Virus record (IMG/VR): IMGVR_UViG_3300025131_000021
Location: 1-64,000 of that record
Direction: 5' to 3' (one strand)
Length of the DNA stretch: 64,000 nt
Source of the DNA: an uncultured virus (IMG/VR IMGVR_UViG_3300025131_000021)
Taxonomy: Duplodnaviria; Heunggongvirae; Uroviricota; Caudoviricetes
Shown here: piece after piece, positions 1-64,000 of the stretch
How the letters are laid out: every line of letters begins with the position of its first letter
How positions within the stretch are numbered: position 1 is the first letter of the stretch
The notes under the pieces: generated by a model
The model's input: the letters and a program-made list of their open reading frames with translations, nothing else
Database searches by the model: none
Told to the model about the DNA's origin: nothing
Translations under genes and position numbers: made by a program

Positions 1-3000
1 AGTATGGCAAATCTGATAACTATTAAGACCAACACTAACTGCACTTGCTGTTTTAGAAACTTTTGCTTTAAACACTCTATAAAAATTACTTGGATAAATT
101 TTGCTTGAACCTGATACACCTACACCTGTTGCACTAACTGTATTTGCATCAATATCTTCAGTAATACACATTGAACTTGTTAAACCTGAATTATCACTAG
201 CAGTAAAAGTAATTGCACCATCTGCGGATCCATTAACCAATGCACAAACTGCACCTGCGGCTGAATTATATGCATAAGAGCTAATTATATCTGAGTCGAT
301 TGTTCCGCCAGTATCTGTTGTTCTATCAACTGCTGAACCTGCCGATAATGTAGCACCGCCAGTATTGTCTGTAAATCCATGTGCTAACTTAGGACTTGTT
401 CCAGTATCTTCACCTGTAAAACCTATTGTTTTAGCACTTAATCCGGCTGGTGCGGCAGGCGTTGCTAAAATATCCATAGTAAAGTTTTCAGTATCATCAG
501 TAGCATTTAAACTTAATGTTGGATTATATGCTAATAAATTACCATTATATGTTCCTGTTCCTACTGATGTATAATCATGTGTAATGTTAGTTCCTACATC
601 ACCTGGATTACTACTACCGTGGGCCATGCAATCAAGAGCTGAACTATCGCCCCAATTATATTCATAGCATGTAGCATTTTGTGATGTATTAGCGGCACAT
701 CCTAACGCATAATTAAGTCCATCATATCCAGTTACAGCATATCCTCTAACGTTGCTTGCATTATCAATACCTGTTGATTCGTTTTGGAATATTACTGCTA
801 CATTAGATCTTGGATCTGGCTTAATTGTTATTGTACATGCCGATGTTACAAACGGACTGCTTGTGTGTCCGTTATATGCTTGCAAGCATACATCACGTGT
901 TACTGTGGTACCTGAGGCTTGTTCACCTGTTGTTAAATCAAAAGTATGTGCAACGGCAACATTATAATCGCCTGCTCCACCGCCTCCTGCGGCAACTTCG
1001 CATGTTGAACCATCATCAAATGTCCACTTCCAACAGTTTCCTGCACCAAAATTACTTGCAGATCCTAGTGTATCAACAGTACCTGTAAAGTTAACAACTA
1101 AACCACTTGTTGCTTCTTCATTATTTCCACTATTAACATCACTTGTAAATGCTGGTGTTTGTGAACTCCAAACACATACACATTTAACTTCGCTAAGTGG
1201 AAGTACTGACGGGTTAGTTGTGCTATGATTATCCATTCTCAAACATACTGAATAACGTGTATCTGCATCTGGTGAATTTGTCCATGTGTGTGCTAATCCT
1301 GCACCATCTCGTCCACCTGCGGCGGCATCAGTTGCAATACATGCATCGGAACTATCACCCCAAAATATTGTATAATCAGCAGTATTACCATATGAAGTTG
1401 TAGCACCTGTTTCTGTTGATGTATTGCATATGCAAGCGGCTGAAGCACTATCCCAGCCAGCAGTTGTAACATTTGCCGGATTTCCATCATACATTGCCCA
1501 TTCAATATCCGGAGTTGGAGTAGCAATTAACATATAATCTGTACAATCTAATGTTATTTCTGAACCATAACCTATACCACTTGTATGCTTTGCAGTTGCA
1601 CAAACTGTATTACATCCTACTGCACCCGATCCATATGTTTTTGAAACTGTACATGAACCATCACACGATACACTTGTTAATTTGCAATCCGAAGTTCCGT
1701 CACCCCAGTCGATATCAATACATGATGGATTACCCATCCAGCAAAATGTAAAAGCAATAGCGGTATTAGCACTTGAAATACATTGTCCTGCATCATAATC
1801 CGAATCTGTACTCCAAGATATATCTCTAACATAAGTATCTCGTCTTACATTTAATATTGTATCGTTTAAAATATGAATTGCGTCTGCTAAACCATCTGTG
1901 TTTTCAAGACATACACTAGCACCTTCTCGTGTTCCGCTATATCCAGATGTTAATTGTGGTGTTCTGTGGAATACACCTGCATATCCGGCCGGTGTACCAA
2001 TAGCACTACCAGACCCTGACGAATCAGTTATTACATTAGCGACACATAAATCAGCAAGTGCCGTTCCAAGTTTTAATTCAAATTTATCAGTTGTTTCGTT
2101 CCATGTAATATGTGCATTATCATCAGTTCCACGTTCAATTTCAAGTCCTGCATTTTCTGATGGTGTTCCTGTTTCGTCGGCATTTAATGTCATAATTGCA
2201 TCGCCAATCAGCACACAATTTGAACATACCGCAGTTTGCGTTCCTGCTACTGTTAAACTACCACCTATATGAACATCACATCCTACACCTAAACCACCTG
2301 TTACAATAACTGCACCACTTGAAGCAGATGTTGAATTTGTTGTATCTGTTACACAAGTTGCACCAGAAACATCTGCGTCACCTGTTACTGATAAACGTGA
2401 TGCTGAAAACGTTAAGTTTGAACTATCTTCTACTTCACCATTTGTTCCTGCTAATGCAATTCTTCCTGTTGTTAAATCACATACTTGTAAACTACTTGCT
2501 ATACCACATGCTAATGTTGCGGTACCTGTAGTATTAATAGTATCTGCACAAATATCATCAATATATGCATCTTCCCATCTCTTAGTGGTAGCACCTAAAT
2601 TATATGTATCACTTGCATTAGGAATAATATGAGAATGTACATCCGCACCAATTGTTAATTCATCTGTATCTGCATCACCTAAAGTAATATTACCGCTGGC
2701 AGTAATATTTGCACCAATAATATTACCAGTTGCATTTATATTTCCACCAACACATACATCACATGCTACACCAAGACCACCTTTTACTTGTAATGCTCCT
2801 GTGGTAGTACTTGTTGAATTTGTTACATCACAAAAAATACCAGTACAAGCATCTACATCATCAATAAATCCATCTTCCCATCGTTGTGTAACAGAACCTA
2901 AATTATATGTATCACTTGCATTAGGAATAATATGAGATGTAATATCACCACTAACAGTAATATCATCTGCGGCTGTATCACCTAAAGTAACATCACCGCT

Positions 3001-3423
3001 AAGTTGTACGCCATCAGCAAACACTTTATTAAATGCTTGTGTTGAACTACCTAAACAAACAGTACTTTCAAAGGTTAAATCAAAACATGCTCCTGTACCA
3101 GTTCCACCTGCGGTTGCGTTTCCAGTTGTAGTTGTTGGCTTAACATCATAGATGCCAGCACATTTAATAGCGGCAGTTTGGATAATTCCACTACCGTCAA
3201 CAGTTTGTACACAGATTGTTCCTACTTCCGATCCTGATGCAGTGGTTGCGCCAGTATTGTCTACGCAGATAATATCGTTTGCGGTGTATCCTGTTCCTGC
3301 GGTATTAATCGAAATAGCGGTAAGATTGAGTGAAGCAAGTAGATTACCCCTAAGGTACCCGCCTGCCTTTGCTAATTTTTTCTTTTCAAGTTTGTTAATT
3401 AACCCGGTATTAATTATGCTCAT
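1..3423 (-). CDS. Large Cys-rich virion fibre/structural protein with PKD-like domains (partial, >=1141 aa, runs off left edge; absent from ORF track)
   Basis: Manual translation from ATG at 3423 (MSIINTGLINKLEKKKLAKAGG...) is open to position 1. It has fibre repeats (TSTTTGALQVKGGLGVACDVCVGG, HIIPNASDTYNLG..RWED) and PKD-type motifs (IDWGDGTS, WTFDDGS, YNWGDSS). ATAAATA box upstream. Confidence 0.85.
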   Translation of the reverse strand, partial: MSIINTGLINKLEKKKLAKAGGYLRGNLLASLNLTAISINTAGTGYTANDIICVDNTGATTASGSEVGTICVQTVDGSGIIQTAAIKCAGIYDVKPTTTTGNATAGGTGTGACFDLTFESTVCLGSSTQAFNKVFADGVQLSGDVTLGDTAADDITVSGDITSHIIPNASDTYNLGSVTQRWEDGFIDDVDACTGIFCDVTNSTSTTTGALQVKGGLGVACDVCVGGNINATGNIIGANITASGNITLGDADTDELTIGADVHSHIIPNASDTYNLGATTKRWEDAYIDDICADTINTTGTATLACGIASSLQVCDLTTGRIALAGTNGEVEDSSNLTFSASRLSVTGDADVSGATCVTDTTNSTSASSGAVIVTGGLGVGCDVHIGGSLTVAGTQTAVCSNCVLIGDAIMTLNADETGTPSENAGLEIERGTDDNAHITWNETTDKFELKLGTALADLCVANVITDSSGSGSAIGTPAGYAGVFHRTPQLTSGYSGTREGASVCLENTDGLADAIHILNDTILNVRRDTYVRDISWSTDSDYDAGQCISSANTAIAFTFCWMGNPSCIDIDWGDGTSDCKLTSVSCDGSCTVSKTYGSGAVGCNTVCATAKHTSGIGYGSEITLDCTDYMLIATPTPDIEWAMYDGNPANVTTAGWDSASAACICNTSTETGATTSYGNTADYTIFWGDSSDACIATDAAAGGRDGAGLAHTWTNSPDADTRYSVCLRMDNHSTTNPSVLPLSEVKCVCVWSSQTPAFTSDVNSGNNEEATSGLVVNFTGTVDTLGSASNFGAGNCWKWTFDDGSTCEVAAGGGGAGDYNVAVAHTFDLTTGEQASGTTVTRDVCLQAYNGHTSSPFVTSACTITIKPDPRSNVAVIFQNESTGIDNASNVRGYAVTGYDGLNYALGCAANTSQNATCYEYNWGDSSALDCMAHGSSNPGDVGTNITHDYTSVGTGTYNGNLLAYNPTLSLNATDDTENFTMDILATPAAPAGLSAKTIGFTGEDTGTSPKLAHGFTDNTGGATLSAGSAVDRTTDTGGTIDSDIISSYAYNSAAGAVCALVNGSADGAITFTASDNSGLTSSMCITEDIDANTVSATGVGVSGSSKIYPSNFYRVFKAKVSKTASAVSVGLNSYQICHT

Positions 3424-3450
3424 TTAACTTCCAATACACCTTTGTAGTAA

Positions 3451-3457
3451 TATTTAT
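3451..3457 (-). promoter_or_regulatory. Putative gp55-type late promoter (ATAAATA)
   Basis: Matches the T4 late promoter core TATAAATA; intergenic, upstream of a structural gene. Confidence 0.6.
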
Positions 3458-3460
3458 TTG

Positions 3461-3886
3461 TCATATTTTAGTCCATGTTGTACATACTAACTGATCATCT
3501 ACGTTATATGTCAAACATTGAGTAAAAAGTTTTGTTGATCCATTTGTGTCATAGTAATCAACTATGTTTAAATTATCGTTGCTATCATAACATAAACATT
3601 GCATGTTTCCGGTTACATAACAAACTTTCTCCATTAAGTCACTGGCATTATATACCATACAAGATACATTAGTTTCATTTAATGCCGAATCTAATCTATT
3701 TGCTACCCGTACCCAATTATCATCATAATATGTTTCTAAAGAACATATTGTTGAGTTATATCTCAAAAGTCCATCTACTGGTGTTCCATCACGTTGTGCA
3801 GTTGTTCCAACCGAAACTTTAATGGAACCAGTTCCATCGAATCTTGGGTTTTCAGACATTAGTGATGTTGGTACTCTTGTTGTCAT
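3461..3886 (-). CDS. Small virion structural/adaptor protein, Cys-rich
   Basis: VSVGTTAQR...GLLRYNST module, shared with 9939..10289 and 15490..16428; 7 Cys in 141 aa. Confidence 0.7.
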   Translation of the reverse strand: MTTRVPTSLMSENPRFDGTGSIKVSVGTTAQRDGTPVDGLLRYNSTICSLETYYDDNWVRVANRLDSALNETNVSCMVYNASDLMEKVCYVTGNMQCLCYDSNDNLNIVDYYDTNGSTKLFTQCLTYNVDDQLVCTTWTKI

Positions 3887-3896
3887 AAAAAAATCC

Positions 3897-4163
3897 TTAT
3901 AATACTACATGTATTCTTGCTACTATGTCAACACTTAATGGTGGAGCAGTTACAAAAATAATTGTTTGTGTACTATTATTAAAAGTATAATCTGTTGTCG
4001 GTTTTTGTAAAACACCTGATAATTGCACCATTAAATCTTTCGCATCAACGCTTCTTTCACTGGCTGGAAAGTTGCTTAACGCATAATCGGTTAGGCTCCC
4101 GTCCCCAACGAACGTCCACATCATAAGATCTGAATTTATTAATGGTTGGCCAATGTATGACAT
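3897..4163 (-). CDS. Small virion structural protein
   Basis: MSYIGQP N-terminus and FVGDGS..VQLSGVLQKPTTDYT..IIFVTAP beta-repeat typical of phage structural proteins. Confidence 0.7.
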   Translation of the reverse strand: MSYIGQPLINSDLMMWTFVGDGSLTDYALSNFPASERSVDAKDLMVQLSGVLQKPTTDYTFNNSTQTIIFVTAPPLSVDIVARIHVVL

Positions 4164-4186
4164 AAAATTCCCTTGTTATATAATAT

Positions 4187-4516
4187 TTAGCTGAGTTCTA
4201 AAACACTCATTACAACGTCACAATCCGTACTTGAACTTTGCAATTTCAAACTATCATTCGGTTCTAAATTTACTACTTTATCGACAACTAATGTTGTATT
4301 TTTAAAAACAGTAATATCCTTCATGATATATTTGTCGGTAGCCGCACTTGCATCATGCAAGACAAGACTAACAACAATACCACCGGTTATTAATTTATTT
4401 GAAATATATATTGCATGAACAATGGAGCCATTTATACTCGCACCTGCGGTATATAGGGTTTCTAATGTGTCTGCGGTAGTAATTGTAGTTGATGTATTTT
4501 TAAATGCAATAGCCAT
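4187..4516 (-). CDS. Small virion structural protein
   Basis: MAIAFKN...TLYTA...KVVNLEPNDSLKL..VVMSVLELS jelly-roll-like small protein common in aquatic phage structural clusters; ATAAATA at 4546-4552. Confidence 0.7.
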   Translation of the reverse strand: MAIAFKNTSTTITTADTLETLYTAGASINGSIVHAIYISNKLITGGIVVSLVLHDASAATDKYIMKDITVFKNTTLVVDKVVNLEPNDSLKLQSSSTDCDVVMSVLELS

Positions 4517-4552
4517 TAGGCAACGTCCATAAAATCTATTTTAGATATTTAT

Positions 4553-7500
4553 CTATTTTAGATCTTCCAGCGCCTTGACTTTTGAGGACAGTTCTTTAAT
4601 TGCATTAGTTAAAATAGGTATCATTTTAACATAATCCAACCAATAATCTGATTCTTTTTCATTATCATTAGGGGTATGTTGCAACATTGATACTGTATTC
4701 TTATCAATTCCTAATTCAGTCAATGCATCTTCCATTTCCTGTGCAATAAAACCAAACTGCTTTGGATCAGTATTATCACTTACAGTTGTTCTATAACTAA
4801 TAGGATCTAAACAAGTGACAAATTCCAGTCCTAATGGTAGTGATTCAATATCACATTTAATTTTTCTATCAGAAGGTGATTGTGTCGCATCAGTGCTAAT
4901 TGCGTACACTTCAGTACCTTGTTTTTGTATAGAAAGTACTTTACCATTAGTAGCATCATTGCGATTTAGTGTCATTGTAGTAACATTCGGACTTATAAAT
5001 GTACTAGCACCATCGCATGTAATGCACATTCTTTTTACTGGTGTACCGTGTGTATAAACAATATAATCTCCAGATGCATCCATGCACATATCATTTGTAC
5101 TATTAAATTGTAATGCTCCGCCAGAATTGAAGCATATATTAGAGCAATAACTTACAGTATCACAAAATGTTGTTGCTCCTTGAAATGTAACTGCGCCAGT
5201 ATTTGAATTAATTGCCGAAACAATGTTAGCATCAGATGCCCATTTATTTGTTAATCCTTCTACTAAGTCATCTGTAGTTTCAGCTCTTAATAATATACCA
5301 CCTTGTTTACCCATGCTAGTATGATTAGCACAACCATAAGAATATCTAGCCTTTGCACTTGTTGGTACAACAAATTGAATATAGGTAGTCGCGGCATTAG
5401 TAAAAGAGGCAACATAATCTGCGGCTGTGGAATATGTATTTCCTCCAACATGATATGATACTCCGGCTGGAGTAGTTGGATTTGATCCTCCATTAAAATC
5501 TACATCTTCTGACAATACTAAAGGATGCCCGGCGTTTGATGCTCCTGATTGTATAATTTTATATGTAAAACCTGGTACAAAATATAGATATGGTTGTGGG
5601 CTCCCACTATCAAATTTAAATTTACTATCAACAACAGTAACATCAAGTTCAATAATAGGAGTGGATGCCGCGGCAGTTGAATCCCACTGTGATCCATCCC
5701 ATCTCATATAATCGCCAGTTCCAGGACTTATTGAAGAATTAACATCACATAATTTTTTAATTGAAGCATCTTGAAGATGTGTATTAAAACATGTCTGATC
5801 ATATGGACTTGTTGAGGTTGCCCAGCAAAATGCTGATCCATTATAATAAAGATATGAGTTAGTTGTTGGACCTGCTGGTACATCACATAAAGTTAAAACT
5901 GAGCTATCACAAACATCAGTTGGTAATGTAATTTGCCCGGTTATGTTATTATAAGCACCTATACCAGAAGTAACACAAACGGAAGCTCTTGCTCTAGTAT
6001 CTGTAAAGTATAATGGACTTGCCCCAAATTCATCAATATCGCATGTATATAAATTAATTGCACCAGTTTTTTCATTAACACAAGTTACATCATTAGTATT
6101 TTGATCTGTTTTAACTTTCCAAGATGTTGTACTATGATTATAATATAAAACTTTACCGTCATCAGCTGATGATACTGCATCAACGTCTGATAAACAAGCA
6201 AAATTTGTAGCACAAATTCGTGTATCTACTCGTGCATCTGTATAATATAAGTTTGACGAACCTTCAGTTACGCAATCTGTACTTGTAGTAACATTATCAA
6301 CATATGCTTTTACTGATTGTTGAGATGGTACTTTAGTTGCACTATTTGAAACCATATTATCTTCGTCAACTAAAGCATTTGTTATTCTTGCATCTGCTCT
6401 TGTATCTGTAAAATATAAGTTTGTTGAACCTTCTGTAATTTCGTCTGTATTATCTTTGCTTGCTACTTGTGCATCAACATATGCTTTTACTGATTGCTGA
6501 GATGGAAGTTTTGTTGCACTATCTGAAACCATGTTATCTTCATCAATTAATGCATTTGTAATTCTTGCATCAGCTCTTACATTTGTATAATATAAATTAC
6601 CACTTTCAGTTATATCACATGTACATAAATTAACATCACCGTGTAAACTATTAATACTCGATACAATAGCAGATAGACCCATTATGCCTGTTGTGCTATT
6701 ATATGTTAAAGCGGAACCACTTACAGAAATTGCACTTCTTGCTTTGGCATCTGTATAATATTGATTAACACATTCATTTATATCACAAGAATGAAGTACA
6801 ACCGCTCCTGTTTTTGTATTAACTTGTGATACTGCATCTGTAAAAGACATAACACCAGTACTATTATTATATGCCAAGGATCCACTAACTGTAATTGCGG
6901 CTCTTGCTCTAGCATCTGTGTAATATAAATCAGTATCTTCTGCTAAATCGCATGTTTTCTTAGTTGCAAAATCTGTATCAAAATCAGCAGTTTTATACGT
7001 TGTTGCTGAAATTACTCCAGTTGCACTATTATACGATATATCACCACTACTACTTAAATGAGCTCTTGTTTCTGATGCAACAGGACCAGTAAATGTAAAC
7101 ACACCAGTCGAACTGTTATATACCATGCTACCATCACCGCCAGCATCTGTTAGTGAAACGGCTCCTCTAGCCCTTGCATTTGTATAATATAAATTACCAC
7201 TTTCAGTTATATCACATGTACATAAATTTATAGAACCAGTGTTTGAGTTAACACAAGTAACACCACCCGTTACAGTAATAACACCAGTACTTGAGTTATA
7301 ACTACCTGAACCAGTTACACTAATTGCTCCTCTAGCCCTTGCATCTGTATAATACAAATCAGTACACTCCGAAATATCACAAGTATAATGATTTGAAACA
7401 TCTGAAATTTTACCATATAAACAATCCGAACGTATAGGCTTATTAAACACCCATTCGTCGTTTGTGCTTGCATAAAGTATTGTAGCATATGGAACAGGAT

Positions 7501-8578
7501 TAGCAGAGCAACATAAAGTTAATTTCAATCCACCACTATTTGCGGCCGAAGGGTTAGTAACAGCGGTTCCTAAAATAGTATTAATCGCACCAATATTTTG
7601 TGTTTCACAACTAACTTGAGTTGTTGTTCCACAAACAGTTAAATCACCAGTGATTAATGAATCACCACAAACTGTAACACAAGCACCTGTATCACATGCT
7701 ATTAATGTATTTGTTATAATATCATCTGCAACTAAATCGTTTGTAACTGTAACACAATTAAAAGTTACATTATTAGTTGTGCCAACTGCTTGTCCTATTG
7801 CTACTGCTCCACTTGTAACTGTAACACCTGTTCCAGCAGTTATAGCGGCACGAGCTCTTGCATCTGTATAATATAGATTTCCACTCTCTGTAATATCACA
7901 TGTACATAAATCAATCGAACCTGTATTTTCATTAACACAAGTGACACCACCTGTAACGTTAATAACACCAGTTGAATTGTCGTAACTACCTGAACCAGTT
8001 ACACTAATTGCTCCACGGACTCGTGCAGTTGTATGATATTGATTAGTCGAGCCTTCAGTTAAATCATCTGTATCATTATTATCTAATGATTCTTTTTGTC
8101 CATCAACATCACAACTAATTGTTTGTAATCGAGTAGCAGAAGGGTGCTTTCTGAGTCTTAATAAATTAGCACCTGTGCCAATTTGTATTTCATCAACAAT
8201 AATCTTTTTTAAGTTATTTGAATCATCTTGTATTTTAAGATCGCCTGAAGCATCTCTAGATAATTTTGTACCAGCAATATCAATAGTGGTACCAGCAGTA
8301 TAGATATCGTTCCATCGCTTTGTTGATGAGCCTAAATCTCTACAACAAGTTTGATCAGGAATTAATGAAGTATCAACAGTATCAAACGATGCGTATATAT
8401 TAGCATCGGATGCATATAAATTCGATCCTTCACTTAAATCAGTTGTAGATTTGGCTGTAAAATCCGTATTAAAACAGGATGAAGCATAATCTGTTTTTGC
8501 ATCTATCTGTGTTTGTACATCAGATGTTACGTTTGCTAGAAAAGGTACCTTATCTGCAATATCTCTGGCTCTACTCAT
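4553..8578 (-). CDS. Long tail fibre with TDDLxEGxxNLYYTxARA repeats, cupredoxin-like domain and C-terminal peptidase S74 intramolecular chaperone
   Basis: Repeated (T/C)DITESGNLYYTDARAR units; H...CxxHxxM motif; C-terminal SDRKIK...FGFIAQE...LTNAIKELSSKVKALE. Confidence 0.85.
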   Translation of the reverse strand: MSRARDIADKVPFLANVTSDVQTQIDAKTDYASSCFNTDFTAKSTTDLSEGSNLYASDANIYASFDTVDTSLIPDQTCCRDLGSSTKRWNDIYTAGTTIDIAGTKLSRDASGDLKIQDDSNNLKKIIVDEIQIGTGANLLRLRKHPSATRLQTISCDVDGQKESLDNNDTDDLTEGSTNQYHTTARVRGAISVTGSGSYDNSTGVINVTGGVTCVNENTGSIDLCTCDITESGNLYYTDARARAAITAGTGVTVTSGAVAIGQAVGTTNNVTFNCVTVTNDLVADDIITNTLIACDTGACVTVCGDSLITGDLTVCGTTTQVSCETQNIGAINTILGTAVTNPSAANSGGLKLTLCCSANPVPYATILYASTNDEWVFNKPIRSDCLYGKISDVSNHYTCDISECTDLYYTDARARGAISVTGSGSYNSSTGVITVTGGVTCVNSNTGSINLCTCDITESGNLYYTNARARGAVSLTDAGGDGSMVYNSSTGVFTFTGPVASETRAHLSSSGDISYNSATGVISATTYKTADFDTDFATKKTCDLAEDTDLYYTDARARAAITVSGSLAYNNSTGVMSFTDAVSQVNTKTGAVVLHSCDINECVNQYYTDAKARSAISVSGSALTYNSTTGIMGLSAIVSSINSLHGDVNLCTCDITESGNLYYTNVRADARITNALIDEDNMVSDSATKLPSQQSVKAYVDAQVASKDNTDEITEGSTNLYFTDTRADARITNALVDEDNMVSNSATKVPSQQSVKAYVDNVTTSTDCVTEGSSNLYYTDARVDTRICATNFACLSDVDAVSSADDGKVLYYNHSTTSWKVKTDQNTNDVTCVNEKTGAINLYTCDIDEFGASPLYFTDTRARASVCVTSGIGAYNNITGQITLPTDVCDSSVLTLCDVPAGPTTNSYLYYNGSAFCWATSTSPYDQTCFNTHLQDASIKKLCDVNSSISPGTGDYMRWDGSQWDSTAAASTPIIELDVTVVDSKFKFDSGSPQPYLYFVPGFTYKIIQSGASNAGHPLVLSEDVDFNGGSNPTTPAGVSYHVGGNTYSTAADYVASFTNAATTYIQFVVPTSAKARYSYGCANHTSMGKQGGILLRAETTDDLVEGLTNKWASDANIVSAINSNTGAVTFQGATTFCDTVSYCSNICFNSGGALQFNSTNDMCMDASGDYIVYTHGTPVKRMCITCDGASTFISPNVTTMTLNRNDATNGKVLSIQKQGTEVYAISTDATQSPSDRKIKCDIESLPLGLEFVTCLDPISYRTTVSDNTDPKQFGFIAQEMEDALTELGIDKNTVSMLQHTPNDNEKESDYWLDYVKMIPILTNAIKELSSKVKALEDLK

Positions 8579-9935
8579 TGAGCTCCTCCATTAATAACTT
8601 ATAAAATTTCCCATTTGTATGGTTAAAAACTCTTATATATTCTGATTGCTCATCAAGTGTAAAATGTCCGTTATCGTTGTGCATATGTAAATCACCAATA
8701 GTAGTTGACGAAGCAAATACGTCTTTCCAACGTTTTCCTGCTTCTCCTAAACAATGAGTATCATCAACACTAGGAAGAATATGATTTGGAAATGCTTGCA
8801 TCTGGGCACAAGTATAATGACTTGCTGAATCAAATGTTGCATAGGAAACTGTTTCTAATACATCACTAACATTTGCACCTGAATTTAATACAACCGAAGT
8901 ATTGTTGTTTGCTACAAAATCATTTGATGCACCTTCTATTAATTTAATACCATTTAAAAATACATCTATGTGTCCTGTTGTATAGCATTGTGCAGGCGTA
9001 AACGTTGTTTGACTAGCAGTTGCCGTAAATGCTTCTGTTACAATAGTGCTTCTTTCAGCATTACCATTTGTAATACATAATTGTTTCGGGTTTGATCCTG
9101 TATTTGTTGCTATTGTAATACCTGTTCCTGCTACTACTTCTAATGTATCATTATTAGTAGCAACTAAACTGCTTTGTCCTGATACTTCTAATGTTTTATA
9201 TGATACACCTGAACTTCCAACAGTAACAGTACCACTACCATTATCAGTTAATTCAAATCCACAATTAACATCAAATTTAAAAGTATCTACATTTGCTACT
9301 ATGGTATTTGAAACTGGATCGTTTATTTCACATACATTAATAGCAACTCCTGCATCACACCATGCAAAAGCACTACCTGTCCAAATAAGATTTTGATTAC
9401 TACTAGGACTTGCAGGAATATCACATAATGATTCAATACCAACACCTAGTGTTCCGTTTGTAGCACACCCTGATGTACCTATATTAAGTACACCTGTTGA
9501 ATCAGATGATAAAACAGTATCGCATACTGTAAGAGTACCATCCATACTAACATTTCGCAATGTAGCAATATCTTTATTAGCATCAACAACAAGAGCATTA
9601 TTACCGGCTACTGTACCATCTGTAATTCCATTAATTTTTGCAATATCGGTTTCGGAAACACTTTCTGCACCCATACATAATATATCTGTACAAACTGCTG
9701 TAGAAGCACAAATTGTTCCAACATCAATATTGGCTGTTTTTACACCAACTGTATAAACACATTTCCATTGATTTGTATTACCATCGCTCCCGACTCCGTC
9801 TAAACCAATACAATATGAGTCGTGGTCAATAGGTACAATGTTCTGATTAATTTGAGTAAGATCAACACCCGATTGAGTTAGTTGCCTCTTATTGTTATAA
9901 TTAATATTAGGATTAAAATATGAAAAAGATCCCAC
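8571..9935 (-). CDS. Fibre/virion structural protein, Cys-rich
   Basis: GTG start; beta-rich fibre motifs (FTATASQTTF..IDVFLNGIKL, HILPSVDDTHCLGEAGKRWKD, TIGDLHMHN). Confidence 0.75.
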   Translation of the reverse strand: MGSFSYFNPNINYNNKRQLTQSGVDLTQINQNIVPIDHDSYCIGLDGVGSDGNTNQWKCVYTVGVKTANIDVGTICASTAVCTDILCMGAESVSETDIAKINGITDGTVAGNNALVVDANKDIATLRNVSMDGTLTVCDTVLSSDSTGVLNIGTSGCATNGTLGVGIESLCDIPASPSSNQNLIWTGSAFAWCDAGVAINVCEINDPVSNTIVANVDTFKFDVNCGFELTDNGSGTVTVGSSGVSYKTLEVSGQSSLVATNNDTLEVVAGTGITIATNTGSNPKQLCITNGNAERSTIVTEAFTATASQTTFTPAQCYTTGHIDVFLNGIKLIEGASNDFVANNNTSVVLNSGANVSDVLETVSYATFDSASHYTCAQMQAFPNHILPSVDDTHCLGEAGKRWKDVFASSTTIGDLHMHNDNGHFTLDEQSEYIRVFNHTNGKFYKLLMEELNE

Positions 9936-9938
9936 TTA

Positions 9939-10289
9939 CTATCCTCCTAACGCTATTGCAAATGCAATAGCACTTTCATCTATTTGTGATTGCAACGAAG
10001 TCGTTGACGGTTTAAAACTTGACGAAACTGTATCATATGTTAAGTAATATCCTGCCGCCGGAGTTACACTTGAATCATATGAAACCACATTTTTCCAAGT
10101 AGCATTACCATAATGTTCTAATTGATTTGTATCACTATTAAATCTTAAAGATCCATCAGTTGCAACACCTGTTTGCGAACGCCCCGAAGTTGTACCAACA
10201 GGTAATATAATAGCACCATTTTGATCAACAGTTAAAACTTGACTGCTACTACTGATTTTGTTTAATTGATGATTTAAATTTATTGCCAT
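9939..10289 (-). CDS. Small virion structural/adaptor protein
   Basis: LPVGTTSGR..GSLRFNSDT module; C-terminal AIAFAIALGG. Confidence 0.7.
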   Translation of the reverse strand: MAINLNHQLNKISSSSQVLTVDQNGAIILPVGTTSGRSQTGVATDGSLRFNSDTNQLEHYGNATWKNVVSYDSSVTPAAGYYLTYDTVSSSFKPSTTSLQSQIDESAIAFAIALGG

Positions 10290-10299
10290 TTTTTATTTC

Positions 10300-11892
10300 C
10301 TAACTTGTAATCATACTATGATACGGTTCTATATAAGGCATTCTTAAATATCTATTTGGTGCACCACATATACTATCGTCATTATTATAATCATCATCTA
10401 ATCCTGTTGAATATAATCTATTTGCTATACCTTCATCAATGAGCCATTGATTAGCATCATCTTGTGTCCAAGTAGGATGAAGTTGTAACATACAAGCAAT
10501 TACTCCAGTTACTTGCGGACTTGCCATACTTGTACCTGATAATGCAGTAACTTTATAACTAGAATTTCTTGGATCATTGTAGCCACTTATATAAGGACTC
10601 ATAATATTTGATCCTGGTGCCCATATATGTAATCTTGCGCCTTTAGTTGACGAATATCTAGTTTGCTCATACCATGTTCCACCTGACGATAGATATGATC
10701 CTTCAACATTACCAACAAGTCCTATATTTGCTGTTGATGTTGTTGGTGTACCACCTCTATGATAATACTTAATACTATTATAATATTTGTCAAAATACCA
10801 ATTATTATAATCAATATGCCCTGAACCTACAATTACATACTTGTTATTGCCAGCGGCATTATACATTATTATTCCATCATCTATGCAATCTTGTACATCT
10901 GCATCAATTGATGAAACAAAATTACCATGAGTACTACTTACACCTATTCCTCTATTTTCTAATTCTGCTGGACTTGGCCAATCACTTCCAGTATAACTAC
11001 CAGCACCCCAATCACCATGTGATCCAGTATATTCATAAGTCCAATCTGTTCCTCTATAAGTTCCATAAACAGGTTGCAAAGCATTAGTATAATATGACCA
11101 ACTATTATTACAAACAGTAGGTCTACCTGCATTAGGACCTGATTTATTATTATGCCATCCTCTAATTAATTCAAAACAAGTATATGAACTAATTGCATAC
11201 GTATTTGATAATGTAGCCATTGCATATATGTCTGCACCTCTTGCCCAGCCGTGTGTATTACCTGCGGCTGTTCCTGCTACATGACTTCCGTGTCCGTTTT
11301 GATCGCTGTAAAAATTAGCATTTTGAGAACCAGAAATTCCTGATTCCGTATACCAATCTATTTCTTGTATTCGAGATCCACCAGTACCATCAGGATTAAC
11401 TGTGTACTCTGGATGCCCGGCAGTTATACCTGTATCAATTATAACTACATCAACACCTGTGCCATCTAATGCATAATCATGATCAGCGGTTATACTTGTA
11501 CTATTAACACCTCCAAATGCATCAGTATTATTAGTATAAGAACAACTACGTAATCCCCAATTTTTTATATCAGAACCTCCTGAAGTTCTATGAAATTGTG
11601 CATCTTCATATTTTCCAAGAGTCGTAACAGGCATATTTAATATTTCCTGTTTTAATTGTACATCTAGTACTCGCGAATCATTTCTTAATTCTGCGGCTTC
11701 TAAATGTGATAATGCATACTCTGTATTTCGTTTACTTCCCGGTCGTTTATCAACCCAATCAATAGGTTTATCCGGAATACTGGCTAAACTTGTATCAGAG
11801 TTTTTGAGCCCCGATGTGTCTTTTGTCATTTGATCAAAGAACTCTGACGGGTCACAATCTTTCTTCAGAGTAACTACATATTCTTGTTCCAT
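10300..11892 (-). CDS. Subtilisin-like serine protease (S8) with I9-like propeptide
   Basis: Catalytic motifs VVIIDTG, GHGSHVAG, NAAGN, GTSMASPQV; N-terminal EYVVTLKK. Confidence 0.93.
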   Translation of the reverse strand: MEQEYVVTLKKDCDPSEFFDQMTKDTSGLKNSDTSLASIPDKPIDWVDKRPGSKRNTEYALSHLEAAELRNDSRVLDVQLKQEILNMPVTTLGKYEDAQFHRTSGGSDIKNWGLRSCSYTNNTDAFGGVNSTSITADHDYALDGTGVDVVIIDTGITAGHPEYTVNPDGTGGSRIQEIDWYTESGISGSQNANFYSDQNGHGSHVAGTAAGNTHGWARGADIYAMATLSNTYAISSYTCFELIRGWHNNKSGPNAGRPTVCNNSWSYYTNALQPVYGTYRGTDWTYEYTGSHGDWGAGSYTGSDWPSPAELENRGIGVSSTHGNFVSSIDADVQDCIDDGIIMYNAAGNNKYVIVGSGHIDYNNWYFDKYYNSIKYYHRGGTPTTSTANIGLVGNVEGSYLSSGGTWYEQTRYSSTKGARLHIWAPGSNIMSPYISGYNDPRNSSYKVTALSGTSMASPQVTGVIACMLQLHPTWTQDDANQWLIDEGIANRLYSTGLDDDYNNDDSICGAPNRYLRMPYIEPYHSMITS

Positions 11893-11897
11893 AATAC

Positions 11898-11904
11898 TAT
11901 TTAT
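11898..11904 (-). promoter_or_regulatory. Putative late promoter 5 nt upstream of ATG (possibly leaderless mRNA)
   Basis: ATAAATA then GTATT then ATG; no Shine-Dalgarno room. Confidence 0.55.
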
Positions 11905-11916
11905 TGCAAAATATTA

Positions 11917-13734
11917 TTATGTAATTTCTATAGTCCAGGATCCGTCTTTAAAGGGCATGTTGGCGTATCGGTTATGTCCGCCATGTAGGCTGTCTGTAAC
12001 AGTATAATCTTGGCCGCCACCGAGCCAGGCTGCTGTGGGGCCTGCGCCATACCTATCTGCGGGAGTATTTGTAGTACCTTGGTGAATTGCTCCGGATTTA
12101 TGACATTCTGATCGTACAAAATCACGGACATTTTTTTGATTCCAATGAGGATTGGCTTCAAGTAAACAAGCAACCATACCACATACTTGTGGGCTTGCCA
12201 TACTTGTACCACTTAATGATTTCCAATGGTAACTAGAATCTCTAGGGTCGGTCCAGGAACTATTTGCGGCATTTACAGGTCCTGCAATATTAGTTCCGGG
12301 GGCCCATACATCTATTCTAGGTCCACTATTTGAATAATCTGCTTTTTTCTCTGTTGTTGTTCCAGGTTTATTAGTATCAGCGATTGCTCCAACACAAACA
12401 GGCATCATTCCATTATCATTCCAATGCGAACCTGGGGAGCCACCTTGCATATGTTTTATTGAGCCTCTACTAACAGTTCCGTATTCGGTTGCCCAGTCTC
12501 TACCTAAATCTGACATATTTAATTTTCTCGGACAACCATCAGTATCGTTATATGCAACATCTATTTTGTGATATTCATTACCTGCGGCGGCTACAAAAAT
12601 TACTCCAACATCCATACATTGTTCCATATCTGCTTTTATATCTGATCTAACTCGCGGATGCACCCAATAATTAGATGGATCATCTGTATCTTCGTATCCT
12701 GTTTCACCAAAAAATTCTTTACGTTGGTTTCCTGATGTATATCCTGCTTCAGCAAATCTGTAAGCCTGACCAGAATCATAAGGATAATCACCATATCTCC
12801 ATGCATGTATTGTCATATTCCAATAATGCTCTAAAATAATCCAACTTTGATTTACTACTGTAGGTCGTTTATATCCAGTTGATGCCTGGGCTGTTTTTTG
12901 TGTATGAAATGCTTCTATCATATCAAAACTATATGCATGAGAAACATATGCGGCATCTTGAATTTTTTGTGACCATATACCTGCTTCTGTTGCCCATCCA
13001 CAAGTATTACCTACTGCTATTCCAGCAACATGAGATCCATGTCCGTAACTATCATTATGATAACCATCATAACTATAACCACCAGGCATATTAATACCTA
13101 ATGCATTCCACCAATGATATGTGCTATCGTATCTTGAACCACCTGTGCCATCAGGATTAATTGCAAACTCGGGATGATCTCCTATTATACCTGTGTCTTG
13201 AATTATAACATCTACTCCTTTACCTGTCAAGTTATAACCATACTTTCCAGTAAGTTCTGTAGAGTTACTATTCCATCCTCCAGCAGTTGTAGTCATAGAA
13301 CGTAAACCCCAATTTACATCCCATGCTTGCGATGGACTCCTATCAAAATTCATATCAGTTGGTGCCCACCCTACTGCTCCTTGGGTACCTCTATAATGAC
13401 ATAATCCTATATTTTGATGGGGATCGTTTTCAAATGGAATTTGCACATCGTCGACTCTAGGATCTTTACGTAACTCTCGCACTTCTTCTAAAGACATGCT
13501 ATAATGTGTATTACAATTACTTTTTTCTCGTCTATTTACAGTATCTATAGTTCTTGTTGGTATTTGTCCTGTATCGGAAAGGGAGGCTGAATCACGAATC
13601 ATTTTATCATGAAAATCTGTTGCATCTGCATCTTTTTTTAATGTCACGATATACTCCTCTTGAGCAGTCATATCAAGACCGTTTGCAATTTCTTCTTCTT
13701 CTAGTGCTTTTAATTCATCTAATATGTCGCTCAT
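11917..13734 (-). CDS. Subtilisin-like serine protease (S8), paralog of adjacent gene
   Basis: VIIQDTG, GHGSHVAG, AAAGN, GTSMASPQV; shares NPDGTGGSR and DPRxSSY with its neighbour. Confidence 0.93.
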   Translation of the reverse strand: MSDILDELKALEEEEIANGLDMTAQEEYIVTLKKDADATDFHDKMIRDSASLSDTGQIPTRTIDTVNRREKSNCNTHYSMSLEEVRELRKDPRVDDVQIPFENDPHQNIGLCHYRGTQGAVGWAPTDMNFDRSPSQAWDVNWGLRSMTTTAGGWNSNSTELTGKYGYNLTGKGVDVIIQDTGIIGDHPEFAINPDGTGGSRYDSTYHWWNALGINMPGGYSYDGYHNDSYGHGSHVAGIAVGNTCGWATEAGIWSQKIQDAAYVSHAYSFDMIEAFHTQKTAQASTGYKRPTVVNQSWIILEHYWNMTIHAWRYGDYPYDSGQAYRFAEAGYTSGNQRKEFFGETGYEDTDDPSNYWVHPRVRSDIKADMEQCMDVGVIFVAAAGNEYHKIDVAYNDTDGCPRKLNMSDLGRDWATEYGTVSRGSIKHMQGGSPGSHWNDNGMMPVCVGAIADTNKPGTTTEKKADYSNSGPRIDVWAPGTNIAGPVNAANSSWTDPRDSSYHWKSLSGTSMASPQVCGMVACLLEANPHWNQKNVRDFVRSECHKSGAIHQGTTNTPADRYGAGPTAAWLGGGQDYTVTDSLHGGHNRYANMPFKDGSWTIEIT

Positions 13735-14708
13735 TATGTATTCACCACCGTAGCTCTAGTATCAAATCTAAGCCAATTAGTGCCATCATAAAATACTGGA
13801 GTAGGTTGAGCATTACTAGATCCGTCTGTTGCATCACATGCATATGCTATTGCTCCTGCACTTGGTGCGCCTAGAGCATTTAAAGCGGTAACTGTACATA
13901 CTGCTAAACCAATAGGCGAACACGCTCTTGTTTCACCAGCGGCGTTAAGACAAATATAATTTCCTGCATTTATATTAAATGTGCCTGATGCAGTTGTAAT
14001 CAAACAACATGAAATACATAAAGTATTAGCAACTAATGTTCCACCAATATGTGCATTACATGCAATGCCTACACCACCAGATACCATAAATGCACCTGTT
14101 GTTGAACTTGTTGATTGGGTTGTATTTGTTATAGTAAGTGTACCATCAGTACAATAACAAACATCATGTCCTGAATATTTGCAAAGATAGCCTGTTCCTG
14201 AACCACCTGTAATACCTGTTAAGTTACTTCCATCACCAATGAAACAATCAGCAGTAACATTTCCACCAACTTTTATATCGCATACTACACTAATTCCGCC
14301 ATCGGTTTGTATAGACCCATCAGTTGTAGATGTTGCATTTGTAGTATTTTCAGTATATATTTTACTTTCTGATATAATATGTCCTTCAATATACGCATCG
14401 CATTTAACACCTAAGCCTCCTGAGCAGGCTATTAAAGAACCGGTTACTCCTGATGTTGCATTAGTATTTTGAGTTGCGGTATAAACTGTGGCTGATTGAA
14501 TTGTATTACAAGTAAGAGTACCGGAGACTGTCATGTCTCCTGCTACATTAATGTCACCACCAATCCAAGCATCACATGCAATACCGGCTCCACCTAGCAT
14601 TACTAAGGCACCTGTGCTAGTACTTGTTGAATTTGTTGTTGTCTTAAGACATAATTTATCTGCGGTTAAATTATAATCACCGCAAATACAAGAAGTGATG
14701 TCAGTCAT
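13734..14708 (-). CDS. Cys-rich fibre/decoration protein
   Basis: TNSTSTSTGALxxxGGxGIACD repeats; 20 Cys in 324 aa. Confidence 0.8.
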   Translation of the reverse strand: MTDITSCICGDYNLTADKLCLKTTTNSTSTSTGALVMLGGAGIACDAWIGGDINVAGDMTVSGTLTCNTIQSATVYTATQNTNATSGVTGSLIACSGGLGVKCDAYIEGHIISESKIYTENTTNATSTTDGSIQTDGGISVVCDIKVGGNVTADCFIGDGSNLTGITGGSGTGYLCKYSGHDVCYCTDGTLTITNTTQSTSSTTGAFMVSGGVGIACNAHIGGTLVANTLCISCCLITTASGTFNINAGNYICLNAAGETRACSPIGLAVCTVTALNALGAPSAGAIAYACDATDGSSNAQPTPVFYDGTNWLRFDTRATVVNT

Positions 14709-14719
14709 TAGTGATTATC

Positions 14720-15481
14720 CTAGTGTAAATCTGTCCATGCACCGTTAGCATATCCTCTAAATTTGCAAGTATCGGATTTATAATACATTTGGCCTTCGGC
14801 ACCTGCTGGATCACTTGTGGCAGTATGAAGTTGAACAACATTGCTCATTGTTAATTTACCAGCAATGTATGCATCACAAGCAACTCCAATTCCTCCATCT
14901 GTTTGTATTGAGCCAGTTGTACCACTAGTTGAATTAGTAGTACTGTCAACAGTAATGGCACCAGCAATGTATGCATCACAAGTAACTCCAAGTCCGCCAT
15001 CTGTTTGTATTGAGCCAGTTGTACCATTAGTTGAATTAGTAGTACTATCGACAGTGATGGCACCACCAATATATACATCACAAGCAACTCCAAGTCCACC
15101 AGCATTAGTAATAGCACCTGTGGTTGTGCTAGTTGAATTCGTTGTATCTGTTGCACTAATAATACCTGCGGCTATTGTTTTAACAAAAACACAATTCCAT
15201 TTTTGTGGCGCAGAACCTAAATTATAGGTTTCATCTGTATCGGGTATAATATGTGATATTACATCAGCAGTAAAACAAACAGAATCAGTATTAGCATCAC
15301 CAATAACTGTATTACCAGTGGCATATAAATTACCTCCAACACAAATATCTTTAGTAACACCAACTCCACCTGCAACAACTAACGCACCGGTTGTTGTACT
15401 TGTTGAATTTGTGTCACTTATTATTGTTACACATGTTGAATCAATACTATATTCGCCTGCTATTTTTTCTGTATGTTTCAT
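14720..15481 (-). CDS. Cys-rich fibre/decoration protein with 34-aa tandem repeats
   Basis: DSTTNSTxGTTGSIQTDGGxGVxCDAYIAG repeats. Confidence 0.8.
   Translation of the reverse strand: MKHTEKIAGEYSIDSTCVTIISDTNSTSTTTGALVVAGGVGVTKDICVGGNLYATGNTVIGDANTDSVCFTADVISHIIPDTDETYNLGSAPQKWNCVFVKTIAAGIISATDTTNSTSTTTGAITNAGGLGVACDVYIGGAITVDSTTNSTNGTTGSIQTDGGLGVTCDAYIAGAITVDSTTNSTSGTTGSIQTDGGIGVACDAYIAGKLTMSNVVQLHTATSDPAGAEGQMYYKSDTCKFRGYANGAWTDLH
14861..15064. repeat. 102-bp tandem direct repeat (two near-identical copies; a degenerate third follows)
   Basis: agcaatgtatgcatcacaag... recurs at 14861 and 14963. Confidence 0.8.
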
Positions 15482-15489
15482 TTATATCT

Positions 15490-16428
15490 CTAATGTAAAT
15501 CTGTCCATGCTCCATTAGCGTATCCTCTGAACTTGCAAGTATCTGTTTTATAATACATCATTCCTTCAGTTCCTGCAGGATCGCTAGTTGCACCATGTAA
15601 TTTAATTGTTCCGCCCATTGTTAAACTTGTTAATGTACCAACACTTGTAATACCTGCTTGTGCGGCATCTACACTTAAAGAATGGGCAACATTTTCTCCG
15701 GTAGTTGCTCCTGAAGATGTTAGTCCGGTTCCAGCAGTTAATGTTCCAACATAGTTACCGGAAGTATCAGTACCAAGTGTAACCGAATTTGCTTGAATTG
15801 TTGCTGTTCCTGTTACATTTCCTGATCCATCAAACCCACTTGAAGTCCATACAACATCTCCTGTCATACCAATAGTTCTAGCCGTTGTAAGTTTATCAGC
15901 AGTTCCTGATGAACCACCAGTTGAGCCAGCAGTTGTAGCACAACAAACTGAAAAATCACATGCTAATACTTTTTTAAATGCATTATCAGTTGCATCAACA
16001 ACTACTAGATAATCAGTGTTACTGTCAATTGGATTATACATTTGATCGCATATAACACCTGTGCTAACAGTCATACAACCACTAGAAGCAAGAGTTATAT
16101 CTCCTGAAACTGCTTTTGCGGTATAGCAACTTCCTTGCCCTACTAATACATTTCCTGCAGATGCAGTTGCAGTAACAACATCTGTTAAACAATTAAGGGC
16201 TAAACCAGTTGTGTGTGCTACTGATTTCCAAGTACATGAAGATGGATCAGAATCAAAATATTCTACTGCATATGTTTCATTATTATATCTTAACGAACCA
16301 CCTTTTAGTGTACTACCTGAAGCACAACGAGAAGCAGTATTACCAGCAGGCAACACCATATTACTACATGTGCCTACTTCTAAATTGCTCGGTGCTGAGC
16401 TCGGATATGGTACTATTACTGAAGTCAT
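15490..16428 (-). CDS. Cys-rich fibre/decoration protein (likely start ATG 16428, MTSVIVPYP)
   Basis: The ORF-track start at 16623 runs through the MCP terminator; ATAAATA lies at 16455-16461; ADKLTTARTI fibre motif. Confidence 0.8.
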   Translation of the reverse strand: MTSVIVPYPSSAPSNLEVGTCSNMVLPAGNTASRCASGSTLKGGSLRYNNETYAVEYFDSDPSSCTWKSVAHTTGLALNCLTDVVTATASAGNVLVGQGSCYTAKAVSGDITLASSGCMTVSTGVICDQMYNPIDSNTDYLVVVDATDNAFKKVLACDFSVCCATTAGSTGGSSGTADKLTTARTIGMTGDVVWTSSGFDGSGNVTGTATIQANSVTLGTDTSGNYVGTLTAGTGLTSSGATTGENVAHSLSVDAAQAGITSVGTLTSLTMGGTIKLHGATSDPAGTEGMMYYKTDTCKFRGYANGAWTDLH

Positions 16429-16454
16429 AATTAAATCATTCTTTATATTGTAAT

Positions 16455-16461
16455 TATTTAT
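16455..16461 (-). promoter_or_regulatory. Putative late promoter
   Basis: ATAAATA just downstream of the MCP terminator, upstream of a fibre gene. Confidence 0.6.
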
Positions 16462-16481
16462 CTTTAAGAAATAATGGTCAT

Positions 16482-16512
16482 AAAAAAAGGTACTGCCGAA
16501 ACAGTACCTTTT
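16482..16512 (-). terminator. Rho-independent terminator after major capsid gene
   Basis: Minus strand AAAAGGTACTG-TTTCGG-CAGTACC-TTTTTTT. Confidence 0.85.
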
Positions 16513-16522
16513 GTAGTAAACC

Positions 16523-17692
16523 TTAAATGAATGAAAGGTTTGTTGTGTTGATTGCGATCTTTGCAAGATAGTCGCCAGCATTACCCAAGGATGATGCTGA
16601 GTTTGAAAGTTCAACATAACCATATCTGGTTAAGAAACTTACGACTGGTTCGAACGAAGTCGGATCAAGTACAACACCAGAGCTCATCAACGGAACGTAT
16701 GGGCAATAGAAAGATGCCGCATCCATTTCGCCTGGTCCTTTATAACCAACGAGGATGTCTGTGCTGTCAGTTGCGTATGCGTCAACATAAACACGAACTG
16801 AACTGTTCAATGTACCAACAAATTTTGTATTAGTTGGTGCTTCGAAAGTACCTTCAGTTGTTCTTGCGAACGCTGAAGTTGTTGCACTTTGCAATACTGT
16901 AAGAGCAGTTGGTGAAACAACTACCCAGTTACCTGCACCACGACGTGTGCGTTGAGCTATCAAGTTAGCGGCTCTATTTACAAGAACTGCTAAAGCGGCA
17001 TGCTCGTCGCCAACATATGTGGCTGTACCAGATACGGAACCTTGGTCGTATGTACCAATGGCCGTTCCGGACAATGTTCTTAAACTGCCAAGAATGTCTT
17101 GATCAATCTCTGCTGTAATCTCTTGTGCTAAAGCGGCCATAATCTCTGCTTCAACATCAAGCCCATGCTGGGATTGTGCATCTTGTGCGGCTTCAAAAGT
17201 CCAACGAGCGGACAGTCTGCGTGACTGAGCTTCGACTGTTTGCTTTAAGACTTGAATGGATAGCCTGTTACCGGCAACCCCTTCTAAATCTGCTGTTGGG
17301 CTCGGTGCGGCCGATGATCCTGGTGCACCTGAATAATTTGTTGCGATATCAAACGGACTAAGAGCTTCTTGACCTGCAGTTCCACCATTATCGGTGTCTG
17401 AGTATCGTACTCTTAACGTATGTATCTGTGCTACGGGTCCACTCATTGGTTGGACTCCGATTATTTCGTTAGCAATAACTGTAGGCATAACCCTGCGGAT
17501 GACCGGTAAAATAACCTTATTCAATGTTGCAACGTTACCAGCATGTGAAGCACCAGCGGTTGCTGTCTCCATCAACTGGGAGCGTGTATTTTCTAAGGTT
17601 GTTTCCATGACAACTTTTTTGTTGCCTTGTAGACCGTCGCAGAGAGCCTCTTTTGTTTGTTGCCAATTTGACTCAAAAATTGCGTCTGCCAT
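16523..17692 (-). CDS. gp23: Major capsid protein (T4 gp23-like)
   Basis: LPVIRRVMPTVIANEIIGVQPMSGP, SRRLSARWTFEAAQD, EITAEIDQDI, FYCPYVPL, TRYG motifs. Confidence 0.96.
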   Translation of the reverse strand: MADAIFESNWQQTKEALCDGLQGNKKVVMETTLENTRSQLMETATAGASHAGNVATLNKVILPVIRRVMPTVIANEIIGVQPMSGPVAQIHTLRVRYSDTDNGGTAGQEALSPFDIATNYSGAPGSSAAPSPTADLEGVAGNRLSIQVLKQTVEAQSRRLSARWTFEAAQDAQSQHGLDVEAEIMAALAQEITAEIDQDILGSLRTLSGTAIGTYDQGSVSGTATYVGDEHAALAVLVNRAANLIAQRTRRGAGNWVVVSPTALTVLQSATTSAFARTTEGTFEAPTNTKFVGTLNSSVRVYVDAYATDSTDILVGYKGPGEMDAASFYCPYVPLMSSGVVLDPTSFEPVVSFLTRYGYVELSNSASSLGNAGDYLAKIAINTTNLSFI

Positions 17693-17718
17693 TATATTCT
17701 CCTACTTTTCTCTGTTTT

Positions 17719-18885
17719 TTACTTCATACCTGCTAATTTTTGCAGGTTTAAAATCTCAGCTTTTGCATCGCTGGTATCTGGATTAATGTGGATGGGTTTA
17801 TTCCCGGTTACCACGGTCCGCCTTGATTGCGTTTCTGATTCTTTTATAACTTTAGTGTTTTCATTAAGTTTTTGCTTATTTGCTTCCTGCCTCTTCATCT
17901 TCTTAGCAGAAACAGCAGTTTCTTCATTTAATACACCAGGCAAGTACTTTTGATAAGAACCTCTAAGTTGATCTGTTTGGACACTCTCCAACAGTTCGCC
18001 CATGAGAGCTCTTTTACCCTTTGCCAGTGGGCTTAATAATTCACTTAAAACTTTTTCGCGTTTTGCGGAGTCCTCAGCGATTTTAATTTTTGCATTTGAT
18101 GTTTTAATTTCATCGATTGCTTTTTGTAGAGTATTATTACTTTCATTAAGTTTTGACTCTAAATCTTCTACCCTGTTTTGGTACTTTTTGACTTCTGTTC
18201 CATCTGCAAGATGACTTGTTAAGAATTCTGCCGCGAAAGATTCAAATATCTTCCTGCCAAAGTTGTTCTTTTTGGCTGTTTCAATGTCCTCTTTAAGAGC
18301 ATTAATTTCGCCCTTTAAAGCACCTGCTACAATACCTTCAACTTTTTCAGCGGCCTTTTTAACAAAATCACGCTTTGTCTCGGCAATTAAAGCCTTGCCT
18401 TCTCTAACCAATTTAACTCGTTGCTCTACAACCGCTCGTTTATCGGTGTGGAATTCGTTAAGTTCTTTGGAAATGTTCTTAACAATAAAACTTTCCAACT
18501 TAGCGAAGTTTTCTCCACTAGCCTTGCGATCAGTACGAAGTTGTTTTACTTCGTTTGCAAGAGATTCGGTTACGAATTTATCAAGGATATTGGCATGTTC
18601 TTTGACAGATTTCGTATAATTTACACGACTGTCAACTAAGCCTTTTTTATCCTCGGCAAGTTCTTCAATTTCTACTTTAATTGCATCCGAAAGCATATTA
18701 TCCATTGCTTCAACAATTTGAGATTTATCATGCTCATATCGTTGACTAAACTCCTCACGCAATTCGGCTTTCATAGCCTCTTTTTGCTCTGTAAGTTTAG
18801 AATCCCATGCTTCCTGGATGGATGTCCTTGCATCCTCGGAGAGTGCCTCGGAACCTAACAGGTCTTCTATTGCATTATTAGCCAT
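17719..18885 (-). CDS. gp22: Prohead core scaffolding protein (gp22-like)
   Basis: Coiled-coil Glu/Lys-rich protein between gp21 and gp23; LSED..IQEAWD motif. Confidence 0.85.
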   Translation of the reverse strand: MANNAIEDLLGSEALSEDARTSIQEAWDSKLTEQKEAMKAELREEFSQRYEHDKSQIVEAMDNMLSDAIKVEIEELAEDKKGLVDSRVNYTKSVKEHANILDKFVTESLANEVKQLRTDRKASGENFAKLESFIVKNISKELNEFHTDKRAVVEQRVKLVREGKALIAETKRDFVKKAAEKVEGIVAGALKGEINALKEDIETAKKNNFGRKIFESFAAEFLTSHLADGTEVKKYQNRVEDLESKLNESNNTLQKAIDEIKTSNAKIKIAEDSAKREKVLSELLSPLAKGKRALMGELLESVQTDQLRGSYQKYLPGVLNEETAVSAKKMKRQEANKQKLNENTKVIKESETQSRRTVVTGNKPIHINPDTSDAKAEILNLQKLAGMK

Positions 18886-18897
18886 TATATTTCTCTC

Positions 18898-19527
18898 CTA
18901 CTTATTGAGTTCATTTATAAACCCAAGTATTTGTTTCTGTAAATGCGATTGAGCTCGCCTATCGTGCGTTGTCGCTTCTGCTAACCTAGTTAAAATATTA
19001 GCACCATTCATATTTTGCAAAGCCTCATAAATTGGCTTTGGATATGCATCTGGAGCACTCGGCTGAGCAACAATATCTACAGTTACAATTTCAAAATCAC
19101 TAACTTTGCCTCCTTCGGAAACGTTACCGCTTCCTCTAGAACTTACACCAAGTTTAACACCTGATTCTAGCAAAGTCTTGACTATATTACCCATCGGCGT
19201 TGGTAAAATTTTAAGTTTACCTACGCCATCTGAGCCTTTCATACCCATTTCGGTTATCATGTGACTTACACGATCCAGATTAACCGTTAAATCGTCCGGA
19301 TGATCTGCTTCGCCTAACACTGAAAACCCATGGTTAATTTTTTCCTGCAGTGATTGAACTGCGGAGGCAATTTCATTAATTGGGTAAACCCGGGAGTTTT
19401 GATTTTTAACATCACCTTGAATAAAAACGCCATTCATGAAAAGGTTCTTGTCAGATCCTTCACCTTCTGTGACAGTTTCTACGTTTATCGCGGCTTGTTC
19501 AAAACTCAACTTTTCAATTAACTTCAT
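18898..19527 (-). CDS. gp21: Prohead protease (gp21-like)
   Basis: GVFIQGDVKNQNSRVYP, LGEADHP, VSHMI, TPMG, LGVSSRGSG, DIVAQPSAPDA. Confidence 0.95.
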   Translation of the reverse strand: MKLIEKLSFEQAAINVETVTEGEGSDKNLFMNGVFIQGDVKNQNSRVYPINEIASAVQSLQEKINHGFSVLGEADHPDDLTVNLDRVSHMITEMGMKGSDGVGKLKILPTPMGNIVKTLLESGVKLGVSSRGSGNVSEGGKVSDFEIVTVDIVAQPSAPDAYPKPIYEALQNMNGANILTRLAEATTHDRRAQSHLQKQILGFINELNK

Positions 19528-19536
19528 TGTTTATCC

Positions 19537-20445
19537 TTAAGATCCCATTGGGCTCTTTTTATTGTCTGCATGTTCTACATTGTCTGCTGACTCTGACGAA
19601 CCTTTAGGTGCTTTATTACCTGGCTGGTTGACATTTCCTGCTGTATCTTCGGAAACACTACCTACACCATGATCACCTTCGGATCCTGAATTAGCCATAT
19701 TAACAGCCTTTCCACCCATATCATTTTTACCTGCTACGGGAGACTTTTGAGCTCCACCGTCGGCACCAACTGGATCACTAGGATCTTTAACTGCTACCAT
19801 ATTTGCGGCTTCTTCGATTTCTTCGAAATCTTCCTCAACTGTTTCAGCAACTCCGTCCTGCTCAACTGATTCCATTTCAGGCATTTCTTCTTCTGCATCC
19901 ATGGCATCCATTGGCATTTCGTCGTCCATTGGTACTTCTTCTTCAGCACCACCGACTAATTCCATAAACTCTGCTTTTAAGCGATCTAATGCTTCTTCAG
20001 CATCTACGAACGCCTGGTCAACTTCTGGGTCGCCAGTTTCTTCTCCGCCTTCGGCGTCGTCCATTGGCATTTCTTCTTCGTCGTCCATTTCGTCTTCACT
20101 ATACATTTCTTCTGACTCAATTTCTTCTAAGTCCGAATCAACTGCATTAGTTACTTCGTCAGTAAAATCCTGTTCAGGATTCCTAACGATTGCTTCGTCT
20201 ACGTCTTCTTTATCGTCTTTGTCTTCGTCTTTGCTTGCCTCGTCTACTTGTTCCGAATCTTCGTCGACTTCTTCTTTCTTTTCATCAAGAATTTCGTCTT
20301 CAGTGACTTCATCTTCGGCAACGAGGTTCTCATAAATTCCACGAGCCTTTTCCACAAATACATCATGAAGAAGGTCGCTTGCTTTGTCCGTTTCCTCGTT
20401 TATAATGTATTCGAGGACCTTTTCTAATTTATCTCGTGTAGTCAT
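19537..20445 (-). CDS. Highly acidic prohead core/internal protein
   Basis: Very Asp/Glu-rich; positioned between portal and protease like T4 gp67/68; TTAAATA box upstream (~20479-20485). Confidence 0.7.
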   Translation of the reverse strand: MTTRDKLEKVLEYIINEETDKASDLLHDVFVEKARGIYENLVAEDEVTEDEILDEKKEEVDEDSEQVDEASKDEDKDDKEDVDEAIVRNPEQDFTDEVTNAVDSDLEEIESEEMYSEDEMDDEEEMPMDDAEGGEETGDPEVDQAFVDAEEALDRLKAEFMELVGGAEEEVPMDDEMPMDAMDAEEEMPEMESVEQDGVAETVEEDFEEIEEAANMVAVKDPSDPVGADGGAQKSPVAGKNDMGGKAVNMANSGSEGDHGVGSVSEDTAGNVNQPGNKAPKGSSESADNVEHADNKKSPMGS

Positions 20446-20514
20446 AACAACTCCTATAACAAAATTGTTGTATATGTTTATTTAATATATGAAATCAAAA
20501 GTGTACTAAAACGG

Positions 20515-21699
20515 CTAAAAAACGGCGAGTTTTGGAAGATTTTTTATTATTTTTGAATTTTTATTGGTAAGCTCTGTAATTTTCTTTTCAAAAAGTGGGT
20601 AAAATTCATGTGTTTTTAACAGTGATCTGTCTGTTTTATTACTATTTTTAAGTGCCTTATGAAATTTAAATTCTTCTGCTAATCTAACTGCTATTAAAAA
20701 TAACTCATAAATGTTAGTAAAATCGTCATAAACTTCTCCTATACGCATATTCTGACTAATCAAATCTGTCCTTATTTCGGCGTTGTTTATAAGTTTGTTA
20801 ATAATAGCGTTATTATCAACCTCCTGTATAACACTATCAATTTCAATACCATTGTGGTCTCTTATATGTTTTTTATACATTTTAGTATGCTTAAACATAT
20901 CTAAATTAGGGTAAATTAATGGATATTTTTCATATTTGTTAAGTCTAATATATGCATTTATTATACTCTTAACAACATTATAATCCAACTTTAAATTAAG
21001 TCGCTGGCTTAATAACATTACTTTATCAATATCTAAAATATCCATCATTGGCACATTTATTATTTTATCATGTTGTTGTAATATTGGAATAGCCTCAGGA
21101 GCTAATCCATAATTGTGTGGCCACGTAAATTCTAACATGTGATACAACATATTACTAATTGTACTAAAATAATCGTTGTCTGACCAGTCATTAATTATTT
21201 CTTTGTGCCCTCCCCCGTCGGTCCAACCTGGTATGTGGAAAAAACATCTATCCATAAAAATTTTTATGGCTTGTAATGAAAGTTCATGCATAGGATTTAA
21301 ATAAACATTTATTACAAATCTATTGTCACTTAACAGTTGAACAATATCATCGTTATCAAATATTCTTCTAGCATGTATAAAATAAACTTGTTGTGTATTG
21401 GGAGGAAAATGTTTTTCAAATTGTAATATTTCATCAACTGTTATACGATGATTAGAACGAATACTATCGCCGGTGTCGTTAAAATTGTGTGAGTACAATG
21501 ATTCTAATGAACTACCGGAATCCCAATTAACACTTGAATCAATAGTTATTTTACTATCAATAAATTTTTCTGATTCAAATATATGTGTAAAACGATCTTC
21601 GGGATTAGCAAAATAAACTTGTGGGGAGGTTTGTAATATCCTACATAATAAATTTGCACTTACAAATGCAGGACCTGCAACAATAACATGATTTGACAT
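20515..21699 (-). CDS. Hypothetical protein, possible sulfotransferase/P-loop-like N-terminus
   Basis: VIVAGPAFVSANLLCRILQTSPQV resembles a sulfotransferase 5'-PSB region (degenerate); very AT-rich. Confidence 0.45.
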   Translation of the reverse strand: MSNHVIVAGPAFVSANLLCRILQTSPQVYFANPEDRFTHIFESEKFIDSKITIDSSVNWDSGSSLESLYSHNFNDTGDSIRSNHRITVDEILQFEKHFPPNTQQVYFIHARRIFDNDDIVQLLSDNRFVINVYLNPMHELSLQAIKIFMDRCFFHIPGWTDGGGHKEIINDWSDNDYFSTISNMLYHMLEFTWPHNYGLAPEAIPILQQHDKIINVPMMDILDIDKVMLLSQRLNLKLDYNVVKSIINAYIRLNKYEKYPLIYPNLDMFKHTKMYKKHIRDHNGIEIDSVIQEVDNNAIINKLINNAEIRTDLISQNMRIGEVYDDFTNIYELFLIAVRLAEEFKFHKALKNSNKTDRSLLKTHEFYPLFEKKITELTNKNSKIIKNLPKLAVF

Positions 21700-21701
21700 T
21701 A

Positions 21702-21902
21702 CTACATAGATTCTGGGGCCATAGGGCGTGAATAAATTTTATCAAAAAATTCTTTTCTTTTAATAAGATCTACTTTTTTAATCTCTTGCATTTTGCGTAA
21801 TTTATTTAAATGTCGCAAAGTAAGTCTTACCTTACGAGTATCGCTTGGTTGTTGCTTAACTCGTTTATCTTCGTCGGCTTCATAAAATTCAAATATTTTC
21901 AT
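21702..21902 (-). CDS. Small basic head-module protein
   Basis: ATGA overlap with portal stop; DTRKVRLTLRHLNKLRKM. Confidence 0.7.
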   Translation of the reverse strand: MKIFEFYEADEDKRVKQQPSDTRKVRLTLRHLNKLRKMQEIKKVDLIKRKEFFDKIYSRPMAPESM

Positions 21903-23614
21903 TGTACTGCTCCTGGTTCTGGAGGTGGCGGTTGTTCCGCTCCTGATATCGGACTTTCGGATCCACCCTCAACAGGTGCTTCAGCATCCATTTCTGCATC
22001 AGCCATGTCATCTAGTCCTGGCTCCATTTCTGTATCAACTGGTCGTACACCGACTGCACTTAAATTATCAACTGCCTCTGCGTCACCACCTGGTGTTACT
22101 CCAGCCTGTATTGGGTTTTCTTCTGCCCACATTTCTTCATTTTCAACAATCTCATCTTCATTAAGATTTAAGTACTTCTTAAGAGTAAATCTACGTGCTA
22201 AGAATGGTACTTCTGCTAATGCACCAAATACATTTGCTCGTTGTTGGTTAAGTTCTATTTCTCTATATTCCGAAAAACTTTGTGGTTCTACAAATACTAA
22301 ATCAAATAAACTACTATCAACATTAACACCTCTAAACTTTAAAAACAACTTAAACTCTCTATCAAATTCGGGTGCCATTAATGATTGTAATCGTTGACAA
22401 TATTTTGTAAATCTAAATTCTTGAATAAATGCAGTTCCTACTCGTCCGTCAACAAAACTAGCCGTTCCATCATCTGGACCTGTAGGCAAATATGAACTTG
22501 GAATTCTTAATGCTCTTAACATTTTATTTGTAAAATATCTTAAGTCGTCTATCTGTCCTAAGTTTTCTCCACCCGGTAATGTTTCTACTTTTGAACCACG
22601 CCCTTCAGCAGTTTGTGCAAAGAAATAATCTTCCATAACACTAAGTGGATTATAACTAGCATCTAGAACAGTTGCTCCACCACCTGTACGTGATGGAATA
22701 CGTCTTTGATGTATTTCATTTTTAACACGTTCAACAAAACCCATTGCTTTATGCGAAGGCATGTTTCCTACATCAATATAAAATACTCTACGTTCAGGTG
22801 CTCTTTGTACCCTGTAAATTATAATAGCATCTTCAAGTAATTCTTTTTGCTTATATGTTTTATAAACAGCATCTAATACACTTTGTCCAAACGGCCAGTT
22901 TGAATCTAACCCTTCAGTTAAACTTAAATGTATCATATGCTCTGCATCAACACCATATTCTTTAATTGAATCGGAAAGAGCTTGTGATGCGTTTTGATAT
23001 TGTTGATTTTGTACTATACCGCCTTGTTGCATTGTTTGCATACTAGAATAATTGTCTGAGTGCGATATAATTTCACTAGCAGTTTTTTCTTGTAAATTTA
23101 GTTGTAAATTACGTACAATATATTGTTCTATCTCTTTACCTTTTGCTTCGTTGATAATTGCTTTAGAAACATCTGCTGGATTAACCCATGTCCATTCGTA
23201 TGTTTCTGGATCACGAATAAAAAATTGATCTCCATACTTTAATGTACTACGAAACATTCTCCATAAACGTGTATCCCAATCATTAATGTTTGACCATTGT
23301 TTTAATGCTTTTTTGAGTACATCAATTTCGGCTTCAGTTGCTTCGTCTTTAAAATTAAACTCAAAAGCCATATGATCGTTGTTACGTTGTTGCGTACAAA
23401 ATTCAGATAATGTATCAAGTGCGGCATTTACTTCGCTATCAACATCAATCTGATCATACTGCATATAACGTTCAACACGGTTTGGTTGTCCAGTATATAC
23501 TTCTGGTAACCAACTATGAAAGCGATTATGCGAGTTCGATAATTGTGTACCTGACGTTTTTTGTTGTAATTTTTCTATATTAGCACTTCTAAAGTGCTTT
23601 CTCCATCCAGCCAT
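21899..23614 (-). CDS. gp20: Portal protein (T4 gp20-like)
   Basis: LLEDAIIIYRVQRAPERRVFYIDVGNMP, EDYFF, GRGSKVETLPGGENLG, EFRFTKY. Confidence 0.96.
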   Translation of the reverse strand: MAGWRKHFRSANIEKLQQKTSGTQLSNSHNRFHSWLPEVYTGQPNRVERYMQYDQIDVDSEVNAALDTLSEFCTQQRNNDHMAFEFNFKDEATEAEIDVLKKALKQWSNINDWDTRLWRMFRSTLKYGDQFFIRDPETYEWTWVNPADVSKAIINEAKGKEIEQYIVRNLQLNLQEKTASEIISHSDNYSSMQTMQQGGIVQNQQYQNASQALSDSIKEYGVDAEHMIHLSLTEGLDSNWPFGQSVLDAVYKTYKQKELLEDAIIIYRVQRAPERRVFYIDVGNMPSHKAMGFVERVKNEIHQRRIPSRTGGGATVLDASYNPLSVMEDYFFAQTAEGRGSKVETLPGGENLGQIDDLRYFTNKMLRALRIPSSYLPTGPDDGTASFVDGRVGTAFIQEFRFTKYCQRLQSLMAPEFDREFKLFLKFRGVNVDSSLFDLVFVEPQSFSEYREIELNQQRANVFGALAEVPFLARRFTLKKYLNLNEDEIVENEEMWAEENPIQAGVTPGGDAEAVDNLSAVGVRPVDTEMEPGLDDMADAEMDAEAPVEGGSESPISGAEQPPPPEPGAVQ

Positions 23615-23636
23615 GGTTAACCTTGATTATTTGTTG

Positions 23637-23643
23637 TATTTAT
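23637..23643 (-). promoter_or_regulatory. Putative late promoter for portal operon
   Basis: ATAAATA, intergenic. Confidence 0.6.
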
Positions 23644-23647
23644 TGTT

Positions 23648-25495
23648 TTAGTTAGAGAAGTAATCTCGTAAAGCTCGGTCTTGTTGTGCATTAGATCTCT
23701 GAAGTCGTGTATTCTCTTGAACTGTACTTGTTGTTTCAATTGCCGCTTTAACTTGTTCCTTAATTCCACCAGTCAGAGCCTCTATGTCTCTACCCAACCT
23801 TCCTAAAAAGTTTGAAAAGTTTTCATTTAATTTTAGTAATGCTGAAGTATTTTCAGATAATGCTACTTGATTTTCAGTACCAGTTCCTGAAACGGTAGCA
23901 GTAGGGGCTATTCCAACACCGTTGGTAGATTTACTTTTAAATAACATTTGTATAAATTCTGATTCTCCAAGTGATTGCGCCTGGGCTCTAAGTTGTGTAT
24001 TTAAATCCATCCCTGATGCACCAAAAAAATCATCTGCTAACCCTTTCATCCGATTTGGAGTCTTAATTAAGTAATCAAGCACGGCTTGCTCGGTTAATCC
24101 TGTTTCTTTTCCTATATCCTGTAACATTGATGTTAATGTTTCTGCAGTTTCAAATCCCATGGCCTTCAATGTACTAACAGTACCTTTAATTGCACTCTCT
24201 GCACCTAGTGCCATTTTAGTTACAGTATCACCCTCTTTTATTCGGGCTCTAATAGCGGCTAGTTCCTCTTCGTTTACTGCTCTCTGAACAGTACCTAGTT
24301 TCATGTGTAACTTTATACCATCATTAAACATTGATTGTTGTATATAATATTCTGACTCGCGACCAGATTTTATTTCTTCATTAAACCGTCTTGCAGAGGC
24401 TAATGCAGATGTACCTGTGCCATCTTTTATATACTGCATCATTTGTTCTAAGCCTTCCATTGTTACATCAGTGGCCGCAACCAGTTGTTTCATATCTTCA
24501 CTGGATCCTGCTAATCCTAAACCAGTAGTTACCATTTGAGTAATTTGATTGGCTATTTCTGTACCGTCTTCGCCAAACTGAGAAGTTAATATTCCAACTA
24601 ATTCTTGTTGGCGTCTTTGAACTGCGGCAGTATCTCCGCCCTGGGCTTGAATTTGTGCTAGATAAGTTTGCAACGGTACACCAGAACCTGCTTGTTGTTG
24701 TGCTAACAATATTTCTCGTCTATCTCTACCTGTAATCTGTGCCATTGCAGTTGCTTCGTCAGCCATTGCTAATATTGCATCTCTAGCCCGATTTGCGGCT
24801 AAGTCTCCTTGGATTCCTTGCATTCTTTGTATTTCTAATTGCCCAACTAATAAATCATTTAACTCTTCTTGTCGCATGCCATACATACCCATTTGAGCTA
24901 AATTTATTGTAAGTTCCTCTGATAAGGCACCAAATCGTTGTGCAGACTCTATTGCAGAGTCTCCTAGATTTCGAATAGTTATGCCATTCTCTATTAGTAT
25001 ACTATTAAAAGCATCAATTGTCAACCTAGAACTCGCGGCCGCTTGTGCAATTCGTGTCATTTCCCCACTTAAACCAAGTCCAACATTTGATAAATCTCTA
25101 ACACGTCTAACATATCCATCCATCATTGTCATGGCAGTTGCAAATATACCTGTACCATCATCAACAAGTTGTGATAAACTTTTAAATGAACCATCTACTT
25201 TATCAAGGTTTCTAATAAGTTTTCCTAATTGTCCAGTTGCTCCCGTAATTAACTTACCAAAGCCGCTTATCCAGTTCGCTGGATTTAATCCACCACCAAA
25301 AGCACCTCCAGATTTTATTGCTTGAACAGTTGCTCTAGTACCTTTAGTAATTGCCTGTTGTGTTTGATTGCCTTCATCAACAGAGGTACTTCTTACACCT
25401 TTTATTGCTTCTACTAATTCTTGTAATGTTTGCTCATTAGCCCATTCAGGATAGTCTACTCCCTGTTCTAATGCTGACATTGAAACTCGTGGCAT
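23648..25495 (-). CDS. Putative tape-measure-like protein
   Basis: All-helical Ala/Gln/Leu-rich sequence, PEWANEQTL N-terminus, adjacent to a gp26-like chaperone. Confidence 0.6.
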   Translation of the reverse strand: MPRVSMSALEQGVDYPEWANEQTLQELVEAIKGVRSTSVDEGNQTQQAITKGTRATVQAIKSGGAFGGGLNPANWISGFGKLITGATGQLGKLIRNLDKVDGSFKSLSQLVDDGTGIFATAMTMMDGYVRRVRDLSNVGLGLSGEMTRIAQAAASSRLTIDAFNSILIENGITIRNLGDSAIESAQRFGALSEELTINLAQMGMYGMRQEELNDLLVGQLEIQRMQGIQGDLAANRARDAILAMADEATAMAQITGRDRREILLAQQQAGSGVPLQTYLAQIQAQGGDTAAVQRRQQELVGILTSQFGEDGTEIANQITQMVTTGLGLAGSSEDMKQLVAATDVTMEGLEQMMQYIKDGTGTSALASARRFNEEIKSGRESEYYIQQSMFNDGIKLHMKLGTVQRAVNEEELAAIRARIKEGDTVTKMALGAESAIKGTVSTLKAMGFETAETLTSMLQDIGKETGLTEQAVLDYLIKTPNRMKGLADDFFGASGMDLNTQLRAQAQSLGESEFIQMLFKSKSTNGVGIAPTATVSGTGTENQVALSENTSALLKLNENFSNFLGRLGRDIEALTGGIKEQVKAAIETTSTVQENTRLQRSNAQQDRALRDYFSN

Positions 25496-25504
25496 TTTCG
25501 TCCT

Positions 25505-25537
25505 TATAAATACGATTGAACACTTTCTTATATTTAT
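25505..25537. promoter_or_regulatory. Face-to-face late promoters for divergent genes
   Basis: TATAAATA (+, 25505-25512) and ATAAATA (-, 25531-25537) within a 45-bp intergenic gap. Confidence 0.65.
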
Positions 25538-25540
25538 TCT

Positions 25541-26368
25541 ATGGAAAACCCCTTAAAACAATACTTTAGGGCGCCTGGTGCTTTTATCAAGTTACCTAGT
25601 AAAGGTATGTTCTATTCAGTTCCTCCTAAACTTTCAGTAGAAGGGGAATTAGCAATTTATCCAATGACAGCAGAAGATGAGCTGTGGCTTAAAAATCCTG
25701 ATGCATTATTAAATGGAGAAGCACTAAAGCGAATTGTTGCTAGTTGTGCCCCTGATATTCATAATCCAGAAGAAACTACAATAGCCGATGCTGATGTTAT
25801 TATGGTTACTGCAAGATTTGTTACATATGGTGATGATCTTACAGTTTCTAGCGAATGTCCAACTTGTCGTGAAAATACAGATTATTCATTTAAACTTCCT
25901 GATATAATTGCTAACATTAGAGAAATGCCTGCGGAAACTTTTGTAAACATAAACGAACTAAAAGTATTTTTAAAACCCTCAACAGTTGCATTACAAACAA
26001 AACAAGGAGTAGCGGCACTTCAGTATAGAATGTTGCTTAATAAACTTGCGGTTGAAAACAAAGAACCCGAAGAAAGGCAACAAGAATTATTAAAATCATT
26101 TGCTCATAATGTTACTACAATGCAATTTGAAACATTAAGAGAAAATATTGTTAAAATTGAAATGCCTGATGGTAATCATGTTTCAAATAAAGATCATGTT
26201 AAAGACTGGTTGAGGAATATTAAAAAAGTTGAGTTTGATGCTCTAAATAGTAAAATTGACGACTTAAATAATTCTGGTACCGACATTGATTATAACGCAG
26301 AATGCCGGGCATGTTCGCACAAATATAATACCAGGATTAGCATGGATCCAATATCTTTTTTCGGATAA
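25541..26368 (+). CDS. gp26: gp26-like baseplate hub/tail assembly chaperone
   Basis: NPLKQYFR..IKLPSKG, PMTAEDEL, ARFVTYG, two CxxC (CPTC, CRAC), ends ISFFG. Confidence 0.85.
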   Translation: MENPLKQYFRAPGAFIKLPSKGMFYSVPPKLSVEGELAIYPMTAEDELWLKNPDALLNGEALKRIVASCAPDIHNPEETTIADADVIMVTARFVTYGDDLTVSSECPTCRENTDYSFKLPDIIANIREMPAETFVNINELKVFLKPSTVALQTKQGVAALQYRMLLNKLAVENKEPEERQQELLKSFAHNVTTMQFETLRENIVKIEMPDGNHVSNKDHVKDWLRNIKKVEFDALNSKIDDLNNSGTDIDYNAECRACSHKYNTRISMDPISFFG

Positions 26369-26598
26369 GGCTTCTTGACGCAGGATGGGATAACATCGAC
26401 TCGCTAGTTGAGGAGTTTTGGACCGAAAGCGATCAATTTACTAAAGGTTTATTAGAACTAGTTGTTAATACCGAAGGTACGGTATCATACGAAGATGTGA
26501 CAAAAATGAGTGCCAAGGAAAGAAAACTATTAATTGAAGTTGTTAATGAACGTAATGAGAAATTAAATAAACAAATGCAGGAAAATTCTAGAAAGTAG
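26356..26598 (+). CDS. -1 frameshift extension of gp26-like gene (gp51-like C-terminal domain; fusion ~352 aa)
   Basis: The -1 frame is open 26341-26598 (RIRLLDAGWDNID...VSYEDVTKMSAKERKLLIEVVNERNEK) with no start codon before 26497; slippery T TTT TTC at 26356-26362. Confidence 0.75.
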   Translation, partial: FFRIRLLDAGWDNIDSLVEEFWTESDQFTKGLLELVVNTEGTVSYEDVTKMSAKERKLLIEVVNERNEKLNKQMQENSRK

Positions 26599-27454
26599 AC
26601 GGCATATCATAGTCTCTACGAGTATTACTCCAATGAGCATTTATACCATCCCATTTTTGAGAAACTTTAGCCATTGCTTTCCAAGACATTTCTTCCTTAG
26701 GTATTTTAGTTGCAGGTTCTCTTATTAATTTATGAGGTAATGGATTTTTGTATGTACGTAATTTTACATTTGAATATTTGTAGATATGTGACCATCCAGT
26801 ATGTGTATGAAAATGTCTTTCTTTTATTTTAGGATCTGTTATACAAAATTTCATAATATCTAGAATAGGTTCATATAACATTTTTGAAGCACTATGACTT
26901 CCAAAGTATACTATATCTACAATTTTTGTTTTGCCACGTTTTAAAGTCATATCTGTTGTATACATGCCATCAGGCTCTTTATTTTTTGCCCAACTTATTG
27001 CATCTTCAATGGGAGCGGCCGCATTATAGTTTATAGCACAATCTAATCGCATTCTATATACAATGTCGTAATTATCTTCTAATAATTTAAAACTATTATA
27101 TGCACTAAAAAACATGCCGTATGCTTGATAATTTCCTGCATGTCCAATTTCATGTTCTGTTTCTTGTTTTTCAGGATCTCCCCAATAGCAACAATCTGGA
27201 TTTTCTTCAAGCCATTCGTCTATAATATTATACCCTGTAATTTCTATACGTTTAAAAGGATAACAATCATTTAAATCTCGTTTTAATTTTTCTAAATCAT
27301 GTTTTACAACGACTTCGGCTACTGTTTGAGTATCCCATGTATGTAAGTAATAATCAACAGAGGTTTCCTCAGTTTCAAAATATTTTCGATTGAATAAACA
27401 TCCTATATCTGCAAACCGAGGTTGTCCACTAAAACATACTGCTACTTTTTTCAT
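26588..27454 (-). CDS. Putative glycosyltransferase-like protein
   Basis: KVAVCFSGQPR, DYYLHTW, YDIVYRMRLD motifs seen in phage/LPS-cluster GT-like proteins. Confidence 0.6.
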   Translation of the reverse strand: MKKVAVCFSGQPRFADIGCLFNRKYFETEETSVDYYLHTWDTQTVAEVVVKHDLEKLKRDLNDCYPFKRIEITGYNIIDEWLEENPDCCYWGDPEKQETEHEIGHAGNYQAYGMFFSAYNSFKLLEDNYDIVYRMRLDCAINYNAAAPIEDAISWAKNKEPDGMYTTDMTLKRGKTKIVDIVYFGSHSASKMLYEPILDIMKFCITDPKIKERHFHTHTGWSHIYKYSNVKLRTYKNPLPHKLIREPATKIPKEEMSWKAMAKVSQKWDGINAHWSNTRRDYDMPSTF

Positions 27455-27885
27455 ATTTCAAGTTGTGTGAAATCATCAGAACAGACTCCATAGAAGTCGC
27501 CTAATTTCATTGAGGGTGTTGGTTTTACTGCTATTGTGCGAGCGTCATTACCTGATTGTCCTGGATATGCCCATATGTATCCTTGAGACGTAACAGTATA
27601 ATTATCTTCTTGGTGCCAAAATACATTTATCTTTTGATATGAAAGTAAATTATTTAAAGCCTCGAAATTTTTAGCATGACACCATAATCGATCTTGTCTA
27701 TCTTGTAACCACGAAAAGTCTATCATGTACTTAGGATTGTCGTGTCCAAGCCATAAGCCATCTTTGTGATACCAAACATCAATTTCTGCTTCGTATCCGT
27801 TACTTAAAGATTTATCAATATATTCAGGAGCATTTTCAAGATCATTACTACCATTAGTATTACCTCTATGTGCTATCTTAATCAT
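27451..27885 (-). CDS. Glycerophosphodiester phosphodiesterase-like (PLC-like) protein
   Basis: MIKIAHRGN, EIDVW, LGHD, WCHAKN, GVCSD; GGAG RBS before ATG 27885. Confidence 0.8.
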   Translation of the reverse strand: MIKIAHRGNTNGSNDLENAPEYIDKSLSNGYEAEIDVWYHKDGLWLGHDNPKYMIDFSWLQDRQDRLWCHAKNFEALNNLLSYQKINVFWHQEDNYTVTSQGYIWAYPGQSGNDARTIAVKPTPSMKLGDFYGVCSDDFTQLEI

Positions 27886-27902
27886 ATATCTTTTCTCCAT
27901 AC

Positions 27903-27958
27903 TTAAACGATGAGCTTTGCTCATCGAAACTATCAGATACTCCGTATCTTCAGTTTAA
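27903..27958. other. Twin triloop hairpins / three-way junction
   Basis: CGATGAGC-ttt-GCTCATCG (27908-27926) and AGATAC-tcc-GTATCT (27935-27949), flanked by TTAAAC/GTTTAA. Confidence 0.6.
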
Positions 27959-28004
27959 ATTGTTTGTTATGTTACTTATTATAGATATTAACTGATTTAT
28001 AGAA

Positions 28005-28370
28005 CTTATTCCCCGAGTGTCAAGCCACACTTAGCCTGTATATGGCTAAGTGTCCTATTCCCCTCGGAATGCACACCTCCTATTAACTAACCTAATTAAA
28101 GGAAAAGGCGGTTGGGCTGTACCCTTTTACAGTCTACTATACCAACGCAGGCTGAATGGTTATAACTATAGGAGGCAGTTTATAACCAGCCTTGCAAGTT
28201 CCAAAGTCGTCAGGATTGCTTGCTCGTTCCCATCTCGTGATGTATGGGCATGTTAATGATCATTGCCAACGGAAATCCGAACTAACACTATGTACTCATA
28301 GTATCGCTAGTCCTCGACCGGTCATTTCTGACAGTTTAGGGCGTATGGGTTACCTTTGATCGAAAGGTAT
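28005..28370 (-). ncRNA. Candidate large structured ncRNA with pseudoknot (family unknown)
   Basis: GC-elevated non-coding gap with at least 7 stems, an 8-bp loop-distal pairing and a minus-strand GAAA tetraloop. Confidence 0.6.
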
Positions 28371-28858
28371 TTTACTGAGTCTTTGTTTAATTGCCAAAAG
28401 TCGTTGTAGCCTGTGAAAAGCCAGTTTTTGTATATTGTATGTCTGTGGGTTTTAAAAGAGAGATTGTGGAGGGATTCTTGGAAGCCTATGTATTTGCCTT
28501 TGCGGTTAAATTTTAGTATTAATAAGTTCAAATCTTTTTCTTCTGATACATCTAATAGTTGTTCTGTCCATTCTTCTAATAGCCTAATTTCACCATCAAA
28601 TAAAAACTGGTGAAACGGAAAATCTGCATATGATTTACATTCTACGTTAAAATATTTCCACTCGTCGGGTGGTATTATGTCTCCTCTGAAAGACTGTATT
28701 TGTCCCTCGGATAAAAAATCTTTTCGTACGACATTAGAGCCGCCAACATAAGCACCCGACGACGGAGTTCTTACAAAACTCTCGTCGTACAGTTCGGATA
28801 ATTCTTTTGCAACATCTCGTTCAAATGAACTACCTTTAATTTTGCTTTTACTCGGCAT
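28322..28858 (-). CDS. Holliday junction resolvase (PD-(D/E)xK)
   Basis: SKIKGSSFERDVAKEL, RTPSSGA, GDII, VECK. Confidence 0.85.
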   Translation of the reverse strand: MPSKSKIKGSSFERDVAKELSELYDESFVRTPSSGAYVGGSNVVRKDFLSEGQIQSFRGDIIPPDEWKYFNVECKSYADFPFHQFLFDGEIRLLEEWTEQLLDVSEEKDLNLLILKFNRKGKYIGFQESLHNLSFKTHRHTIYKNWLFTGYNDFWQLNKDSVKYLSIKGNPYALNCQK

Positions 28859-29264
28859 CCTCTTGTATTGTTATAGCACCGGAGTCTACTTCTGCTTCTA
28901 CCGCGGCTTCGTTTATTGCTGTTAAATCTTCAAGTGATTCTTTTACTTCATCAACTGCTTCTTCTTCGGGTATATCCAATACACTCATTTCAGGTTCACT
29001 AAGATTTGGAGGGTCAAGTGCTTTCCATAAATCCTCTAATGTAAACCCTGAATCAATCCCGCATGAGCGGTCAATGTCAAATCCATCATCTACGTTTATT
29101 CCCTCTTTTTGAAGCCAATCTATAAACGCAGGATAATTTCCATCATCTTTAAACCCGGCTAAAGAAATAATGCCAGGTGCTTCACCTACGCTATTTGAAT
29201 GCTTCCATGCTCGTTTAACTATACCTGATAATAGTTCTTCATCGTTTGTTCTTTCTACTGTCAT
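28848..29264 (-). CDS. Acidic hypothetical protein (likely start ATG 29264)
   Basis: AGGA RBS before ATG overlapping the pyrD stop. Confidence 0.6.
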   Translation of the reverse strand: MTVERTNDEELLSGIVKRAWKHSNSVGEAPGIISLAGFKDDGNYPAFIDWLQKEGINVDDGFDIDRSCGIDSGFTLEDLWKALDPPNLSEPEMSVLDIPEEEAVDEVKESLEDLTAINEAAVEAEVDSGAITIQEDAE

Positions 29265-29956
29265 GAAATTATTCCTTGTATCTTCCACGGTGTAAAGCAA
29301 ATAGTCCCTAAACTAAAGTGATCTGCTCCATGGTCCTTATACATATTTATTGTGTCCTTCGTGTAAATTCCTCCACCTGCTATAACGGTCACTGAGGGAT
29401 ACTTTGTCTTTATGAGCTTCAGAATCTTTAATGTGTAAGGCACTATCGCCGGTCCGCTCAACCCACCTTTCTCCGTTTGGATCGTGTTCGAAGCGTGTAT
29501 CTGAGTGTATCCGCTCGCAAGGACGGATTCTATCTCTTGTTCTGTATACGTAGGGGGTATTTTGCAAATACACCATTCTCTTTTATCCTCTGTCCATTTA
29601 CTAAATTGGGTACTACTTATATTATTGCATGAACTATGCAAATTGTCAATATTTGGACAAGAAATGTTTATTTCTACAGATGCGTTACTAGGCACAATGT
29701 TATACATCTTGTGCCAGTCATTATCTTCTATTTGTGCTAAACTTAAAATTTCCCAAGGTTTGTGTTTACGTACTCCAACATGTATGCCCGGATTACGTAA
29801 TCCAATTCTATTTATCCAGCCACCACGTGTTGGCCGTAAAGTCTTTACAATTTGTTTTAATCGTCCTGGTCTTGATTCTAAAGTCCACGAACCTGTTACT
29901 GATATTGTGTTTTTAAACTTTAAATAATTTCCAAATGGTGCAGATATAAAGTACAT
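29261..29956 (-). CDS. pyrD: Dihydroorotate dehydrogenase (short form)
   Basis: INRIGLRNPG, EINISCPN, KIPP, SNT, GGLSG, IAGGGI, GAD motifs. Confidence 0.85.
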   Translation of the reverse strand: MYFISAPFGNYLKFKNTISVTGSWTLESRPGRLKQIVKTLRPTRGGWINRIGLRNPGIHVGVRKHKPWEILSLAQIEDNDWHKMYNIVPSNASVEINISCPNIDNLHSSCNNISSTQFSKWTEDKREWCICKIPPTYTEQEIESVLASGYTQIHASNTIQTEKGGLSGPAIVPYTLKILKLIKTKYPSVTVIAGGGIYTKDTINMYKDHGADHFSLGTICFTPWKIQGIIS

Positions 29957-30531
29957 TAAAACTGTTTCAAGACACCATCTTTATTTTCTTGTGTCTTAGT
30001 TTGTAATGGTTGTGGAAAACTTAGTTTATCAAGAATCCACTCAACAGATTCGTTATCGTTAAATCGTAATGCCATGCCTATATGTTTAACACCGTCAACA
30101 AACGAAAAGCCATAATGTACTTTTTGTGTATTAACCGCATACCAACGACCGGGTTCTAACACTTCTATTTTATTATCGTAAACAAAACAATAATCTGTTG
30201 GGCGTGTATAATTTAAAAAACAAAGACATCTAACAGAATTTGTGTGTAACTTTCTCCACTTATCTCTATGAGGATATAAAAAAGAACCAGTGTTAAATTC
30301 TAAATATCCTACATCTGTAGCATTTTTAGGTAATTCCCACGAATCAGGTGCTTTATAGTATTCATATGCTATCTTTGCGCCTAGCTCGTTTGGATCTCTG
30401 CTATTTTTTATATTTGCCGAATCTTTATGAAATTCTTCAAGTTCCTGTATAACATTATCAGGGGCCCAAGCATTAAGATCAATAATATCTCCAGCGGCTT
30501 GAAATAAGTAATGTGCGTCAAATTGCTTCAT
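29956..30531 (-). CDS. 2OG-Fe(II) oxygenase / Asp-Asn beta-hydroxylase-like
   Basis: PHRD ... VNTQKVH (HxD...H) jelly-roll signature; ATAAATA at 30537-30543. Confidence 0.7.
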   Translation of the reverse strand: MKQFDAHYLFQAAGDIIDLNAWAPDNVIQELEEFHKDSANIKNSRDPNELGAKIAYEYYKAPDSWELPKNATDVGYLEFNTGSFLYPHRDKWRKLHTNSVRCLCFLNYTRPTDYCFVYDNKIEVLEPGRWYAVNTQKVHYGFSFVDGVKHIGMALRFNDNESVEWILDKLSFPQPLQTKTQENKDGVLKQF

Positions 30532-30539
30532 AGTTGTAT

Positions 30540-32315
30540 TTATTCTAATACGAAGTCCTTTGTTACCTCGTATGTTGTAAATCCGTTTTCTTTTGTTACT
30601 TGTAATATATCTGTAACCCTGCTTTGTAATTCGTCCTTATGACTTACAAGAAATACGTTTTTATTGCGTTCTCTTGACATTTTCTTTAATACTGCCATAC
30701 TTGCTTCTACACCCATTGTATCCATTCCACTATCAATAAGTTCGTCTATACATAACAAATTAATAGGATGATTTAGATTTTCAAACACATCTCTAAATGC
30801 CCAACTTAAACCTAGTATAAGTCTATTACGTTCTCCTCGCGATAAGTTATCAAAGTCTAAATCACGTCCTAGCTCTGTAATTTCTACATCTAAATCGTTT
30901 TTAAACTTAACATTATGTGGTAGTCCTAGATCTAACAAGTATTTTTGTAATTTACTATTTAGATATTTTAAATTTTGTTCAACAATAAGTTTACGTATAT
31001 ACGAATCGGGTTTTGTTAGCATATCCTTTAAAAATTCCCTATGAGTTAAATCATCAGTTAACTCGTTAAGTTTTTTAAAAGATACGTCAGTCCATGCCGA
31101 ATCTTTTAAATTTTCAATCTGTTCAGCATACGGATCAGTTTCCTTTTGTTTTGTTTCTAATTTTTCTTTTAGATTTTCTAAGTTACTTTTATGTTCATAT
31201 GCATGTTGTATATTTCCATAACTTACATGTGGCTTTTCCATATGATTTCCTAAAACTACACTTGCCGCCGTAGCAGATTCGTGATCGCTTTGTGCTTTAT
31301 CTACTTGTTCGTTGGCGTCTTTTAATTGTTTTTCTTTTTGCTTAATTAAAGTGCCATGACCATTTGAATGTAAATCTTGTTTACAGAGAGGACAACTTTT
31401 ATTCTTTAGTTGTTCAAGGTCACTTAAAATAGAAGTACGAACATTGTCGGAATGTTTCAATGCTTTTTCTGCAAGGGATAGCTCTTTTTTCGTGGCAGTT
31501 TTTGCAGTGATCCATGCATTAAACTCATCTAGTAATTCGTGTTGTTTTAGTTCTTTTTCAATATCTATTTTGCTTAAACGGTCAATTCCTAATTGTAGAT
31601 CGCTAATTTCTTTATCTTGATTCTTATTCCAAATAGTTGTACGACGTTCTAAATCTGCTATTGTTTTTTCTATTTTTGCATTTGCTTCTTGTTGTGCTTT
31701 AACTTTAAATTCTTCTTCTTTAATATTTGACTTTACTTCTTTGATAGTTTCTTTTAAAACATCAGCCTTTTCACTAAGTTGAGTAACACCTAAAATAAGC
31801 TCAATCATTTCTCTTTGTTCATGAGCTCGCAATGCAAGAAATGGTTCTGTATATGTATTAAGTGCAATTAGATGTTTAAAAAGTGTTCCGTTAATACCAA
31901 GTACTTTGTTTATTTCTGCTTGTGTATTACGTCCTTCACCTTGCATTTCATCTGTAGTGCCATTGTCAGTTTCATGTGCATCAACAATAAATTTAAAAAT
32001 ATTAGGTTTTCTACCACGCTCAATTTTATAAAGGTGTCCGTCCTTTTCAAACTCAACGGCACACATCATACCTTTGGCATTTGTTTTGTTTATTAAGTTG
32101 TCCTTTTTAATACTTGTTAAAGGAACACCAAATAAAGCATAACTCAAAGCATTAATAATTGTAGTTTTGCCTGTACCATTACGAGATTCGTTTGAACCCA
32201 AATCTAAATTATTACCTAATACTAAGGTTAGCATTGAGTCATCAAATGTAACCGCTTGGGTTACATTACCTATACTCATAAAGTTTTTTACAGATAATGT
32301 TTTTATATTAAGCAT
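30540..32315 (-). CDS. gp46: Recombination exonuclease ATPase subunit (gp46/SbcC/Rad50-like)
   Basis: KNFMSIG, Walker A NGTGKTT, CPLC hook, LSRGE signature, IDELID Walker B, VSH; start at MLNIK. Confidence 0.95.
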   Translation of the reverse strand: MLNIKTLSVKNFMSIGNVTQAVTFDDSMLTLVLGNNLDLGSNESRNGTGKTTIINALSYALFGVPLTSIKKDNLINKTNAKGMMCAVEFEKDGHLYKIERGRKPNIFKFIVDAHETDNGTTDEMQGEGRNTQAEINKVLGINGTLFKHLIALNTYTEPFLALRAHEQREMIELILGVTQLSEKADVLKETIKEVKSNIKEEEFKVKAQQEANAKIEKTIADLERRTTIWNKNQDKEISDLQLGIDRLSKIDIEKELKQHELLDEFNAWITAKTATKKELSLAEKALKHSDNVRTSILSDLEQLKNKSCPLCKQDLHSNGHGTLIKQKEKQLKDANEQVDKAQSDHESATAASVVLGNHMEKPHVSYGNIQHAYEHKSNLENLKEKLETKQKETDPYAEQIENLKDSAWTDVSFKKLNELTDDLTHREFLKDMLTKPDSYIRKLIVEQNLKYLNSKLQKYLLDLGLPHNVKFKNDLDVEITELGRDLDFDNLSRGERNRLILGLSWAFRDVFENLNHPINLLCIDELIDSGMDTMGVEASMAVLKKMSRERNKNVFLVSHKDELQSRVTDILQVTKENGFTTYEVTKDFVLE

Positions 32316-32374
32316 TAAGGAAAGATCTCCTGGCTTTAGTCGCAGACATATTATCAAGTGCTATGAACACTCGT

Positions 32375-32581
32375 TTAGTTTGGTGTTTGTTCATTATGTA
32401 TATCGTTATAAATTATCGAAAATATATTATCTACTTCGTCTTCTTCAATAATGACAAAATCACCTAAAACATCCAAGAGTACGTATCCACCGCCTTCGCG
32501 GTACTTACGTATTTCATAATCTCCGGTATGTCCAAGATGATCCGAGACATCTAAAATTTCCATATGTTTTCGTAAATTCAT
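32375..32581 (-). CDS. Hypothetical protein
   Basis: ATGA overlap with gp47 stop. Confidence 0.6.
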   Translation of the reverse strand: MNLRKHMEILDVSDHLGHTGDYEIRKYREGGGYVLLDVLGDFVIIEEDEVDNIFSIIYNDIHNEQTPN

Positions 32582-33597
32582 AACGAATTGTAGATGCTTA
32601 CTAATTTGTCGACTTTAATTGTTTCGCTCTTAATACATTGTAACTGATTTAGTACCACTTTGTCAACCGTTTCAAACTCTAATTCACCATCGGTAGTTTG
32701 GTCTTCTGTATAATCAGTATTTGTATTTGGAATCATTGTTAGTTCACGAATAGGGTATTTTTCTAGGTATATTTCCCTAATTTGATTAGCCTCTTGATAC
32801 GTTATATCTATATCTAAATTGACTTTTAAATGCGATTTAGATTTTAATATATCATCTGCATTATCCATTAATGTGCTAAGATCAAGTGTTTGATATCGTG
32901 GACAGTCTACCCAATTTATGTATTCAGGAACACCTCCCCATTCTAATATCATCATACCCCTATCATCATCCCACGCATCAGCAAAGTTGTGTGGGAAAGC
33001 ATTACCTATGTAATGCACATTTGATTTGTTTTGTCGCTTATGAAAATGTCCAGTAAACACATATTCTTGATTAGGAAAATGTCCCATACCTGGTCCTCCA
33101 TGATCGGGCATTTCTACCATAGCATTCATTTTAAAACCGCTAAGTTCTAAATGCCCAAACATATATGGTTGTTTAAATTTAACAACTTTTTTCCATTCAT
33201 TTTCAACAAGCCACGGAACAATAGCAACATCACCATCTTGTACTATTTCATTTACAATTTCAATATTTTTCCATACCTTGCCAAATGGAAGCGAATTAAT
33301 CTCACGTTTTTCTCTGTAATACAGATCATGATTACCCATAATCATGTACACCTTTTCAAACGCATTGCTTAGTCGTTCCAAATTGCTTATAGTATAATTT
33401 AATGTTGAAACATTTATTTGTGCCCTATGGTGATGCCAATCTCCTAAAAATATAGCAGTTTCACAGTCCCTTGCTTGTGCTTCGGTTATAAACCATTTTA
33501 TAAATTCTTCACAATCATCGTTATGCAAACGACTATTGTTTCGCATTCCAAAATGTATATCTGTAAAACATGCAACTTTTTTAAACAAATTTTTCAT
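32578..33597 (-). CDS. gp47: Recombination nuclease subunit (gp47/SbcD/Mre11-like)
   Basis: TDIHFG, LGDW, GNHD, GHLE, GHFH metallophosphoesterase motifs. Confidence 0.95.
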   Translation of the reverse strand: MKNLFKKVACFTDIHFGMRNNSRLHNDDCEEFIKWFITEAQARDCETAIFLGDWHHHRAQINVSTLNYTISNLERLSNAFEKVYMIMGNHDLYYREKREINSLPFGKVWKNIEIVNEIVQDGDVAIVPWLVENEWKKVVKFKQPYMFGHLELSGFKMNAMVEMPDHGGPGMGHFPNQEYVFTGHFHKRQNKSNVHYIGNAFPHNFADAWDDDRGMMILEWGGVPEYINWVDCPRYQTLDLSTLMDNADDILKSKSHLKVNLDIDITYQEANQIREIYLEKYPIRELTMIPNTNTDYTEDQTTDGELEFETVDKVVLNQLQCIKSETIKVDKLVSIYNSL

Positions 33598-34436
33598 TTT
33601 TCCGGAACCTCTAATGGTAAAATTGATTCATCAGTTCCCCATTTTTGTGCCGATGCTTTCTTAGCCTGGAGATAGTCATTTAACTGTCTAGTGTAACTAG
33701 GATTATATCCATGTTTCACAAGTAAGTCATCACGTATGTTTTGACTCTTTTTCTCTAGGTTTAATATACGTGTAAAAGAGTTAGTTATAGCGGCTGTATA
33801 ATATGCAAAAGGATTTGCCGATTTACTTTCATCAAACTGTAAACCTATTTGACTAAGTTGTAATAATGCTTGTGATCGCATTTCATCAACATATGTATAA
33901 CCACGCCAGTTAGATCGCATACTGTAACGATCACATAATAGCATAAAACCTTTTGCTAATTCATCAGTAATATATCCGTGTACTGACGAAAAATGTCCAT
34001 CTCTTAAATTGCCTTTCCAATGACTTCGTCCAACTTCAGTAAGTTTATCGTTGATTAATGTCCAATGTTTAAATGCTGGAAAGTTAACTTTAACATGGTA
34101 ATCTGCTTCTGTCTTTGGATTCTTTTTTAGTTTTTCTTTTGGAGGGATGTGATCGTAACATGTAACTCTATAAATTACATGATTTTTAAGTTCTTTATCG
34201 GGGACCTTTATTGGTGGTTCTTGTGCCTCTAGTTTAGCCCTACGTATGTCCTTTGCGGCCTTAGTTGTTCTTATATTAATCTTGTCTAACGATGGTAAAA
34301 TTATATCATAGTCAGAAAACTTTTCATCCTTAAACCAACAATAGGTTTTTTTAGATAAGTGTATCTGAGCTAGAAGATTTTTATTCGTTAGGTACTTTTT
34401 CGCGGCTTTTTTGCCGGGTGCTACTATTTTTTGCAT
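33594..34436 (-). CDS. gp55: Late transcription sigma factor (gp55-like)
   Basis: YLTNKNLL, NWRGYTYVDEM, FDESKSANPFAYYT, RILNLEKK; adjacent to gp47. Confidence 0.9.
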   Translation of the reverse strand: MQKIVAPGKKAAKKYLTNKNLLAQIHLSKKTYCWFKDEKFSDYDIILPSLDKINIRTTKAAKDIRRAKLEAQEPPIKVPDKELKNHVIYRVTCYDHIPPKEKLKKNPKTEADYHVKVNFPAFKHWTLINDKLTEVGRSHWKGNLRDGHFSSVHGYITDELAKGFMLLCDRYSMRSNWRGYTYVDEMRSQALLQLSQIGLQFDESKSANPFAYYTAAITNSFTRILNLEKKSQNIRDDLLVKHGYNPSYTRQLNDYLQAKKASAQKWGTDESILPLEVPEK

Positions 34437-34465
34437 ATCAATCTACCTAATTTTGTGTTATATAT

Positions 34466-34494
34466 ATTATACACTAAGATGTGGTGAAAATCAA
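34466..34494 (-). promoter_or_regulatory. sigma70-type promoter for gp55-gp47-gp46
   Basis: TTGATT-17 bp-TATAAT on minus strand. Confidence 0.7.
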
Positions 34495-34497
34495 CGG

Positions 34498-34504
34498 ATA
34501 AATA
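34498..34504 (+). promoter_or_regulatory. Putative late promoter for baseplate operon
   Basis: ATAAATA upstream of 34526. Confidence 0.6.
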
Positions 34505-34525
34505 TCTAAAAGAAGAGATTACTCT

Positions 34526-35143
34526 ATGCGTATTTTTGAAGTTATAAAATCGAATATTGATGTTGCCGTTTTTTACGGCGGAAGATTTCAGCCAATGCAT
34601 AAAGGTCACTATGGGCTATATCAATCATTAGTTGAGAAGTTCGGCCCTAATAACGTATTTATCGCAACCACTTTTGGCAAAAAACAACAACAAGCACATG
34701 CCGTAATGGACTTCGATGCAGATCCTTTTACGTTTGAAGAAAAGCAATTTATAATTAATACAATGTATAACATACCAAACGAACGCATTGTTAATACACA
34801 ACCATATAGACCTGATATGAGTCTAGTAGGGTTAAACAAAGAAAAAAATGCATTAATGCTTGCTTTTAGTGATAAAGATGCAGGTCGTCTTAAACCCGGT
34901 AATGTATTACGTAATTACGAACCTGGTATAAAATTAGAACCAAACTTCATTGACGGGAAAGAACATAGAGCATACATTTATACATCAGCATTATTTCATG
35001 GCGGAGCAAATGCATCAGACTTTAGAAGCGGTATGCGAAAATTAGAATCTGATGATGCTAAGAAACAATTATTTGCACATTATTTTGGTAAGATGAATGA
35101 TGCAGTATATAACTTAATTAATGAGAGATTAAATGGCAGGTGA
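34526..35143 (+). CDS. Cytidylyltransferase-like (HIGH superfamily) protein
   Basis: GGRFQPMHKGH motif; PFTFEEK; ASDFR. Confidence 0.75.
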   Translation: MRIFEVIKSNIDVAVFYGGRFQPMHKGHYGLYQSLVEKFGPNNVFIATTFGKKQQQAHAVMDFDADPFTFEEKQFIINTMYNIPNERIVNTQPYRPDMSLVGLNKEKNALMLAFSDKDAGRLKPGNVLRNYEPGIKLEPNFIDGKEHRAYIYTSALFHGGANASDFRSGMRKLESDDAKKQLFAHYFGKMNDAVYNLINERLNGR

Positions 35144-35762
35144 CACAGACCAACGGGCGTATCTATTACCACCGGAACACATAGTATCGATAATGAAAGA
35201 AAGTCCTATTTTTGAACCTATTGTAAAATCAGGGTTTAAAGTAATATTTCCTTTTACGCCAACTATACAAGGAATACATGCCGCAGATTGGGGACCTATG
35301 GGAGTGACCCATACAAATTATCAATACTATTCCTATCAAGGATCACAATCACCGCAACTTAATTTAAGTGGTCCATTCTTTAACCAATCACAAGAGGAAG
35401 CAAAATATTATTTGGCGTGTGTACATTTTTTTAGAATGGTAACCAAAATGAGATTTGGAAGATCAGATCCATATAGAGGAGCACCTCCGCCTATATTAAA
35501 GTTTAACGCTTTTGGAGACTTAATGTTTAAAAACATACCTGTTATTATTCGAAGTTTTAACTTTGAAATGCCTCCAGCAGTTGACTTTATAGATATTGGT
35601 ATTGGTAAGACTACCGGAGGATCAACATATTTTAAACAACGTGTACCAACACAATCTAATTTATTTGTAGATATGCAAACACAATACTTGCCAGGGGCTA
35701 CACTTGATTGGAACTTAGAAAAATTCGCTAACGGAGATTTAGTTAGGAAAGGGTTTATTTAA
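35133..35762 (+). CDS. Baseplate/tail-tube initiator-like protein (gp48/54-like)
   Basis: VIFPFTPTI, THTNY, GAPPPILKFNAFG, PVIIRSF; precedes gp53-like gene. Confidence 0.65.
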   Translation: MAGDTDQRAYLLPPEHIVSIMKESPIFEPIVKSGFKVIFPFTPTIQGIHAADWGPMGVTHTNYQYYSYQGSQSPQLNLSGPFFNQSQEEAKYYLACVHFFRMVTKMRFGRSDPYRGAPPPILKFNAFGDLMFKNIPVIIRSFNFEMPPAVDFIDIGIGKTTGGSTYFKQRVPTQSNLFVDMQTQYLPGATLDWNLEKFANGDLVRKGFI

Positions 35763-36049
35763 TGACAAAACCAACAAGCCACTATTCAACTACAACTTCT
35801 AATAACAAATACCTCGATATCTGGAACCCCCCTTCGCTACTAACAAAAACAGGTAAAGAGCAAACAGTAACAATCGAATCAAAATATGCAAATCGTCCTG
35901 ATTTGCTTGCTTCAGATTTATATGGTTCTCCTAGATTATGGTGGACTTTTGCATACTTAAATGCAGATAAACTTGAAGATCCTATATGGGATTTTAAGGC
36001 GGGTCTGGACATTCTTATATTCGATCCAACTGATATAAGAAGGGTATAA
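35762..36049 (+). CDS. gp53: Baseplate wedge protein, LysM-like (gp53-like)
   Basis: RPDLLASDLYGSPRLWWTFAYLN. Confidence 0.85.
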   Translation: MTKPTSHYSTTTSNNKYLDIWNPPSLLTKTGKEQTVTIESKYANRPDLLASDLYGSPRLWWTFAYLNADKLEDPIWDFKAGLDILIFDPTDIRRV

Positions 36050-36050
36050 C

Positions 36051-38291
36051 ATGGCCACCACACATGATGATGATGCACGTTATAATAAGGCTATAGGCGT
36101 ACAAGCCAGAGGATTATCTGGCAAAGGCAAAGGAAAGTTTCTCCTCGGTAGTATGCTTGATCGCTTTAATTATACATATCATCTTAGATTTACAATGTTA
36201 AATCCAATAGAATCAATAGATATGGATCCTTCTTTAGGAGTTGTAATGGTTGAATCTGCAACAACTTCTAGGTACATTATTGATAGTTTTGAACTTACAC
36301 AAACTGTTGGATGGGACAAAGTAACCCGAAGTGCTTTTGGCGGACGAGGTACTTTAGTAATTACTGAATCTGGTGGAGCATCATATTTAGATAGTATGTT
36401 ACGTGCCGCAACTCTACTTAAAATACCTGATTATAAAGAAGCAACATATTTAATGGAAGTATCTTTTCCGACCGAAAGTCCATCTGATCCTATGCTACCA
36501 ACATATAAGTGGTTATTTAAAATTACAGGAATGGCAGTAAATGTTTCCACCGCAGGAGCCCAATATTCTATACAAATAATAGATGTATCGCAACATGCTA
36601 TTAGTAGTACAGTCGCAATAATTAACGATGTTTTAGTTTTAGATAAACTAGAAACATTTGGAGATTTTGTTGACACTTTAGAAAAAGAATTAAATGATGC
36701 CCAACAAAAGAAAGTTAAAGTAACACAAATGGTTGCCAATGAATACGAATTTATATATCCTAAAAGTTGGAAATCGTGGAAATTAGAAAACTTAGATGCA
36801 CCAGATGAAAATGATCCGTTTATGCGATCAACAAACGATAATACTAAAATACAATGTAAAGTAACAAAAGGAACTAACATACTTGATTTAACGGGTTTTG
36901 CAGTAGGTAATACAGCGGAGTTTCAAGGTTGGGTTAGTGATAAAAGTTCTTCTGGTGAAGCAACAGATAGAGATAAAACGGACGAAACAAAGTTAGATAC
37001 AATTAAAAAGTTTTATAGAATACAAACAGATGTAGAATATTTAAAGTATGATGTTTTAAGAGGCGAATATGCCCAGAAACTTACATATAAAATAATGAGC
37101 TACTTGGAACCTAGACTAGATGCAGGAATGGCAAAAACATATGTTCCAAATATTGGTAATGCTCAACAAGCAAAAACCCGAGTAGACAAAATGCGTAAAG
37201 CAGGATTGCTTAAAAAAGTTTATGCACACTCAGGAACAGGTATAAACACAAATGTTTTAAACTTTGATTGTACAATGAATCATTCTTACTATTCATTACA
37301 ACCTGTTTTTAATTCTGCTAGTATAGCACAAATACCTGGATATAAATTTGAACAAGGCGGAAAACACAAACAAAACAAATTATTAGATGACATTAAAAAA
37401 ATAGATTCAAAAATAGAAAAATTACAATCAGCGGCAAATGCAGAAAGTTCGCCAGGCGTAATAGGTAGTAGTATAGCAAAAAGCCAAGAAGACTCAGTTA
37501 AACAACGAAATCAAAAAATGGACGAATTAGTATCAACCCCTTCAGTAAATGATGAGCCCTCAGTTCCTGCACCAACAAGTAATAAAGGACGAATGACAGG
37601 ATTAACGTATGCAGAATCATTTCAGGATGAAGAAGAATACTTAAATCCAAATAGTTTTCCTATAAAATTTATAGAAGATGCAAATATGGCAACTAATATG
37701 GAAGCATTTCCGGGCGGATCACATCGCGGTAGGGCATTTTTTAACACAACATATTTAAATTTAAGTAACAATGCAGATTTTGCAAAAATAGATTTACATA
37801 TTAAAGGTGATCCGTATTGGTTTGGAAGTCCTAATAGTATACGAGATAATGATTGGCATGATGATGAAACCGGTTTATATGCTAACTATGAATTAGGAAG
37901 TTGTGCTTTCTTTTTTACAATGAATTTTCCGTCAACATCATTAGCATCAAGAGATTCAAATTCTCAATACGGTAGTCCTTCAGAAACAAATATGGAAAGC
38001 CAAGGAGTTAGCAATCCAACTCATCAAGGAACGGCTTCTTCTATGCTAACTGGAAAGGCTATGGCAAATAACGATACTTCAAGTAAAGGATTAACAAGTC
38101 CAGAACCATGGGTACAAGAAGCAAACGGATTAGAGGCTGTTTATCTAGTTACAAATATTATAAGTAATTTTTCTAATGGACAATTTACACAACATTTATA
38201 TGGATTGCGTGATTGCACAATTAATATATCTTTAGTTTATGACGAGTTAAAAGGCGACATAGACTTAGTAAAACAACATCAAGATTTTTGA
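36051..38291 (+). CDS. Baseplate hub protein (gp27/GpD-like)
   Basis: Between gp53 and gp5; IKGDPYW and YLVTNIISNFSNGQFTQHL hub-type C-terminal motifs. Confidence 0.65.
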   Translation: MATTHDDDARYNKAIGVQARGLSGKGKGKFLLGSMLDRFNYTYHLRFTMLNPIESIDMDPSLGVVMVESATTSRYIIDSFELTQTVGWDKVTRSAFGGRGTLVITESGGASYLDSMLRAATLLKIPDYKEATYLMEVSFPTESPSDPMLPTYKWLFKITGMAVNVSTAGAQYSIQIIDVSQHAISSTVAIINDVLVLDKLETFGDFVDTLEKELNDAQQKKVKVTQMVANEYEFIYPKSWKSWKLENLDAPDENDPFMRSTNDNTKIQCKVTKGTNILDLTGFAVGNTAEFQGWVSDKSSSGEATDRDKTDETKLDTIKKFYRIQTDVEYLKYDVLRGEYAQKLTYKIMSYLEPRLDAGMAKTYVPNIGNAQQAKTRVDKMRKAGLLKKVYAHSGTGINTNVLNFDCTMNHSYYSLQPVFNSASIAQIPGYKFEQGGKHKQNKLLDDIKKIDSKIEKLQSAANAESSPGVIGSSIAKSQEDSVKQRNQKMDELVSTPSVNDEPSVPAPTSNKGRMTGLTYAESFQDEEEYLNPNSFPIKFIEDANMATNMEAFPGGSHRGRAFFNTTYLNLSNNADFAKIDLHIKGDPYWFGSPNSIRDNDWHDDETGLYANYELGSCAFFFTMNFPSTSLASRDSNSQYGSPSETNMESQGVSNPTHQGTASSMLTGKAMANNDTSSKGLTSPEPWVQEANGLEAVYLVTNIISNFSNGQFTQHLYGLRDCTINISLVYDELKGDIDLVKQHQDF

Positions 38292-38306
38292 AATGGATAA
38301 GGAATA

Positions 38307-39446
38307 ATGTCAGGATCAATAGAAAGTGGTATACCTAATCGCTATAAGACAGGTGCAGGATTATATAATAAAATGTCCGGCATCTATATTGGCAAAGTAA
38401 AAAAGAATGAAGATAAAGAAAACCACGGCAGAGTCTGGGTATGGATTGGCTCAACTGGATCTTCTGAAGATGATGAACGCTATTGGCTTCCTGTTGTTTA
38501 TACTAGTCCATTTGCAGGAGCAACAGATCAATTAAAAGTATCACCAGGTAAAACTTATAAAGCCACACAAAAAAGTTACGGCTGGTGGGCAACGCCTCCA
38601 GATATTAATAACTATGTAATTTGTGCATTTCCTGAAGGTGTGCCGTGGGGTATATGGTTTTCTTGTTTATATCAAACCAGTACAAATCAAACAGTACCGG
38701 GTATTCCTTATGATACTACTACTGCTGGAGAGTTTCCGGCGGCTAACAAAAATAGATTATCGCAAGGTAAAAAAGATACAACATTCCCGCCACATGATAT
38801 AATAAAAGCCGGACTTACTACCCAAGGACTAGAAAAAGATAAAGTACGTGGACTAACAACTAGTGGAGCAAGACGAGAAAGTCCGAGTAAAGTATTAGGC
38901 ATACTAAGTCCAGGACAACATCAGTTTGTTATAGACGACGAGGATCCTGATAGTGGTATACGATTGCGTACTGCTAATGGTGCCCAAATTTATATAAATG
39001 ATACCAATAATTTTATCTACATTATTAATAAAGATGGTAGCAGTTGGGTTGAAATGGACGGTGACGGCCAAATCAATATGTATGCAAAGAATAATATTAA
39101 CATACATAGTGAAGCCAATGTTAACATACATGCTAATCAAGATATACGTATGCAAGCAGATAATATTGTAGGTATAAAAGCACTTGCCGATGTACATTTA
39201 GAAAGTGTTGGCAAAATGAATATCCAATCAGGTGATAATTTAATGATAACAACGGATGCAGATGGCAATATAAAATGTGCAGGCGGATATAAAGAAACTG
39301 CAAGTAGAATTGACATGAACGGGCCACCAGCGACTGCCGCAACTAAATTAACACCTAATTCGTTAGGCGAAAATAAAAATGTAACGTCTAGCATAGCAGT
39401 AAAAGTTCCAGAACACGAGCCGTGGAAAGGACACATAAATCAATAA
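38307..39446 (+). CDS. gp5: Baseplate central spike (gp5/VgrG-like, OB fold plus beta-helix)
   Basis: YIGKVKKNED..GRVWVWI, PPDINNYVICAF, GQHQFVIDD, repeated INIHS/VNIHA beta-helix, PEHEPW. Confidence 0.85.
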   Translation: MSGSIESGIPNRYKTGAGLYNKMSGIYIGKVKKNEDKENHGRVWVWIGSTGSSEDDERYWLPVVYTSPFAGATDQLKVSPGKTYKATQKSYGWWATPPDINNYVICAFPEGVPWGIWFSCLYQTSTNQTVPGIPYDTTTAGEFPAANKNRLSQGKKDTTFPPHDIIKAGLTTQGLEKDKVRGLTTSGARRESPSKVLGILSPGQHQFVIDDEDPDSGIRLRTANGAQIYINDTNNFIYIINKDGSSWVEMDGDGQINMYAKNNINIHSEANVNIHANQDIRMQADNIVGIKALADVHLESVGKMNIQSGDNLMITTDADGNIKCAGGYKETASRIDMNGPPATAATKLTPNSLGENKNVTSSIAVKVPEHEPWKGHINQ

Positions 39447-40756
39447 TGTGGATAGGCACAGACTGTCAACAAGACGAAGTGTTTGATAAAGACACTTACA
39501 CGTGGCCAACAGGACAAAAATATACTGGCGAATTTACAAAAAATCCAAATACAAATAAAAATAATCCACCAATGATTCCGCACGGCAATGGTACATGTGA
39601 ATATCCGGACGGAAGAAAATTTGTTGGTACATTTAATTTAGGACAACCTGTAAAAGGAGAATGGAATGTAGCAACAGATATAGTACAGGATAACAAAATG
39701 TATACTTCTGATGGCAGAGTATACGAAGGAAATTGGAAAGACGGTAATGCTAAGTTAACATTGCATACGGGTACAATATATGAAGGTGTCTTTAAAAACG
39801 GAAAAATAATTAAAGGAACAATGACATATCCTTCTGGAAGGAAATGGAATGGTAAATTTGATGAAGATATGCAACGATATATTCATGATCCAGTAAAAGA
39901 AACAATAGTACCTAGAGGTAAAAGAACATACTATGGAGAAGTTAATAAATTTGGCGAAGAAGATGGCATAGGATATTTTACTATCGAAGATGGTACACAA
40001 GGAGCAGGCGAATTTACTAACGGATGGTTATCGGGCATTTCAGTTTTACAAAGAGCTTCAGGAGAAACATATGCTATTGATAGAAAAGGCAACAGTAAAG
40101 AAGGACACGGCATTTATGTTTGGCCAGCAAAGAATGCATACGAAGAAGATACATGGTATATCGGAGAATTTAAAAACGCAAAACCAGAAGGGTTTGCAAT
40201 ATTCAAAACAAGTTATGGATATACATGGATTGGCGAAGTTAATAGATCGTGGATGCCAGTAGAAGGCCGCGGAAATTGGTTTAATAGATATAATCAGCCT
40301 GTAAAATTGCCTATATGGATTGGTGGTGAAAAAAAGTTTGAAGGCTTTGGTACAAATATTGCTTCAAACGGAGTATACTATCAAGGAGATTGGGTTAATG
40401 GACAACGACATGGCTGGGGTATTCATACTAAACCAGATGGATATAGATATGAAGGCGAATTTAAACACGATAAAAAACACGGCAAAGGAATATTTTTTAA
40501 GGCAAAACATAATAGTGTCTACGAAGGCGAGTTTGCTTATAACCTACCTAATGGTTACGGAATACGTTATAACCCAGAAGGCCCAGGCGGCCCAGTTATA
40601 CATAGGGGAACATTTAAAAACGGGTTGTACTACGGAAAAGGAGAAATGCGATTTAGTGATTGCACATCCTTTTTTGGCACGTGGAACAACGGTAAATTAA
40701 TTAAGGAGGATGTAAAACGATATGAAGAACACACAGGAACACAATACCCAACTTGA
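39446..40756 (+). CDS. MORN-repeat protein
   Basis: Many YxGxW/F..G..HG.G repeats; ATG at 39446 overlaps the gp5 stop (TAATG). Confidence 0.85.
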   Translation: MWIGTDCQQDEVFDKDTYTWPTGQKYTGEFTKNPNTNKNNPPMIPHGNGTCEYPDGRKFVGTFNLGQPVKGEWNVATDIVQDNKMYTSDGRVYEGNWKDGNAKLTLHTGTIYEGVFKNGKIIKGTMTYPSGRKWNGKFDEDMQRYIHDPVKETIVPRGKRTYYGEVNKFGEEDGIGYFTIEDGTQGAGEFTNGWLSGISVLQRASGETYAIDRKGNSKEGHGIYVWPAKNAYEEDTWYIGEFKNAKPEGFAIFKTSYGYTWIGEVNRSWMPVEGRGNWFNRYNQPVKLPIWIGGEKKFEGFGTNIASNGVYYQGDWVNGQRHGWGIHTKPDGYRYEGEFKHDKKHGKGIFFKAKHNSVYEGEFAYNLPNGYGIRYNPEGPGGPVIHRGTFKNGLYYGKGEMRFSDCTSFFGTWNNGKLIKEDVKRYEEHTGTQYPT

Positions 40757-41069
40757 AGCAGGTAATCTTAATAACGGTATTGGCATCAAAAAGTATAAAC
40801 TTAAAAAACATGCCGGAGTTTTTAAGCATAATATAGAAAACGGCGTAGGCATTACAGAATGGCCATCGGGTGCTAAACTATATGGTTATTTTAAAGATGG
40901 CACAATAAACAGTTTAGGACTTTTTATAACAAGTAATAAATTAAGATACTATGGTAAAATAAAAGATTTCAAGCCTGTTAATAATAAACATTGGTTTGAT
41001 GATAACAACAATGCAGTTAATTTTACCTTGGAAGAGTCAGTCAATATATTTGCAAAAGAAATAAGTTAA
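40722..41069 (+). CDS. Short degenerate MORN-repeat protein
   Basis: HAGVFKHNIENGVG, WPSGAKLYGYFKDG. Confidence 0.65.
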   Translation: MKNTQEHNTQLEAGNLNNGIGIKKYKLKKHAGVFKHNIENGVGITEWPSGAKLYGYFKDGTINSLGLFITSNKLRYYGKIKDFKPVNNKHWFDDNNNAVNFTLEESVNIFAKEIS

Positions 41070-41090
41070 ATATATGTAAGGAATATTTTA

Positions 41091-41855
41091 ATGATAACAG
41101 TAGCACCAACAGTTGATTTTAGTATTTTTACAGCCTCAACGACTGTCGACACAACAACAAAGGCATTAATAACCAGTTTTTCATTAAGTACGGCCGGTAA
41201 ATCGTTTATTTTATCGCAAACACGTTATCGCCCTGTAAGAATATATCAAAACGGATCATATCAACAAGGTTATTATAATACTACTCTTGATTTTGAATAT
41301 GGGCTAACCTCAACAGAAGCATACAGAGTATACGAACAAGATGTTGCAGATGCCGCAATATTTGTTAAAAACTTTTATCCCGACACTACAACATGCACCC
41401 AAAATCAATTTGATGTGTTAGTTAGTTTATATTTCTTTGAAAGAAATTTACGAACATTTATAGGTAATTCAGGTACATACGATATACAAACTGCATTCTT
41501 ATCTGGTACTGCTGAAAATTTTGCAAATATATTAATGGATACATCTGCTAACAGACAACGACATTTTAAGGAAGCAAAAATATATGCCTTAGGAGAGTAT
41601 GGAGATGCGTTAACTACGGCGTGGCTTCGCAATGAAGGTATACAGTATATGCGAGCTAATTATCCGGATAATTTTCCTAGTGCGGCGAGCAGTCCAACGA
41701 CCGAGCAAAAAAGGCAAGCTCGGTTATCCTATTACCGTGAAGTTCAACTTTGGCTAACAGGAATGACCGAGCTTGAAAAGCAAGATACAACTAACTTATA
41801 TGATCAAGTTGTTGCAGGAACAATTGATCCTTTAAAGGCATTAATTGTTAAATGA
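41091..41855 (+). CDS. Degenerate GH24 lysozyme-like baseplate protein
   Basis: LSTAGKSFIL, TQNQFDVLVSL, RQRHFKEAKIY; TTAAATA at 41066 and AAGGA RBS. Confidence 0.6.
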   Translation: MITVAPTVDFSIFTASTTVDTTTKALITSFSLSTAGKSFILSQTRYRPVRIYQNGSYQQGYYNTTLDFEYGLTSTEAYRVYEQDVADAAIFVKNFYPDTTTCTQNQFDVLVSLYFFERNLRTFIGNSGTYDIQTAFLSGTAENFANILMDTSANRQRHFKEAKIYALGEYGDALTTAWLRNEGIQYMRANYPDNFPSAASSPTTEQKRQARLSYYREVQLWLTGMTELEKQDTTNLYDQVVAGTIDPLKALIVK

Positions 41856-43439
41856 AACTATTTTATTATTATTATTATCTTCCCAATTTACCATATAATC
41901 CCATTCAAAAATAGTAACTTTACAATTACCAAATTCAGAAGTTCCAGGACCATCATTCCAAGTACCTAATTTTTTCTTTGGATTCTTATTTTTGAATATC
42001 ATCTCTGCAAAATCTTCCCCAGAGCCATAATCATTTGGTCCATTTAGTGCCCAATTAGTAAAAAGCGGATTCGAATTATCAAACCATCTCCAATCACCTT
42101 CACTACTCAAATCAGTTAATCCTATTCTTAATGTATACCCTGATACTTTATTGATTTTATCATTCAATTGGTTATAAAAATAATTTGCAATAAATTCATT
42201 TTCTTCATTTCCTTCAATTTTCACAGGATACGAATTGAATTCTTTTGATAGATTTTTAGCTATTGACCAAGTAACACACTTATTGGTTAATGCGTATGTA
42301 TGGTTTTGATAAACCGTAAAATGTGAAAAGTGTTCATCAATATGTGGACGAGCCATCTCTAAGGATTCAGGCTTAGAAGGAATAACGGCCAGGATTTTCT
42401 TTTCGCCCCGAACACAACGGACACTGTATTCTTTCGACTTATCCTTTGTTTCATCAGTCAAGGTCCAAAATTGTTCATAACGGCTATCATCCGGATAATC
42501 TCCTTTTTCAGGCAAAGTCCAATCATTGAATCCTTCGAGATCCAGATTTTTGCAATATTCAACAGCACCATACCAATTAAGGTGGTAATCAAATGCTTCT
42601 TTCTGCCACATCAGCCTGGTTGTTGGTTTATTAGTTGTTGGTTTATTATTAGAAACGAGTTTCTCGGGCGTTTTATTAACAACTTTTTTAGCAACAGACT
42701 TCCGTTTCTGTTTTTTATTCTTAATTTGTTCAAAGAGCTTGTTAGATTGCACAACCTGATTCATAGCAAGTGTCTGATTGTTCCTCTCAACTACTTGAAT
42801 TCTATTTTCAAGAGTTTCGTTTTTCTTAGATAATTTTGCTATTGTTTCAGATTGTTCTTCAATGTAGGTATTTGCAGTTTTCCTATTTGCTCTGCAAGTT
42901 TCCATTTCATCCCGTGGAACTTTTATTAATGTCGACACTACAAAAGAATGTCCCATAAAACTTCCACCATGAAAGTTACTGTATCGTTCTAAATAGCGAT
43001 CCTCGGTTGTTACATTTCCCATATATAATTCTGCTCTCATTTTAGCAAACGAATTACCTTGGGTCAATGTATCAATTACACCGCCATTACCGCCAATACT
43101 AACATCTTTATGTTCTTCAATAACAGAAACATTAAGTCCACAGTAACGAGCAAACGCAATCATGGCATCATTAAATGATTCATTTTTTGCATCTTTACGT
43201 TCTGAACGTCTTGCTGACATTCCAACAAAATAAAATGCATCACCTTCTTTTGGAGTTTTTCGCAACCAATCAGGTTCTATTGCAGGCTCAGTATGATCTA
43301 GTTGAGAATATCCTGATATTTTTACTTTGTTTATTTCTTGAGATTTTGCTTTTGGAGTAGTAGCCGTCGCAGTTGAACAACTAATTATAAACGGAAGGAG
43401 TAAGTATAAAATCTTATCCTTTATTGTTATATTTTTCAT
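41841..43439 (-). CDS. Lipoprotein: LPP20-like + coiled coil + DUF1566/Lcl-like + C-type lectin
   Basis: Lipobox IISC; EPDWL..FYFVGMS; LMWQK..WYGAVEYC..DWTLP..VRCVR; IGLTD..EGDWRW..NW..PND..WND. Confidence 0.75.
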   Translation of the reverse strand: MKNITIKDKILYLLLPFIISCSTATATTPKAKSQEINKVKISGYSQLDHTEPAIEPDWLRKTPKEGDAFYFVGMSARRSERKDAKNESFNDAMIAFARYCGLNVSVIEEHKDVSIGGNGGVIDTLTQGNSFAKMRAELYMGNVTTEDRYLERYSNFHGGSFMGHSFVVSTLIKVPRDEMETCRANRKTANTYIEEQSETIAKLSKKNETLENRIQVVERNNQTLAMNQVVQSNKLFEQIKNKKQKRKSVAKKVVNKTPEKLVSNNKPTTNKPTTRLMWQKEAFDYHLNWYGAVEYCKNLDLEGFNDWTLPEKGDYPDDSRYEQFWTLTDETKDKSKEYSVRCVRGEKKILAVIPSKPESLEMARPHIDEHFSHFTVYQNHTYALTNKCVTWSIAKNLSKEFNSYPVKIEGNEENEFIANYFYNQLNDKINKVSGYTLRIGLTDLSSEGDWRWFDNSNPLFTNWALNGPNDYGSGEDFAEMIFKNKNPKKKLGTWNDGPGTSEFGNCKVTIFEWDYMVNWEDNNNNKIVSFNN

Positions 43440-43462
43440 TTTGCCTTTATTTGCCTAAGTTT

Positions 43463-43491
43463 AAAAGAAAGGAGTGACCTAAGCCACTCCT
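43463..43491 (-). terminator. Rho-independent terminator
   Basis: Minus AGGAGTGGC-TTAG-GTCACTCCT-TTCTTTT. Confidence 0.75.
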
Positions 43492-43499
43492 GAGTGAGT

Positions 43500-44216
43500 T
43501 TATTGAGTTACAGGTGCCTCAAGTGGGCTAACTTCAGTTTGAAAAAAGTCATCATCGTTGATGCCTTCTTTTTCAACTATTTCCCAGAACTTAAGACTAT
43601 TGACTGCCTGCTCTTGAGCGGCCGCCGTTACTGCATTACTTGCTTCTTGCTTTGCTTTAAAAACATTATGCTTGGCAGTATTACCAAATGCCTCAATAAA
43701 ATGTTTCTTTGGCATTGACACAAGTGCAAAATACTTGTATCCTGGGCGTCCGACCATGTCGGCTTCACGCTCAAAATACCACTTAGTAGTACGAGCACCT
43801 TTAAGTACATTCATATGAACGAACTTATAATAGCCCCTTGAACCTATTGTTGGTGCAAGTGTAGCACCATCAAGACCGAAACCTAATTCGGCTTCTTCAT
43901 ACTTTGCTTTTGCTACGGTACTCAAATACTCCATACCGGAGAACAACGCATCACGTTTCGCGGCACGTCTTGCCGATTTTTCAGTGGCGTAAAGTGAACT
44001 TACACCAGTAAAATAAATCAGATCTCCATCAAGCAATGGTTCATTCATTACCCACTCAGGACGATCAGATTGGTCTGGATACGTGATTGGTTTTAGTTGC
44101 TGAACAGTAGTAGTAGCAATTAAACTATCACTAACTGACGAACTAATCGATGGCCTTTTGTCACTACATCCGACAGCCACCATTGCAATTACCATTGCAA
44201 CGAGGATATTTTTCAT
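43500..44216 (-). CDS. LPP20-like lipoprotein
   Basis: MKNILVAMVIAMVAVGC lipobox; RPEWV..IYFTGVS..ARRAA motif. Confidence 0.75.
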   Translation of the reverse strand: MKNILVAMVIAMVAVGCSDKRPSISSSVSDSLIATTTVQQLKPITYPDQSDRPEWVMNEPLLDGDLIYFTGVSSLYATEKSARRAAKRDALFSGMEYLSTVAKAKYEEAELGFGLDGATLAPTIGSRGYYKFVHMNVLKGARTTKWYFEREADMVGRPGYKYFALVSMPKKHFIEAFGNTAKHNVFKAKQEASNAVTAAAQEQAVNSLKFWEIVEKEGINDDDFFQTEVSPLEAPVTQ

Positions 44217-44293
44217 AACATTCCCTTTCAATTAAGGATTAACAGTTAAATTATGTGTTTACACGATGCAAACACTTCTGACCTCATGCAATT

Positions 44294-44322
44294 ATTATAC
44301 ACTATGCACACTCTAGAGTCAA
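44294..44322 (-). promoter_or_regulatory. sigma70-type early promoter for lipoprotein genes
   Basis: TTGACT-17 bp-TATAAT; shares TAGTGTATAATA with the gp55 promoter. Confidence 0.75.
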
Positions 44323-45009
44323 CCTCTTTTTTAATTTTTTTTCATAATAGAGCCATTTTTTTGCAAAATCGCACGATTTTGTTTCATTTGCCCAAGGGCC
44401 ACCTAGTGTATAGTGATAAATTTTTATATTTTTGATTGGATTGTATTCGCCTACGAGGAAATTATAGTGTATAGGCATTTTACCTATAAAGGGGGTTTCG
44501 GTCCATCTAAAGTGCATTAAATCACTTGCTGGAGCATTATTAACATAAGATAATGTTAACTTTCTGCAATCAGGATGTCCGTTATTAAACAACATAAAAC
44601 TTGCCCAATTCTTACGTGGAAAGGCTGAATTGTGTTCATCTTTAACGCCTGAAGCAATATATTTTGATTTAGTAGGAGTATAATTATGCTGAACTACACT
44701 AACCGCTTGCATATCATTTATATAACGAAGCGTTTCCATTAGATTACATTCAACAATAAAGTCATCATCCATGAATATACTGTAACCTTCAAATTTACAA
44801 AAAGCAGGACACATAAATCGAGCAATAGTGTGATCTGTATTTTGATCCGGTGCTCGTTTTCTAGTCCATCCTGCTAGGTGCTGAGGATGCATAGGAAAGA
44901 TACGAGCCTCAGGATTATATGTTAAAACGCTTTCTTTACACACATCCGACACATGAGGGCGTTCATGTGTGAGTCCTATGAAGATGTTTAATTTAGGTAG
45001 TTTTTTCAT
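44302..45009 (-). CDS. Glycosyltransferase (GT-A/GT8-like)
   Basis: IFIG, ARF, IFMDDD (DxD), VVQH, PRKNWASFMLFN, YNFLVG, HYTLGGPW. Confidence 0.85.
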   Translation of the reverse strand: MKKLPKLNIFIGLTHERPHVSDVCKESVLTYNPEARIFPMHPQHLAGWTRKRAPDQNTDHTIARFMCPAFCKFEGYSIFMDDDFIVECNLMETLRYINDMQAVSVVQHNYTPTKSKYIASGVKDEHNSAFPRKNWASFMLFNNGHPDCRKLTLSYVNNAPASDLMHFRWTETPFIGKMPIHYNFLVGEYNPIKNIKIYHYTLGGPWANETKSCDFAKKWLYYEKKLKKRLTLECA

Positions 45010-45011
45010 CG

Positions 45012-45018
45012 ATAAATA
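45012..45018 (+). promoter_or_regulatory. Putative late promoter for gp25-gp6-wedge operon
   Basis: ATAAATA upstream of ATG 45041. Confidence 0.6.
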
Positions 45019-45040
45019 TATAAAATTGAAGGTACTTCGT

Positions 45041-45424
45041 ATGGCTAAGATTCTATTTAAAGGTTACTCAACAATCGATAAGAAGATTGGAAGTACGCAA
45101 CTTTTTGATTTAAATTTAGCAAAACAAGATTTAATGAACCATTTTTACACCAGACGTGGTGAACGTGTAATGGAACCAACTTTCGGTAGTCTTATCCCTA
45201 CATTGTTATTTAACCCGATTAATAACGATATGGATGATATAATTTTACAAGATGCTGAATCAATTATAGATACAGACCCACGTTTTGAATTAGTTACAGC
45301 AGATACCACAATTAATGCAGATGCTAATTCAATTACATTAAACTTATTATTAAACTATACACCAGATGATAAACAAGTAACTATGGAGTTACAATTCGAC
45401 GCAAGAGCTGAAGAGGCAGTATAA
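45041..45424 (+). CDS. gp25: Baseplate wedge protein gp25-like
   Basis: KQDLMNHFYTRRGERVMEPTFGS..DPR. Confidence 0.9.
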   Translation: MAKILFKGYSTIDKKIGSTQLFDLNLAKQDLMNHFYTRRGERVMEPTFGSLIPTLLFNPINNDMDDIILQDAESIIDTDPRFELVTADTTINADANSITLNLLLNYTPDDKQVTMELQFDARAEEAV

Positions 45425-48400
45425 ATGGCAACAACATTACGACAGAAAAAACTTTTAGCCGCTGAAGATTTCACGGCTTTGTATGAATCATTTGCAAGTG
45501 CAAATTTTAAAGCATACGATTATGATAGTATCAGAGAAGCATTAATTAACTATGTACAAGACAATTATGCTGAAGATTATAACGATTGGATTGAAAGTAG
45601 TGAATTTGTTGCTCTAGTAGATTTGTTTAGTTTCATTGGACATAGTATTGCATTTAGATTAGATTTAACAACTAGAGAAAATATTCTTGATACTGCAACT
45701 AAATCTTCAAGTGTTTTAAATCTTGCAAGATTTGTTGGATATAATCCAAGCAGATGTAATCCTGCAACAGGTTTATTAAAATTAAAAGCATTACGTACAA
45801 CAGAAACCATATACGATTTTAATGGGACTGATATAGGTAATACTGATATAATTTGGGGTGATGCAAGTAACACCGATTATTATGAACAATTTATTACAGT
45901 ATTAAATAGGGCATTTCAAACTATTAATCAATTTGGAAATCCTTATAAAAAAGGAACAGTTGATAACATATCAACTGAAGTATATAAATTAAATTCTAAT
46001 ACAGAAAAAGCAGAGGTTACATATCCTTTTACTGCTATTGCTAATGGATCTTCTCATTCATTTGAAGTTGTTAATGGAACATTTAAAGATACTGAATATT
46101 TTTACGAAGACGATCCAGATCCAAGTGCCGCAATGAGTTTATATTATAGAAATGATGGAACAGGATTTTTAAGTAAGGATACTGGATTCTTTGTAATGTT
46201 TAAGCAAGGGTCATTGCAACATACAGATTATACATTAGATAAAGCAATAGAAAACAGAGTTATAGATATTGATACCGAAAATATTAATAATACTGACGTA
46301 TGGGTACAAAATATTAGTGCCGATGGTACTGTAACAACCGCAAACAAATGGACTAAAGTAGATAGCACCGAAGGTAACAATGTAATATACAATTCATTAA
46401 ACAAAAACATACGTAAGATTTTTTCTGTAATTTCAAGATTAAATGATACTATTAGTATTAAATTTGCTGATGGTAACTATGGTGAAATTCCACGTAACCT
46501 AATGAGAGTGTGGTATAGAACTAGCAATGGCGACACATATGTTTTACGAAGTGCTGATGTACAAGATGTATCTATAACAATTCCATATATTGGAATTGAT
46601 GGATTGTCATATGATTTAACATGCACATTTGATTTAGAGTATACTGTTAGAACTGCTACCGCAACCGAAAGTGTAGATAATATTAAACAAAATGCACCAT
46701 TAGTTTATGCAAGTCAAAACAGAATGGTTTCAGCACAAGACTATACAGTATTTCCATATACTCAAAGTAGTGCCGTTAAAAAAGTAAAAGCAGTTAATAG
46801 AACCAATATTGGACATAATAGATTTTTAACATTTAACGATCCAACCGGCGTATATACTAATCTTAACATTTTTGGATCAGATGGGTACATTTACAAAGAT
46901 TCATTATTAAAACGAAAAATTATAACATTGCCTAGTACATATACAAATCAAGAAATAGCAGACGATTTAATGACTAACATGTTATTTGATGCTGATGTTA
47001 TGAATTTTTATTACGAGAATTATCCTAAGATTACTGGAACACCTTATTTGGCATCTTCGGATTCAGCAGTAAAAATCTTTAGACAAGTGTCAAGTACGTC
47101 AACAACATCAACTGGATATTTTAAAGTTGGTGGATCATTAACAACAGCGGCGGCAGTTGGCACTAGTTACACAACAGATACAATTTTAAAAGTTATTAAA
47201 AAAGATGCATTACTGGGGTTTGTAGAACCAGCAACTGGAGATACTGAAGAGTCAACATGGGCGTCAAGTACTGCACATACAATAACATGGGCAAAAGTTT
47301 TAAGTGTAACAGGCTCAGGGTTAGGTACATTTGATACTGATGGAAACTATACTGGTAAAGATACTGCTGGTGTCGGAACAATATCACTTAGTCAACGTAT
47401 ACCCGATAATGCTAGAATTCGACATGCAGTACCACATTTTAGAAGGAAGTTTACACCATCTGAACGAGATTTAATTGTTGAACAATTATCTTTAAAAAAT
47501 AGTTTTGGTATAGGATACGACGAAGGACTAGATTTATGGTGGATCGTAGACGAAGATAACATCAGTGAACCATCAACTACATTTGTAAGAAATGTTGTTC
47601 AAGATAATACAAATACTAATCCAAGTTGGATTATACGTGCTGAAGTTAAAAATAATAAAATAGAATTCTTAATTAGACATTCTAGGTATATTTTTAGTAG
47701 TGATAAAGAAGTACGTTTTTATAATCCAAATATTAAACGATCAATTGATGTAGACACAAATAAACCTGTTGTTGACCAGATTAGTGTATTAGGTACTAAT
47801 ACTAAACCTGGAGAAACAACATTAATAGGGTCTGATATTAAATTTAATCCTGTCGGAACAGTAACATATAATGATGGATACAGCGATCCAACTAAATTAA
47901 TTATTTCTCCAGCAGATGAGAACTTAGATTTAGTACCAGATTTTCCAGATTCATTTGAACAGATTGTAGGTGCCGATACAAACAAAATATATTTTAATAA
48001 AGTAACTGAGGGTGGATACGAATATGAACGTTATACTCCTAATACTACAACTACAACAAAAACAGGACGAGCGACATTAAAATTTCAATGGAAGCATTAT
48101 GCAACTGATGAAAGAAAAATCGATCCATCAGCAAGTAACATTATTGATATATTTGTATTAACAGAAAATTATGACAACGAATTTAGAGAATGGTTAGCGG
48201 CAAACGGATCGGTTAGTACAAAACCAGCCGAACCAACACAAACAGATCTTAATACATTATTAAGTGGTATAAAAGATTATAAAATGAGTTCGGACGAAAT
48301 TGTCTTTAAACCAGTAAAGTATAAAATATTATTTGGACAGAAAGCAGATTTAGAAATGCAGGCTAGATTTAAAGTTATTAAAGCACCGGGCATAAACCTA

Positions 48401-48772
48401 ACAGACAACGAAATAAAAAGTAAAGTAATTACCGCAATAGATGCGTATTTTAATGTTGAAAATTGGGATTTTGGTGAAACATTCTATTTTACAGAATTAT
48501 CAGCATACATACACCAATCATTAGCAGGTATTGTAAGTTCTGTTGTTATTGTTCCTGTAAGTCAAGCAAGTGTATTTGGTGATTTATTTCAAATTACACC
48601 AAACTTAGATGAAGTGTTTATTAGCTCAGCACACATAACAGATGTTGAAATTGTTTCAGCATTAACAGATACTAATTTAAGAACAACTGCAACAACTGCA
48701 ACAGAATCAAGTACAGAAGAAATTGTTACCACATCGTTTGTAGGTGGTAGTACATCAACAGGGTCGTATTAA
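45425..48772 (+). CDS. gp6: Baseplate wedge protein gp6-like
   Basis: DYDSIREALINY, LARFVGYNP, FADG..G.IP, ESVDNIKQNAP..YASQNRMVSAQDY, WDFGETFY. Confidence 0.9.
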   Translation: MATTLRQKKLLAAEDFTALYESFASANFKAYDYDSIREALINYVQDNYAEDYNDWIESSEFVALVDLFSFIGHSIAFRLDLTTRENILDTATKSSSVLNLARFVGYNPSRCNPATGLLKLKALRTTETIYDFNGTDIGNTDIIWGDASNTDYYEQFITVLNRAFQTINQFGNPYKKGTVDNISTEVYKLNSNTEKAEVTYPFTAIANGSSHSFEVVNGTFKDTEYFYEDDPDPSAAMSLYYRNDGTGFLSKDTGFFVMFKQGSLQHTDYTLDKAIENRVIDIDTENINNTDVWVQNISADGTVTTANKWTKVDSTEGNNVIYNSLNKNIRKIFSVISRLNDTISIKFADGNYGEIPRNLMRVWYRTSNGDTYVLRSADVQDVSITIPYIGIDGLSYDLTCTFDLEYTVRTATATESVDNIKQNAPLVYASQNRMVSAQDYTVFPYTQSSAVKKVKAVNRTNIGHNRFLTFNDPTGVYTNLNIFGSDGYIYKDSLLKRKIITLPSTYTNQEIADDLMTNMLFDADVMNFYYENYPKITGTPYLASSDSAVKIFRQVSSTSTTSTGYFKVGGSLTTAAAVGTSYTTDTILKVIKKDALLGFVEPATGDTEESTWASSTAHTITWAKVLSVTGSGLGTFDTDGNYTGKDTAGVGTISLSQRIPDNARIRHAVPHFRRKFTPSERDLIVEQLSLKNSFGIGYDEGLDLWWIVDEDNISEPSTTFVRNVVQDNTNTNPSWIIRAEVKNNKIEFLIRHSRYIFSSDKEVRFYNPNIKRSIDVDTNKPVVDQISVLGTNTKPGETTLIGSDIKFNPVGTVTYNDGYSDPTKLIISPADENLDLVPDFPDSFEQIVGADTNKIYFNKVTEGGYEYERYTPNTTTTTKTGRATLKFQWKHYATDERKIDPSASNIIDIFVLTENYDNEFREWLAANGSVSTKPAEPTQTDLNTLLSGIKDYKMSSDEIVFKPVKYKILFGQKADLEMQARFKVIKAPGINLTDNEIKSKVITAIDAYFNVENWDFGETFYFTELSAYIHQSLAGIVSSVVIVPVSQASVFGDLFQITPNLDEVFISSAHITDVEIVSALTDTNLRTTATTATESSTEEIVTTSFVGGSTSTGSY

Positions 48773-51700
48773 TGGCAGATATACCTCATGTTCCTAAGGT
48801 AATAAAAGACACTACTAAACCAGGAACTAATAAAGCAGTCGAACGTAAAGAGTTTTCTAACCTATTACCTTCCTATCTTCGAACAGATACTAATAAAAAA
48901 GTTTTATCAACTATACTAGACTTTTTAATGAGTAATGGTAATACAAGACAATATAGCCAATATTACGGAAGAGCAAAAGGTGGATATCATACAGCCACAC
49001 AAGACGAAATAGCAAATCTACTTAACGAGTGGCAAAAGAATTATAGTTTTAGTCCCGGTTGGTTTAGTCAAGATCCGGGAACAAAAGAAATACAGTTAAG
49101 TCTAACACAAGATGATGCATATACAGAACTTAAACGACACGGAGTAAATGATAAAGATTGGAATGATGTTTTTGAGCATTCGGCATATTCATGGAGTCCT
49201 CCTATTGACCATGATAAGTTTATTAACTATGAACAATATTATTGGATTAATTGGGCGTTAGTTCTTGATGTACCAACACTTGGTAGTGGAGGTTCTGTTA
49301 TTAACGAAATAACTGCAAATGTTACAACCCGAGAGGGCGTGTCTGTTGCATTAGAAACTGGAATGGGACTTAAAAATCTTGGTAACTTCCATTTTAAAGT
49401 ATCCGGTGTTGGCGATAGCATAAGACTTGACGAAAGACAAGCCGCAGATATAATAACACGAATAGGTACTACACGAGAACAACACGAAGCAGATTATATT
49501 ACTATTGGCCTTGGTGCAACTAACGGAAATCCTTGGAGTAGAAGTAATTATTGGATGCACGAAGATACTCTTAAAGCAATGGAAATAGGGTGTGCTTGGA
49601 GTGCTTCAGTAACATATGCCGCCGACGATATTGTTAGTCGCGATGGAGAATTTCGCATAGCAAAACAGATAGGAGGTAATATAAATCAAGATCCGTTATC
49701 TGATAATACATTAACATATTGGGGTCCTGGTATTAAAGTATTAGATCCGGGTGCTCGAGCTACACGACCTATTATAGAATTTAATAAAGACATAGAAATA
49801 TATAATCATGGTTTCGATCATGCGGCAGAAGTTGGCCACATTACATCTGCTAGTATCGCTGATATTGTAGGTAAATCAAGTTATTCATATAAATCTGGTG
49901 CAGACGATGTATCTTTTGGTAATGGACAATCAGTACTGTTTATAAATTCGACTACAGATATTAATAATAAAATGTATACAATTGGTGGAGTTGGTTCTGC
50001 AATTACATTAACAGGCGAAAAAACATTTACAACTGGACAATCAGTACTCACACACAAGCGGGACACTGGCACCTCGGCAACAAAAATCTATATGGGTTCT
50101 CGTTATCACTTTAATGGAACGACCTTTGTTACTTCCCAACAAAAGACTGCAAGAGGACAAGCACCTTTATTTAATTTGTATGATAAAGATAATGTATTGT
50201 TAGATAATACAACAAAATACCCAGATAGCAACTTTGCTGGTAGTAACGTTTTTACATATGCAACAGATACAACCGGTACTACTGATACAGAATTAAATTT
50301 TAATCCTGTTATTGAAACAATCGGATTACAGGTAGCAGATTTATACGCAAGTAATAATGATTATGTATTTGATTGGGATCAGTCTAAAAAAGAATATCAG
50401 TATAAATCAAATAATGTAGTAACTGAAATAGCAGGAATATATTATACTAAAATTGGTTCTCAATATCAAAGTGGCTGGCATGAAAGTAATTACGAAGCAT
50501 ACACTCCTGTCATACAAGACATTGAAGTAGGTTCGACAACAAGCGATACTCGATATTCTGGATGTGTAACAGGAACAGTAGGATTAAATGGAAAATATGA
50601 AATTGATACAGGAACTAATACTCCGTATTATTCACGAGAATTTTATGTACATTTTGAAGGGAATAAATTTTCATGGTTTGTTAAAAAAAATGGACGGTAT
50701 CATCAAATTCCAGCAGAGCCAAATGAAACTAATCCTAAATTATATTTTCCATCTGGTAAAGATATAACAATTAATTATTATAGTGAAATCGAAGGATTTA
50801 AAATTACTGATCCAACCGGTACCGTTCCCGCCTCTGGAATTACTAATAATAATGCAACATCAGGTACAATAACAATTAATATTGATAAAGCAACATACCC
50901 GGTATTACGTTATAACGCATATCCAACAAGTACTGTTTACGGAGAGATATACCTATTTGATGAAAAACAAGAACATGGAAGACCTTTAGTATATAGAAAC
51001 GGAATTATACAAAAAGAAGGAACACAGGTACAAGCAGAAGCTCAAACTGCTGATTGGTATTTAAGTGGATCAAAAATTACATTTCCATTTTTTACAACAG
51101 AAGGCAGCCAGGGTAGAACTGTAACATTTGATTCAGTAACAGGTGATTATATTATACCAAGTGAAACTAGTAATGAACTATTAGAAGTAACTACAATACA
51201 AGAAAAAGATGTTATTAATATTGAATATTATATTGATGAACCGCGAGCTACTGATGTATGGGATGATTGTGCACCATTAACTAAAAATCCTAATTGGGAA
51301 AATCCTGCCAGTTTAAGTTATGGTAAGTTATATAAACATTTTACTACATGCTTACGAAAGCAACCATTACTTGAAGGAGCATCTTCGGGTAAGAATAATT
51401 CTAGAAATATTAGATCATTTAACACAATACCGGGTACAATATTACAATATAAAAATCCGGCATTAATAAGTGGGTTGATTTTAGATAATCCTTTTGCACC
51501 AATTATGCAAAGTATTTTTTGGTATGCACAACAATATGAAGTGTTTAAATTTAAGTTACTTAATGCATTTGATAACGCAATGCTAGGTAAGGATTATACA
51601 TTATTATCTCATAGAGAATTACTTGATGATGCACTAATTGCATTAACTAAAGGAAAGACTAAAGGATTCTCCTTTAGTTTAACAAATCATGTTGCATATA

Positions 51701-54700
51701 AAGGGTATACTGAAAAATCATACGTAGGGGATGGCACTACAACGGCTTTTGCGTTACCAACCGGATGCACATATGGCACAACGCCAACAAGTCAAAATAT
51801 TGAAATATATGTTAACGACACAATACAATTACTTGGTACTCAAGCAGGTTACAACTATACTATTAGTTCTAACACAATTAACTTTAGACCCGATTCAATA
51901 CCAGCAAATGAAAAAATAATTTTAATTAGATATGCTGATGCAATTGAAGATAATTTTATACCACATACACCAGCAAGTTTAGGTATTAATAGATTATTTA
52001 AACCTTGTGTACGTAATTTTACAAGTACAAATAAATCTGTTGTTACTCATGCACTTAAAATGCAAGCACTTAATAATGGGCCTCGTACAATTAAAATTCA
52101 TGATGGATTTAATTATTTTATACAAGGACATGATGGTAGTATGTATCCTGTAAGTGATCAAAATAATTTAACAAAATCGGAAAATGCACTATTAGAATTT
52201 GAACGAAGAATTTATAATCAAGTACAAAAATATAATACATTTGATACAAACGGAATATATCATCTTTCTATTACTAAAGACTTACGACAAACTGCTCCTA
52301 AGTTAATTAGAAAAGAATCAGGTGCTATTTGGCAAAAATTATTTAATATAGATCCATTTGAATTTACGTTTGATGTAACTGATAAATTTAGAGTAAATTA
52401 TAATGATCTCAATAATTCCGGTCATGCATTAGGACTTATTAAAGAAAAATTTGGAACTTCTCGACCAGACATTGAACCATGGAGAATACTTGGATATCAA
52501 AAATATCCTGAATGGTGGGAAACTTATTATACGTGGAAAGATACTGCTAATGGTGGTGACGATACAAAACGTGCAAATCTTATAACGGCTATTCAAGCAG
52601 GACATTATAATAGTCCGGGCGATTCAACTAAAAACTTTGATTCACGTTATGCAATTGATTCCACAATAGTAGGTAATATTGTTTCTGTTACAGGTGAATT
52701 ACAAGATCCTGTTACTGCAGGTATTATTTCCCCAGCAAGTTTTAATACATTATCAAAAGGACAATTAGTAAAAAATTATGTATGGAATGATTACGGTCCA
52801 GTACAAAATGCATATGATCATAGTAGTTTTGCTCGCTTTGTAGAAGTATTAGAGTTTTATGTTGGGTTTGCTAATGAATATGCATTTAGATATTTTGATT
52901 CACAGAAATTTAATACGTCTGGTACTAATATAACAGACATAGATGGCGGAAGAACTACGTTTACAAATTATATAACAAATGGCGAGGTAACGTCAACCGG
53001 AACAGTAACGAAACAAATTGGAATACAAAATTTATTGTTTGAGTTTATGTTATCACAAGGCAAAGATAATACATTATTTGGAAAAACACTACGGAACTTA
53101 CAACCACATATCTTATGTAAAACAAATAACTTTATTATTGATAATAGAACTGCTATAAAATTACCTATAAGTTTTAATTTACAATCAGGTAATACATTAC
53201 CAGAAGAAAACCAGCACATATTTTTATATGAAAGTCCGGCAACTGAAAGGTTTGTATACAGTCAAATAAAAGTAACAAAAGTTGCAACAGGCTTTAAATT
53301 AAGCACATATGATACTATTGGTAGAGAAATAAAGTATTATGCTCCAAAGCCAGCAGTAATATCAACAGATGTTGTTAGTGCTAGTAAAATTCAAAAGAAA
53401 CGATATACTACAACTGAAACTATATTAGATACACAAGTAGTTTTAAAAAATAATCAAGAAGTAGTCGATGTGCTAAGAGGAATATACAATTGGTATGAAG
53501 CCAGCGGCATAGCGATGGACAAGTCATCAGATGCGGTTGTAAAACAATATATTGTTTGGGGCGAAGTAACACAAGCAATAGATAATAATGTTACAGTAAG
53601 TTTTTCGACAAGTAAAATAACAGTTACTAAAACATCAGGTACAGTATTGTTAGATAGAGAGTTAGGTTATCAACATATTAATGGTTTTAAAACCACAGGT
53701 GGTATTATAAAAGATAATGATGTAGAAGTATTTCGTACAGGACATGATTTTGAAATAACACATACAGCAGATGTTGGTTGTTTATATTTTAAAATATGTA
53801 CATATGAACACGTAATAGCAGTTGATAATACTACCCAATTTAATGATATTGTGTACAGTCCGTTATTAGGTATTAAACAGCCACGAGTTAGAATATCAAC
53901 AATAGGTTTATTAGACTGGACAGGACGACTTACCGAGCCAGGATACATGATTAAAAGTAATACTATTGAGCCTAATATTGAAACAAGTGTTAAGCAAATT
54001 AGTACTGATTACTTTGCAGTTGAACAAGGCATTGCTAATGAAGAATTATCTAAAGCATTGCGTTACAACATTGGTTATTCAGAAAAAGAATTTTTACGTA
54101 ATATAAACACAGATAATGATGTAAGTTTTGAATTTTATAGAGGGTATATCCAAAATAAAGGTACTAACGAAAACTTTAATCGTTTACAAAGAAACAAAAA
54201 TACACTATACAATGATAGCAATAGTGTAACATCTATTAACGAAGAATGGATGATTAAAGAAGATGATTTTGGTTCTACACGTGAAAATGAAACATTAGAA
54301 TTTGTTGTTCAACCTAGAGATTTTAATCAAGAACGACAATTAATAGAATTTTCTAAGTATCGAGATCCTTCAAACAAAGATCTTAAAGCAGATACTAAAA
54401 TTGAAATACTTGCTAATGATGCAAGATGGGTATGGAAACCAACTGATTTAAGTACGGGTGCTGAAAATTGGTGGGATGATTATACATCTGAAATTTTTAG
54501 AGTTACAGTTTCAAAAATTGGACTTAAAAATGTATTTCAACTTGATGGAGTAGTTCGTCCAATACTTGTTTTAAATAAAGGCAAAAAATATAGATTTGAT
54601 AGTACCGATTCTTCTGTTGACAACGATGCATTGCTATTTTCAACTACACCAAATGGTACACATAATAGCGGAACCACTTATAGTACAACAGTAAAATACT

Positions 54701-57700
54701 TTTTAGAAGGCGTTGAAAAAAATAAAGCAGATTATCTTGCAGGACATTCAACTGCTACTTCACGATACATAGAAGTAGTGCCTACATCAGATACTGGTGA
54801 TAGATTATATTATTATAGTAATAGTAATTCTGATATGGGTATGACACTAATCATAACGAATAATGAATATGGTTTTAATACAGATATATTTTATGATCGG
54901 GCCATGTATACGTGGAATATGGCTGAAGCAGAAAGACGACAATATACCCGATGGCAAAAAACAGAAGATCCAGAGGGTGATCTTCCGTATTCAGGCTATG
55001 CATTATTAAGTGAAGCAGATCATTATGTACAAAAATTAACTGATATACCAGATTTATATAGTAAGTTAAGTCTTACATCATATACAGAATGGTCGGCGGC
55101 AAGTAATTATAATAAAGGCGACAAAGTACGTTATAAAGGTAAACTGTGGGAAGCACAACTCGGAATGACAAGTTATGATGGTAAAAGTTGTGCAGTAAAA
55201 GGAGCAGATCAAAGCGGTGATACAATTACTGTTGATGGATTAACACAAAAGCCATTAATAGGTACGTTATTAACATGGGTAGGTGCTGATGTTGATGAAA
55301 CTGTTCCAACGCAAACACATCATGTAGAAGAAGTAGAAAACTGGGATGCAACTGCTGGATCAGCAGACTTAGTTATATACCCACAGAAAGTAACAAAATC
55401 ATCAGATAATGCTTCAATTACATTAAATGTACCAACACCAGCATTATGGATAATAGACGGAACAGGATACGAAGGATTTTATTTAGATGAACCTAACTGG
55501 TTAGCAGTCGAAGATACACTTGGTAATTCAAGAATTTGGGTTAATCAATATGATGATAAGGGCTGGAATATTTTACAGTTAATGGATTATGATAATACTA
55601 CATTTACAAGCCAAACAACAACAGCAACATTAGAACCTACAAATGCTATTATAGAAATTTGTAAAGGAGTTGTTACTGGAGATGAAGCACAAATACAAAC
55701 TAAAGGCAATCATAATCTTAAAAAAGGTGATTATGTAGTAATTACCGGAGTTGCAACTGCTAATACAAATGTAAACGGCATACACAAAGTTATTGGATTT
55801 CCAACTGGAAGTAACAACGATGGCTCGTTAAGAGCAACAGACCACTTTTTAATTGACGAATATGCTTCGGAAACATCAACAATAACAGAAGGTAAGATGT
55901 TTGCATTTAAACCAACACGTTTTCAAACAACTGCACAATTAACAGCCACCACATCAAATGCAGAATACTTTTGGAGAGATGGTGCTATTGCATATGTTGA
56001 TTATGATGCTACGTATAGAGGATGGGCAGTATATCAACATAATAGGCTACATGCATTAACTGTATTCTTAAAATATAATGCAGATAATTATCAAGAGGCA
56101 GTTAATAAATGTTACGGGTGGGGACCATTATCTGATTCCACACTAGGACAACCTGTTATTAGATATCAACAGTCAAAAATTGATGAAAGAAATATTGATA
56201 GAGTTATTTTATATAATGGTGACACAAATAAAAAACTTGCTGAATGCGAATTGTATGACCCATTTAAAGGTATTATACCAGGCGAAGCAGATAAAAATAT
56301 AGATTATAAGAGCCTATGGGATCCTGCAAATTATAGTAATTCAACAGATACAACGTATACAGGTGATGATACAACTCACTGGGCAACTGAAAAAGAAGGT
56401 TTAATTTGGTGGGACCTTAATAATGTAGGTTATATTGAATATGAACAATCTACTTTAACTTATAGAAATAATTATTGGGGCAAAGAATTTCCGGCTTCAA
56501 GCATTGATGTGTACGAATGGACAAAAAGTTCTATAGATCCAGAAGCATGGTCGACTACCGCCGAAGGTACAGTTAAAGATGATATAGAAGTAAGCGGAAC
56601 ACCATATTCTATAACAGTTGAAAATAACACACATTATTATTATACAGTAGAAGACGAAATAGATGCAAATGGTGATTTAAAAACTTATTATTACTTCTGG
56701 GTAAAAAATAAAACATATGCAATAAATGCTAATAAATCATTAAGCACATTTGATATTGCTCGATACATAAAAGATCCAACTAATATGGGAGTTAAGTGGT
56801 GTGCCCCTATTGCTCCTAATGCATTAACAATAGCAAACGTTGAAGATTTAATTGAGACTAATACAGTCGTACAAGTTAGATTTAATATTAGTGAAAAATC
56901 TACACATGATGAATGGCAGACTATATACGAAAATGATAGCAGTGAAAAATTACCAGAAAAATATAAAGCAAGATTACTAGATAACTTAATAGGATTTTCT
57001 TCAGATTATTCAACACATTTAATTTGGACTTTACGAACAGATTATAGTGCATTATACAAGTATAATAGTGGTGATGTTGTAATGGCTAATAATCAATACT
57101 GGGAAGTATTGATTGATCATATGGGCGGTAACATTAGTACTGCATTATCTGCAAATAAAGTAAAATTATTACAAGAAGCAGATTCTAACGGCACATTCAA
57201 TAAAGGTGATACAGTTTTATATAGTGCTAATTATTATGAGTGTTTTAAAACTCATAATTTAGGTGAAGATCCGGGCTTACCAGGATCAGGAATAACAGGA
57301 TCAGAACTACCGGAAGGTGTTTGGTATCCATGGACAACCATAAATGCTAGTACAAATTTTGCAAGTTATGTTGCTCCGGCAACTACTTCGTTTGCGTTTC
57401 AACCTTGGAAAATTGTATATGATTTAGAAGATACCGACGTTGAAGTAATTACTGCATCCGCTAATACAAATTACAAAAAACGTAATAAACGATTAGAATT
57501 ACCTGACACCGCTTTACATCCGTATGCTAGATATGGAAATGAAATACGGCCTAGACAAAGTTGGTTTAAAAATAGAGCCGCCGCTAAAAGAGAATTTATT
57601 GACGGTGCTAATGTAATATTAAAAGAAATTAACATAGTTGATAATGTTGGTTATTGGAGAACAACTGGTACTATTGTTTTGGATATGCAAAAGACAACAT

Positions 57701-59550
57701 ATACAAAAGGACTACATACATATAACCCAACAACATATTGGCAGTATATTGATTGGCAGGATTCTTCTGTAACAGTCGAATCAAGCTCGGAAATTGTTGC
57801 TGACGAAGCAACATTTGCAGAATTAGATGCTACAACATATACAATAAACAGTATAATTGAAATTAGTGATGACGGGTCCGGCAGGAGAGAATGGTTCCAG
57901 GTACAAAAAATTGGTGATACACAGAAGTTTGTATTAGTTAAAAAAGAAAATGCAACAATAGAAATATTAGATACATTATGGCAAACATCTAGTACAGGAT
58001 ACGACAGCGATATATTTGATTTTTATGGATTTGATAATGATGCTGAAGTAGAATTTGAAATTATTGCAAATGACTTATTACTAAAAATATTTTCAAAGGC
58101 ATACGAATCTCGATTCAATACTATGTTTTTTAATATGTTGCGTTATGTATTACAAGAACAAAATTTTGTTCCTTGGATGCAAAAAACTAGTGAAAATAAA
58201 TTTAGGCTTGTAAGTAAAGGCGACATACAACCTGGTAGTTATAATGTTGAAAATACACAAAATACAATAGATTATTATAATGAAACAAAGCCTTATCACT
58301 CTAAGTTAGATAAAGAGTTATTTTCTAAACATATGTTTGATATGCAAAATATAACACTATCTGAGATAGATGGTAGAGCTGGAACATATGGAAATGCATT
58401 AACACATGTTGCAAATATACAAATTATGCATGGTGAAGTTGATTCATACGTATATGAATATACTATGGTAGAAGATTTACATCCAAGTCGTCCGGGTAGA
58501 GATTTAGATTATGTTAAAATTCCTTGGAATGATTTTACATCAACTATGGGCGGTACAACAATATCGTGGAATCCAGGAAGTGCAATTATTGCAGTATATG
58601 TAAATGGCACACTACGTGATGCATCAACATACGAAGATATGTATATGGTTGATGGTCGTGTTGTAAACTTTAATTCTAAATTAACTGCTGGTGATAAAGT
58701 TAATATTTTATTTAATATAACCAAAAAATATTCAGAAGGTAATTTACACCCCGAAGGTGTAGATATATCTACTAATAGTATTGGCGGTGATTACATAGGA
58801 TATGCAAATGCCTCATTTACAGAAGCAGAACCAGCCACAATATTCGATGGAGATGCATTTACTACACTAACCGATCCTACTGATATTATAGATGCTAGTG
58901 GATTTTATACTGCAACAGCATGGAATAATTGGAATAACGAAATGATACCAAGTTTCTTACGTGAAACAGTAGAAATAAGAGTACAAAGTAATCATTCAGG
59001 TAGTACTGTTATAACAGGATCAACATGGAGTGCTACACGATCTTGGAAAAATATAATACAGGATAGAGAAAATCATCAAAGATTTATGATTATAGAAGAT
59101 AAAGGTATTACATTAAGTGGTAATATAACTGCTGATGCAACAGAATTAATAGTAAGTTCGACAACAGGCATTGTAGGCCCAACAATTGACGAGCAGGGTG
59201 GTGTTGATAATGTATTTTATTTAGATTACTTTCCTGGAAGAATATGGATTGACAATGAATGTATAGAATTTGATAAAATGATTGGATCAACGTTTTATAA
59301 TTTAAGGCGCGGAATGCTAGGCACAAGTGCAGTAGCTCATACATCCGGTGCCAAAGTAAAAGATGCAAATAAATTAAAAGAAATAAATGTAAATAGATGG
59401 GAAAGTACAAATCCATTAATATCTGCTCCTAACCAACGTAACTTAGGATTTCCACGTATACCACAATGGAATGATTTAGGAGCAAGAATAAACAATAGTA
59501 CGAATGATTTAGCAATAAAGCTCAAGGGCTATCATGGTACGATAACTTGA
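48772..59550 (+). CDS. Giant baseplate wedge protein (gp7-like position), 3592 aa
   Basis: Follows gp6; LLPSYL N-terminus, PIDHDKFINY..YYW, YYNETKPYHSK; embedded CBM-like modules. Confidence 0.8.
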   Translation: MADIPHVPKVIKDTTKPGTNKAVERKEFSNLLPSYLRTDTNKKVLSTILDFLMSNGNTRQYSQYYGRAKGGYHTATQDEIANLLNEWQKNYSFSPGWFSQDPGTKEIQLSLTQDDAYTELKRHGVNDKDWNDVFEHSAYSWSPPIDHDKFINYEQYYWINWALVLDVPTLGSGGSVINEITANVTTREGVSVALETGMGLKNLGNFHFKVSGVGDSIRLDERQAADIITRIGTTREQHEADYITIGLGATNGNPWSRSNYWMHEDTLKAMEIGCAWSASVTYAADDIVSRDGEFRIAKQIGGNINQDPLSDNTLTYWGPGIKVLDPGARATRPIIEFNKDIEIYNHGFDHAAEVGHITSASIADIVGKSSYSYKSGADDVSFGNGQSVLFINSTTDINNKMYTIGGVGSAITLTGEKTFTTGQSVLTHKRDTGTSATKIYMGSRYHFNGTTFVTSQQKTARGQAPLFNLYDKDNVLLDNTTKYPDSNFAGSNVFTYATDTTGTTDTELNFNPVIETIGLQVADLYASNNDYVFDWDQSKKEYQYKSNNVVTEIAGIYYTKIGSQYQSGWHESNYEAYTPVIQDIEVGSTTSDTRYSGCVTGTVGLNGKYEIDTGTNTPYYSREFYVHFEGNKFSWFVKKNGRYHQIPAEPNETNPKLYFPSGKDITINYYSEIEGFKITDPTGTVPASGITNNNATSGTITINIDKATYPVLRYNAYPTSTVYGEIYLFDEKQEHGRPLVYRNGIIQKEGTQVQAEAQTADWYLSGSKITFPFFTTEGSQGRTVTFDSVTGDYIIPSETSNELLEVTTIQEKDVINIEYYIDEPRATDVWDDCAPLTKNPNWENPASLSYGKLYKHFTTCLRKQPLLEGASSGKNNSRNIRSFNTIPGTILQYKNPALISGLILDNPFAPIMQSIFWYAQQYEVFKFKLLNAFDNAMLGKDYTLLSHRELLDDALIALTKGKTKGFSFSLTNHVAYKGYTEKSYVGDGTTTAFALPTGCTYGTTPTSQNIEIYVNDTIQLLGTQAGYNYTISSNTINFRPDSIPANEKIILIRYADAIEDNFIPHTPASLGINRLFKPCVRNFTSTNKSVVTHALKMQALNNGPRTIKIHDGFNYFIQGHDGSMYPVSDQNNLTKSENALLEFERRIYNQVQKYNTFDTNGIYHLSITKDLRQTAPKLIRKESGAIWQKLFNIDPFEFTFDVTDKFRVNYNDLNNSGHALGLIKEKFGTSRPDIEPWRILGYQKYPEWWETYYTWKDTANGGDDTKRANLITAIQAGHYNSPGDSTKNFDSRYAIDSTIVGNIVSVTGELQDPVTAGIISPASFNTLSKGQLVKNYVWNDYGPVQNAYDHSSFARFVEVLEFYVGFANEYAFRYFDSQKFNTSGTNITDIDGGRTTFTNYITNGEVTSTGTVTKQIGIQNLLFEFMLSQGKDNTLFGKTLRNLQPHILCKTNNFIIDNRTAIKLPISFNLQSGNTLPEENQHIFLYESPATERFVYSQIKVTKVATGFKLSTYDTIGREIKYYAPKPAVISTDVVSASKIQKKRYTTTETILDTQVVLKNNQEVVDVLRGIYNWYEASGIAMDKSSDAVVKQYIVWGEVTQAIDNNVTVSFSTSKITVTKTSGTVLLDRELGYQHINGFKTTGGIIKDNDVEVFRTGHDFEITHTADVGCLYFKICTYEHVIAVDNTTQFNDIVYSPLLGIKQPRVRISTIGLLDWTGRLTEPGYMIKSNTIEPNIETSVKQISTDYFAVEQGIANEELSKALRYNIGYSEKEFLRNINTDNDVSFEFYRGYIQNKGTNENFNRLQRNKNTLYNDSNSVTSINEEWMIKEDDFGSTRENETLEFVVQPRDFNQERQLIEFSKYRDPSNKDLKADTKIEILANDARWVWKPTDLSTGAENWWDDYTSEIFRVTVSKIGLKNVFQLDGVVRPILVLNKGKKYRFDSTDSSVDNDALLFSTTPNGTHNSGTTYSTTVKYFLEGVEKNKADYLAGHSTATSRYIEVVPTSDTGDRLYYYSNSNSDMGMTLIITNNEYGFNTDIFYDRAMYTWNMAEAERRQYTRWQKTEDPEGDLPYSGYALLSEADHYVQKLTDIPDLYSKLSLTSYTEWSAASNYNKGDKVRYKGKLWEAQLGMTSYDGKSCAVKGADQSGDTITVDGLTQKPLIGTLLTWVGADVDETVPTQTHHVEEVENWDATAGSADLVIYPQKVTKSSDNASITLNVPTPALWIIDGTGYEGFYLDEPNWLAVEDTLGNSRIWVNQYDDKGWNILQLMDYDNTTFTSQTTTATLEPTNAIIEICKGVVTGDEAQIQTKGNHNLKKGDYVVITGVATANTNVNGIHKVIGFPTGSNNDGSLRATDHFLIDEYASETSTITEGKMFAFKPTRFQTTAQLTATTSNAEYFWRDGAIAYVDYDATYRGWAVYQHNRLHALTVFLKYNADNYQEAVNKCYGWGPLSDSTLGQPVIRYQQSKIDERNIDRVILYNGDTNKKLAECELYDPFKGIIPGEADKNIDYKSLWDPANYSNSTDTTYTGDDTTHWATEKEGLIWWDLNNVGYIEYEQSTLTYRNNYWGKEFPASSIDVYEWTKSSIDPEAWSTTAEGTVKDDIEVSGTPYSITVENNTHYYYTVEDEIDANGDLKTYYYFWVKNKTYAINANKSLSTFDIARYIKDPTNMGVKWCAPIAPNALTIANVEDLIETNTVVQVRFNISEKSTHDEWQTIYENDSSEKLPEKYKARLLDNLIGFSSDYSTHLIWTLRTDYSALYKYNSGDVVMANNQYWEVLIDHMGGNISTALSANKVKLLQEADSNGTFNKGDTVLYSANYYECFKTHNLGEDPGLPGSGITGSELPEGVWYPWTTINASTNFASYVAPATTSFAFQPWKIVYDLEDTDVEVITASANTNYKKRNKRLELPDTALHPYARYGNEIRPRQSWFKNRAAAKREFIDGANVILKEINIVDNVGYWRTTGTIVLDMQKTTYTKGLHTYNPTTYWQYIDWQDSSVTVESSSEIVADEATFAELDATTYTINSIIEISDDGSGRREWFQVQKIGDTQKFVLVKKENATIEILDTLWQTSSTGYDSDIFDFYGFDNDAEVEFEIIANDLLLKIFSKAYESRFNTMFFNMLRYVLQEQNFVPWMQKTSENKFRLVSKGDIQPGSYNVENTQNTIDYYNETKPYHSKLDKELFSKHMFDMQNITLSEIDGRAGTYGNALTHVANIQIMHGEVDSYVYEYTMVEDLHPSRPGRDLDYVKIPWNDFTSTMGGTTISWNPGSAIIAVYVNGTLRDASTYEDMYMVDGRVVNFNSKLTAGDKVNILFNITKKYSEGNLHPEGVDISTNSIGGDYIGYANASFTEAEPATIFDGDAFTTLTDPTDIIDASGFYTATAWNNWNNEMIPSFLRETVEIRVQSNHSGSTVITGSTWSATRSWKNIIQDRENHQRFMIIEDKGITLSGNITADATELIVSSTTGIVGPTIDEQGGVDNVFYLDYFPGRIWIDNECIEFDKMIGSTFYNLRRGMLGTSAVAHTSGAKVKDANKLKEINVNRWESTNPLISAPNQRNLGFPRIPQWNDLGARINNSTNDLAIKLKGYHGTIT

Positions 59551-59578
59551 TGCTAAATATTAATAACAAGGACGAATA

Positions 59579-60205
59579 ATGTTTTTAGATACAGTAACTC
59601 CGCTAGTAGAAGGACACATACTCATAAAGGATCTCGACTCTGGTCGTGTTCTCGTTAATAAACGAAATAAAATTAATTTCGAGAATATGAGTATTACCTT
59701 AGCAAATGCGGCCGCAAATAAAGGGCAATCTATTTGGGAAATGCACTTTGGAAATGGTGGAACCAACGTTGATTCTGCAGGAGCAATAACATATAAATCT
59801 ACAAATACTGATACTGCATCGGGTAGTTTGTATAATGGAAAGTTTTATAAAGTTATAGATGCAACAGACAGTAATAACACTGATTCAAGTGCGAATTATT
59901 TAACAGTAAATCACACTAACGGCCAAAATTATACAGATATTGTTGCTACATGCACAATGGCTTATGGAGAACCGGTAGCATCCGATACAACATTTAATTT
60001 AGCAGGAGTTGATCAAGGAACATTAGATAATAATGCAAGTGTTAGTGGTACATTTGTATTTGATGAACTGGGTTTAAGGGCAAGACATACAGGCGGTACA
60101 TTAGGTGCAGGAAATTTACTTAGTCATGTTGTGTTTCATCCAGTTGAAAAGTCATCAAATAGAATTATACAAACAATTTATACAATAAGAATAAGGTGCG
60201 GTTGA
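59579..60205 (+). CDS. Baseplate/tail structural protein
   Basis: GHILIKD, FGNGG, FDELGL, HVVFHPVEKSSNRIIQTIYTIRI; CTAAATA at 59553. Confidence 0.75.
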   Translation: MFLDTVTPLVEGHILIKDLDSGRVLVNKRNKINFENMSITLANAAANKGQSIWEMHFGNGGTNVDSAGAITYKSTNTDTASGSLYNGKFYKVIDATDSNNTDSSANYLTVNHTNGQNYTDIVATCTMAYGEPVASDTTFNLAGVDQGTLDNNASVSGTFVFDELGLRARHTGGTLGAGNLLSHVVFHPVEKSSNRIIQTIYTIRIRCG

Positions 60206-60206
60206 T

Positions 60207-61283
60207 ATGGCATACACAATAACAGGAGCAGATGGTTCAGTAGTTGCAACTATCTCTGATGGTACAACAGATACGACGTCTACGCCATTAACTCTTGTAG
60301 GAAAAAATAGTACAAACTATGGGTTACATCTTAATACGAACATGGTTTCGTTATTAAATAACTTCTCAAGTTCAACAAATCCTACAAATGCAATAATTGG
60401 CCAAATGTGGTTTGATAGTGGTAATAATCGATTAAAATACCTAGATACTGGTCGCAATTGGAGAATTACACCAAACTTAGTTGTTTCGGGCACACAACCA
60501 ACTAACCAGCAACAAGGTGATTTTTGGCTCGATTCAACAGATAATGTTCTTAAAGTATATTCAGGATCGACATATAGTTCAATGGGATTAGGATCAAGTA
60601 GTGCTGGTTCTGTTGTTGCTAAAACAATAAATGATAGCACGGGTTCAGCAAAAGCAATTATGGAATTTATTGCTAGTAATAAAACTATGTTTATAATGAC
60701 CTCCGAGAATCAGTTTACTCCATCATCTACTGCTACACAAGCCGACGGCACTTTGTATACTGCAAATTTTCCAATAATTAAACCAGGAATAAATTTACGG
60801 CAAGATACAACAATGAATCCAAGGTATTGGGGAATAGCAAGTAGTTCTGAATATGCTGATTTGGCAGAAAGATATGAAGCCGATGCCAATTACGAGCCTG
60901 GTACTGTAATGATGCTAGGAGGTACAAAAGAAGTTACGCAAACTACTGCCAAAGGCCAGCTAAATGTTATAGGAGTTGTGTCAACTGCACCAGCATACTT
61001 AATGAATTCAGAAGCAGGAACAGATGCGACGCATCCTCAAATAGCAATGATGGGAAGAATTCCATGCAAAGTAGTAGGAAAAATTAACAAATTTGACGTA
61101 ATGGTAACCAGTAATACACCAGGAGTTGCAACATCAATAAGTGGACTAATGACCCGTGAAGCATATACTAAGTATAGTAGTCAAATTGATTCAGAATTTA
61201 AAATTGGTTTTGCTAAAGCATTAGAAAGTTATGATAGTACCAGCGTTGGATCAATTGAAGTAATGATTATGCGATCGTTTTAA
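60207..61283 (+). CDS. Short fibre/baseplate protein with C-terminal peptidase G2-like autocleaving chaperone
   Basis: LTLVGKN..YG, GQMWFDS, YADLAERY, VIGVVSTAPAYLMN, GRIPCKV. Confidence 0.75.
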   Translation: MAYTITGADGSVVATISDGTTDTTSTPLTLVGKNSTNYGLHLNTNMVSLLNNFSSSTNPTNAIIGQMWFDSGNNRLKYLDTGRNWRITPNLVVSGTQPTNQQQGDFWLDSTDNVLKVYSGSTYSSMGLGSSSAGSVVAKTINDSTGSAKAIMEFIASNKTMFIMTSENQFTPSSTATQADGTLYTANFPIIKPGINLRQDTTMNPRYWGIASSSEYADLAERYEADANYEPGTVMMLGGTKEVTQTTAKGQLNVIGVVSTAPAYLMNSEAGTDATHPQIAMMGRIPCKVVGKINKFDVMVTSNTPGVATSISGLMTREAYTKYSSQIDSEFKIGFAKALESYDSTSVGSIEVMIMRSF

Positions 61284-61295
61284 AAGGAAAATTTC

Positions 61296-62369
61296 GTGGC
61301 ACACTATGATGTTATCGCTGGAACAGATACCGTTTCACAAGCACAATTTACTGAAATTTATAACAGTATAAACAAAGTATTTGGAGATCTCTATCCAGGT
61401 GCTGTGTCAACATTACTCGGTGCTAATTGTGTTAATTACAAATTCGGTTGGGGAAACAGAAACTCAAAACAACATTCCGCGAAAATAACACATTTAGATT
61501 GGAATCAATTAATTGCTCGCTTAAATATAATTTTGGAACATACTGGTTATACCTTGACAGCAGGCGGAAATTCTGTTACACTTGTAACACGTGGCGAAAC
61601 AATTAAAGCCACACACTATAATGCTATTGCTGATGGCATTAATGAGCTTTTAACAAAGACTGTAACCATTAATGCAGGTAAGGTTTATACAAGAAATTAC
61701 TATAATTATGTTTCGGCTTCACAAGCAGAACTATTAAATTTTACAACTATAACTAGAGAAGATGCATGGACAAATGCAATAGTATCTGAAATAAAACTTA
61801 GTTTTAGTGATTTTGATGATGTACGTTATTGGCATAATAGCGGAGCCGATGTAAGGATTACACCAACAACAGCAGGCTCAACCACAACGGCCGGAACAAC
61901 ATGGGCTGGTATTGTATCAAAAATAGGCACTTATTATTGGACCATCGACGGAGCCAATTATACCGGAACAGGTGGAACAATATATGGTCTTAATTTTTGC
62001 AACTTAACAACTGATTATAAACTATCATTTGTTAGTGGAGCATCATCGGGTTATAGCGGATATTCAGGATATTCCGGGTATAGTGGATATAGCGGATATT
62101 CAGGATACAGTGGATATAGCGGTAGCGGATATTCAGGATACAGTGGTTACTCTGCTGATAGGGTAAAAATATATGTCAAATTAATAGATAACGAATTATA
62201 TTTTAAAGTACAATATATAAGTTCCATGGGAGCTCCGATAGACGGAACCCAATCAATACAATGGCAATGTCGTGCAGGAGCAGACATAGCAAGCCGTGGT
62301 ATTAAACATCATACAACAAAGCCAAGTTATAGTATTATAAATACCATGACAAGTTCCGACGATTCGTAA
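61296..62369 (+). CDS. Virion structural protein with (GYS)n tract
   Basis: GTG start with AAGGA RBS; 11 GYS triplets. Confidence 0.7.
   Translation: MAHYDVIAGTDTVSQAQFTEIYNSINKVFGDLYPGAVSTLLGANCVNYKFGWGNRNSKQHSAKITHLDWNQLIARLNIILEHTGYTLTAGGNSVTLVTRGETIKATHYNAIADGINELLTKTVTINAGKVYTRNYYNYVSASQAELLNFTTITREDAWTNAIVSEIKLSFSDFDDVRYWHNSGADVRITPTTAGSTTTAGTTWAGIVSKIGTYYWTIDGANYTGTGGTIYGLNFCNLTTDYKLSFVSGASSGYSGYSGYSGYSGYSGYSGYSGYSGSGYSGYSGYSADRVKIYVKLIDNELYFKVQYISSMGAPIDGTQSIQWQCRAGADIASRGIKHHTTKPSYSIINTMTSSDDS
62046..62153 (+). repeat. Coding 9-bp degenerate repeat encoding (GYS)8-GS-(GYS)3
   Basis: ggatattca/ggatatagc/ggatacagt variants. Confidence 0.85.
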
Positions 62370-62378
62370 AAAGGAAAT

Positions 62379-62732
62379 ATGGATGAAAGATTACAAAAAG
62401 CATTAGACTTCACAAACTACAGATTAGTGCTAGAAAATCAAAAAAATAACCTTAAACTTGCTTCAGATCAAAATCTCCATGTCATACATTCAGGACAAAA
62501 AATTAAAATAACGCACTCACTTATTAGTTTTCTTGGTACATTAAAACAAGAAAAACAAAAGGAAACTACACTTATTGATGCCTATGATAATCCTGTAAAA
62601 ATTGACAATATAGATGAGTTATTAAAATCATGTATTGAAAAATATAACTCAACAATGAATGACTGGAATATACAATTTAGTAAGATTAAAAAAGCAAGAA
62701 ATATGGAAAAATTATTAGATGCCTCAAAATAA
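62379..62732 (+). CDS. Conserved hypothetical phage protein
   Basis: MDERLQKALDFTNYR; AAGGA RBS. Confidence 0.7.
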   Translation: MDERLQKALDFTNYRLVLENQKNNLKLASDQNLHVIHSGQKIKITHSLISFLGTLKQEKQKETTLIDAYDNPVKIDNIDELLKSCIEKYNSTMNDWNIQFSKIKKARNMEKLLDASK

Positions 62733-63627
62733 TGGATTATGTGCCTTTGCATATAATAATGATGAAATCAACTATGTTGAAATGGCATATATTTGTGCAT
62801 TACACGCAAAAGCATATTTAAAAAATAATAACTTTTGTTTAATTACTGACGAGGGTTCCCTCTCGTATATGAAACAATTATACAAGCCTAAAATATTAGA
62901 AAAAGTTATCGACGTTGTAATGGTAACAGAAAATCCCCTTGAAGATATGGGGGAAAATAAAAATATACGGAATCATTTTGATAGTCCGTGGACTGAATTT
63001 AGAGCCCCATTTATTAATAGCAATAAACACGAAGTGTATCAAATTACTCCGTATGATAAAACTATTTTAATAGATTTAGATTACCTTGTGATGTCAAACA
63101 TGTTAGATAGTTATTTTGAAATGAATTCGCCAATAGGTATGTTTGTTAATGCAAAAAACATTCGTGGAAATAACCCATTATGGAAAGAAATATGGTTACA
63201 TAATGCAGGTATAAAAATGAAATGGTCGACTGTTATTGCATTTGATAAAAGTGACGAGGCAAAAATATTTTTTGATATGTGGGAATATGTTAAGGATAAT
63301 TATAATTACTTTAAATTTTTATATAACTTTCCACAAGGACTATACAGGACTGATTATTGTGTAAGTATTGCTTCGCATATTATGTCTGATTCAAAAGAAT
63401 CAGACTGGTATAATTTTAACGAAAGAATGTACTTTAGTGATCAGAAAGATGAGATATATGATTTTAATGACGGGATATATAGCATTATGGCTAATGATCA
63501 AAAAGAAAACTGGAAAGACATTCCAGTGACATGGAGAGATGTAGATATTCATATGATGAATAAACGATCAATTAGTAGAATAGCACCTAAGGTAATAGAA
63601 TATTATGAAAAAGAGCTCAACTTATAA
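62719..63627 (+). CDS. Glycosyltransferase-like (GT-A) protein
   Basis: FAYNN..INY, TPYDKTILIDLDY (DxD), YRTDY, HMMNK. Confidence 0.7.
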   Translation: MPQNNGLCAFAYNNDEINYVEMAYICALHAKAYLKNNNFCLITDEGSLSYMKQLYKPKILEKVIDVVMVTENPLEDMGENKNIRNHFDSPWTEFRAPFINSNKHEVYQITPYDKTILIDLDYLVMSNMLDSYFEMNSPIGMFVNAKNIRGNNPLWKEIWLHNAGIKMKWSTVIAFDKSDEAKIFFDMWEYVKDNYNYFKFLYNFPQGLYRTDYCVSIASHIMSDSKESDWYNFNERMYFSDQKDEIYDFNDGIYSIMANDQKENWKDIPVTWRDVDIHMMNKRSISRIAPKVIEYYEKELNL

Positions 63628-64000
63628 AAAATGGAAGATAACGCCAATAGAAGCAGACTTTGGTATTACATTGTTATTAGATAAAAATAGTGATCCAGTA
63701 CAAAAAGACTGTTTGTTTGTATGTGTTAAAAGTATTAAAAAATCATATCCTGATGTTCCTATTGCAGTAATAACAGATCAAAAGTTAAACATGAAAGAAA
63801 TTGATTATCTTATTCCGCAGGAAATTGCTATTGATAGTTATTGGACTGATAAGAAAATTAATCTTTGCACTTTGTATTGGCTAACCCCATTTAAAGTTAC
63901 GTTATTTCTTGATAATGATTTTATAATAACCGACAATCAAAATTTTAATCAGTACTATATTGAATTAATTAAAACAATAACTTTTCCGCAAACTGTTTTA
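63605..64000 (+). CDS. Glycosyltransferase-like paralog (partial; absent from ORF track)
   Basis: Manual translation MKKSSTYKKW...SIKKSYPDVPIAVITD...LTPFKVTLFLDND is open to the window edge. Confidence 0.7.
   Translation, partial: MKKSSTYKKWKITPIEADFGITLLLDKNSDPVQKDCLFVCVKSIKKSYPDVPIAVITDQKLNMKEIDYLIPQEIAIDSYWTDKKINLCTLYWLTPFKVTLFLDNDFIITDNQNFNQYYIELIKTITFPQTVL

Follow-up and report, generated by a model that had tools for sequence, protein, structure and literature searches.

The fibre and decoration gene cluster

The window, a 64,000-nucleotide stretch of DNA from an uncultured virus (IMGVR_UViG_3300025131_000021), comes from an uncultured jumbo phage of marine origin, one of the T4-type phages of the Rak2/GAP32-like group. 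Its major capsid protein gene, which we used as a clade marker (16523..17692, minus strand; Pfam Gp23, E value of 8e-97), encodes a short gp23-type protein of the kind found in the Rak2/GAP32-like group, close to those of GAP32, CBB, and the 121Q-type phages. By tblastn, this protein is 65.6% identical over 100% of the query to its counterparts in GAP32 and CBB, 68.9% identical to that of Vibrio phage 2.275.O, and 73.3% identical to that of Sinorhizobium phage Phosso. T4-type genes are also present (Portal_T4, E value of 2e-101; Peptidase_S77; GPW_gp25; T4_baseplate). The record that contains the window is a fragment of 73.5 kb, and a 312,575-base metagenome contig contains a 100%-identical stretch, which places the genome above 200 kb. 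The stretch was found in 20 runs from 16 studies, the labels of which read marine or seawater and nothing finer.

The capsid gene marks the edge of a Cys-rich cluster of fibre and decoration genes that fills positions 1 to 16428, with all of its open reading frames (ORFs) on the minus strand. Directly downstream of the capsid gene lies a gene for a 312-amino-acid (aa) protein with 11 Cys residues (15490..16428; 3.5%), the L184 orthologue of which has the same start Met and 14 Cys in 319 aa. The last ~35 residues of the 312-aa protein are common to its neighbour, a 253-aa fibre or decoration protein (14720..15481; 8 Cys, 3.2%) that has three 34-aa repeats, each with a single Cys at the motif position described below, and weak PHROG matches to head decoration and structural proteins. 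The highest Cys content belongs to a 324-aa fibre or decoration protein (13734..14708; 20 Cys, 6.2%), which carries four GGxG[IV]x-C-[DN] motifs and no S74 domain. Two subtilisin-family (S8) protease genes, encoding proteins of 530 and 605 aa, follow inside the cluster (10300..13734; 1.3% and 1.5% Cys; Peptidase_S8, E values of 4e-24 and 2e-23) and have counterparts in L188/L189 as well as in L050, a Cys-poor relative. A 116-aa protein with 0 Cys (9939..10289) is a conserved neighbour of the fibres in related phages as well.

Next come a 454-aa fibre-like protein with 15 Cys (8571..9935; 3.3%), the L188/L189 counterparts of which have 2.8% Cys and the L068 relative none, and a 1341-aa tail fibre with 46 Cys (4553..8578; 3.4%) that ends in an intramolecular-chaperone domain (Peptidase_S74, residues 1236 to 1290; E value of 1.2e-9, 38.7 bits against a cut-off of 22). 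Beyond two small ORFs of 88 and 109 aa (3897..4516), a 141-aa protein (3461..3886) has 7 Cys (5.0%), as does its 80%-identical L189 orthologue; the two matching L056 ORFs (39% identical over 71 aa and 42% over 45 aa) have 0. Positions 1..3423 encode the N-terminal 1141 aa, with 43 Cys (3.8%), of a fibre protein whose C-terminal part lies past the window start. A 100%-identical overlapping contig shows that the cluster extends beyond that point: the complete protein has 1525 aa and 44 Cys, and after it comes a fibre of 1065 aa that has 10 Cys (0.94%) and, like the 1341-aa fibre, a Peptidase_S74 domain.

In the 1525-aa protein, the GGxG[IV]x-C-D motif occurs twice, and residues 520 to 880, with 19 Cys, form a putative tandem array of Ig/PKD-like domains. 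The AlphaFold model of this region is all-beta at a mean pLDDT of only 61.9, and the best Foldseek matches are SorCS2 PKD, SiiE BIg, and FN3 arrays (E value of 2e-6, with TM scores of only 0.2 to 0.3); a Pfam search of the region returned no family at an E value of ≤0.01. WGDG-type motifs in the array were read by eye. An L024 orthologue, 48% identical over 683 aa, has 2 Cys, and 144 of 149 library representatives of the protein have <1% Cys.

Cysteine content, position, and maintenance

The cluster encodes 167 Cys in 5414 aa (3.08%), compared with 104 in 15424 aa (0.67%) for the other 39 ORFs of the window (odds ratio, 4.7; Fisher P = 2.3e-35). The core virion proteins are especially poor, with 2 Cys in the 389-aa capsid protein, 2 in the 571-aa portal protein, 0 in the 388-aa scaffold, 2 in a 1115-aa protein, and 16 in a 3592-aa protein; the phage's own 74 non-structural ORFs stand at 1.83%. 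A preliminary description had set these core proteins against the 1341-, 324-, and 141-aa proteins on the basis of hand counts, and our counts agree with it in every case. Four more ORFs of the cluster are rich (43 Cys in 1141 aa, 15 in 454, 8 in 253, and 11 in 312); three small ORFs (3897-4163, 4187-4516, and 9939-10289, with 0, 1, and 0 Cys) and the subtilases are not. From the base composition of these genes, an unselected codon would give 3.0 to 3.3% Cys, and the 324-aa protein is the sole one to exceed that expectation on content alone (P = 0.006).

Homologous proteins elsewhere are nearly devoid of Cys. For the 1341-aa fibre, Cys content is 0 to 0.27% in 118 of the 120 best homologues (median over all 120, 0%), and 115 of the best 120 homologues of the 324-aa protein have ≤1.83%; over 80 related phage loci, 39 fibre-like ORFs together have 0.19%. 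The preliminary description had called the trait lineage specific and had named an equal Cys frequency in homologues as an outcome that would speak against it, and the values found are far from equal. We found the trait only in a narrow clade with capsid proteins 93 to 99% identical and fibres 39 to 91% identical. Richness is kept even in a lineage whose fibres are only 39 to 80% identical, and the 324-aa family has 5.3 to 6.5% Cys in two diverged lineages.

The cysteines occupy particular places in repeats that are otherwise familiar. PHROG 697 "structural proteins" of cyanophages, pelagiphages, and roseophages, together with Peptidase_S74-tipped fibres, share the GGxG[IV]xx[DN]xx[IV]GG and TDD[ILV]xEG..NLYFT repeats and the same C-terminal chaperone domain but are essentially Cys free. 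At one site of the GGxG[IV]x motif, Cys is present here in 9 of 10 and 13 of 14 copies, always followed by Asp or Asn, compared with 0 of 244 copies in homologues, 217 of which have Lys, Gly, Ser, Gln, or Glu. In the TDD[ILV]xEG..NLYFT repeats of the 1341-aa fibre, Cys stands in place of a conserved Asp (present in 635 of 770 homologue copies) and a near-invariant Gly (752 of 770), positions at which no homologue copy has Cys (0/770). The repeat variants quoted in the preliminary description are all present in the translations.

The change has a direction. Comparison with a 48%-identical, Cys-poor orthologue gave 320 differing sites, with Cys at 26 of them here and at 1 there. Cys thus accounts for 8.1% of differing sites against 3.2% expected (2.5 times the neutral value; P = 1.8e-5) and is the largest net gain (+25), Thr being the largest net loss (−28); the majority of the changes to Cys (from Thr, Asp, and Asn) needed two base changes. 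Once gained, the residues tend to be kept over short distances. At 82 to 88% identity, 64 of 66 Cys are retained against a background of ~85% (P = 0.0017), including 44 of 46 in an 82%-identical homologue of the 1341-aa fibre, and all 15 Cys of the 454-aa protein are retained in L183. In the comparison with L184, the changes at Cys codons comprise 5 synonymous ones, 1 replacement, and 1 deletion, whereas those at Asn, Asp, His, Tyr, and Phe codons comprise 18 synonymous ones and 24 replacements. At 42% identity, 10 of 19 positions are retained, no better than background. One Ig-like domain has 6 Cys in each lineage with 3 at differing positions, as expected if pairs matter.

Read from the genes, these comparisons show that, throughout the exposed appendages of the clade, Cys now stands where Thr, Asp, Ser, Asn, or Lys/Gly stood, both in the decoration/head-fibre-like proteins encoded immediately downstream of the capsid gene and in the tail fibres, and that the capsid, portal, scaffold, tail, and baseplate remained Cys poor. 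They support the idea that the enrichment is lineage specific and that the cysteines appear to be selected; the net gain, the fixed motif positions, and the conservation above background all point the way that the preliminary description had supposed when it invoked selection.

Possible roles of the cysteines

Our best guess, a tentative one, is that the fibre cysteines are oxidatively cross-linked after lysis. None of 13 proteins of the cluster has a strongly hydrophobic N-terminal stretch of the kind seen in a Sec signal peptide by a crude Kyte-Doolittle test, the highest 10-residue mean within the first 40 residues being ≤1.83 in all 13. Fibre proteins lacking an export signal would be expected to fold in the reducing cytoplasm with their Cys residues as thiols. 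Upon lysis into oxic seawater, neighbouring Cys residues would then oxidise to disulfides inside Ig-like domains and distal knobs and perhaps also between subunits, between fibres, or from fibre to capsid. In this way, the parts of the particle that lie farthest out and are most exposed would be covalently hardened, as the tail and capsid of Milano are by disulfides.

The 6-Cys Ig-like domain, the absence of hydrophobic N-termini, and the post-assembly disulfides described for Milano, 7-7-1, and Pam3 argue for cross-linking, and the lineage-specific excess, directional gain, fixed positions, and maintenance of Cys, as judged from sequence, are in keeping with it. The trimer model of the 324-aa protein counts against it. 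This protein is predicted to form an intertwined homotrimer (score of 0.88, against 0.00 for the best control) with 7 of its 20 Cys among the listed interface residues. The listed cross-chain contacts run from residue i to i±6, so that each of the four motif Cys is predicted to face a Gly rather than another Cys, and the 25 best-listed pairs include no Cys-Cys pair. Shaft-motif cysteines left without a Cys partner in this way would remain free or bond elsewhere. Also unfavourable are Cys totals that are often odd (7, 11, 15, and 21), the unclustered spacing, the loss of position at 42% identity, and the fact that most fibres are at the base-composition level. A scan of 184 ORFs, which cover ~190 kb in this phage and a 94% relative, revealed no thioredoxin-fold protein, DsbA, or sulfhydryl oxidase.

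Alternatively, the cysteines could function as free or metal-bound thiols, forming a regular exposed thiolate array along the fibre seams that would bind soft metals (Zn, Cu, Fe, or Cd), remove oxidants, or use thiol-disulfide exchange for attachment to the host; this is the thiol-studded surface proposed in the preliminary description. The lone Cys of each 34-aa repeat, with no predicted Cys partner at the cross-chain register, and the common odd totals would suit this reading. The residues that homologues have at the Cys motif site form a solvent-exposed pattern, and substitution of Cys for the conserved acidic residue of the TDD motif might mark a switch from a hard to a soft cation. We nevertheless consider it doubtful. 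Thiols left free at a surface do not last long in oxic seawater, the exposure is deduced from substitution patterns alone, and no metal-handling gene was found nearby among the scanned ORFs. Local metal-binding patterns are nearly missing, since the 143 successive gaps between 150 Cys include only 4 CxxC, along with 8 CxC and 4 CC. These gaps agree with the earlier remark that most of the cysteines are isolated; zinc-ribbon or metal-cluster pairing at short spacing was not found as a pattern among them, and 26 of the 143 gaps are ≤5, about the value for random spacing.

Such spacing would also be expected if the cysteines had no function and an avoidance of Cys in fibres had simply been lifted, for example, because the virions occur in low-oxygen water, so that the frequency drifted to that set by base composition. 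The content of 3.2 to 3.8% in six of the seven Cys-rich proteins fits the mononucleotide expectation of 2.7 to 3.3%, and the positional turnover at deeper divergence (10 of 19 retained) fits also. We nonetheless rate this explanation as improbable: Cys is found at differing sites 2.5 times as often as neutrality predicts, most gains required two base changes, strongly conserved motif residues were replaced, invariably at the same positions, and conservation at short distance exceeds background. In addition, the 324-aa family is at 5.3 to 6.5% in two diverged lineages, and avoidance of Cys persists in the core virion proteins of this phage.

A further possibility, to which we likewise give a low probability, is that the cysteines are enzyme substrates in a RiPP-like maturation of virion proteins, in which phage radical SAM/SPASM-twitch enzymes, Asp/Asn beta-hydroxylase-like enzymes, and TauD-type oxygenases would make thioether or other covalent links from Cys and an adjacent Asp, Asn, or Thr. 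In its favour, the motif Cys is invariably followed by Asp or Asn. The same contig carries three radical SAM genes at 66.4 to 70.5 kb, two of them N_Twi_rSAM genes (E values of 5e-94 and 7e-86), and the 100%-identical overlapping contig has 13 Radical_SAM matches, several with SPASM domains. Radical SAM abundance is a trait of the wider clade, however, with 12, 8, 4, 5, and 2 matches in Cys-poor relatives, and one contig (L036/L133) has both an enzyme homologue and Cys-free fibres. The radical SAM enzymes are encoded ~50 kb away from the fibre genes, in a neighbourhood of sugar and nucleotide genes, making glycan, DNA, or metabolite chemistry at least as likely a role, and no leader-like sequence or dedicated partner was found. 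The two contigs of the Cys-rich lineage have three Asp_Arg_Hydrox matches each, compared with 0, 0, and one below the cut-off in complete, 52%-complete, and 49%-complete Cys-poor relatives, a contrast of a single lineage with a few contigs, most of them incomplete. The arrangement expected of RiPP-type cross-linking of the sacti- or ranthipeptide-like kind, with a radical SAM/SPASM maturase beside and co-occurring with its Cys-rich substrate, was not found, in view of the ~50-kb distance and the Cys-poor carriers.

Mis-assembly, wrong reading frames, or another genetic code at TGT/TGC, for which we found nothing, is almost certainly not the explanation and was rejected: the ORFs are uninterrupted over long lengths, and their orthologues keep the gene order; several independent contigs have the same genes at 97 to 100% identity; the stretch occurs in 20 runs from 16 studies; and TGT/TGC usage in the core genes of this contig is sparing and normal.

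Comparison with disulfide-networked phages

The nearest known parallels are found in the disulfide-networked phages Milano, 7-7-1, and Pam3. The preliminary description's statement that no described system explains the pattern was too strong, because disulfides are described for all three, in the core virion or at a fibre-baseplate joint. In the Agrobacterium phages Milano and 7-7-1, assembly takes place in the cytoplasm, and disulfides stabilise the particles, which become less stable with dithiothreitol (DTT) (PMC10811340, PMC10491603, PMC12796354). These phages share with the present one a lineage-specific rise in Cys in structural proteins of a contractile-tailed phage, here confined to the fibre and decoration proteins, with the cysteines conserved in a small clade; their disulfides have been seen in maps, whereas those of the present phage are proposed from sequence. 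The distribution differs. Their Cys residues are reported in the core (capsid, neck, sheath, tube, and baseplate) with a few at fibre N-termini, at 1.4% of the proteome and 2.1 to 2.6% of the structural proteins, whereas here the core virion is at 0 to 0.5%, below the value of 0.9% given for T4 (PMC10811340), and only the peripheral fibre and decoration proteins are enriched, to 3 to 6%.

Cyanophage Pam3, an aquatic myophage, has fibre-to-wedge disulfides (PMC9942802), in which a Cys in a trimeric fibre gives covalent, redox-reversible attachment. There, one Cys per fibre chain (Cys28) stands against Cys-rich wedge loops; here, in contrast, the wedge and baseplate are Cys poor (2 in 1115 aa and 16 in 3592 aa) and the fibres have dozens of Cys along their length. 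What is distinctive in the present phage is that ordinarily Cys-free fibre families have been Cys substituted across a whole gene cluster, at about 1 residue in 30.

Cysteine content of the fiber cluster

The window comprises bases 1 to 64,000 of a 73.5-kb viral contig with an estimated completeness of about 20%, and it carries a T4-type morphogenesis region encoding a gp23-type capsid protein, a portal, a prohead protease, and gp25-like and other baseplate proteins. The 389-aa capsid protein matched those of Cronobacter phage GAP32 and Pectobacterium phage CBB along its entire length at 65.6% identity, that of Vibrio phage 2.275.O at 68.9% and that of Sinorhizobium phage Phosso at 73.3%, which places the phage, an uncultured one, among the relatives of the Rak2/GAP32-like jumbo phages. 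This is a real phage and one that recurs. A stretch 100% identical to it occurs in a metagenome contig of 312,575 bases, and the 7.9-kb stretch at 8571-16428 was present in 20 runs belonging to 16 studies, 7 of the runs being possible sources. These runs were labeled only as marine or seawater metagenome, and no RNA run was listed among them.

The preliminary description had counted cysteines by hand and proposed a thiol-studded virion surface under lineage-specific selection. All of its counts were reproduced, and the cysteine richness of the fibers is real and much stronger than that description could know. From the window start up to the capsid gene (16523-17692, minus strand), 12 ORFs together contained 167 Cys in 5,414 aa (3.08%), versus 104 in 15,424 aa (0.67%) for the other 39 ORFs in the window (odds ratio, 4.7; Fisher p = 2.3e-35). 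Further cysteine-rich ORFs, all on the minus strand, lie at 1-3423 (43 Cys in 1,141 aa), 8571-9935 (15 in 454), 14720-15481 (8 in 253) and 15490-16428 (11 in 312). On a 100%-identical contig, the first of these has its full length of 1,525 aa with 44 Cys and is followed by a 1,065-aa Peptidase_S74 fiber with 10 Cys (0.94%) and then by nonstructural genes. No enrichment was seen in three small ORFs of the cluster (0, 1 and 0 Cys) or in its two subtilases (1.3% and 1.5%). The phage's 74 nonstructural ORFs on an overlapping contig contained 1.83% Cys; thus, the fibers have more Cys than even the enzymes that the phage encodes, a set with many iron-sulfur proteins.

The cysteines were spaced as if at random, and local metal-type patterns were rare. 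Parity of the counts was dropped as a test for disulfides because it was mixed (even, 46, 44, 20 and 8; odd, 7, 11, 15 and 21). The 253-aa and 312-aa proteins end in a near-identical module of ~35 residues with one conserved Cys, possibly an attachment or knob module common to both; a related ending was found in P0003-P0005.

Homologs of the fibers and positions of the cysteines

Phage fibers determine which hosts are infected and face the environment more than any other part. The comparison of these proteins with their homologs is the strongest result. Among the best 120 homologs of the 1,341-aa fiber (4553-8578), two (99% and 82% identical) had 46 Cys each, and the remaining 118, which were 750 to 2,340 aa long, had 0 to 0.27% (median, 0). 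For the 324-aa protein (13734-14708), the five closest of the best 120 (99, 88, 35, 35 and 42% identical) had 3.5 to 6.5% Cys and the other 115 had at most 1.83%, with a median of 0.2% over all 120. Library representatives of the 1,141-aa protein had less than 1% Cys in 144 of 149 cases and none in 44; the three with at least 2% were an 82%-identical protein (41 Cys in 1,394 aa) and two short fragments. Within the fiber families compared, hundreds of homologs had no Cys in 1,200 to 2,000 residues.

The same contrast held at the level of loci. In 80 related loci with a capsid protein 72 to 77% identical, the 39 fiber-like ORFs (600 aa or more, with Ser plus Thr at 18% or more) had 84 Cys in 43,744 aa (0.19%; maximum, 0.85%), and the orthologue of the 1,525-aa protein in one cysteine-poor relative (L024; 1,391 aa, 48% identical over 683 aa) had 2. 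Cysteine-rich fibers were found in contigs L184 and L185 (capsid protein 99% identical, fibers 66 to 91% identical, 3.2 to 6.5% Cys) and in contigs L188 and L189 (93% capsid identity over the part that they contain, fibers 39 to 80% identical). The latter two had an unchanged gene order and 3.0 to 5.4% Cys (31 in one fragment of 701 aa), implying that the trait has outlasted substantial divergence of the fibers. The sampled capsid identities skip from 77 to 93%, so that intermediates between the cysteine-rich and cysteine-poor lineages are absent from the sample. In two cysteine-poor relatives whose large fibers are almost Cys free, one mid-sized ORF directly downstream of the capsid gene had 3.1 to 3.4% Cys (L028:11757-12827, 11 in 356 aa; L023:10833-11534, 8 in 233 aa).

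The cysteines recur at fixed positions of repeated motifs. In the motif G-G-x-G-[IV]-x-X-[DN]-x-x-[IV]-G-G, X was Cys in 9 of the 10 copies carried by three window proteins and in 13 of the 14 carried by clade relatives, versus 0 of 244 copies in cysteine-poor homologs, where Lys (84), Gly (81), Ser (21), Gln (17) and Glu (14) were found. Similarly, the first Asp of x-T-D-D-[ILV]-x-E-G..N-L-Y-F-T was Asp in 635 of 770 homolog copies and never Cys but was Cys in six of the eight copies here. The Gly of this motif, present in 752 of the 770, was Cys in two and Ser in three of the eight, and a further site, which is Asp, Asn, Ser or Thr in homologs, was Cys in three. Over the whole 1,341-aa fiber, Cys mostly aligned with Ser, Ala, Thr, Asp or Gly of homologs, and in the Ig-like region of the 1,525-aa protein it stood at an invariant Tyr, a near-invariant Glu and many Thr and Asn residues of six cysteine-poor orthologues. 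A clade in which the Cys-free rule is reversed throughout the fiber and decoration genes, with the cysteines at fixed places in motifs and apparently selected, amounts to a natural experiment.

Possible selection or relaxed avoidance of cysteine

One account of these data is that the lineage has simply stopped avoiding cysteine. Base composition alone predicts 2.7 to 3.3% Cys, and six of the seven cysteine-rich proteins fit this expectation, only the 324-aa protein exceeding it (6.2%; p = 0.006); relaxed avoidance could therefore yield the bulk content. It leaves the positions and the conservation of the cysteines unexplained, and we regard it as rather improbable. Against the 48%-identical cysteine-poor orthologue, all Cys fell at differing sites, of which they made up 26 of 320 (8.1% versus 3.2% expected; p = 1.8e-5), and Cys showed the greatest net increase (+25) and Thr the greatest net decrease (−28). 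In four of five other pairings, Cys made up 5.9 to 6.7% of the differing sites (p < 0.003 in three and p = 0.11 in one); in the fifth it made up 4.5% (p = 0.18). At 82 to 88% identity, 64 of 66 Cys were kept, compared with about 85% of other residues (p = 0.0017). Relative to L184, 32 Cys codons were unchanged, 5 had changed synonymously, 1 was replaced and 1 was deleted; the counts for the two-codon residues Asn, Asp, His, Tyr and Phe were 110 unchanged, 18 synonymous and 24 replaced.

The excess at differing sites, the repeated hits on conserved motif residues, the retention of Cys and its persistence in L188 and L189 argue against pure drift. At 42% identity, only 10 of 19 Cys were at the same positions, and one Ig-like domain had six Cys in both lineages, three of them at different positions. 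We interpret the combined pattern as selection in favor of cysteine, acting partly on number or density rather than on every position. The lineage-specific enrichment with signs of selection that had been proposed was supported by the homolog contrast, the motif positions and the conservation.

Predicted structure, accessory genes and possible functions

When three copies of the 324-aa protein were folded together, the model scored 0.88, versus 0.00 for the best control; contacts agreed between runs to at least 82%, and the partner pLDDT was at least 87. In the calibration of the tool, 20 of 30 solved pairs and 1 of 23 single chains attained this score mark; the calibration applies only roughly to a custom 43-row alignment and three copies. 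These models support, rather than prove, an intertwined trimer. The cross-chain contacts listed run from residue i to i±6, a register in which the four motif Cys would face Gly, not Cys, of the neighboring chain. Seven of the 20 Cys were in the listed interface, and the 7 Cys of the C-terminal 95 residues were outside it. Residues 520 to 880 of the 1,525-aa protein gave an all-beta model of modest quality (pLDDT, 61.9) whose best fold matches were PKD, BIg and FN3 arrays. A PDB sequence search gave nothing usable for the 253-aa protein (best E value, 0.4), the 1,341-aa fiber (no match) or the 324-aa family profile (0.7), and tblastn of the 324-aa protein against a phage database gave no match, to which the low-complexity filter may contribute. 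No signal-peptide-like hydrophobic stretch was found at the N termini of the cluster proteins, which are presumably made and assembled in the cytoplasm.

Precedents exist for cysteine-rich virions. Two reports give phage Milano 1.4% Cys overall and 2.1 to 2.4% in structural proteins, with disulfides joining the sheath, tube, baseplate, tailspike and short fiber and stability lost in DTT; they quote 0.9% for T4 and 0.7% for A511 (PMC10811340, PMC10491603). For phage 7-7-1, the values are 1.45% overall and 2.58% in a set of four capsid proteins (PMC12796354), and cyanophage Pam3 is described as having one Cys per fiber chain bonded to Cys-rich wedge loops (PMC9942802). Full-text searches of open-access papers listed no report of cluster-wide cysteine substitution in otherwise Cys-free fiber families.

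Our best guess, held tentatively and at somewhat less than even chances, is that the fiber cysteines are cross-linked oxidatively after release. The precedents, the Ig-like domains and the distal knobs agree with this reading; the single, partnerless motif Cys of the shafts do not. If it is true, the Milano principle extends beyond the core particle to the periphery that binds receptors; if it is false, the alternatives are more novel. For the shaft-motif Cys, free-thiol or metal chemistry is also live, and we consider it possible but doubtful. A bolder and unlikely reading is that the cysteines are handles for covalent chemistry performed or exploited by the phage itself. An unusually large set of radical SAM/SPASM-twitch and Asp/Asn-hydroxylase-like enzymes may put thioether or hydroxylation cross-links on virion proteins, a RiPP-style maturation of the entire virion surface, or the thiol array may catch the host through thiol-disulfide exchange or metal bridging; either version, if true, would be a new principle of phage fiber construction or binding. 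Enzymatic modification, live for the same partnerless Cys, is in our estimate improbable. The clade could reveal what cysteine chemistry does for a virion in seawater, whether covalent hardening, redox gating, metal or thiol adhesion, or enzymatic cross-links, and cysteine-rich and Cys-free orthologues at 48% identity, together with a confidently predicted trimer (324 aa, 20 Cys), make an easily tested contrast.

Pfam scans covered 184 ORFs (29 from the window, 9 from the rest of its contig, 71 from the overlapping contig G004 and 75 from contig G001 and the 94% relative G005), about half of the phage genome, and found no thioredoxin-fold protein, DsbA or sulfhydryl oxidase. Nothing exceeded the cutoff for thioredoxin or DsbA in contigs G005-G008. 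No phage tRNA-Cys that could help to meet the demand for cysteine was found in about 190 kb; the only tRNA genes, tRNA-Asp, tRNA-Thr and tRNA-Tyr, lie at G001:10931-11915, some 13 to 14 kb ahead of the window. The window's own contig, G000, has two N_Twi_rSAM genes in tandem with another radical SAM gene at 66.4 to 70.5 kb (L085:3432-7552), and Radical_SAM matches numbered 13 in G004 and 16 in G005, several with SPASM or N-terminal SPASM-like domains. Cysteine-poor relatives had 12 (complete 374-kb genome), 8, 4, 5 and 2. These similar numbers imply a clade trait not tied to cysteine, and the link of radical SAM enzymes to the fiber Cys was downgraded; the jumbo-phage clade as a whole has an unusually large radical SAM arsenal.

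Asp/Asn beta-hydroxylase-like genes numbered three in G004 (54464-54898, 60944-61168 and 61546-61776), with three equivalents in G005, versus none in the complete cysteine-poor genome G006, none in a 52%-complete relative and one subthreshold match in a third. This contrast is a lead from a single lineage, not evidence. The genes adjoin TauD-type dioxygenases, a carbamoyltransferase, AMP-binding enzymes, a nitroreductase-like protein and sugar-nucleotide enzymes, in what looks like a large modification or biosynthesis island.

The two subtilases are paralogous subtilisin (S8) genes (10300-11892 and 11917-13734, minus strand) whose position is conserved in L188 and L189, and they may be virion-associated proteases. 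A role as lanthipeptide-type leader peptidases was rejected because none of the Pfam scans detected a LanB, LanC or LanM-like family and the same subtilase is present in the cysteine-poor relative L050.

Host-like genes for metabolism and transport are also present. The nonstructural regions of G004 and G005 encode a TctA transporter, an OpuAC-type binding protein with an ABC permease, NAD synthase, UDP-glucose dehydrogenase, ThyX, GTP cyclohydrolase I, a QueC-like protein and a fatty-acid desaturase, and the window has a dihydroorotate-dehydrogenase-like gene at 29261-29956. The baseplate region includes a giant 3,592-aa protein (48772-59550, plus strand) with a carbohydrate-binding CBM_5_12 module at residues 2106 to 2138 and only 16 Cys, a 532-aa protein with C-type lectin and Lcl_C-like domains (41841-43439, minus strand) and a 444-aa MORN-repeat protein (39422-40756, plus strand).

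Follow-up and report, generated by a model that had tools for sequence, protein, structure and literature searches.

A large pseudoknotted RNA with twin repeats that change in step, encoded by T4-like phages and small bacterial integrative elements

The window analyzed here is a stretch of 64,000 nucleotides from an uncultured Caudoviricetes virus (IMG/VR record IMGVR_UViG_3300025131_000021) in which T4-type baseplate genes and a gp46-like gene are present. Its longest stretch without an open reading frame (ORF) of at least 100 amino acids covers positions 27925-28321 (397 nt, compared to 219-300 nt for the remaining ones), and the GC content of this gap is 0.44 compared to 0.28-0.35 in the flanks. 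The original prediction, which described this segment as the only large non-coding gap of the window and as richer in GC than its surroundings, is therefore borne out on both counts. No minus-strand ORF of 30 amino acids or more is found inside 27925-28321, and the gaps of 17 related loci share no conserved ORF. In addition, ARAGORN finds no tRNA or tmRNA gene in the 64-kb window, and there is no Rfam tmRNA match. Comparison with related sequences indicates that the gap is a gene for a non-coding RNA of about 325 nt on the minus strand. As delimited here, the structured RNA occupies positions 28002-28332 (about 325-331 nt), extending from a hairpin at the stop codon of the preceding gene to slightly beyond the second of two direct repeats (R1 and R2), and this block is conserved in relatives; window coordinates are obtained by subtracting the position in the 323-nt RNA from 28325.

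The structured RNA is flanked by a gene for a PD-(D/E)XK nuclease and by one unrelated to it, both on the same strand. The upstream gene (28322-28858, minus strand) encodes a stand-alone nuclease of 178 amino acids that Pfam assigns to PF24608, PDDEXK_15 (E 3e-25). Its earlier identification as a Holliday junction resolvase agrees with the PHROGs name (PHROG 244, 'RusA-like Holliday junction resolvase', E 8e-18) but not with the Pfam assignment, and most relatives have a SegE-type GIY-YIG gene instead. The downstream gene (phrog_34507; 27451-27924, minus strand), which probably starts at the ATG at 27900 rather than at 27924, has no relationship to the genes that follow the RNA elsewhere in the family. 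Co-transcription of the RNA with the recombination genes, as had been proposed, can be called only possible because a sigma-70-like promoter match (TTGGCA, 17 nt, TAAAAT; 10/12; 28369-28397, minus strand) lies inside the end of the nuclease gene and the metatranscriptome contigs are uninformative. This promoter is a consensus match only, and the two sigma-70-like matches observed in the region, with 4.1 expected in shuffled sequences, are not significant alone. The metatranscriptome contigs, from four RNA runs, have a depth of only 2-4, cover the genes and the RNA alike, and reveal no ends or joints.

All of the stems listed in the original prediction are present in the sequence at the coordinates given there. 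Relatives support, as drawn, ACACTTAGCC/GGCTAAGTGT (H11), AAAAGG/CCTTTT around GGUACAGCCCAACCG (H8), and TGGTTATAA/TTATAACCA (H6), and they also back CCCAT/ATGGG, ACTATG/CATAGT, the stop-codon hairpin GUCA-GAAA-UGAC, and an 8-bp pseudoknot. The extension GCAGGC/GCCTTGC, on the other hand, competes with the covarying helices H5 and H7 and lacks support as drawn, and ATTC..CGAG/CTCGGAAT is better drawn as a helix that closes the 5' end onto the 3' end (P1) together with a local hairpin. The remaining stem, TACCTTT/AAAGGTA, sits within coding sequence. Folding energies (z = -2.5 for the minus strand and -3.4 for the plus strand) are modest evidence alone, with none of 100 shuffled sequences being equally stable. 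When the hand-drawn structure is placed on 15 relatives, 78.4% of the cells are paired compared to 73.7% in shuffled alignments, and 31 pairs are changed on both sides compared to 16.4, neither value being reached in any of 500 shuffles; as a control, sliding the 3' partners lowers pairing to 31-49%. Moreover, G-U alternates with A-U in H11 and other helices, a pattern that would give C-A mismatches on the opposite strand, in support of an element formed by minus-strand RNA. The central claim of the original prediction, a large, pseudoknotted minus-strand RNA, is thus upheld, and the RNA is conserved in related phages.

Read from its 5' end on the minus strand, the RNA begins with P0 (28321-28332), the hairpin GUCA-GAAA-UGAC, which by its sequence encloses the nuclease stop codon (28322-28324). 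Relatives have GUC-GUAA-GAC or GUC-UUAUUU-GAC in the same place, and the stem is invariant and hence offers no covariation. The 5' strand of P1 (CC ... CGAG, 28313-28321) pairs with 28012-28017, closing the RNA onto the 5' flank of R2; its helices 1 and 2 are paired in 97% and 90% of the cells, and C-G in the window is U-A in most relatives, with a mismatch at one pair (columns 10/396) in 4 of the 15 sequences. Hairpin Pa (ACUAGC...GUUAGU, 28281-28311; helix 3) is 97% paired, with two pairs changed on both sides (A-U/G-C 7:6), and has an inner extension, ACUAUG/CAUAGU, in the window group only. Hairpin Pc (CCCAU/AUGGG, 28229-28248; helix 5) falls in a variable region and is confined to the closest relatives of the window, just 6 of the 15 sequences having letters there. 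The following hairpin, H5 (GCAAG/CUUGC with inner UCC/GGA, 28194-28223; helices 6-7), is preceded by a conserved AACGAG/AAUGAG and is 92% and 91% paired, six of its eight pairs being changed on both sides; variants in the family include GUGAG/CUCAC, GUAGG/CCUAC, and GGGG/CCCC. Further along, the small hairpin H9 (CCU-UUAAUU-AGG, 28091-28102; helix 15) is variable in length, acquires a 25-nt insertion in some relatives, and is 67% paired in the MAFFT alignment. The most conserved hairpin is H11 (ACACUUAGCC ... GGCUAAGUGU, 28027-28053), which shows little or no variation among 83 RNAs. Its 3' strand, GGCUAAGUGU, terminates at 28027 and continues into GUGUGGC, the family consensus being GGCUAAGUGUGAC, and the hairpin takes the form CUGAGCC/GGCUCAG in Limnohabitans.

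The RNA also has two tertiary contacts, both on the minus strand. The loop of H6 (GCUG-GUUAUAA ... UUAUAAC-CAGC, 28151-28190), CCUCCUAU (28168-28175), provides the pseudoknot with its 5' strand, and the 3' strand, AUAGGAGG (28076-28083), is directly followed by a conserved GUGUG. Since MAFFT alignments misregister the pseudoknot strands between subgroups, we tested the contact in an alignment-free manner by scoring the H6 loop against the 10 nt that precede GUGUG, with a pairing score of at least 6 being required. Pairing is kept in 79 of 83 RNAs with 38 distinct partner sequences, and the mean score is 7.45 for cognate and 4.80 for non-cognate combinations, so that the predicted 8-bp pseudoknot is real and covarying. 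The second contact is a loop-loop kiss of the form GUUNN x NNAAC, which also covaries. In the window, the loop GUUGG (28142-28146) of H7 (CUGC/GUAG, 28134-28150; helix 12, 93% paired) pairs with CCAAC (28111-28115) in the near-invariant loop UACAGCCCAACCG of H8 (AAAGGG/CCUUUU, 28103-28127), the stem of which occurs in 25 variants in the 83 RNAs. Positions 4 and 5 of the kiss are canonical in 79/83 and 68/83 RNAs, respectively, with G-C, A-U, U-A, and C-G alternating.

Homologues of the RNA are present at no fewer than 93 further IMG/VR loci and in three bacterial integrative elements. A 17-base pattern derived from two conserved motifs matches at least 120 viral loci, and profiles confirm 93 among the matches listed. 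Searches using blastn and nhmmer also recover the region that follows the homologous nuclease gene at all 26 IMG/VR loci that extend past this gene, a 27th locus (L028) that ends inside it having been left out of the count. The carriers are uncultured T4-like phages, including genomes of about 330 kb, and small bacterial integrative elements. When the window RNA, the whole RNA of a relative, and the 3' core of the latter were used as blastn queries (E up to 10) against 50,697 deposited phages, no real match was obtained. Scanning bacterial genome contigs with the pattern gives at least 120 loci, with two confirmed among the matches listed; in a Rhodobacteraceae sample, the pattern is found in 8 of 401 genomes and only the seed genome's own locus is confirmed. 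Integrases adjoin the RNA in all three bacterial instances. One copy lies in an 8-kb satellite-like island bounded by a 49-nt repeat of tRNA-Val, and no tRNA genes are found beside the two other islands on their contigs. The RNA is a property of T4-like phages, giant ones among them, and of small integrative elements, and not of bacteria in themselves.

Within this family the RNA measures about 330-450 nt. All members have in common a 3' core of approximately 230 nt, absent from Rfam, in which H5, H6 (whose loop forms the pseudoknot with the segment before GUGUG), the kissing hairpins H7 and H8, and H11 (CUUAGCC/GGCUAAG-UGUGAC) follow one another in that order. The 5' domain exists in at least three forms, one of which is Rfam family RF01718. 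No Rfam family, including RF01718 (gathering score 37 bits), is detected in the window at gathering score, and a search of 27850-28450 at E up to 10 yields a chance snoRNA match only. In 17 of 30 related loci, however, RF01718 (141 nt) is the 5' domain, scoring 54-114 bits, and it is found at 53 bits in a Limnohabitans genome, the only one of the 151 in the Limnohabitans family sample to contain it. The other 13 relatives, like the window, have no RF01718 match and possess different, shorter 5' domains. A profile of the window group matches the 3' 150-230 nt or so of the RF01718-bearing loci (E 1e-3 to 1e-35), and the pseudoknot, the kiss, H11, and the twin repeats occur there in identical order. 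On these comparative grounds, the window RNA is homologous to the RNAs that contain RF01718, the RNA as a whole being of common descent. The suggestion of a new large RNA class consequently stands in so far as the window matches no Rfam family but must be qualified in that the 5' domain of many homologues is RF01718, Polynucleobacter-1. This motif was introduced as an orphan from aquatic metagenomes, its function not known, by Weinberg et al. 2010 (PMC2864571), and the table of that paper gives Burkholderiales and fresh water or estuary as its source, with no phage link. Both the RF01718 model and the first rows of the 2010 alignment stop soon after the 5' domain and are devoid of the pseudoknot, the kiss, H11, and the twin repeats; the motif and the RNA family are alike in their aquatic metagenome habitat and in having no known function (PMC2864571). 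RF01718 is just the optional front segment of an RNA that is far longer, and what is conserved in this RNA is a double-pseudoknot core new to Rfam.

The 3' part of the RNA contains the same short sequence twice. The first copy of the repeat core GGGGAAUA, R1 (28056-28063, minus strand), lies in the window in the 3' strand of a local hairpin, H10 (AUUCC 28066-28070/GGAAU 28057-28061, minus strand), and the second copy, R2 (28007-28014, minus strand), comes 49 nt after R1. R1 and R2 are direct repeats located on either side of the invariant hairpin H11, and their spacing is 49-65 nt across the family. Among 65 distinct R1/R2 pairs there are 33 distinct cores of 7-10 nt, the core differing between phages and being the same in both copies; a shared run of at least 7 nt is seen for 88% of cognate pairs compared to 2% of non-cognate pairs. 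The repeat consensus is a-U-C-u-N-G-N-N-A-A, with variable positions that are phage-specific yet identical in the two copies, and single-base changes between close relatives are mirrored in both repeats (UGUCAAG, UGCCAAG, and UGUGAAG; AGUCAAG and AGACAAG). Sequences that change in step as twins are rare in natural RNAs. R1 and R2 are predicted to be unpaired with probabilities of 0.50 and 0.62, respectively, compared to 0.42 for the whole core, and this excess in predicted accessibility is modest, being above the domain mean for R1 in 49/76 RNAs and for R2 in 57/76. In the window and its close relatives, pairing is predicted to involve a portion of R1 (in H10) and the initial bases of R2 (in P1), and so the repeats are not simply free single strands.

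Searches for a pairing partner of the repeats covered the RNA, its flanks, and whole genomes. No complement of the core with a run of at least 6 (G-U allowed) occurs at a consistent place inside 76 RNAs, no perfect complement is present at a consistent position in the flanks (1.5-3 kb), and mutual information between the repeats and other columns points to no partner. Copies of the repeat core in the window and in the genomes of three large relatives show no genome-wide enrichment and point to no target; one additional GGGGAATA at 60829 is unremarkable. Several arrangements were also considered and rejected: a single upstream strand that alternates between R1 and R2 fits the window group only, a helix between the 5' tail and R2 in RF01718-type relatives exhibits no covariation, and small ORFs or stop codons within the repeats have no consistent frame.

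We infer, tentatively, that this is a trans-acting RNA of mobile elements carrying two identical recognition sequences for an outside partner. The folded RNA would serve as a scaffold that offers, in trans, two copies of a short, fast-changing recognition sequence. Its partner might be a nucleic acid of complementary sequence bound at two positions or, alternatively, a dimeric factor, in which case the repeats would imitate the natural ligand of that factor, perhaps a tRNA anticodon loop. The rapid, mirrored change of the repeats, taken together with carriage by mobile elements, suggests a role in conflict or addressing among phage, host, and other mobile elements, and the fact that the downstream genes are unrelated between subgroups argues against the leader of a single gene. 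Weighing against action in trans, the search for a partner was negative, no complement of the core being present inside the RNA or in the surrounding 1.5-3 kb and none being enriched across genomes. In addition, a sequence-specific protein, instead of base pairing, might maintain the identity of the repeats.

A cis-acting leader or riboswitch is the first alternative to be considered, the RNA being the 5' untranslated region that controls the next gene, with R2 and the following hairpins as expression platform. In phages, the RNA is always upstream of a gene on the same strand, and the conserved core with its near-invariant loop nucleotides is aptamer-like. Two conserved hairpins lie ahead of the next gene in the window, and a UUCG hairpin is present after R2 in RF01718-type relatives. 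Moreover, its discoverers list RF01718 as a possible cis-regulator, the entry reading 'cis-reg? y' (PMC2864571), which also speaks against the trans-acting reading. We nevertheless consider a leader unlikely given that the downstream genes differ, comprising the phrog_34507 protein in the window and, elsewhere, low-complexity proteins, a 150-aa family, a 68-aa ORF plus integrase, and a convergent integrase. A U tract is missing from the hairpins that follow R2, a ligand-sensing switch has no role for the mirrored variation of R1 and R2, and the alternative pairing that would let one strand choose between R1 and R2 fails beyond the window group.

The RNA might instead be the partner of a neighboring enzyme, guiding or regulating the minimal upstream nuclease, or the integrase in the bacterial islands, in which case R1 and R2 would be twin guides. 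Consistent with this idea, 14 of 56 upstream ORFs (57 candidates minus the near-duplicate L009) encode PDDEXK_15 and 40 encode SegE-type GIY-YIG enzymes, all catalytic-domain-only proteins of 140-180 amino acids, the remaining two having no family. The type of nuclease is swapped between closely related RNAs (L026 and L122), a full-length I-TevI-like GIY-YIG enzyme stands ahead of the RNA in a Rhodobacteraceae contig, and there are the integrases beside all three bacterial copies. The same SegE-type gene, however, is found in 460 deposited phage genomes, and in Melnitz and phiN3 neither a gap nor the RNA follows the gene; with the RNA detected by blastn in none of the 50,697 phage records, the nuclease evidently works without it. 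Non-orthologous replacement beside gp46/47 fits a housekeeping junction-resolving nuclease, or free-standing homing nucleases parked beside a conserved gene, the upstream nuclease is absent from 2 of the 56 loci and from Limnohabitans, and no target for the repeats has been found. Such a partnership is therefore highly improbable. OMEGA and bridge RNAs likewise differ in needing an IscB/TnpB/IS110-type neighbor, whereas PDDEXK_15, SegE_GIY-YIG, or tyrosine integrases are the neighbors here and R1/R2 have no target. A programmable variant, in which the two identical, rapidly evolving 7-10-nt segments would pair with one short sequence on two nucleic acids, or on both strands of a palindromic site, and thereby recruit the upstream nuclease (GIY-YIG or PD-(D/E)XK, the two being interchangeable) or the tyrosine integrase of the islands, must be regarded as a long shot; if true, phages and islands would possess an RNA-guided system not known before. 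One hint in this direction is that the only island with a readable insertion site is located in tRNA-Val(GAC) and its repeats contain GGACAG, a single case that might reflect chance.

Comparably slim chances attach to a self-processing RNA or mobile-intron remnant, that is, a ribozyme core with a homing endonuclease gene in which R1 and R2 would be twin sites of cleavage or ligation, setting the H11 fragment free. The arrangement of a nuclease gene ahead of a large pseudoknotted RNA recalls those phage group I introns that carry endonuclease genes; near-invariant loop nucleotides might suggest an active site, and two identical sites around a hairpin recall paired processing sites. Rfam searches, however, give no intron or ribozyme match, whether in the window (E up to 10) or in ten relatives (E up to 1), the flanking genes are complete and different rather than halves of one gene, and R1/R2 have no pairing segment such as an internal guide. 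Very remote, finally, is a persistent R-loop or primer transcript at a replication origin with the direct repeats as iterons in DNA: iterons are typically direct repeats of replicon-specific sequence, the locus is in a replication/recombination gene block (gp46-like gene, nuclease), and the satellite-like island has a copy, but a DNA site or an unstructured R-loop needs neither strand-specific G-U covariation nor two tertiary RNA contacts, an R-loop has no need of twin repeats, there are just two repeats, 49-65 nt apart, no conserved AT-rich unwinding element exists within the RNA element, and cumulative GC skew falls steadily over 27-31 kb with no turn at 28 kb, which is a weak test because T4-type phages replicate from several origins and by a recombination-driven route. 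Neither the origin primer nor the ribozyme, both raised in the original prediction, has direct support.

Returning to the trans-acting reading, parts of what it proposes are familiar from other systems. Immunity of the satellite phage P4 depends on the CI RNA, with target sites, seqA and seqC, that are complementary to the RNA between them. The present RNA is similar in that two similar short sequences flank a hairpin, specificity is element-specific, and an integrative satellite is a carrier; unlike in seqA-CI-seqC, R1/R2 have no complement in the RNA or close to it, and the hairpin between them is invariant. In the E. coli thrS translational operator, two anticodon-arm mimics bind the dimeric synthetase, and here, too, there are two copies of an anticodon-loop-like sequence, N-N-[G-N-N]-A-A resembling tRNA positions 32-38 with G34 and one subgroup having U before the repeat triplet. 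In contrast to the thrS operator, most members do not present R1 in a 7-nt loop closed by a 5-bp stem, A or G frequently precedes the triplet, and the triplet varies widely between related phages; we know of no synthetase link for the twin-repeat RNA. Translational bypass in T4 gene 60 employs a take-off codon and a matching landing codon that are separated by 50 nt and enclose a hairpin, and the RNA is comparable in having identical short sequences about 50 nt apart (49 in the window) with a stable hairpin after the first. No ORF leads into R1 or out of R2, however, and identity extends over 7-10 nt as opposed to one codon. GOLLD and ROOL are carried by phages and prophages, and twin co-varying repeats are not, to our knowledge, a described feature of either. 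The window RNA is like them in being large, intricate, and seemingly independent of protein, although it is smaller and there is no sequence or model match. GOLLD and ROOL themselves are presented as large, ornate folded RNAs of function not known (bioRxiv 10.1101/2024.12.08.627333).

Should the repeats turn out to be guides or mimics, phage-host conflict would involve a programmable recognition molecule of a new kind, and if they are neither, the RNA is still large, structured, and well defined, and as such a good subject for structural studies. The mirrored repeats provide a direct experimental handle, in that one copy or both can be altered or the repeats swapped between phages.

The longest stretch of the window without an ORF of at least 100 aa covers 397 nt between the minus-strand ORFs at 28322-28858 and 27451-27924, and has a GC content of 0.44 versus 0.28-0.35 in its flanks, in agreement with the large non-coding gap proposed in the original prediction. 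Other such stretches span 219-300 nt, the next-longest being 3887-4186 (300 nt) and 35763-36050 (288 nt). The source contig, a virus record of IMG/VR, is 73.5 kb long and 20% complete by the CheckV estimate. The gap lies in a T4-like gene neighbourhood that includes genes for a T4 baseplate protein and a gp46/SbcC-like ATPase. The ORF upstream of the gap (28322-28858, minus strand) encodes a stand-alone nuclease of 178 aa, which matches Pfam PDDEXK_15 (E 3e-25) and PHROG 244 'RusA-like resolvase' and is related to genes at 27 IMG/VR loci. In all 17 of these loci that were examined, the gene is followed by a gap of 330-500 nt poor in ORFs. Blastn and profile searches detect the gap sequence of the window at 26 of the 27 loci; the remaining locus, L028, ends within the gene and so cannot show it. 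A search pattern that joins two invariant motifs, AACCGC and GGCTAAGTRTG, across a spacer of 65-95 nt matches at least 120 viral loci. Among the 120 listed, nhmmer confirmed 86 with a profile of the window and its closest relatives (the window group), a broader profile added 7, and 27 stay unconfirmed. Removal of duplicates left 86 distinct RNAs, and some RNA-bearing contigs reach 209-331 kb with completeness of 60-93%. The RNA is absent from all 50,697 deposited phage genomes at blastn sensitivity.

When the region is folded by itself, its stability exceeds that of shuffled sequences only moderately (z of -2.5 for the minus strand and -3.4 for the plus strand), and none of 100 shuffles is as stable. 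One pair of hairpin H11 switches between A-U and G-U (CUUAGCC or CUUGGCC against GGCUAAG); because the G-U would be a C-A mismatch on the other strand, the folded strand is the gene-sense one, which is the predicted minus strand of the window. Comparable G-U alternations occur at other places in the RNA. Our hand-drawn structure of the 323-nt window RNA comprises helices and hairpins P1, Pa, Pc, and H5-H11, one pseudoknot, and one loop-loop kiss. On a 15-sequence alignment, 78.4% of cells are paired versus 73.7% in shuffles, and both sides change in 31 of 83 pairs versus 16.4, neither observed value being reached in any of 500 shuffles; sliding the partners by 1-3 columns leaves only 31-49% of cells paired. 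The pseudoknot helix is only 61% paired in the MAFFT alignment, which places its strands out of register between subgroups, and it was therefore tested free of alignment. The contact tested is the 8-bp CCTCCTAT/ATAGGAGG pairing originally predicted between the H6 loop (28168-28175) and 28076-28083, and it holds across the family: pairing of the H6 region with the 10-nt segment before a conserved GUGUG scores at least 6 in 79 of 83 RNAs (the other four score 4-5), and the 3' strand comes in 38 different versions. Cognate strands score 7.45 on average versus 4.80 for non-cognate ones, only 3.6% of non-cognate pairs reaching the cognate median. A second tertiary contact joins the H7 loop GUUNN to the near-invariant H8 loop NNAAC, in which the fourth pair is canonical in 79/83 RNAs and the fifth in 68/83, with G-C, A-U, U-A, and C-G alternating there.

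No Rfam model matches the window at gathering score, a chance snoRNA being the only match at E up to 10, and ARAGORN found nothing. In the relatives, the 5' ~140 nt correspond to RF01718 (Polynucleobacter-1) in 6 of the 10 loci tested first and 11 of the 20 tested next, at 54-114 bits (gathering score 37). This model stops just before the A-rich stretch preceding H5, so that the 3' core lies outside it, and no Rfam family covers this core. Since the window and 13 of 30 tested relatives carry other, shorter 5' domains, the RNA family combines one constant 3' core with three or more types of 5' domain. The source publication describes RF01718 as a likely RNA and possible cis-regulator, represented by 16 sequences from Burkholderiales and from fresh water or estuary (Weinberg et al. 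2010, PMC2864571). No further paper in the literature searched contains the Polynucleobacter-1 name. The prediction of a new RNA class must be tempered because relatives carry this known orphan motif; to the extent of our searches, the window variant is undescribed, as are the conserved 3' core and the twin repeats presented below.

Two direct repeats, R1 (28056-28063) and R2 (28007-28014), lie on either side of H11, and their cores are the sole two copies of GGGGAAUA on the minus strand of the 64-kb window. Across 83 RNAs, R1 and R2 are spaced by 49-65 nt and form 65 distinct pairs with 33 distinct shared cores; the longest common run reaches at least 7 nt in 88% of cognate pairs, compared with 2% of those non-cognate pairs whose cores differ. 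Single-base differences between close relatives are mirrored in both repeats (UGUCAAG, UGCCAAG, UGUGAAG), as in two further series (AGUCAAG, AGACAAG; AGAUAAU, GGAUAAU, GCAUAAU, AGAUGAG, AGAUAGA). A helix and a GUGUG(AC) motif precede each repeat, so the 3' end resembles two similar modules. The predicted accessibility of R1 (0.50) and R2 (0.62) is somewhat above the average (0.42). In the window group, some of R1 and the initial bases of R2 are predicted to pair. We found no pairing partner for the repeats inside the RNA or within 1.5-3 kb, and neither the window nor three large relatives showed enrichment of a motif that could pair with them.

The RNA is also present in three bacterial assemblies. 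In Limnohabitans, an ORF of 68 aa and a tyrosine recombinase of 226 aa come after RF01718 (53 bits) and the 3' core (E 1e-12). A Halieaceae MAG carries the RNA next to an integrase in a ~8-kb element (L296, G005:C69:165000-182000, 4733-12716) that also contains a phrog_15261 ORF and an alkaline phosphatase and has at its boundaries a direct repeat of 49 nt from the 3' part of tRNA-Val(GAC); this integrative element is possibly a phage satellite. Its phrog_15261 ORF shows weak small-terminase likeness. A single-cell contig of Rhodobacteraceae has the RNA with an I-TevI-like GIY-YIG endonuclease on one side and a P4-type integrase, in convergent orientation, on the other. Such carriers are rare (1/151 and 1/401 sampled genomes in two families).

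The RNA is conserved, strand-specific, and doubly knotted; mobile elements carry it, and it contains two variable sequences that mirror each other. We infer that it works in trans, its twin sequences recognizing something outside the RNA through either antisense pairing or mimicry. R2 has the consensus a-U-C-u-N-G-N-N-A-A, and the repeat consensus N-N-[G-N-N]-A-A is like the anticodon loops of G34 tRNAs; the sole island with a readable insertion site lies in tRNA-Val(GAC) and its repeats contain GGACAG, one case with a common run of 4 nt. Four marine RNA libraries gave thin contigs only, over genes and RNA alike. Cis-regulation is possible at lower odds than action in trans; the genes downstream of the RNA are unrelated between subgroups. 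An origin function or a self-processing RNA is likewise possible at lower odds.

The remaining possibility, again at lower odds, is a guide for the adjacent nuclease. Of 57 candidate upstream ORFs, 56 were scanned (one near-duplicate was left out) and 2 had no family; the nuclease position beside the gp46-like gene (ORF 28322-28858 in the window; loci L049-L168) is taken by PDDEXK_15 in 14 loci and by a SegE-type GIY-YIG nuclease with the catalytic domain only in 40. The two types are interchanged between closely related RNAs, which looks like non-orthologous replacement, possibly of a junction-resolving enzyme. A SegE-type gene is present in 460 of the deposited phage genomes, most of them from cyanophages, and no gap follows it in either of the two examined, so the nuclease does not need the RNA. 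We read the adjacency either as a common place among the recombination genes or as nucleases of the homing type that have settled beside a conserved gene. The phage ORF at 29261-29956 (minus strand), in this replication/recombination block, has a dihydroorotate-dehydrogenase-like domain (PF01180, E 3e-16).

Two minus-strand hairpins separate the RNA from the next gene: AAACUGAAGAUAC-GGA-GUAUCUGAUAGUUU, with a purine-rich internal loop (27927-27956), and CGAUGAGC-AAA-GCUCAUCG (27908-27926). Both are conserved in relatives with compensatory changes (e.g., GAUCUGAAGAAAC...GUUUCUGAAAGAUC) and resemble an operator of translation, or a site of protein binding, serving the phrog_34507 ORF that comes next (27451-27924, minus strand). 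The listed ATG of this ORF (27924) sits within the second hairpin and the starts in relatives come after it, making the ATG at 27900 (MEKRYMIK...) the likelier start. The protein has no Pfam match and contains an IAHRG...E.D motif like that of glycerophosphodiester phosphodiesterases. In RF01718-type relatives (L110:1740-3086, L107, L121, L099, L073, L103), the proteins after the RNA are long and of low complexity, having in common only the N-terminus M-K/R-x-x-D/E-h-h-x-E, which presumably resembles the capsid-targeting/cleavage signal of T4 internal proteins.
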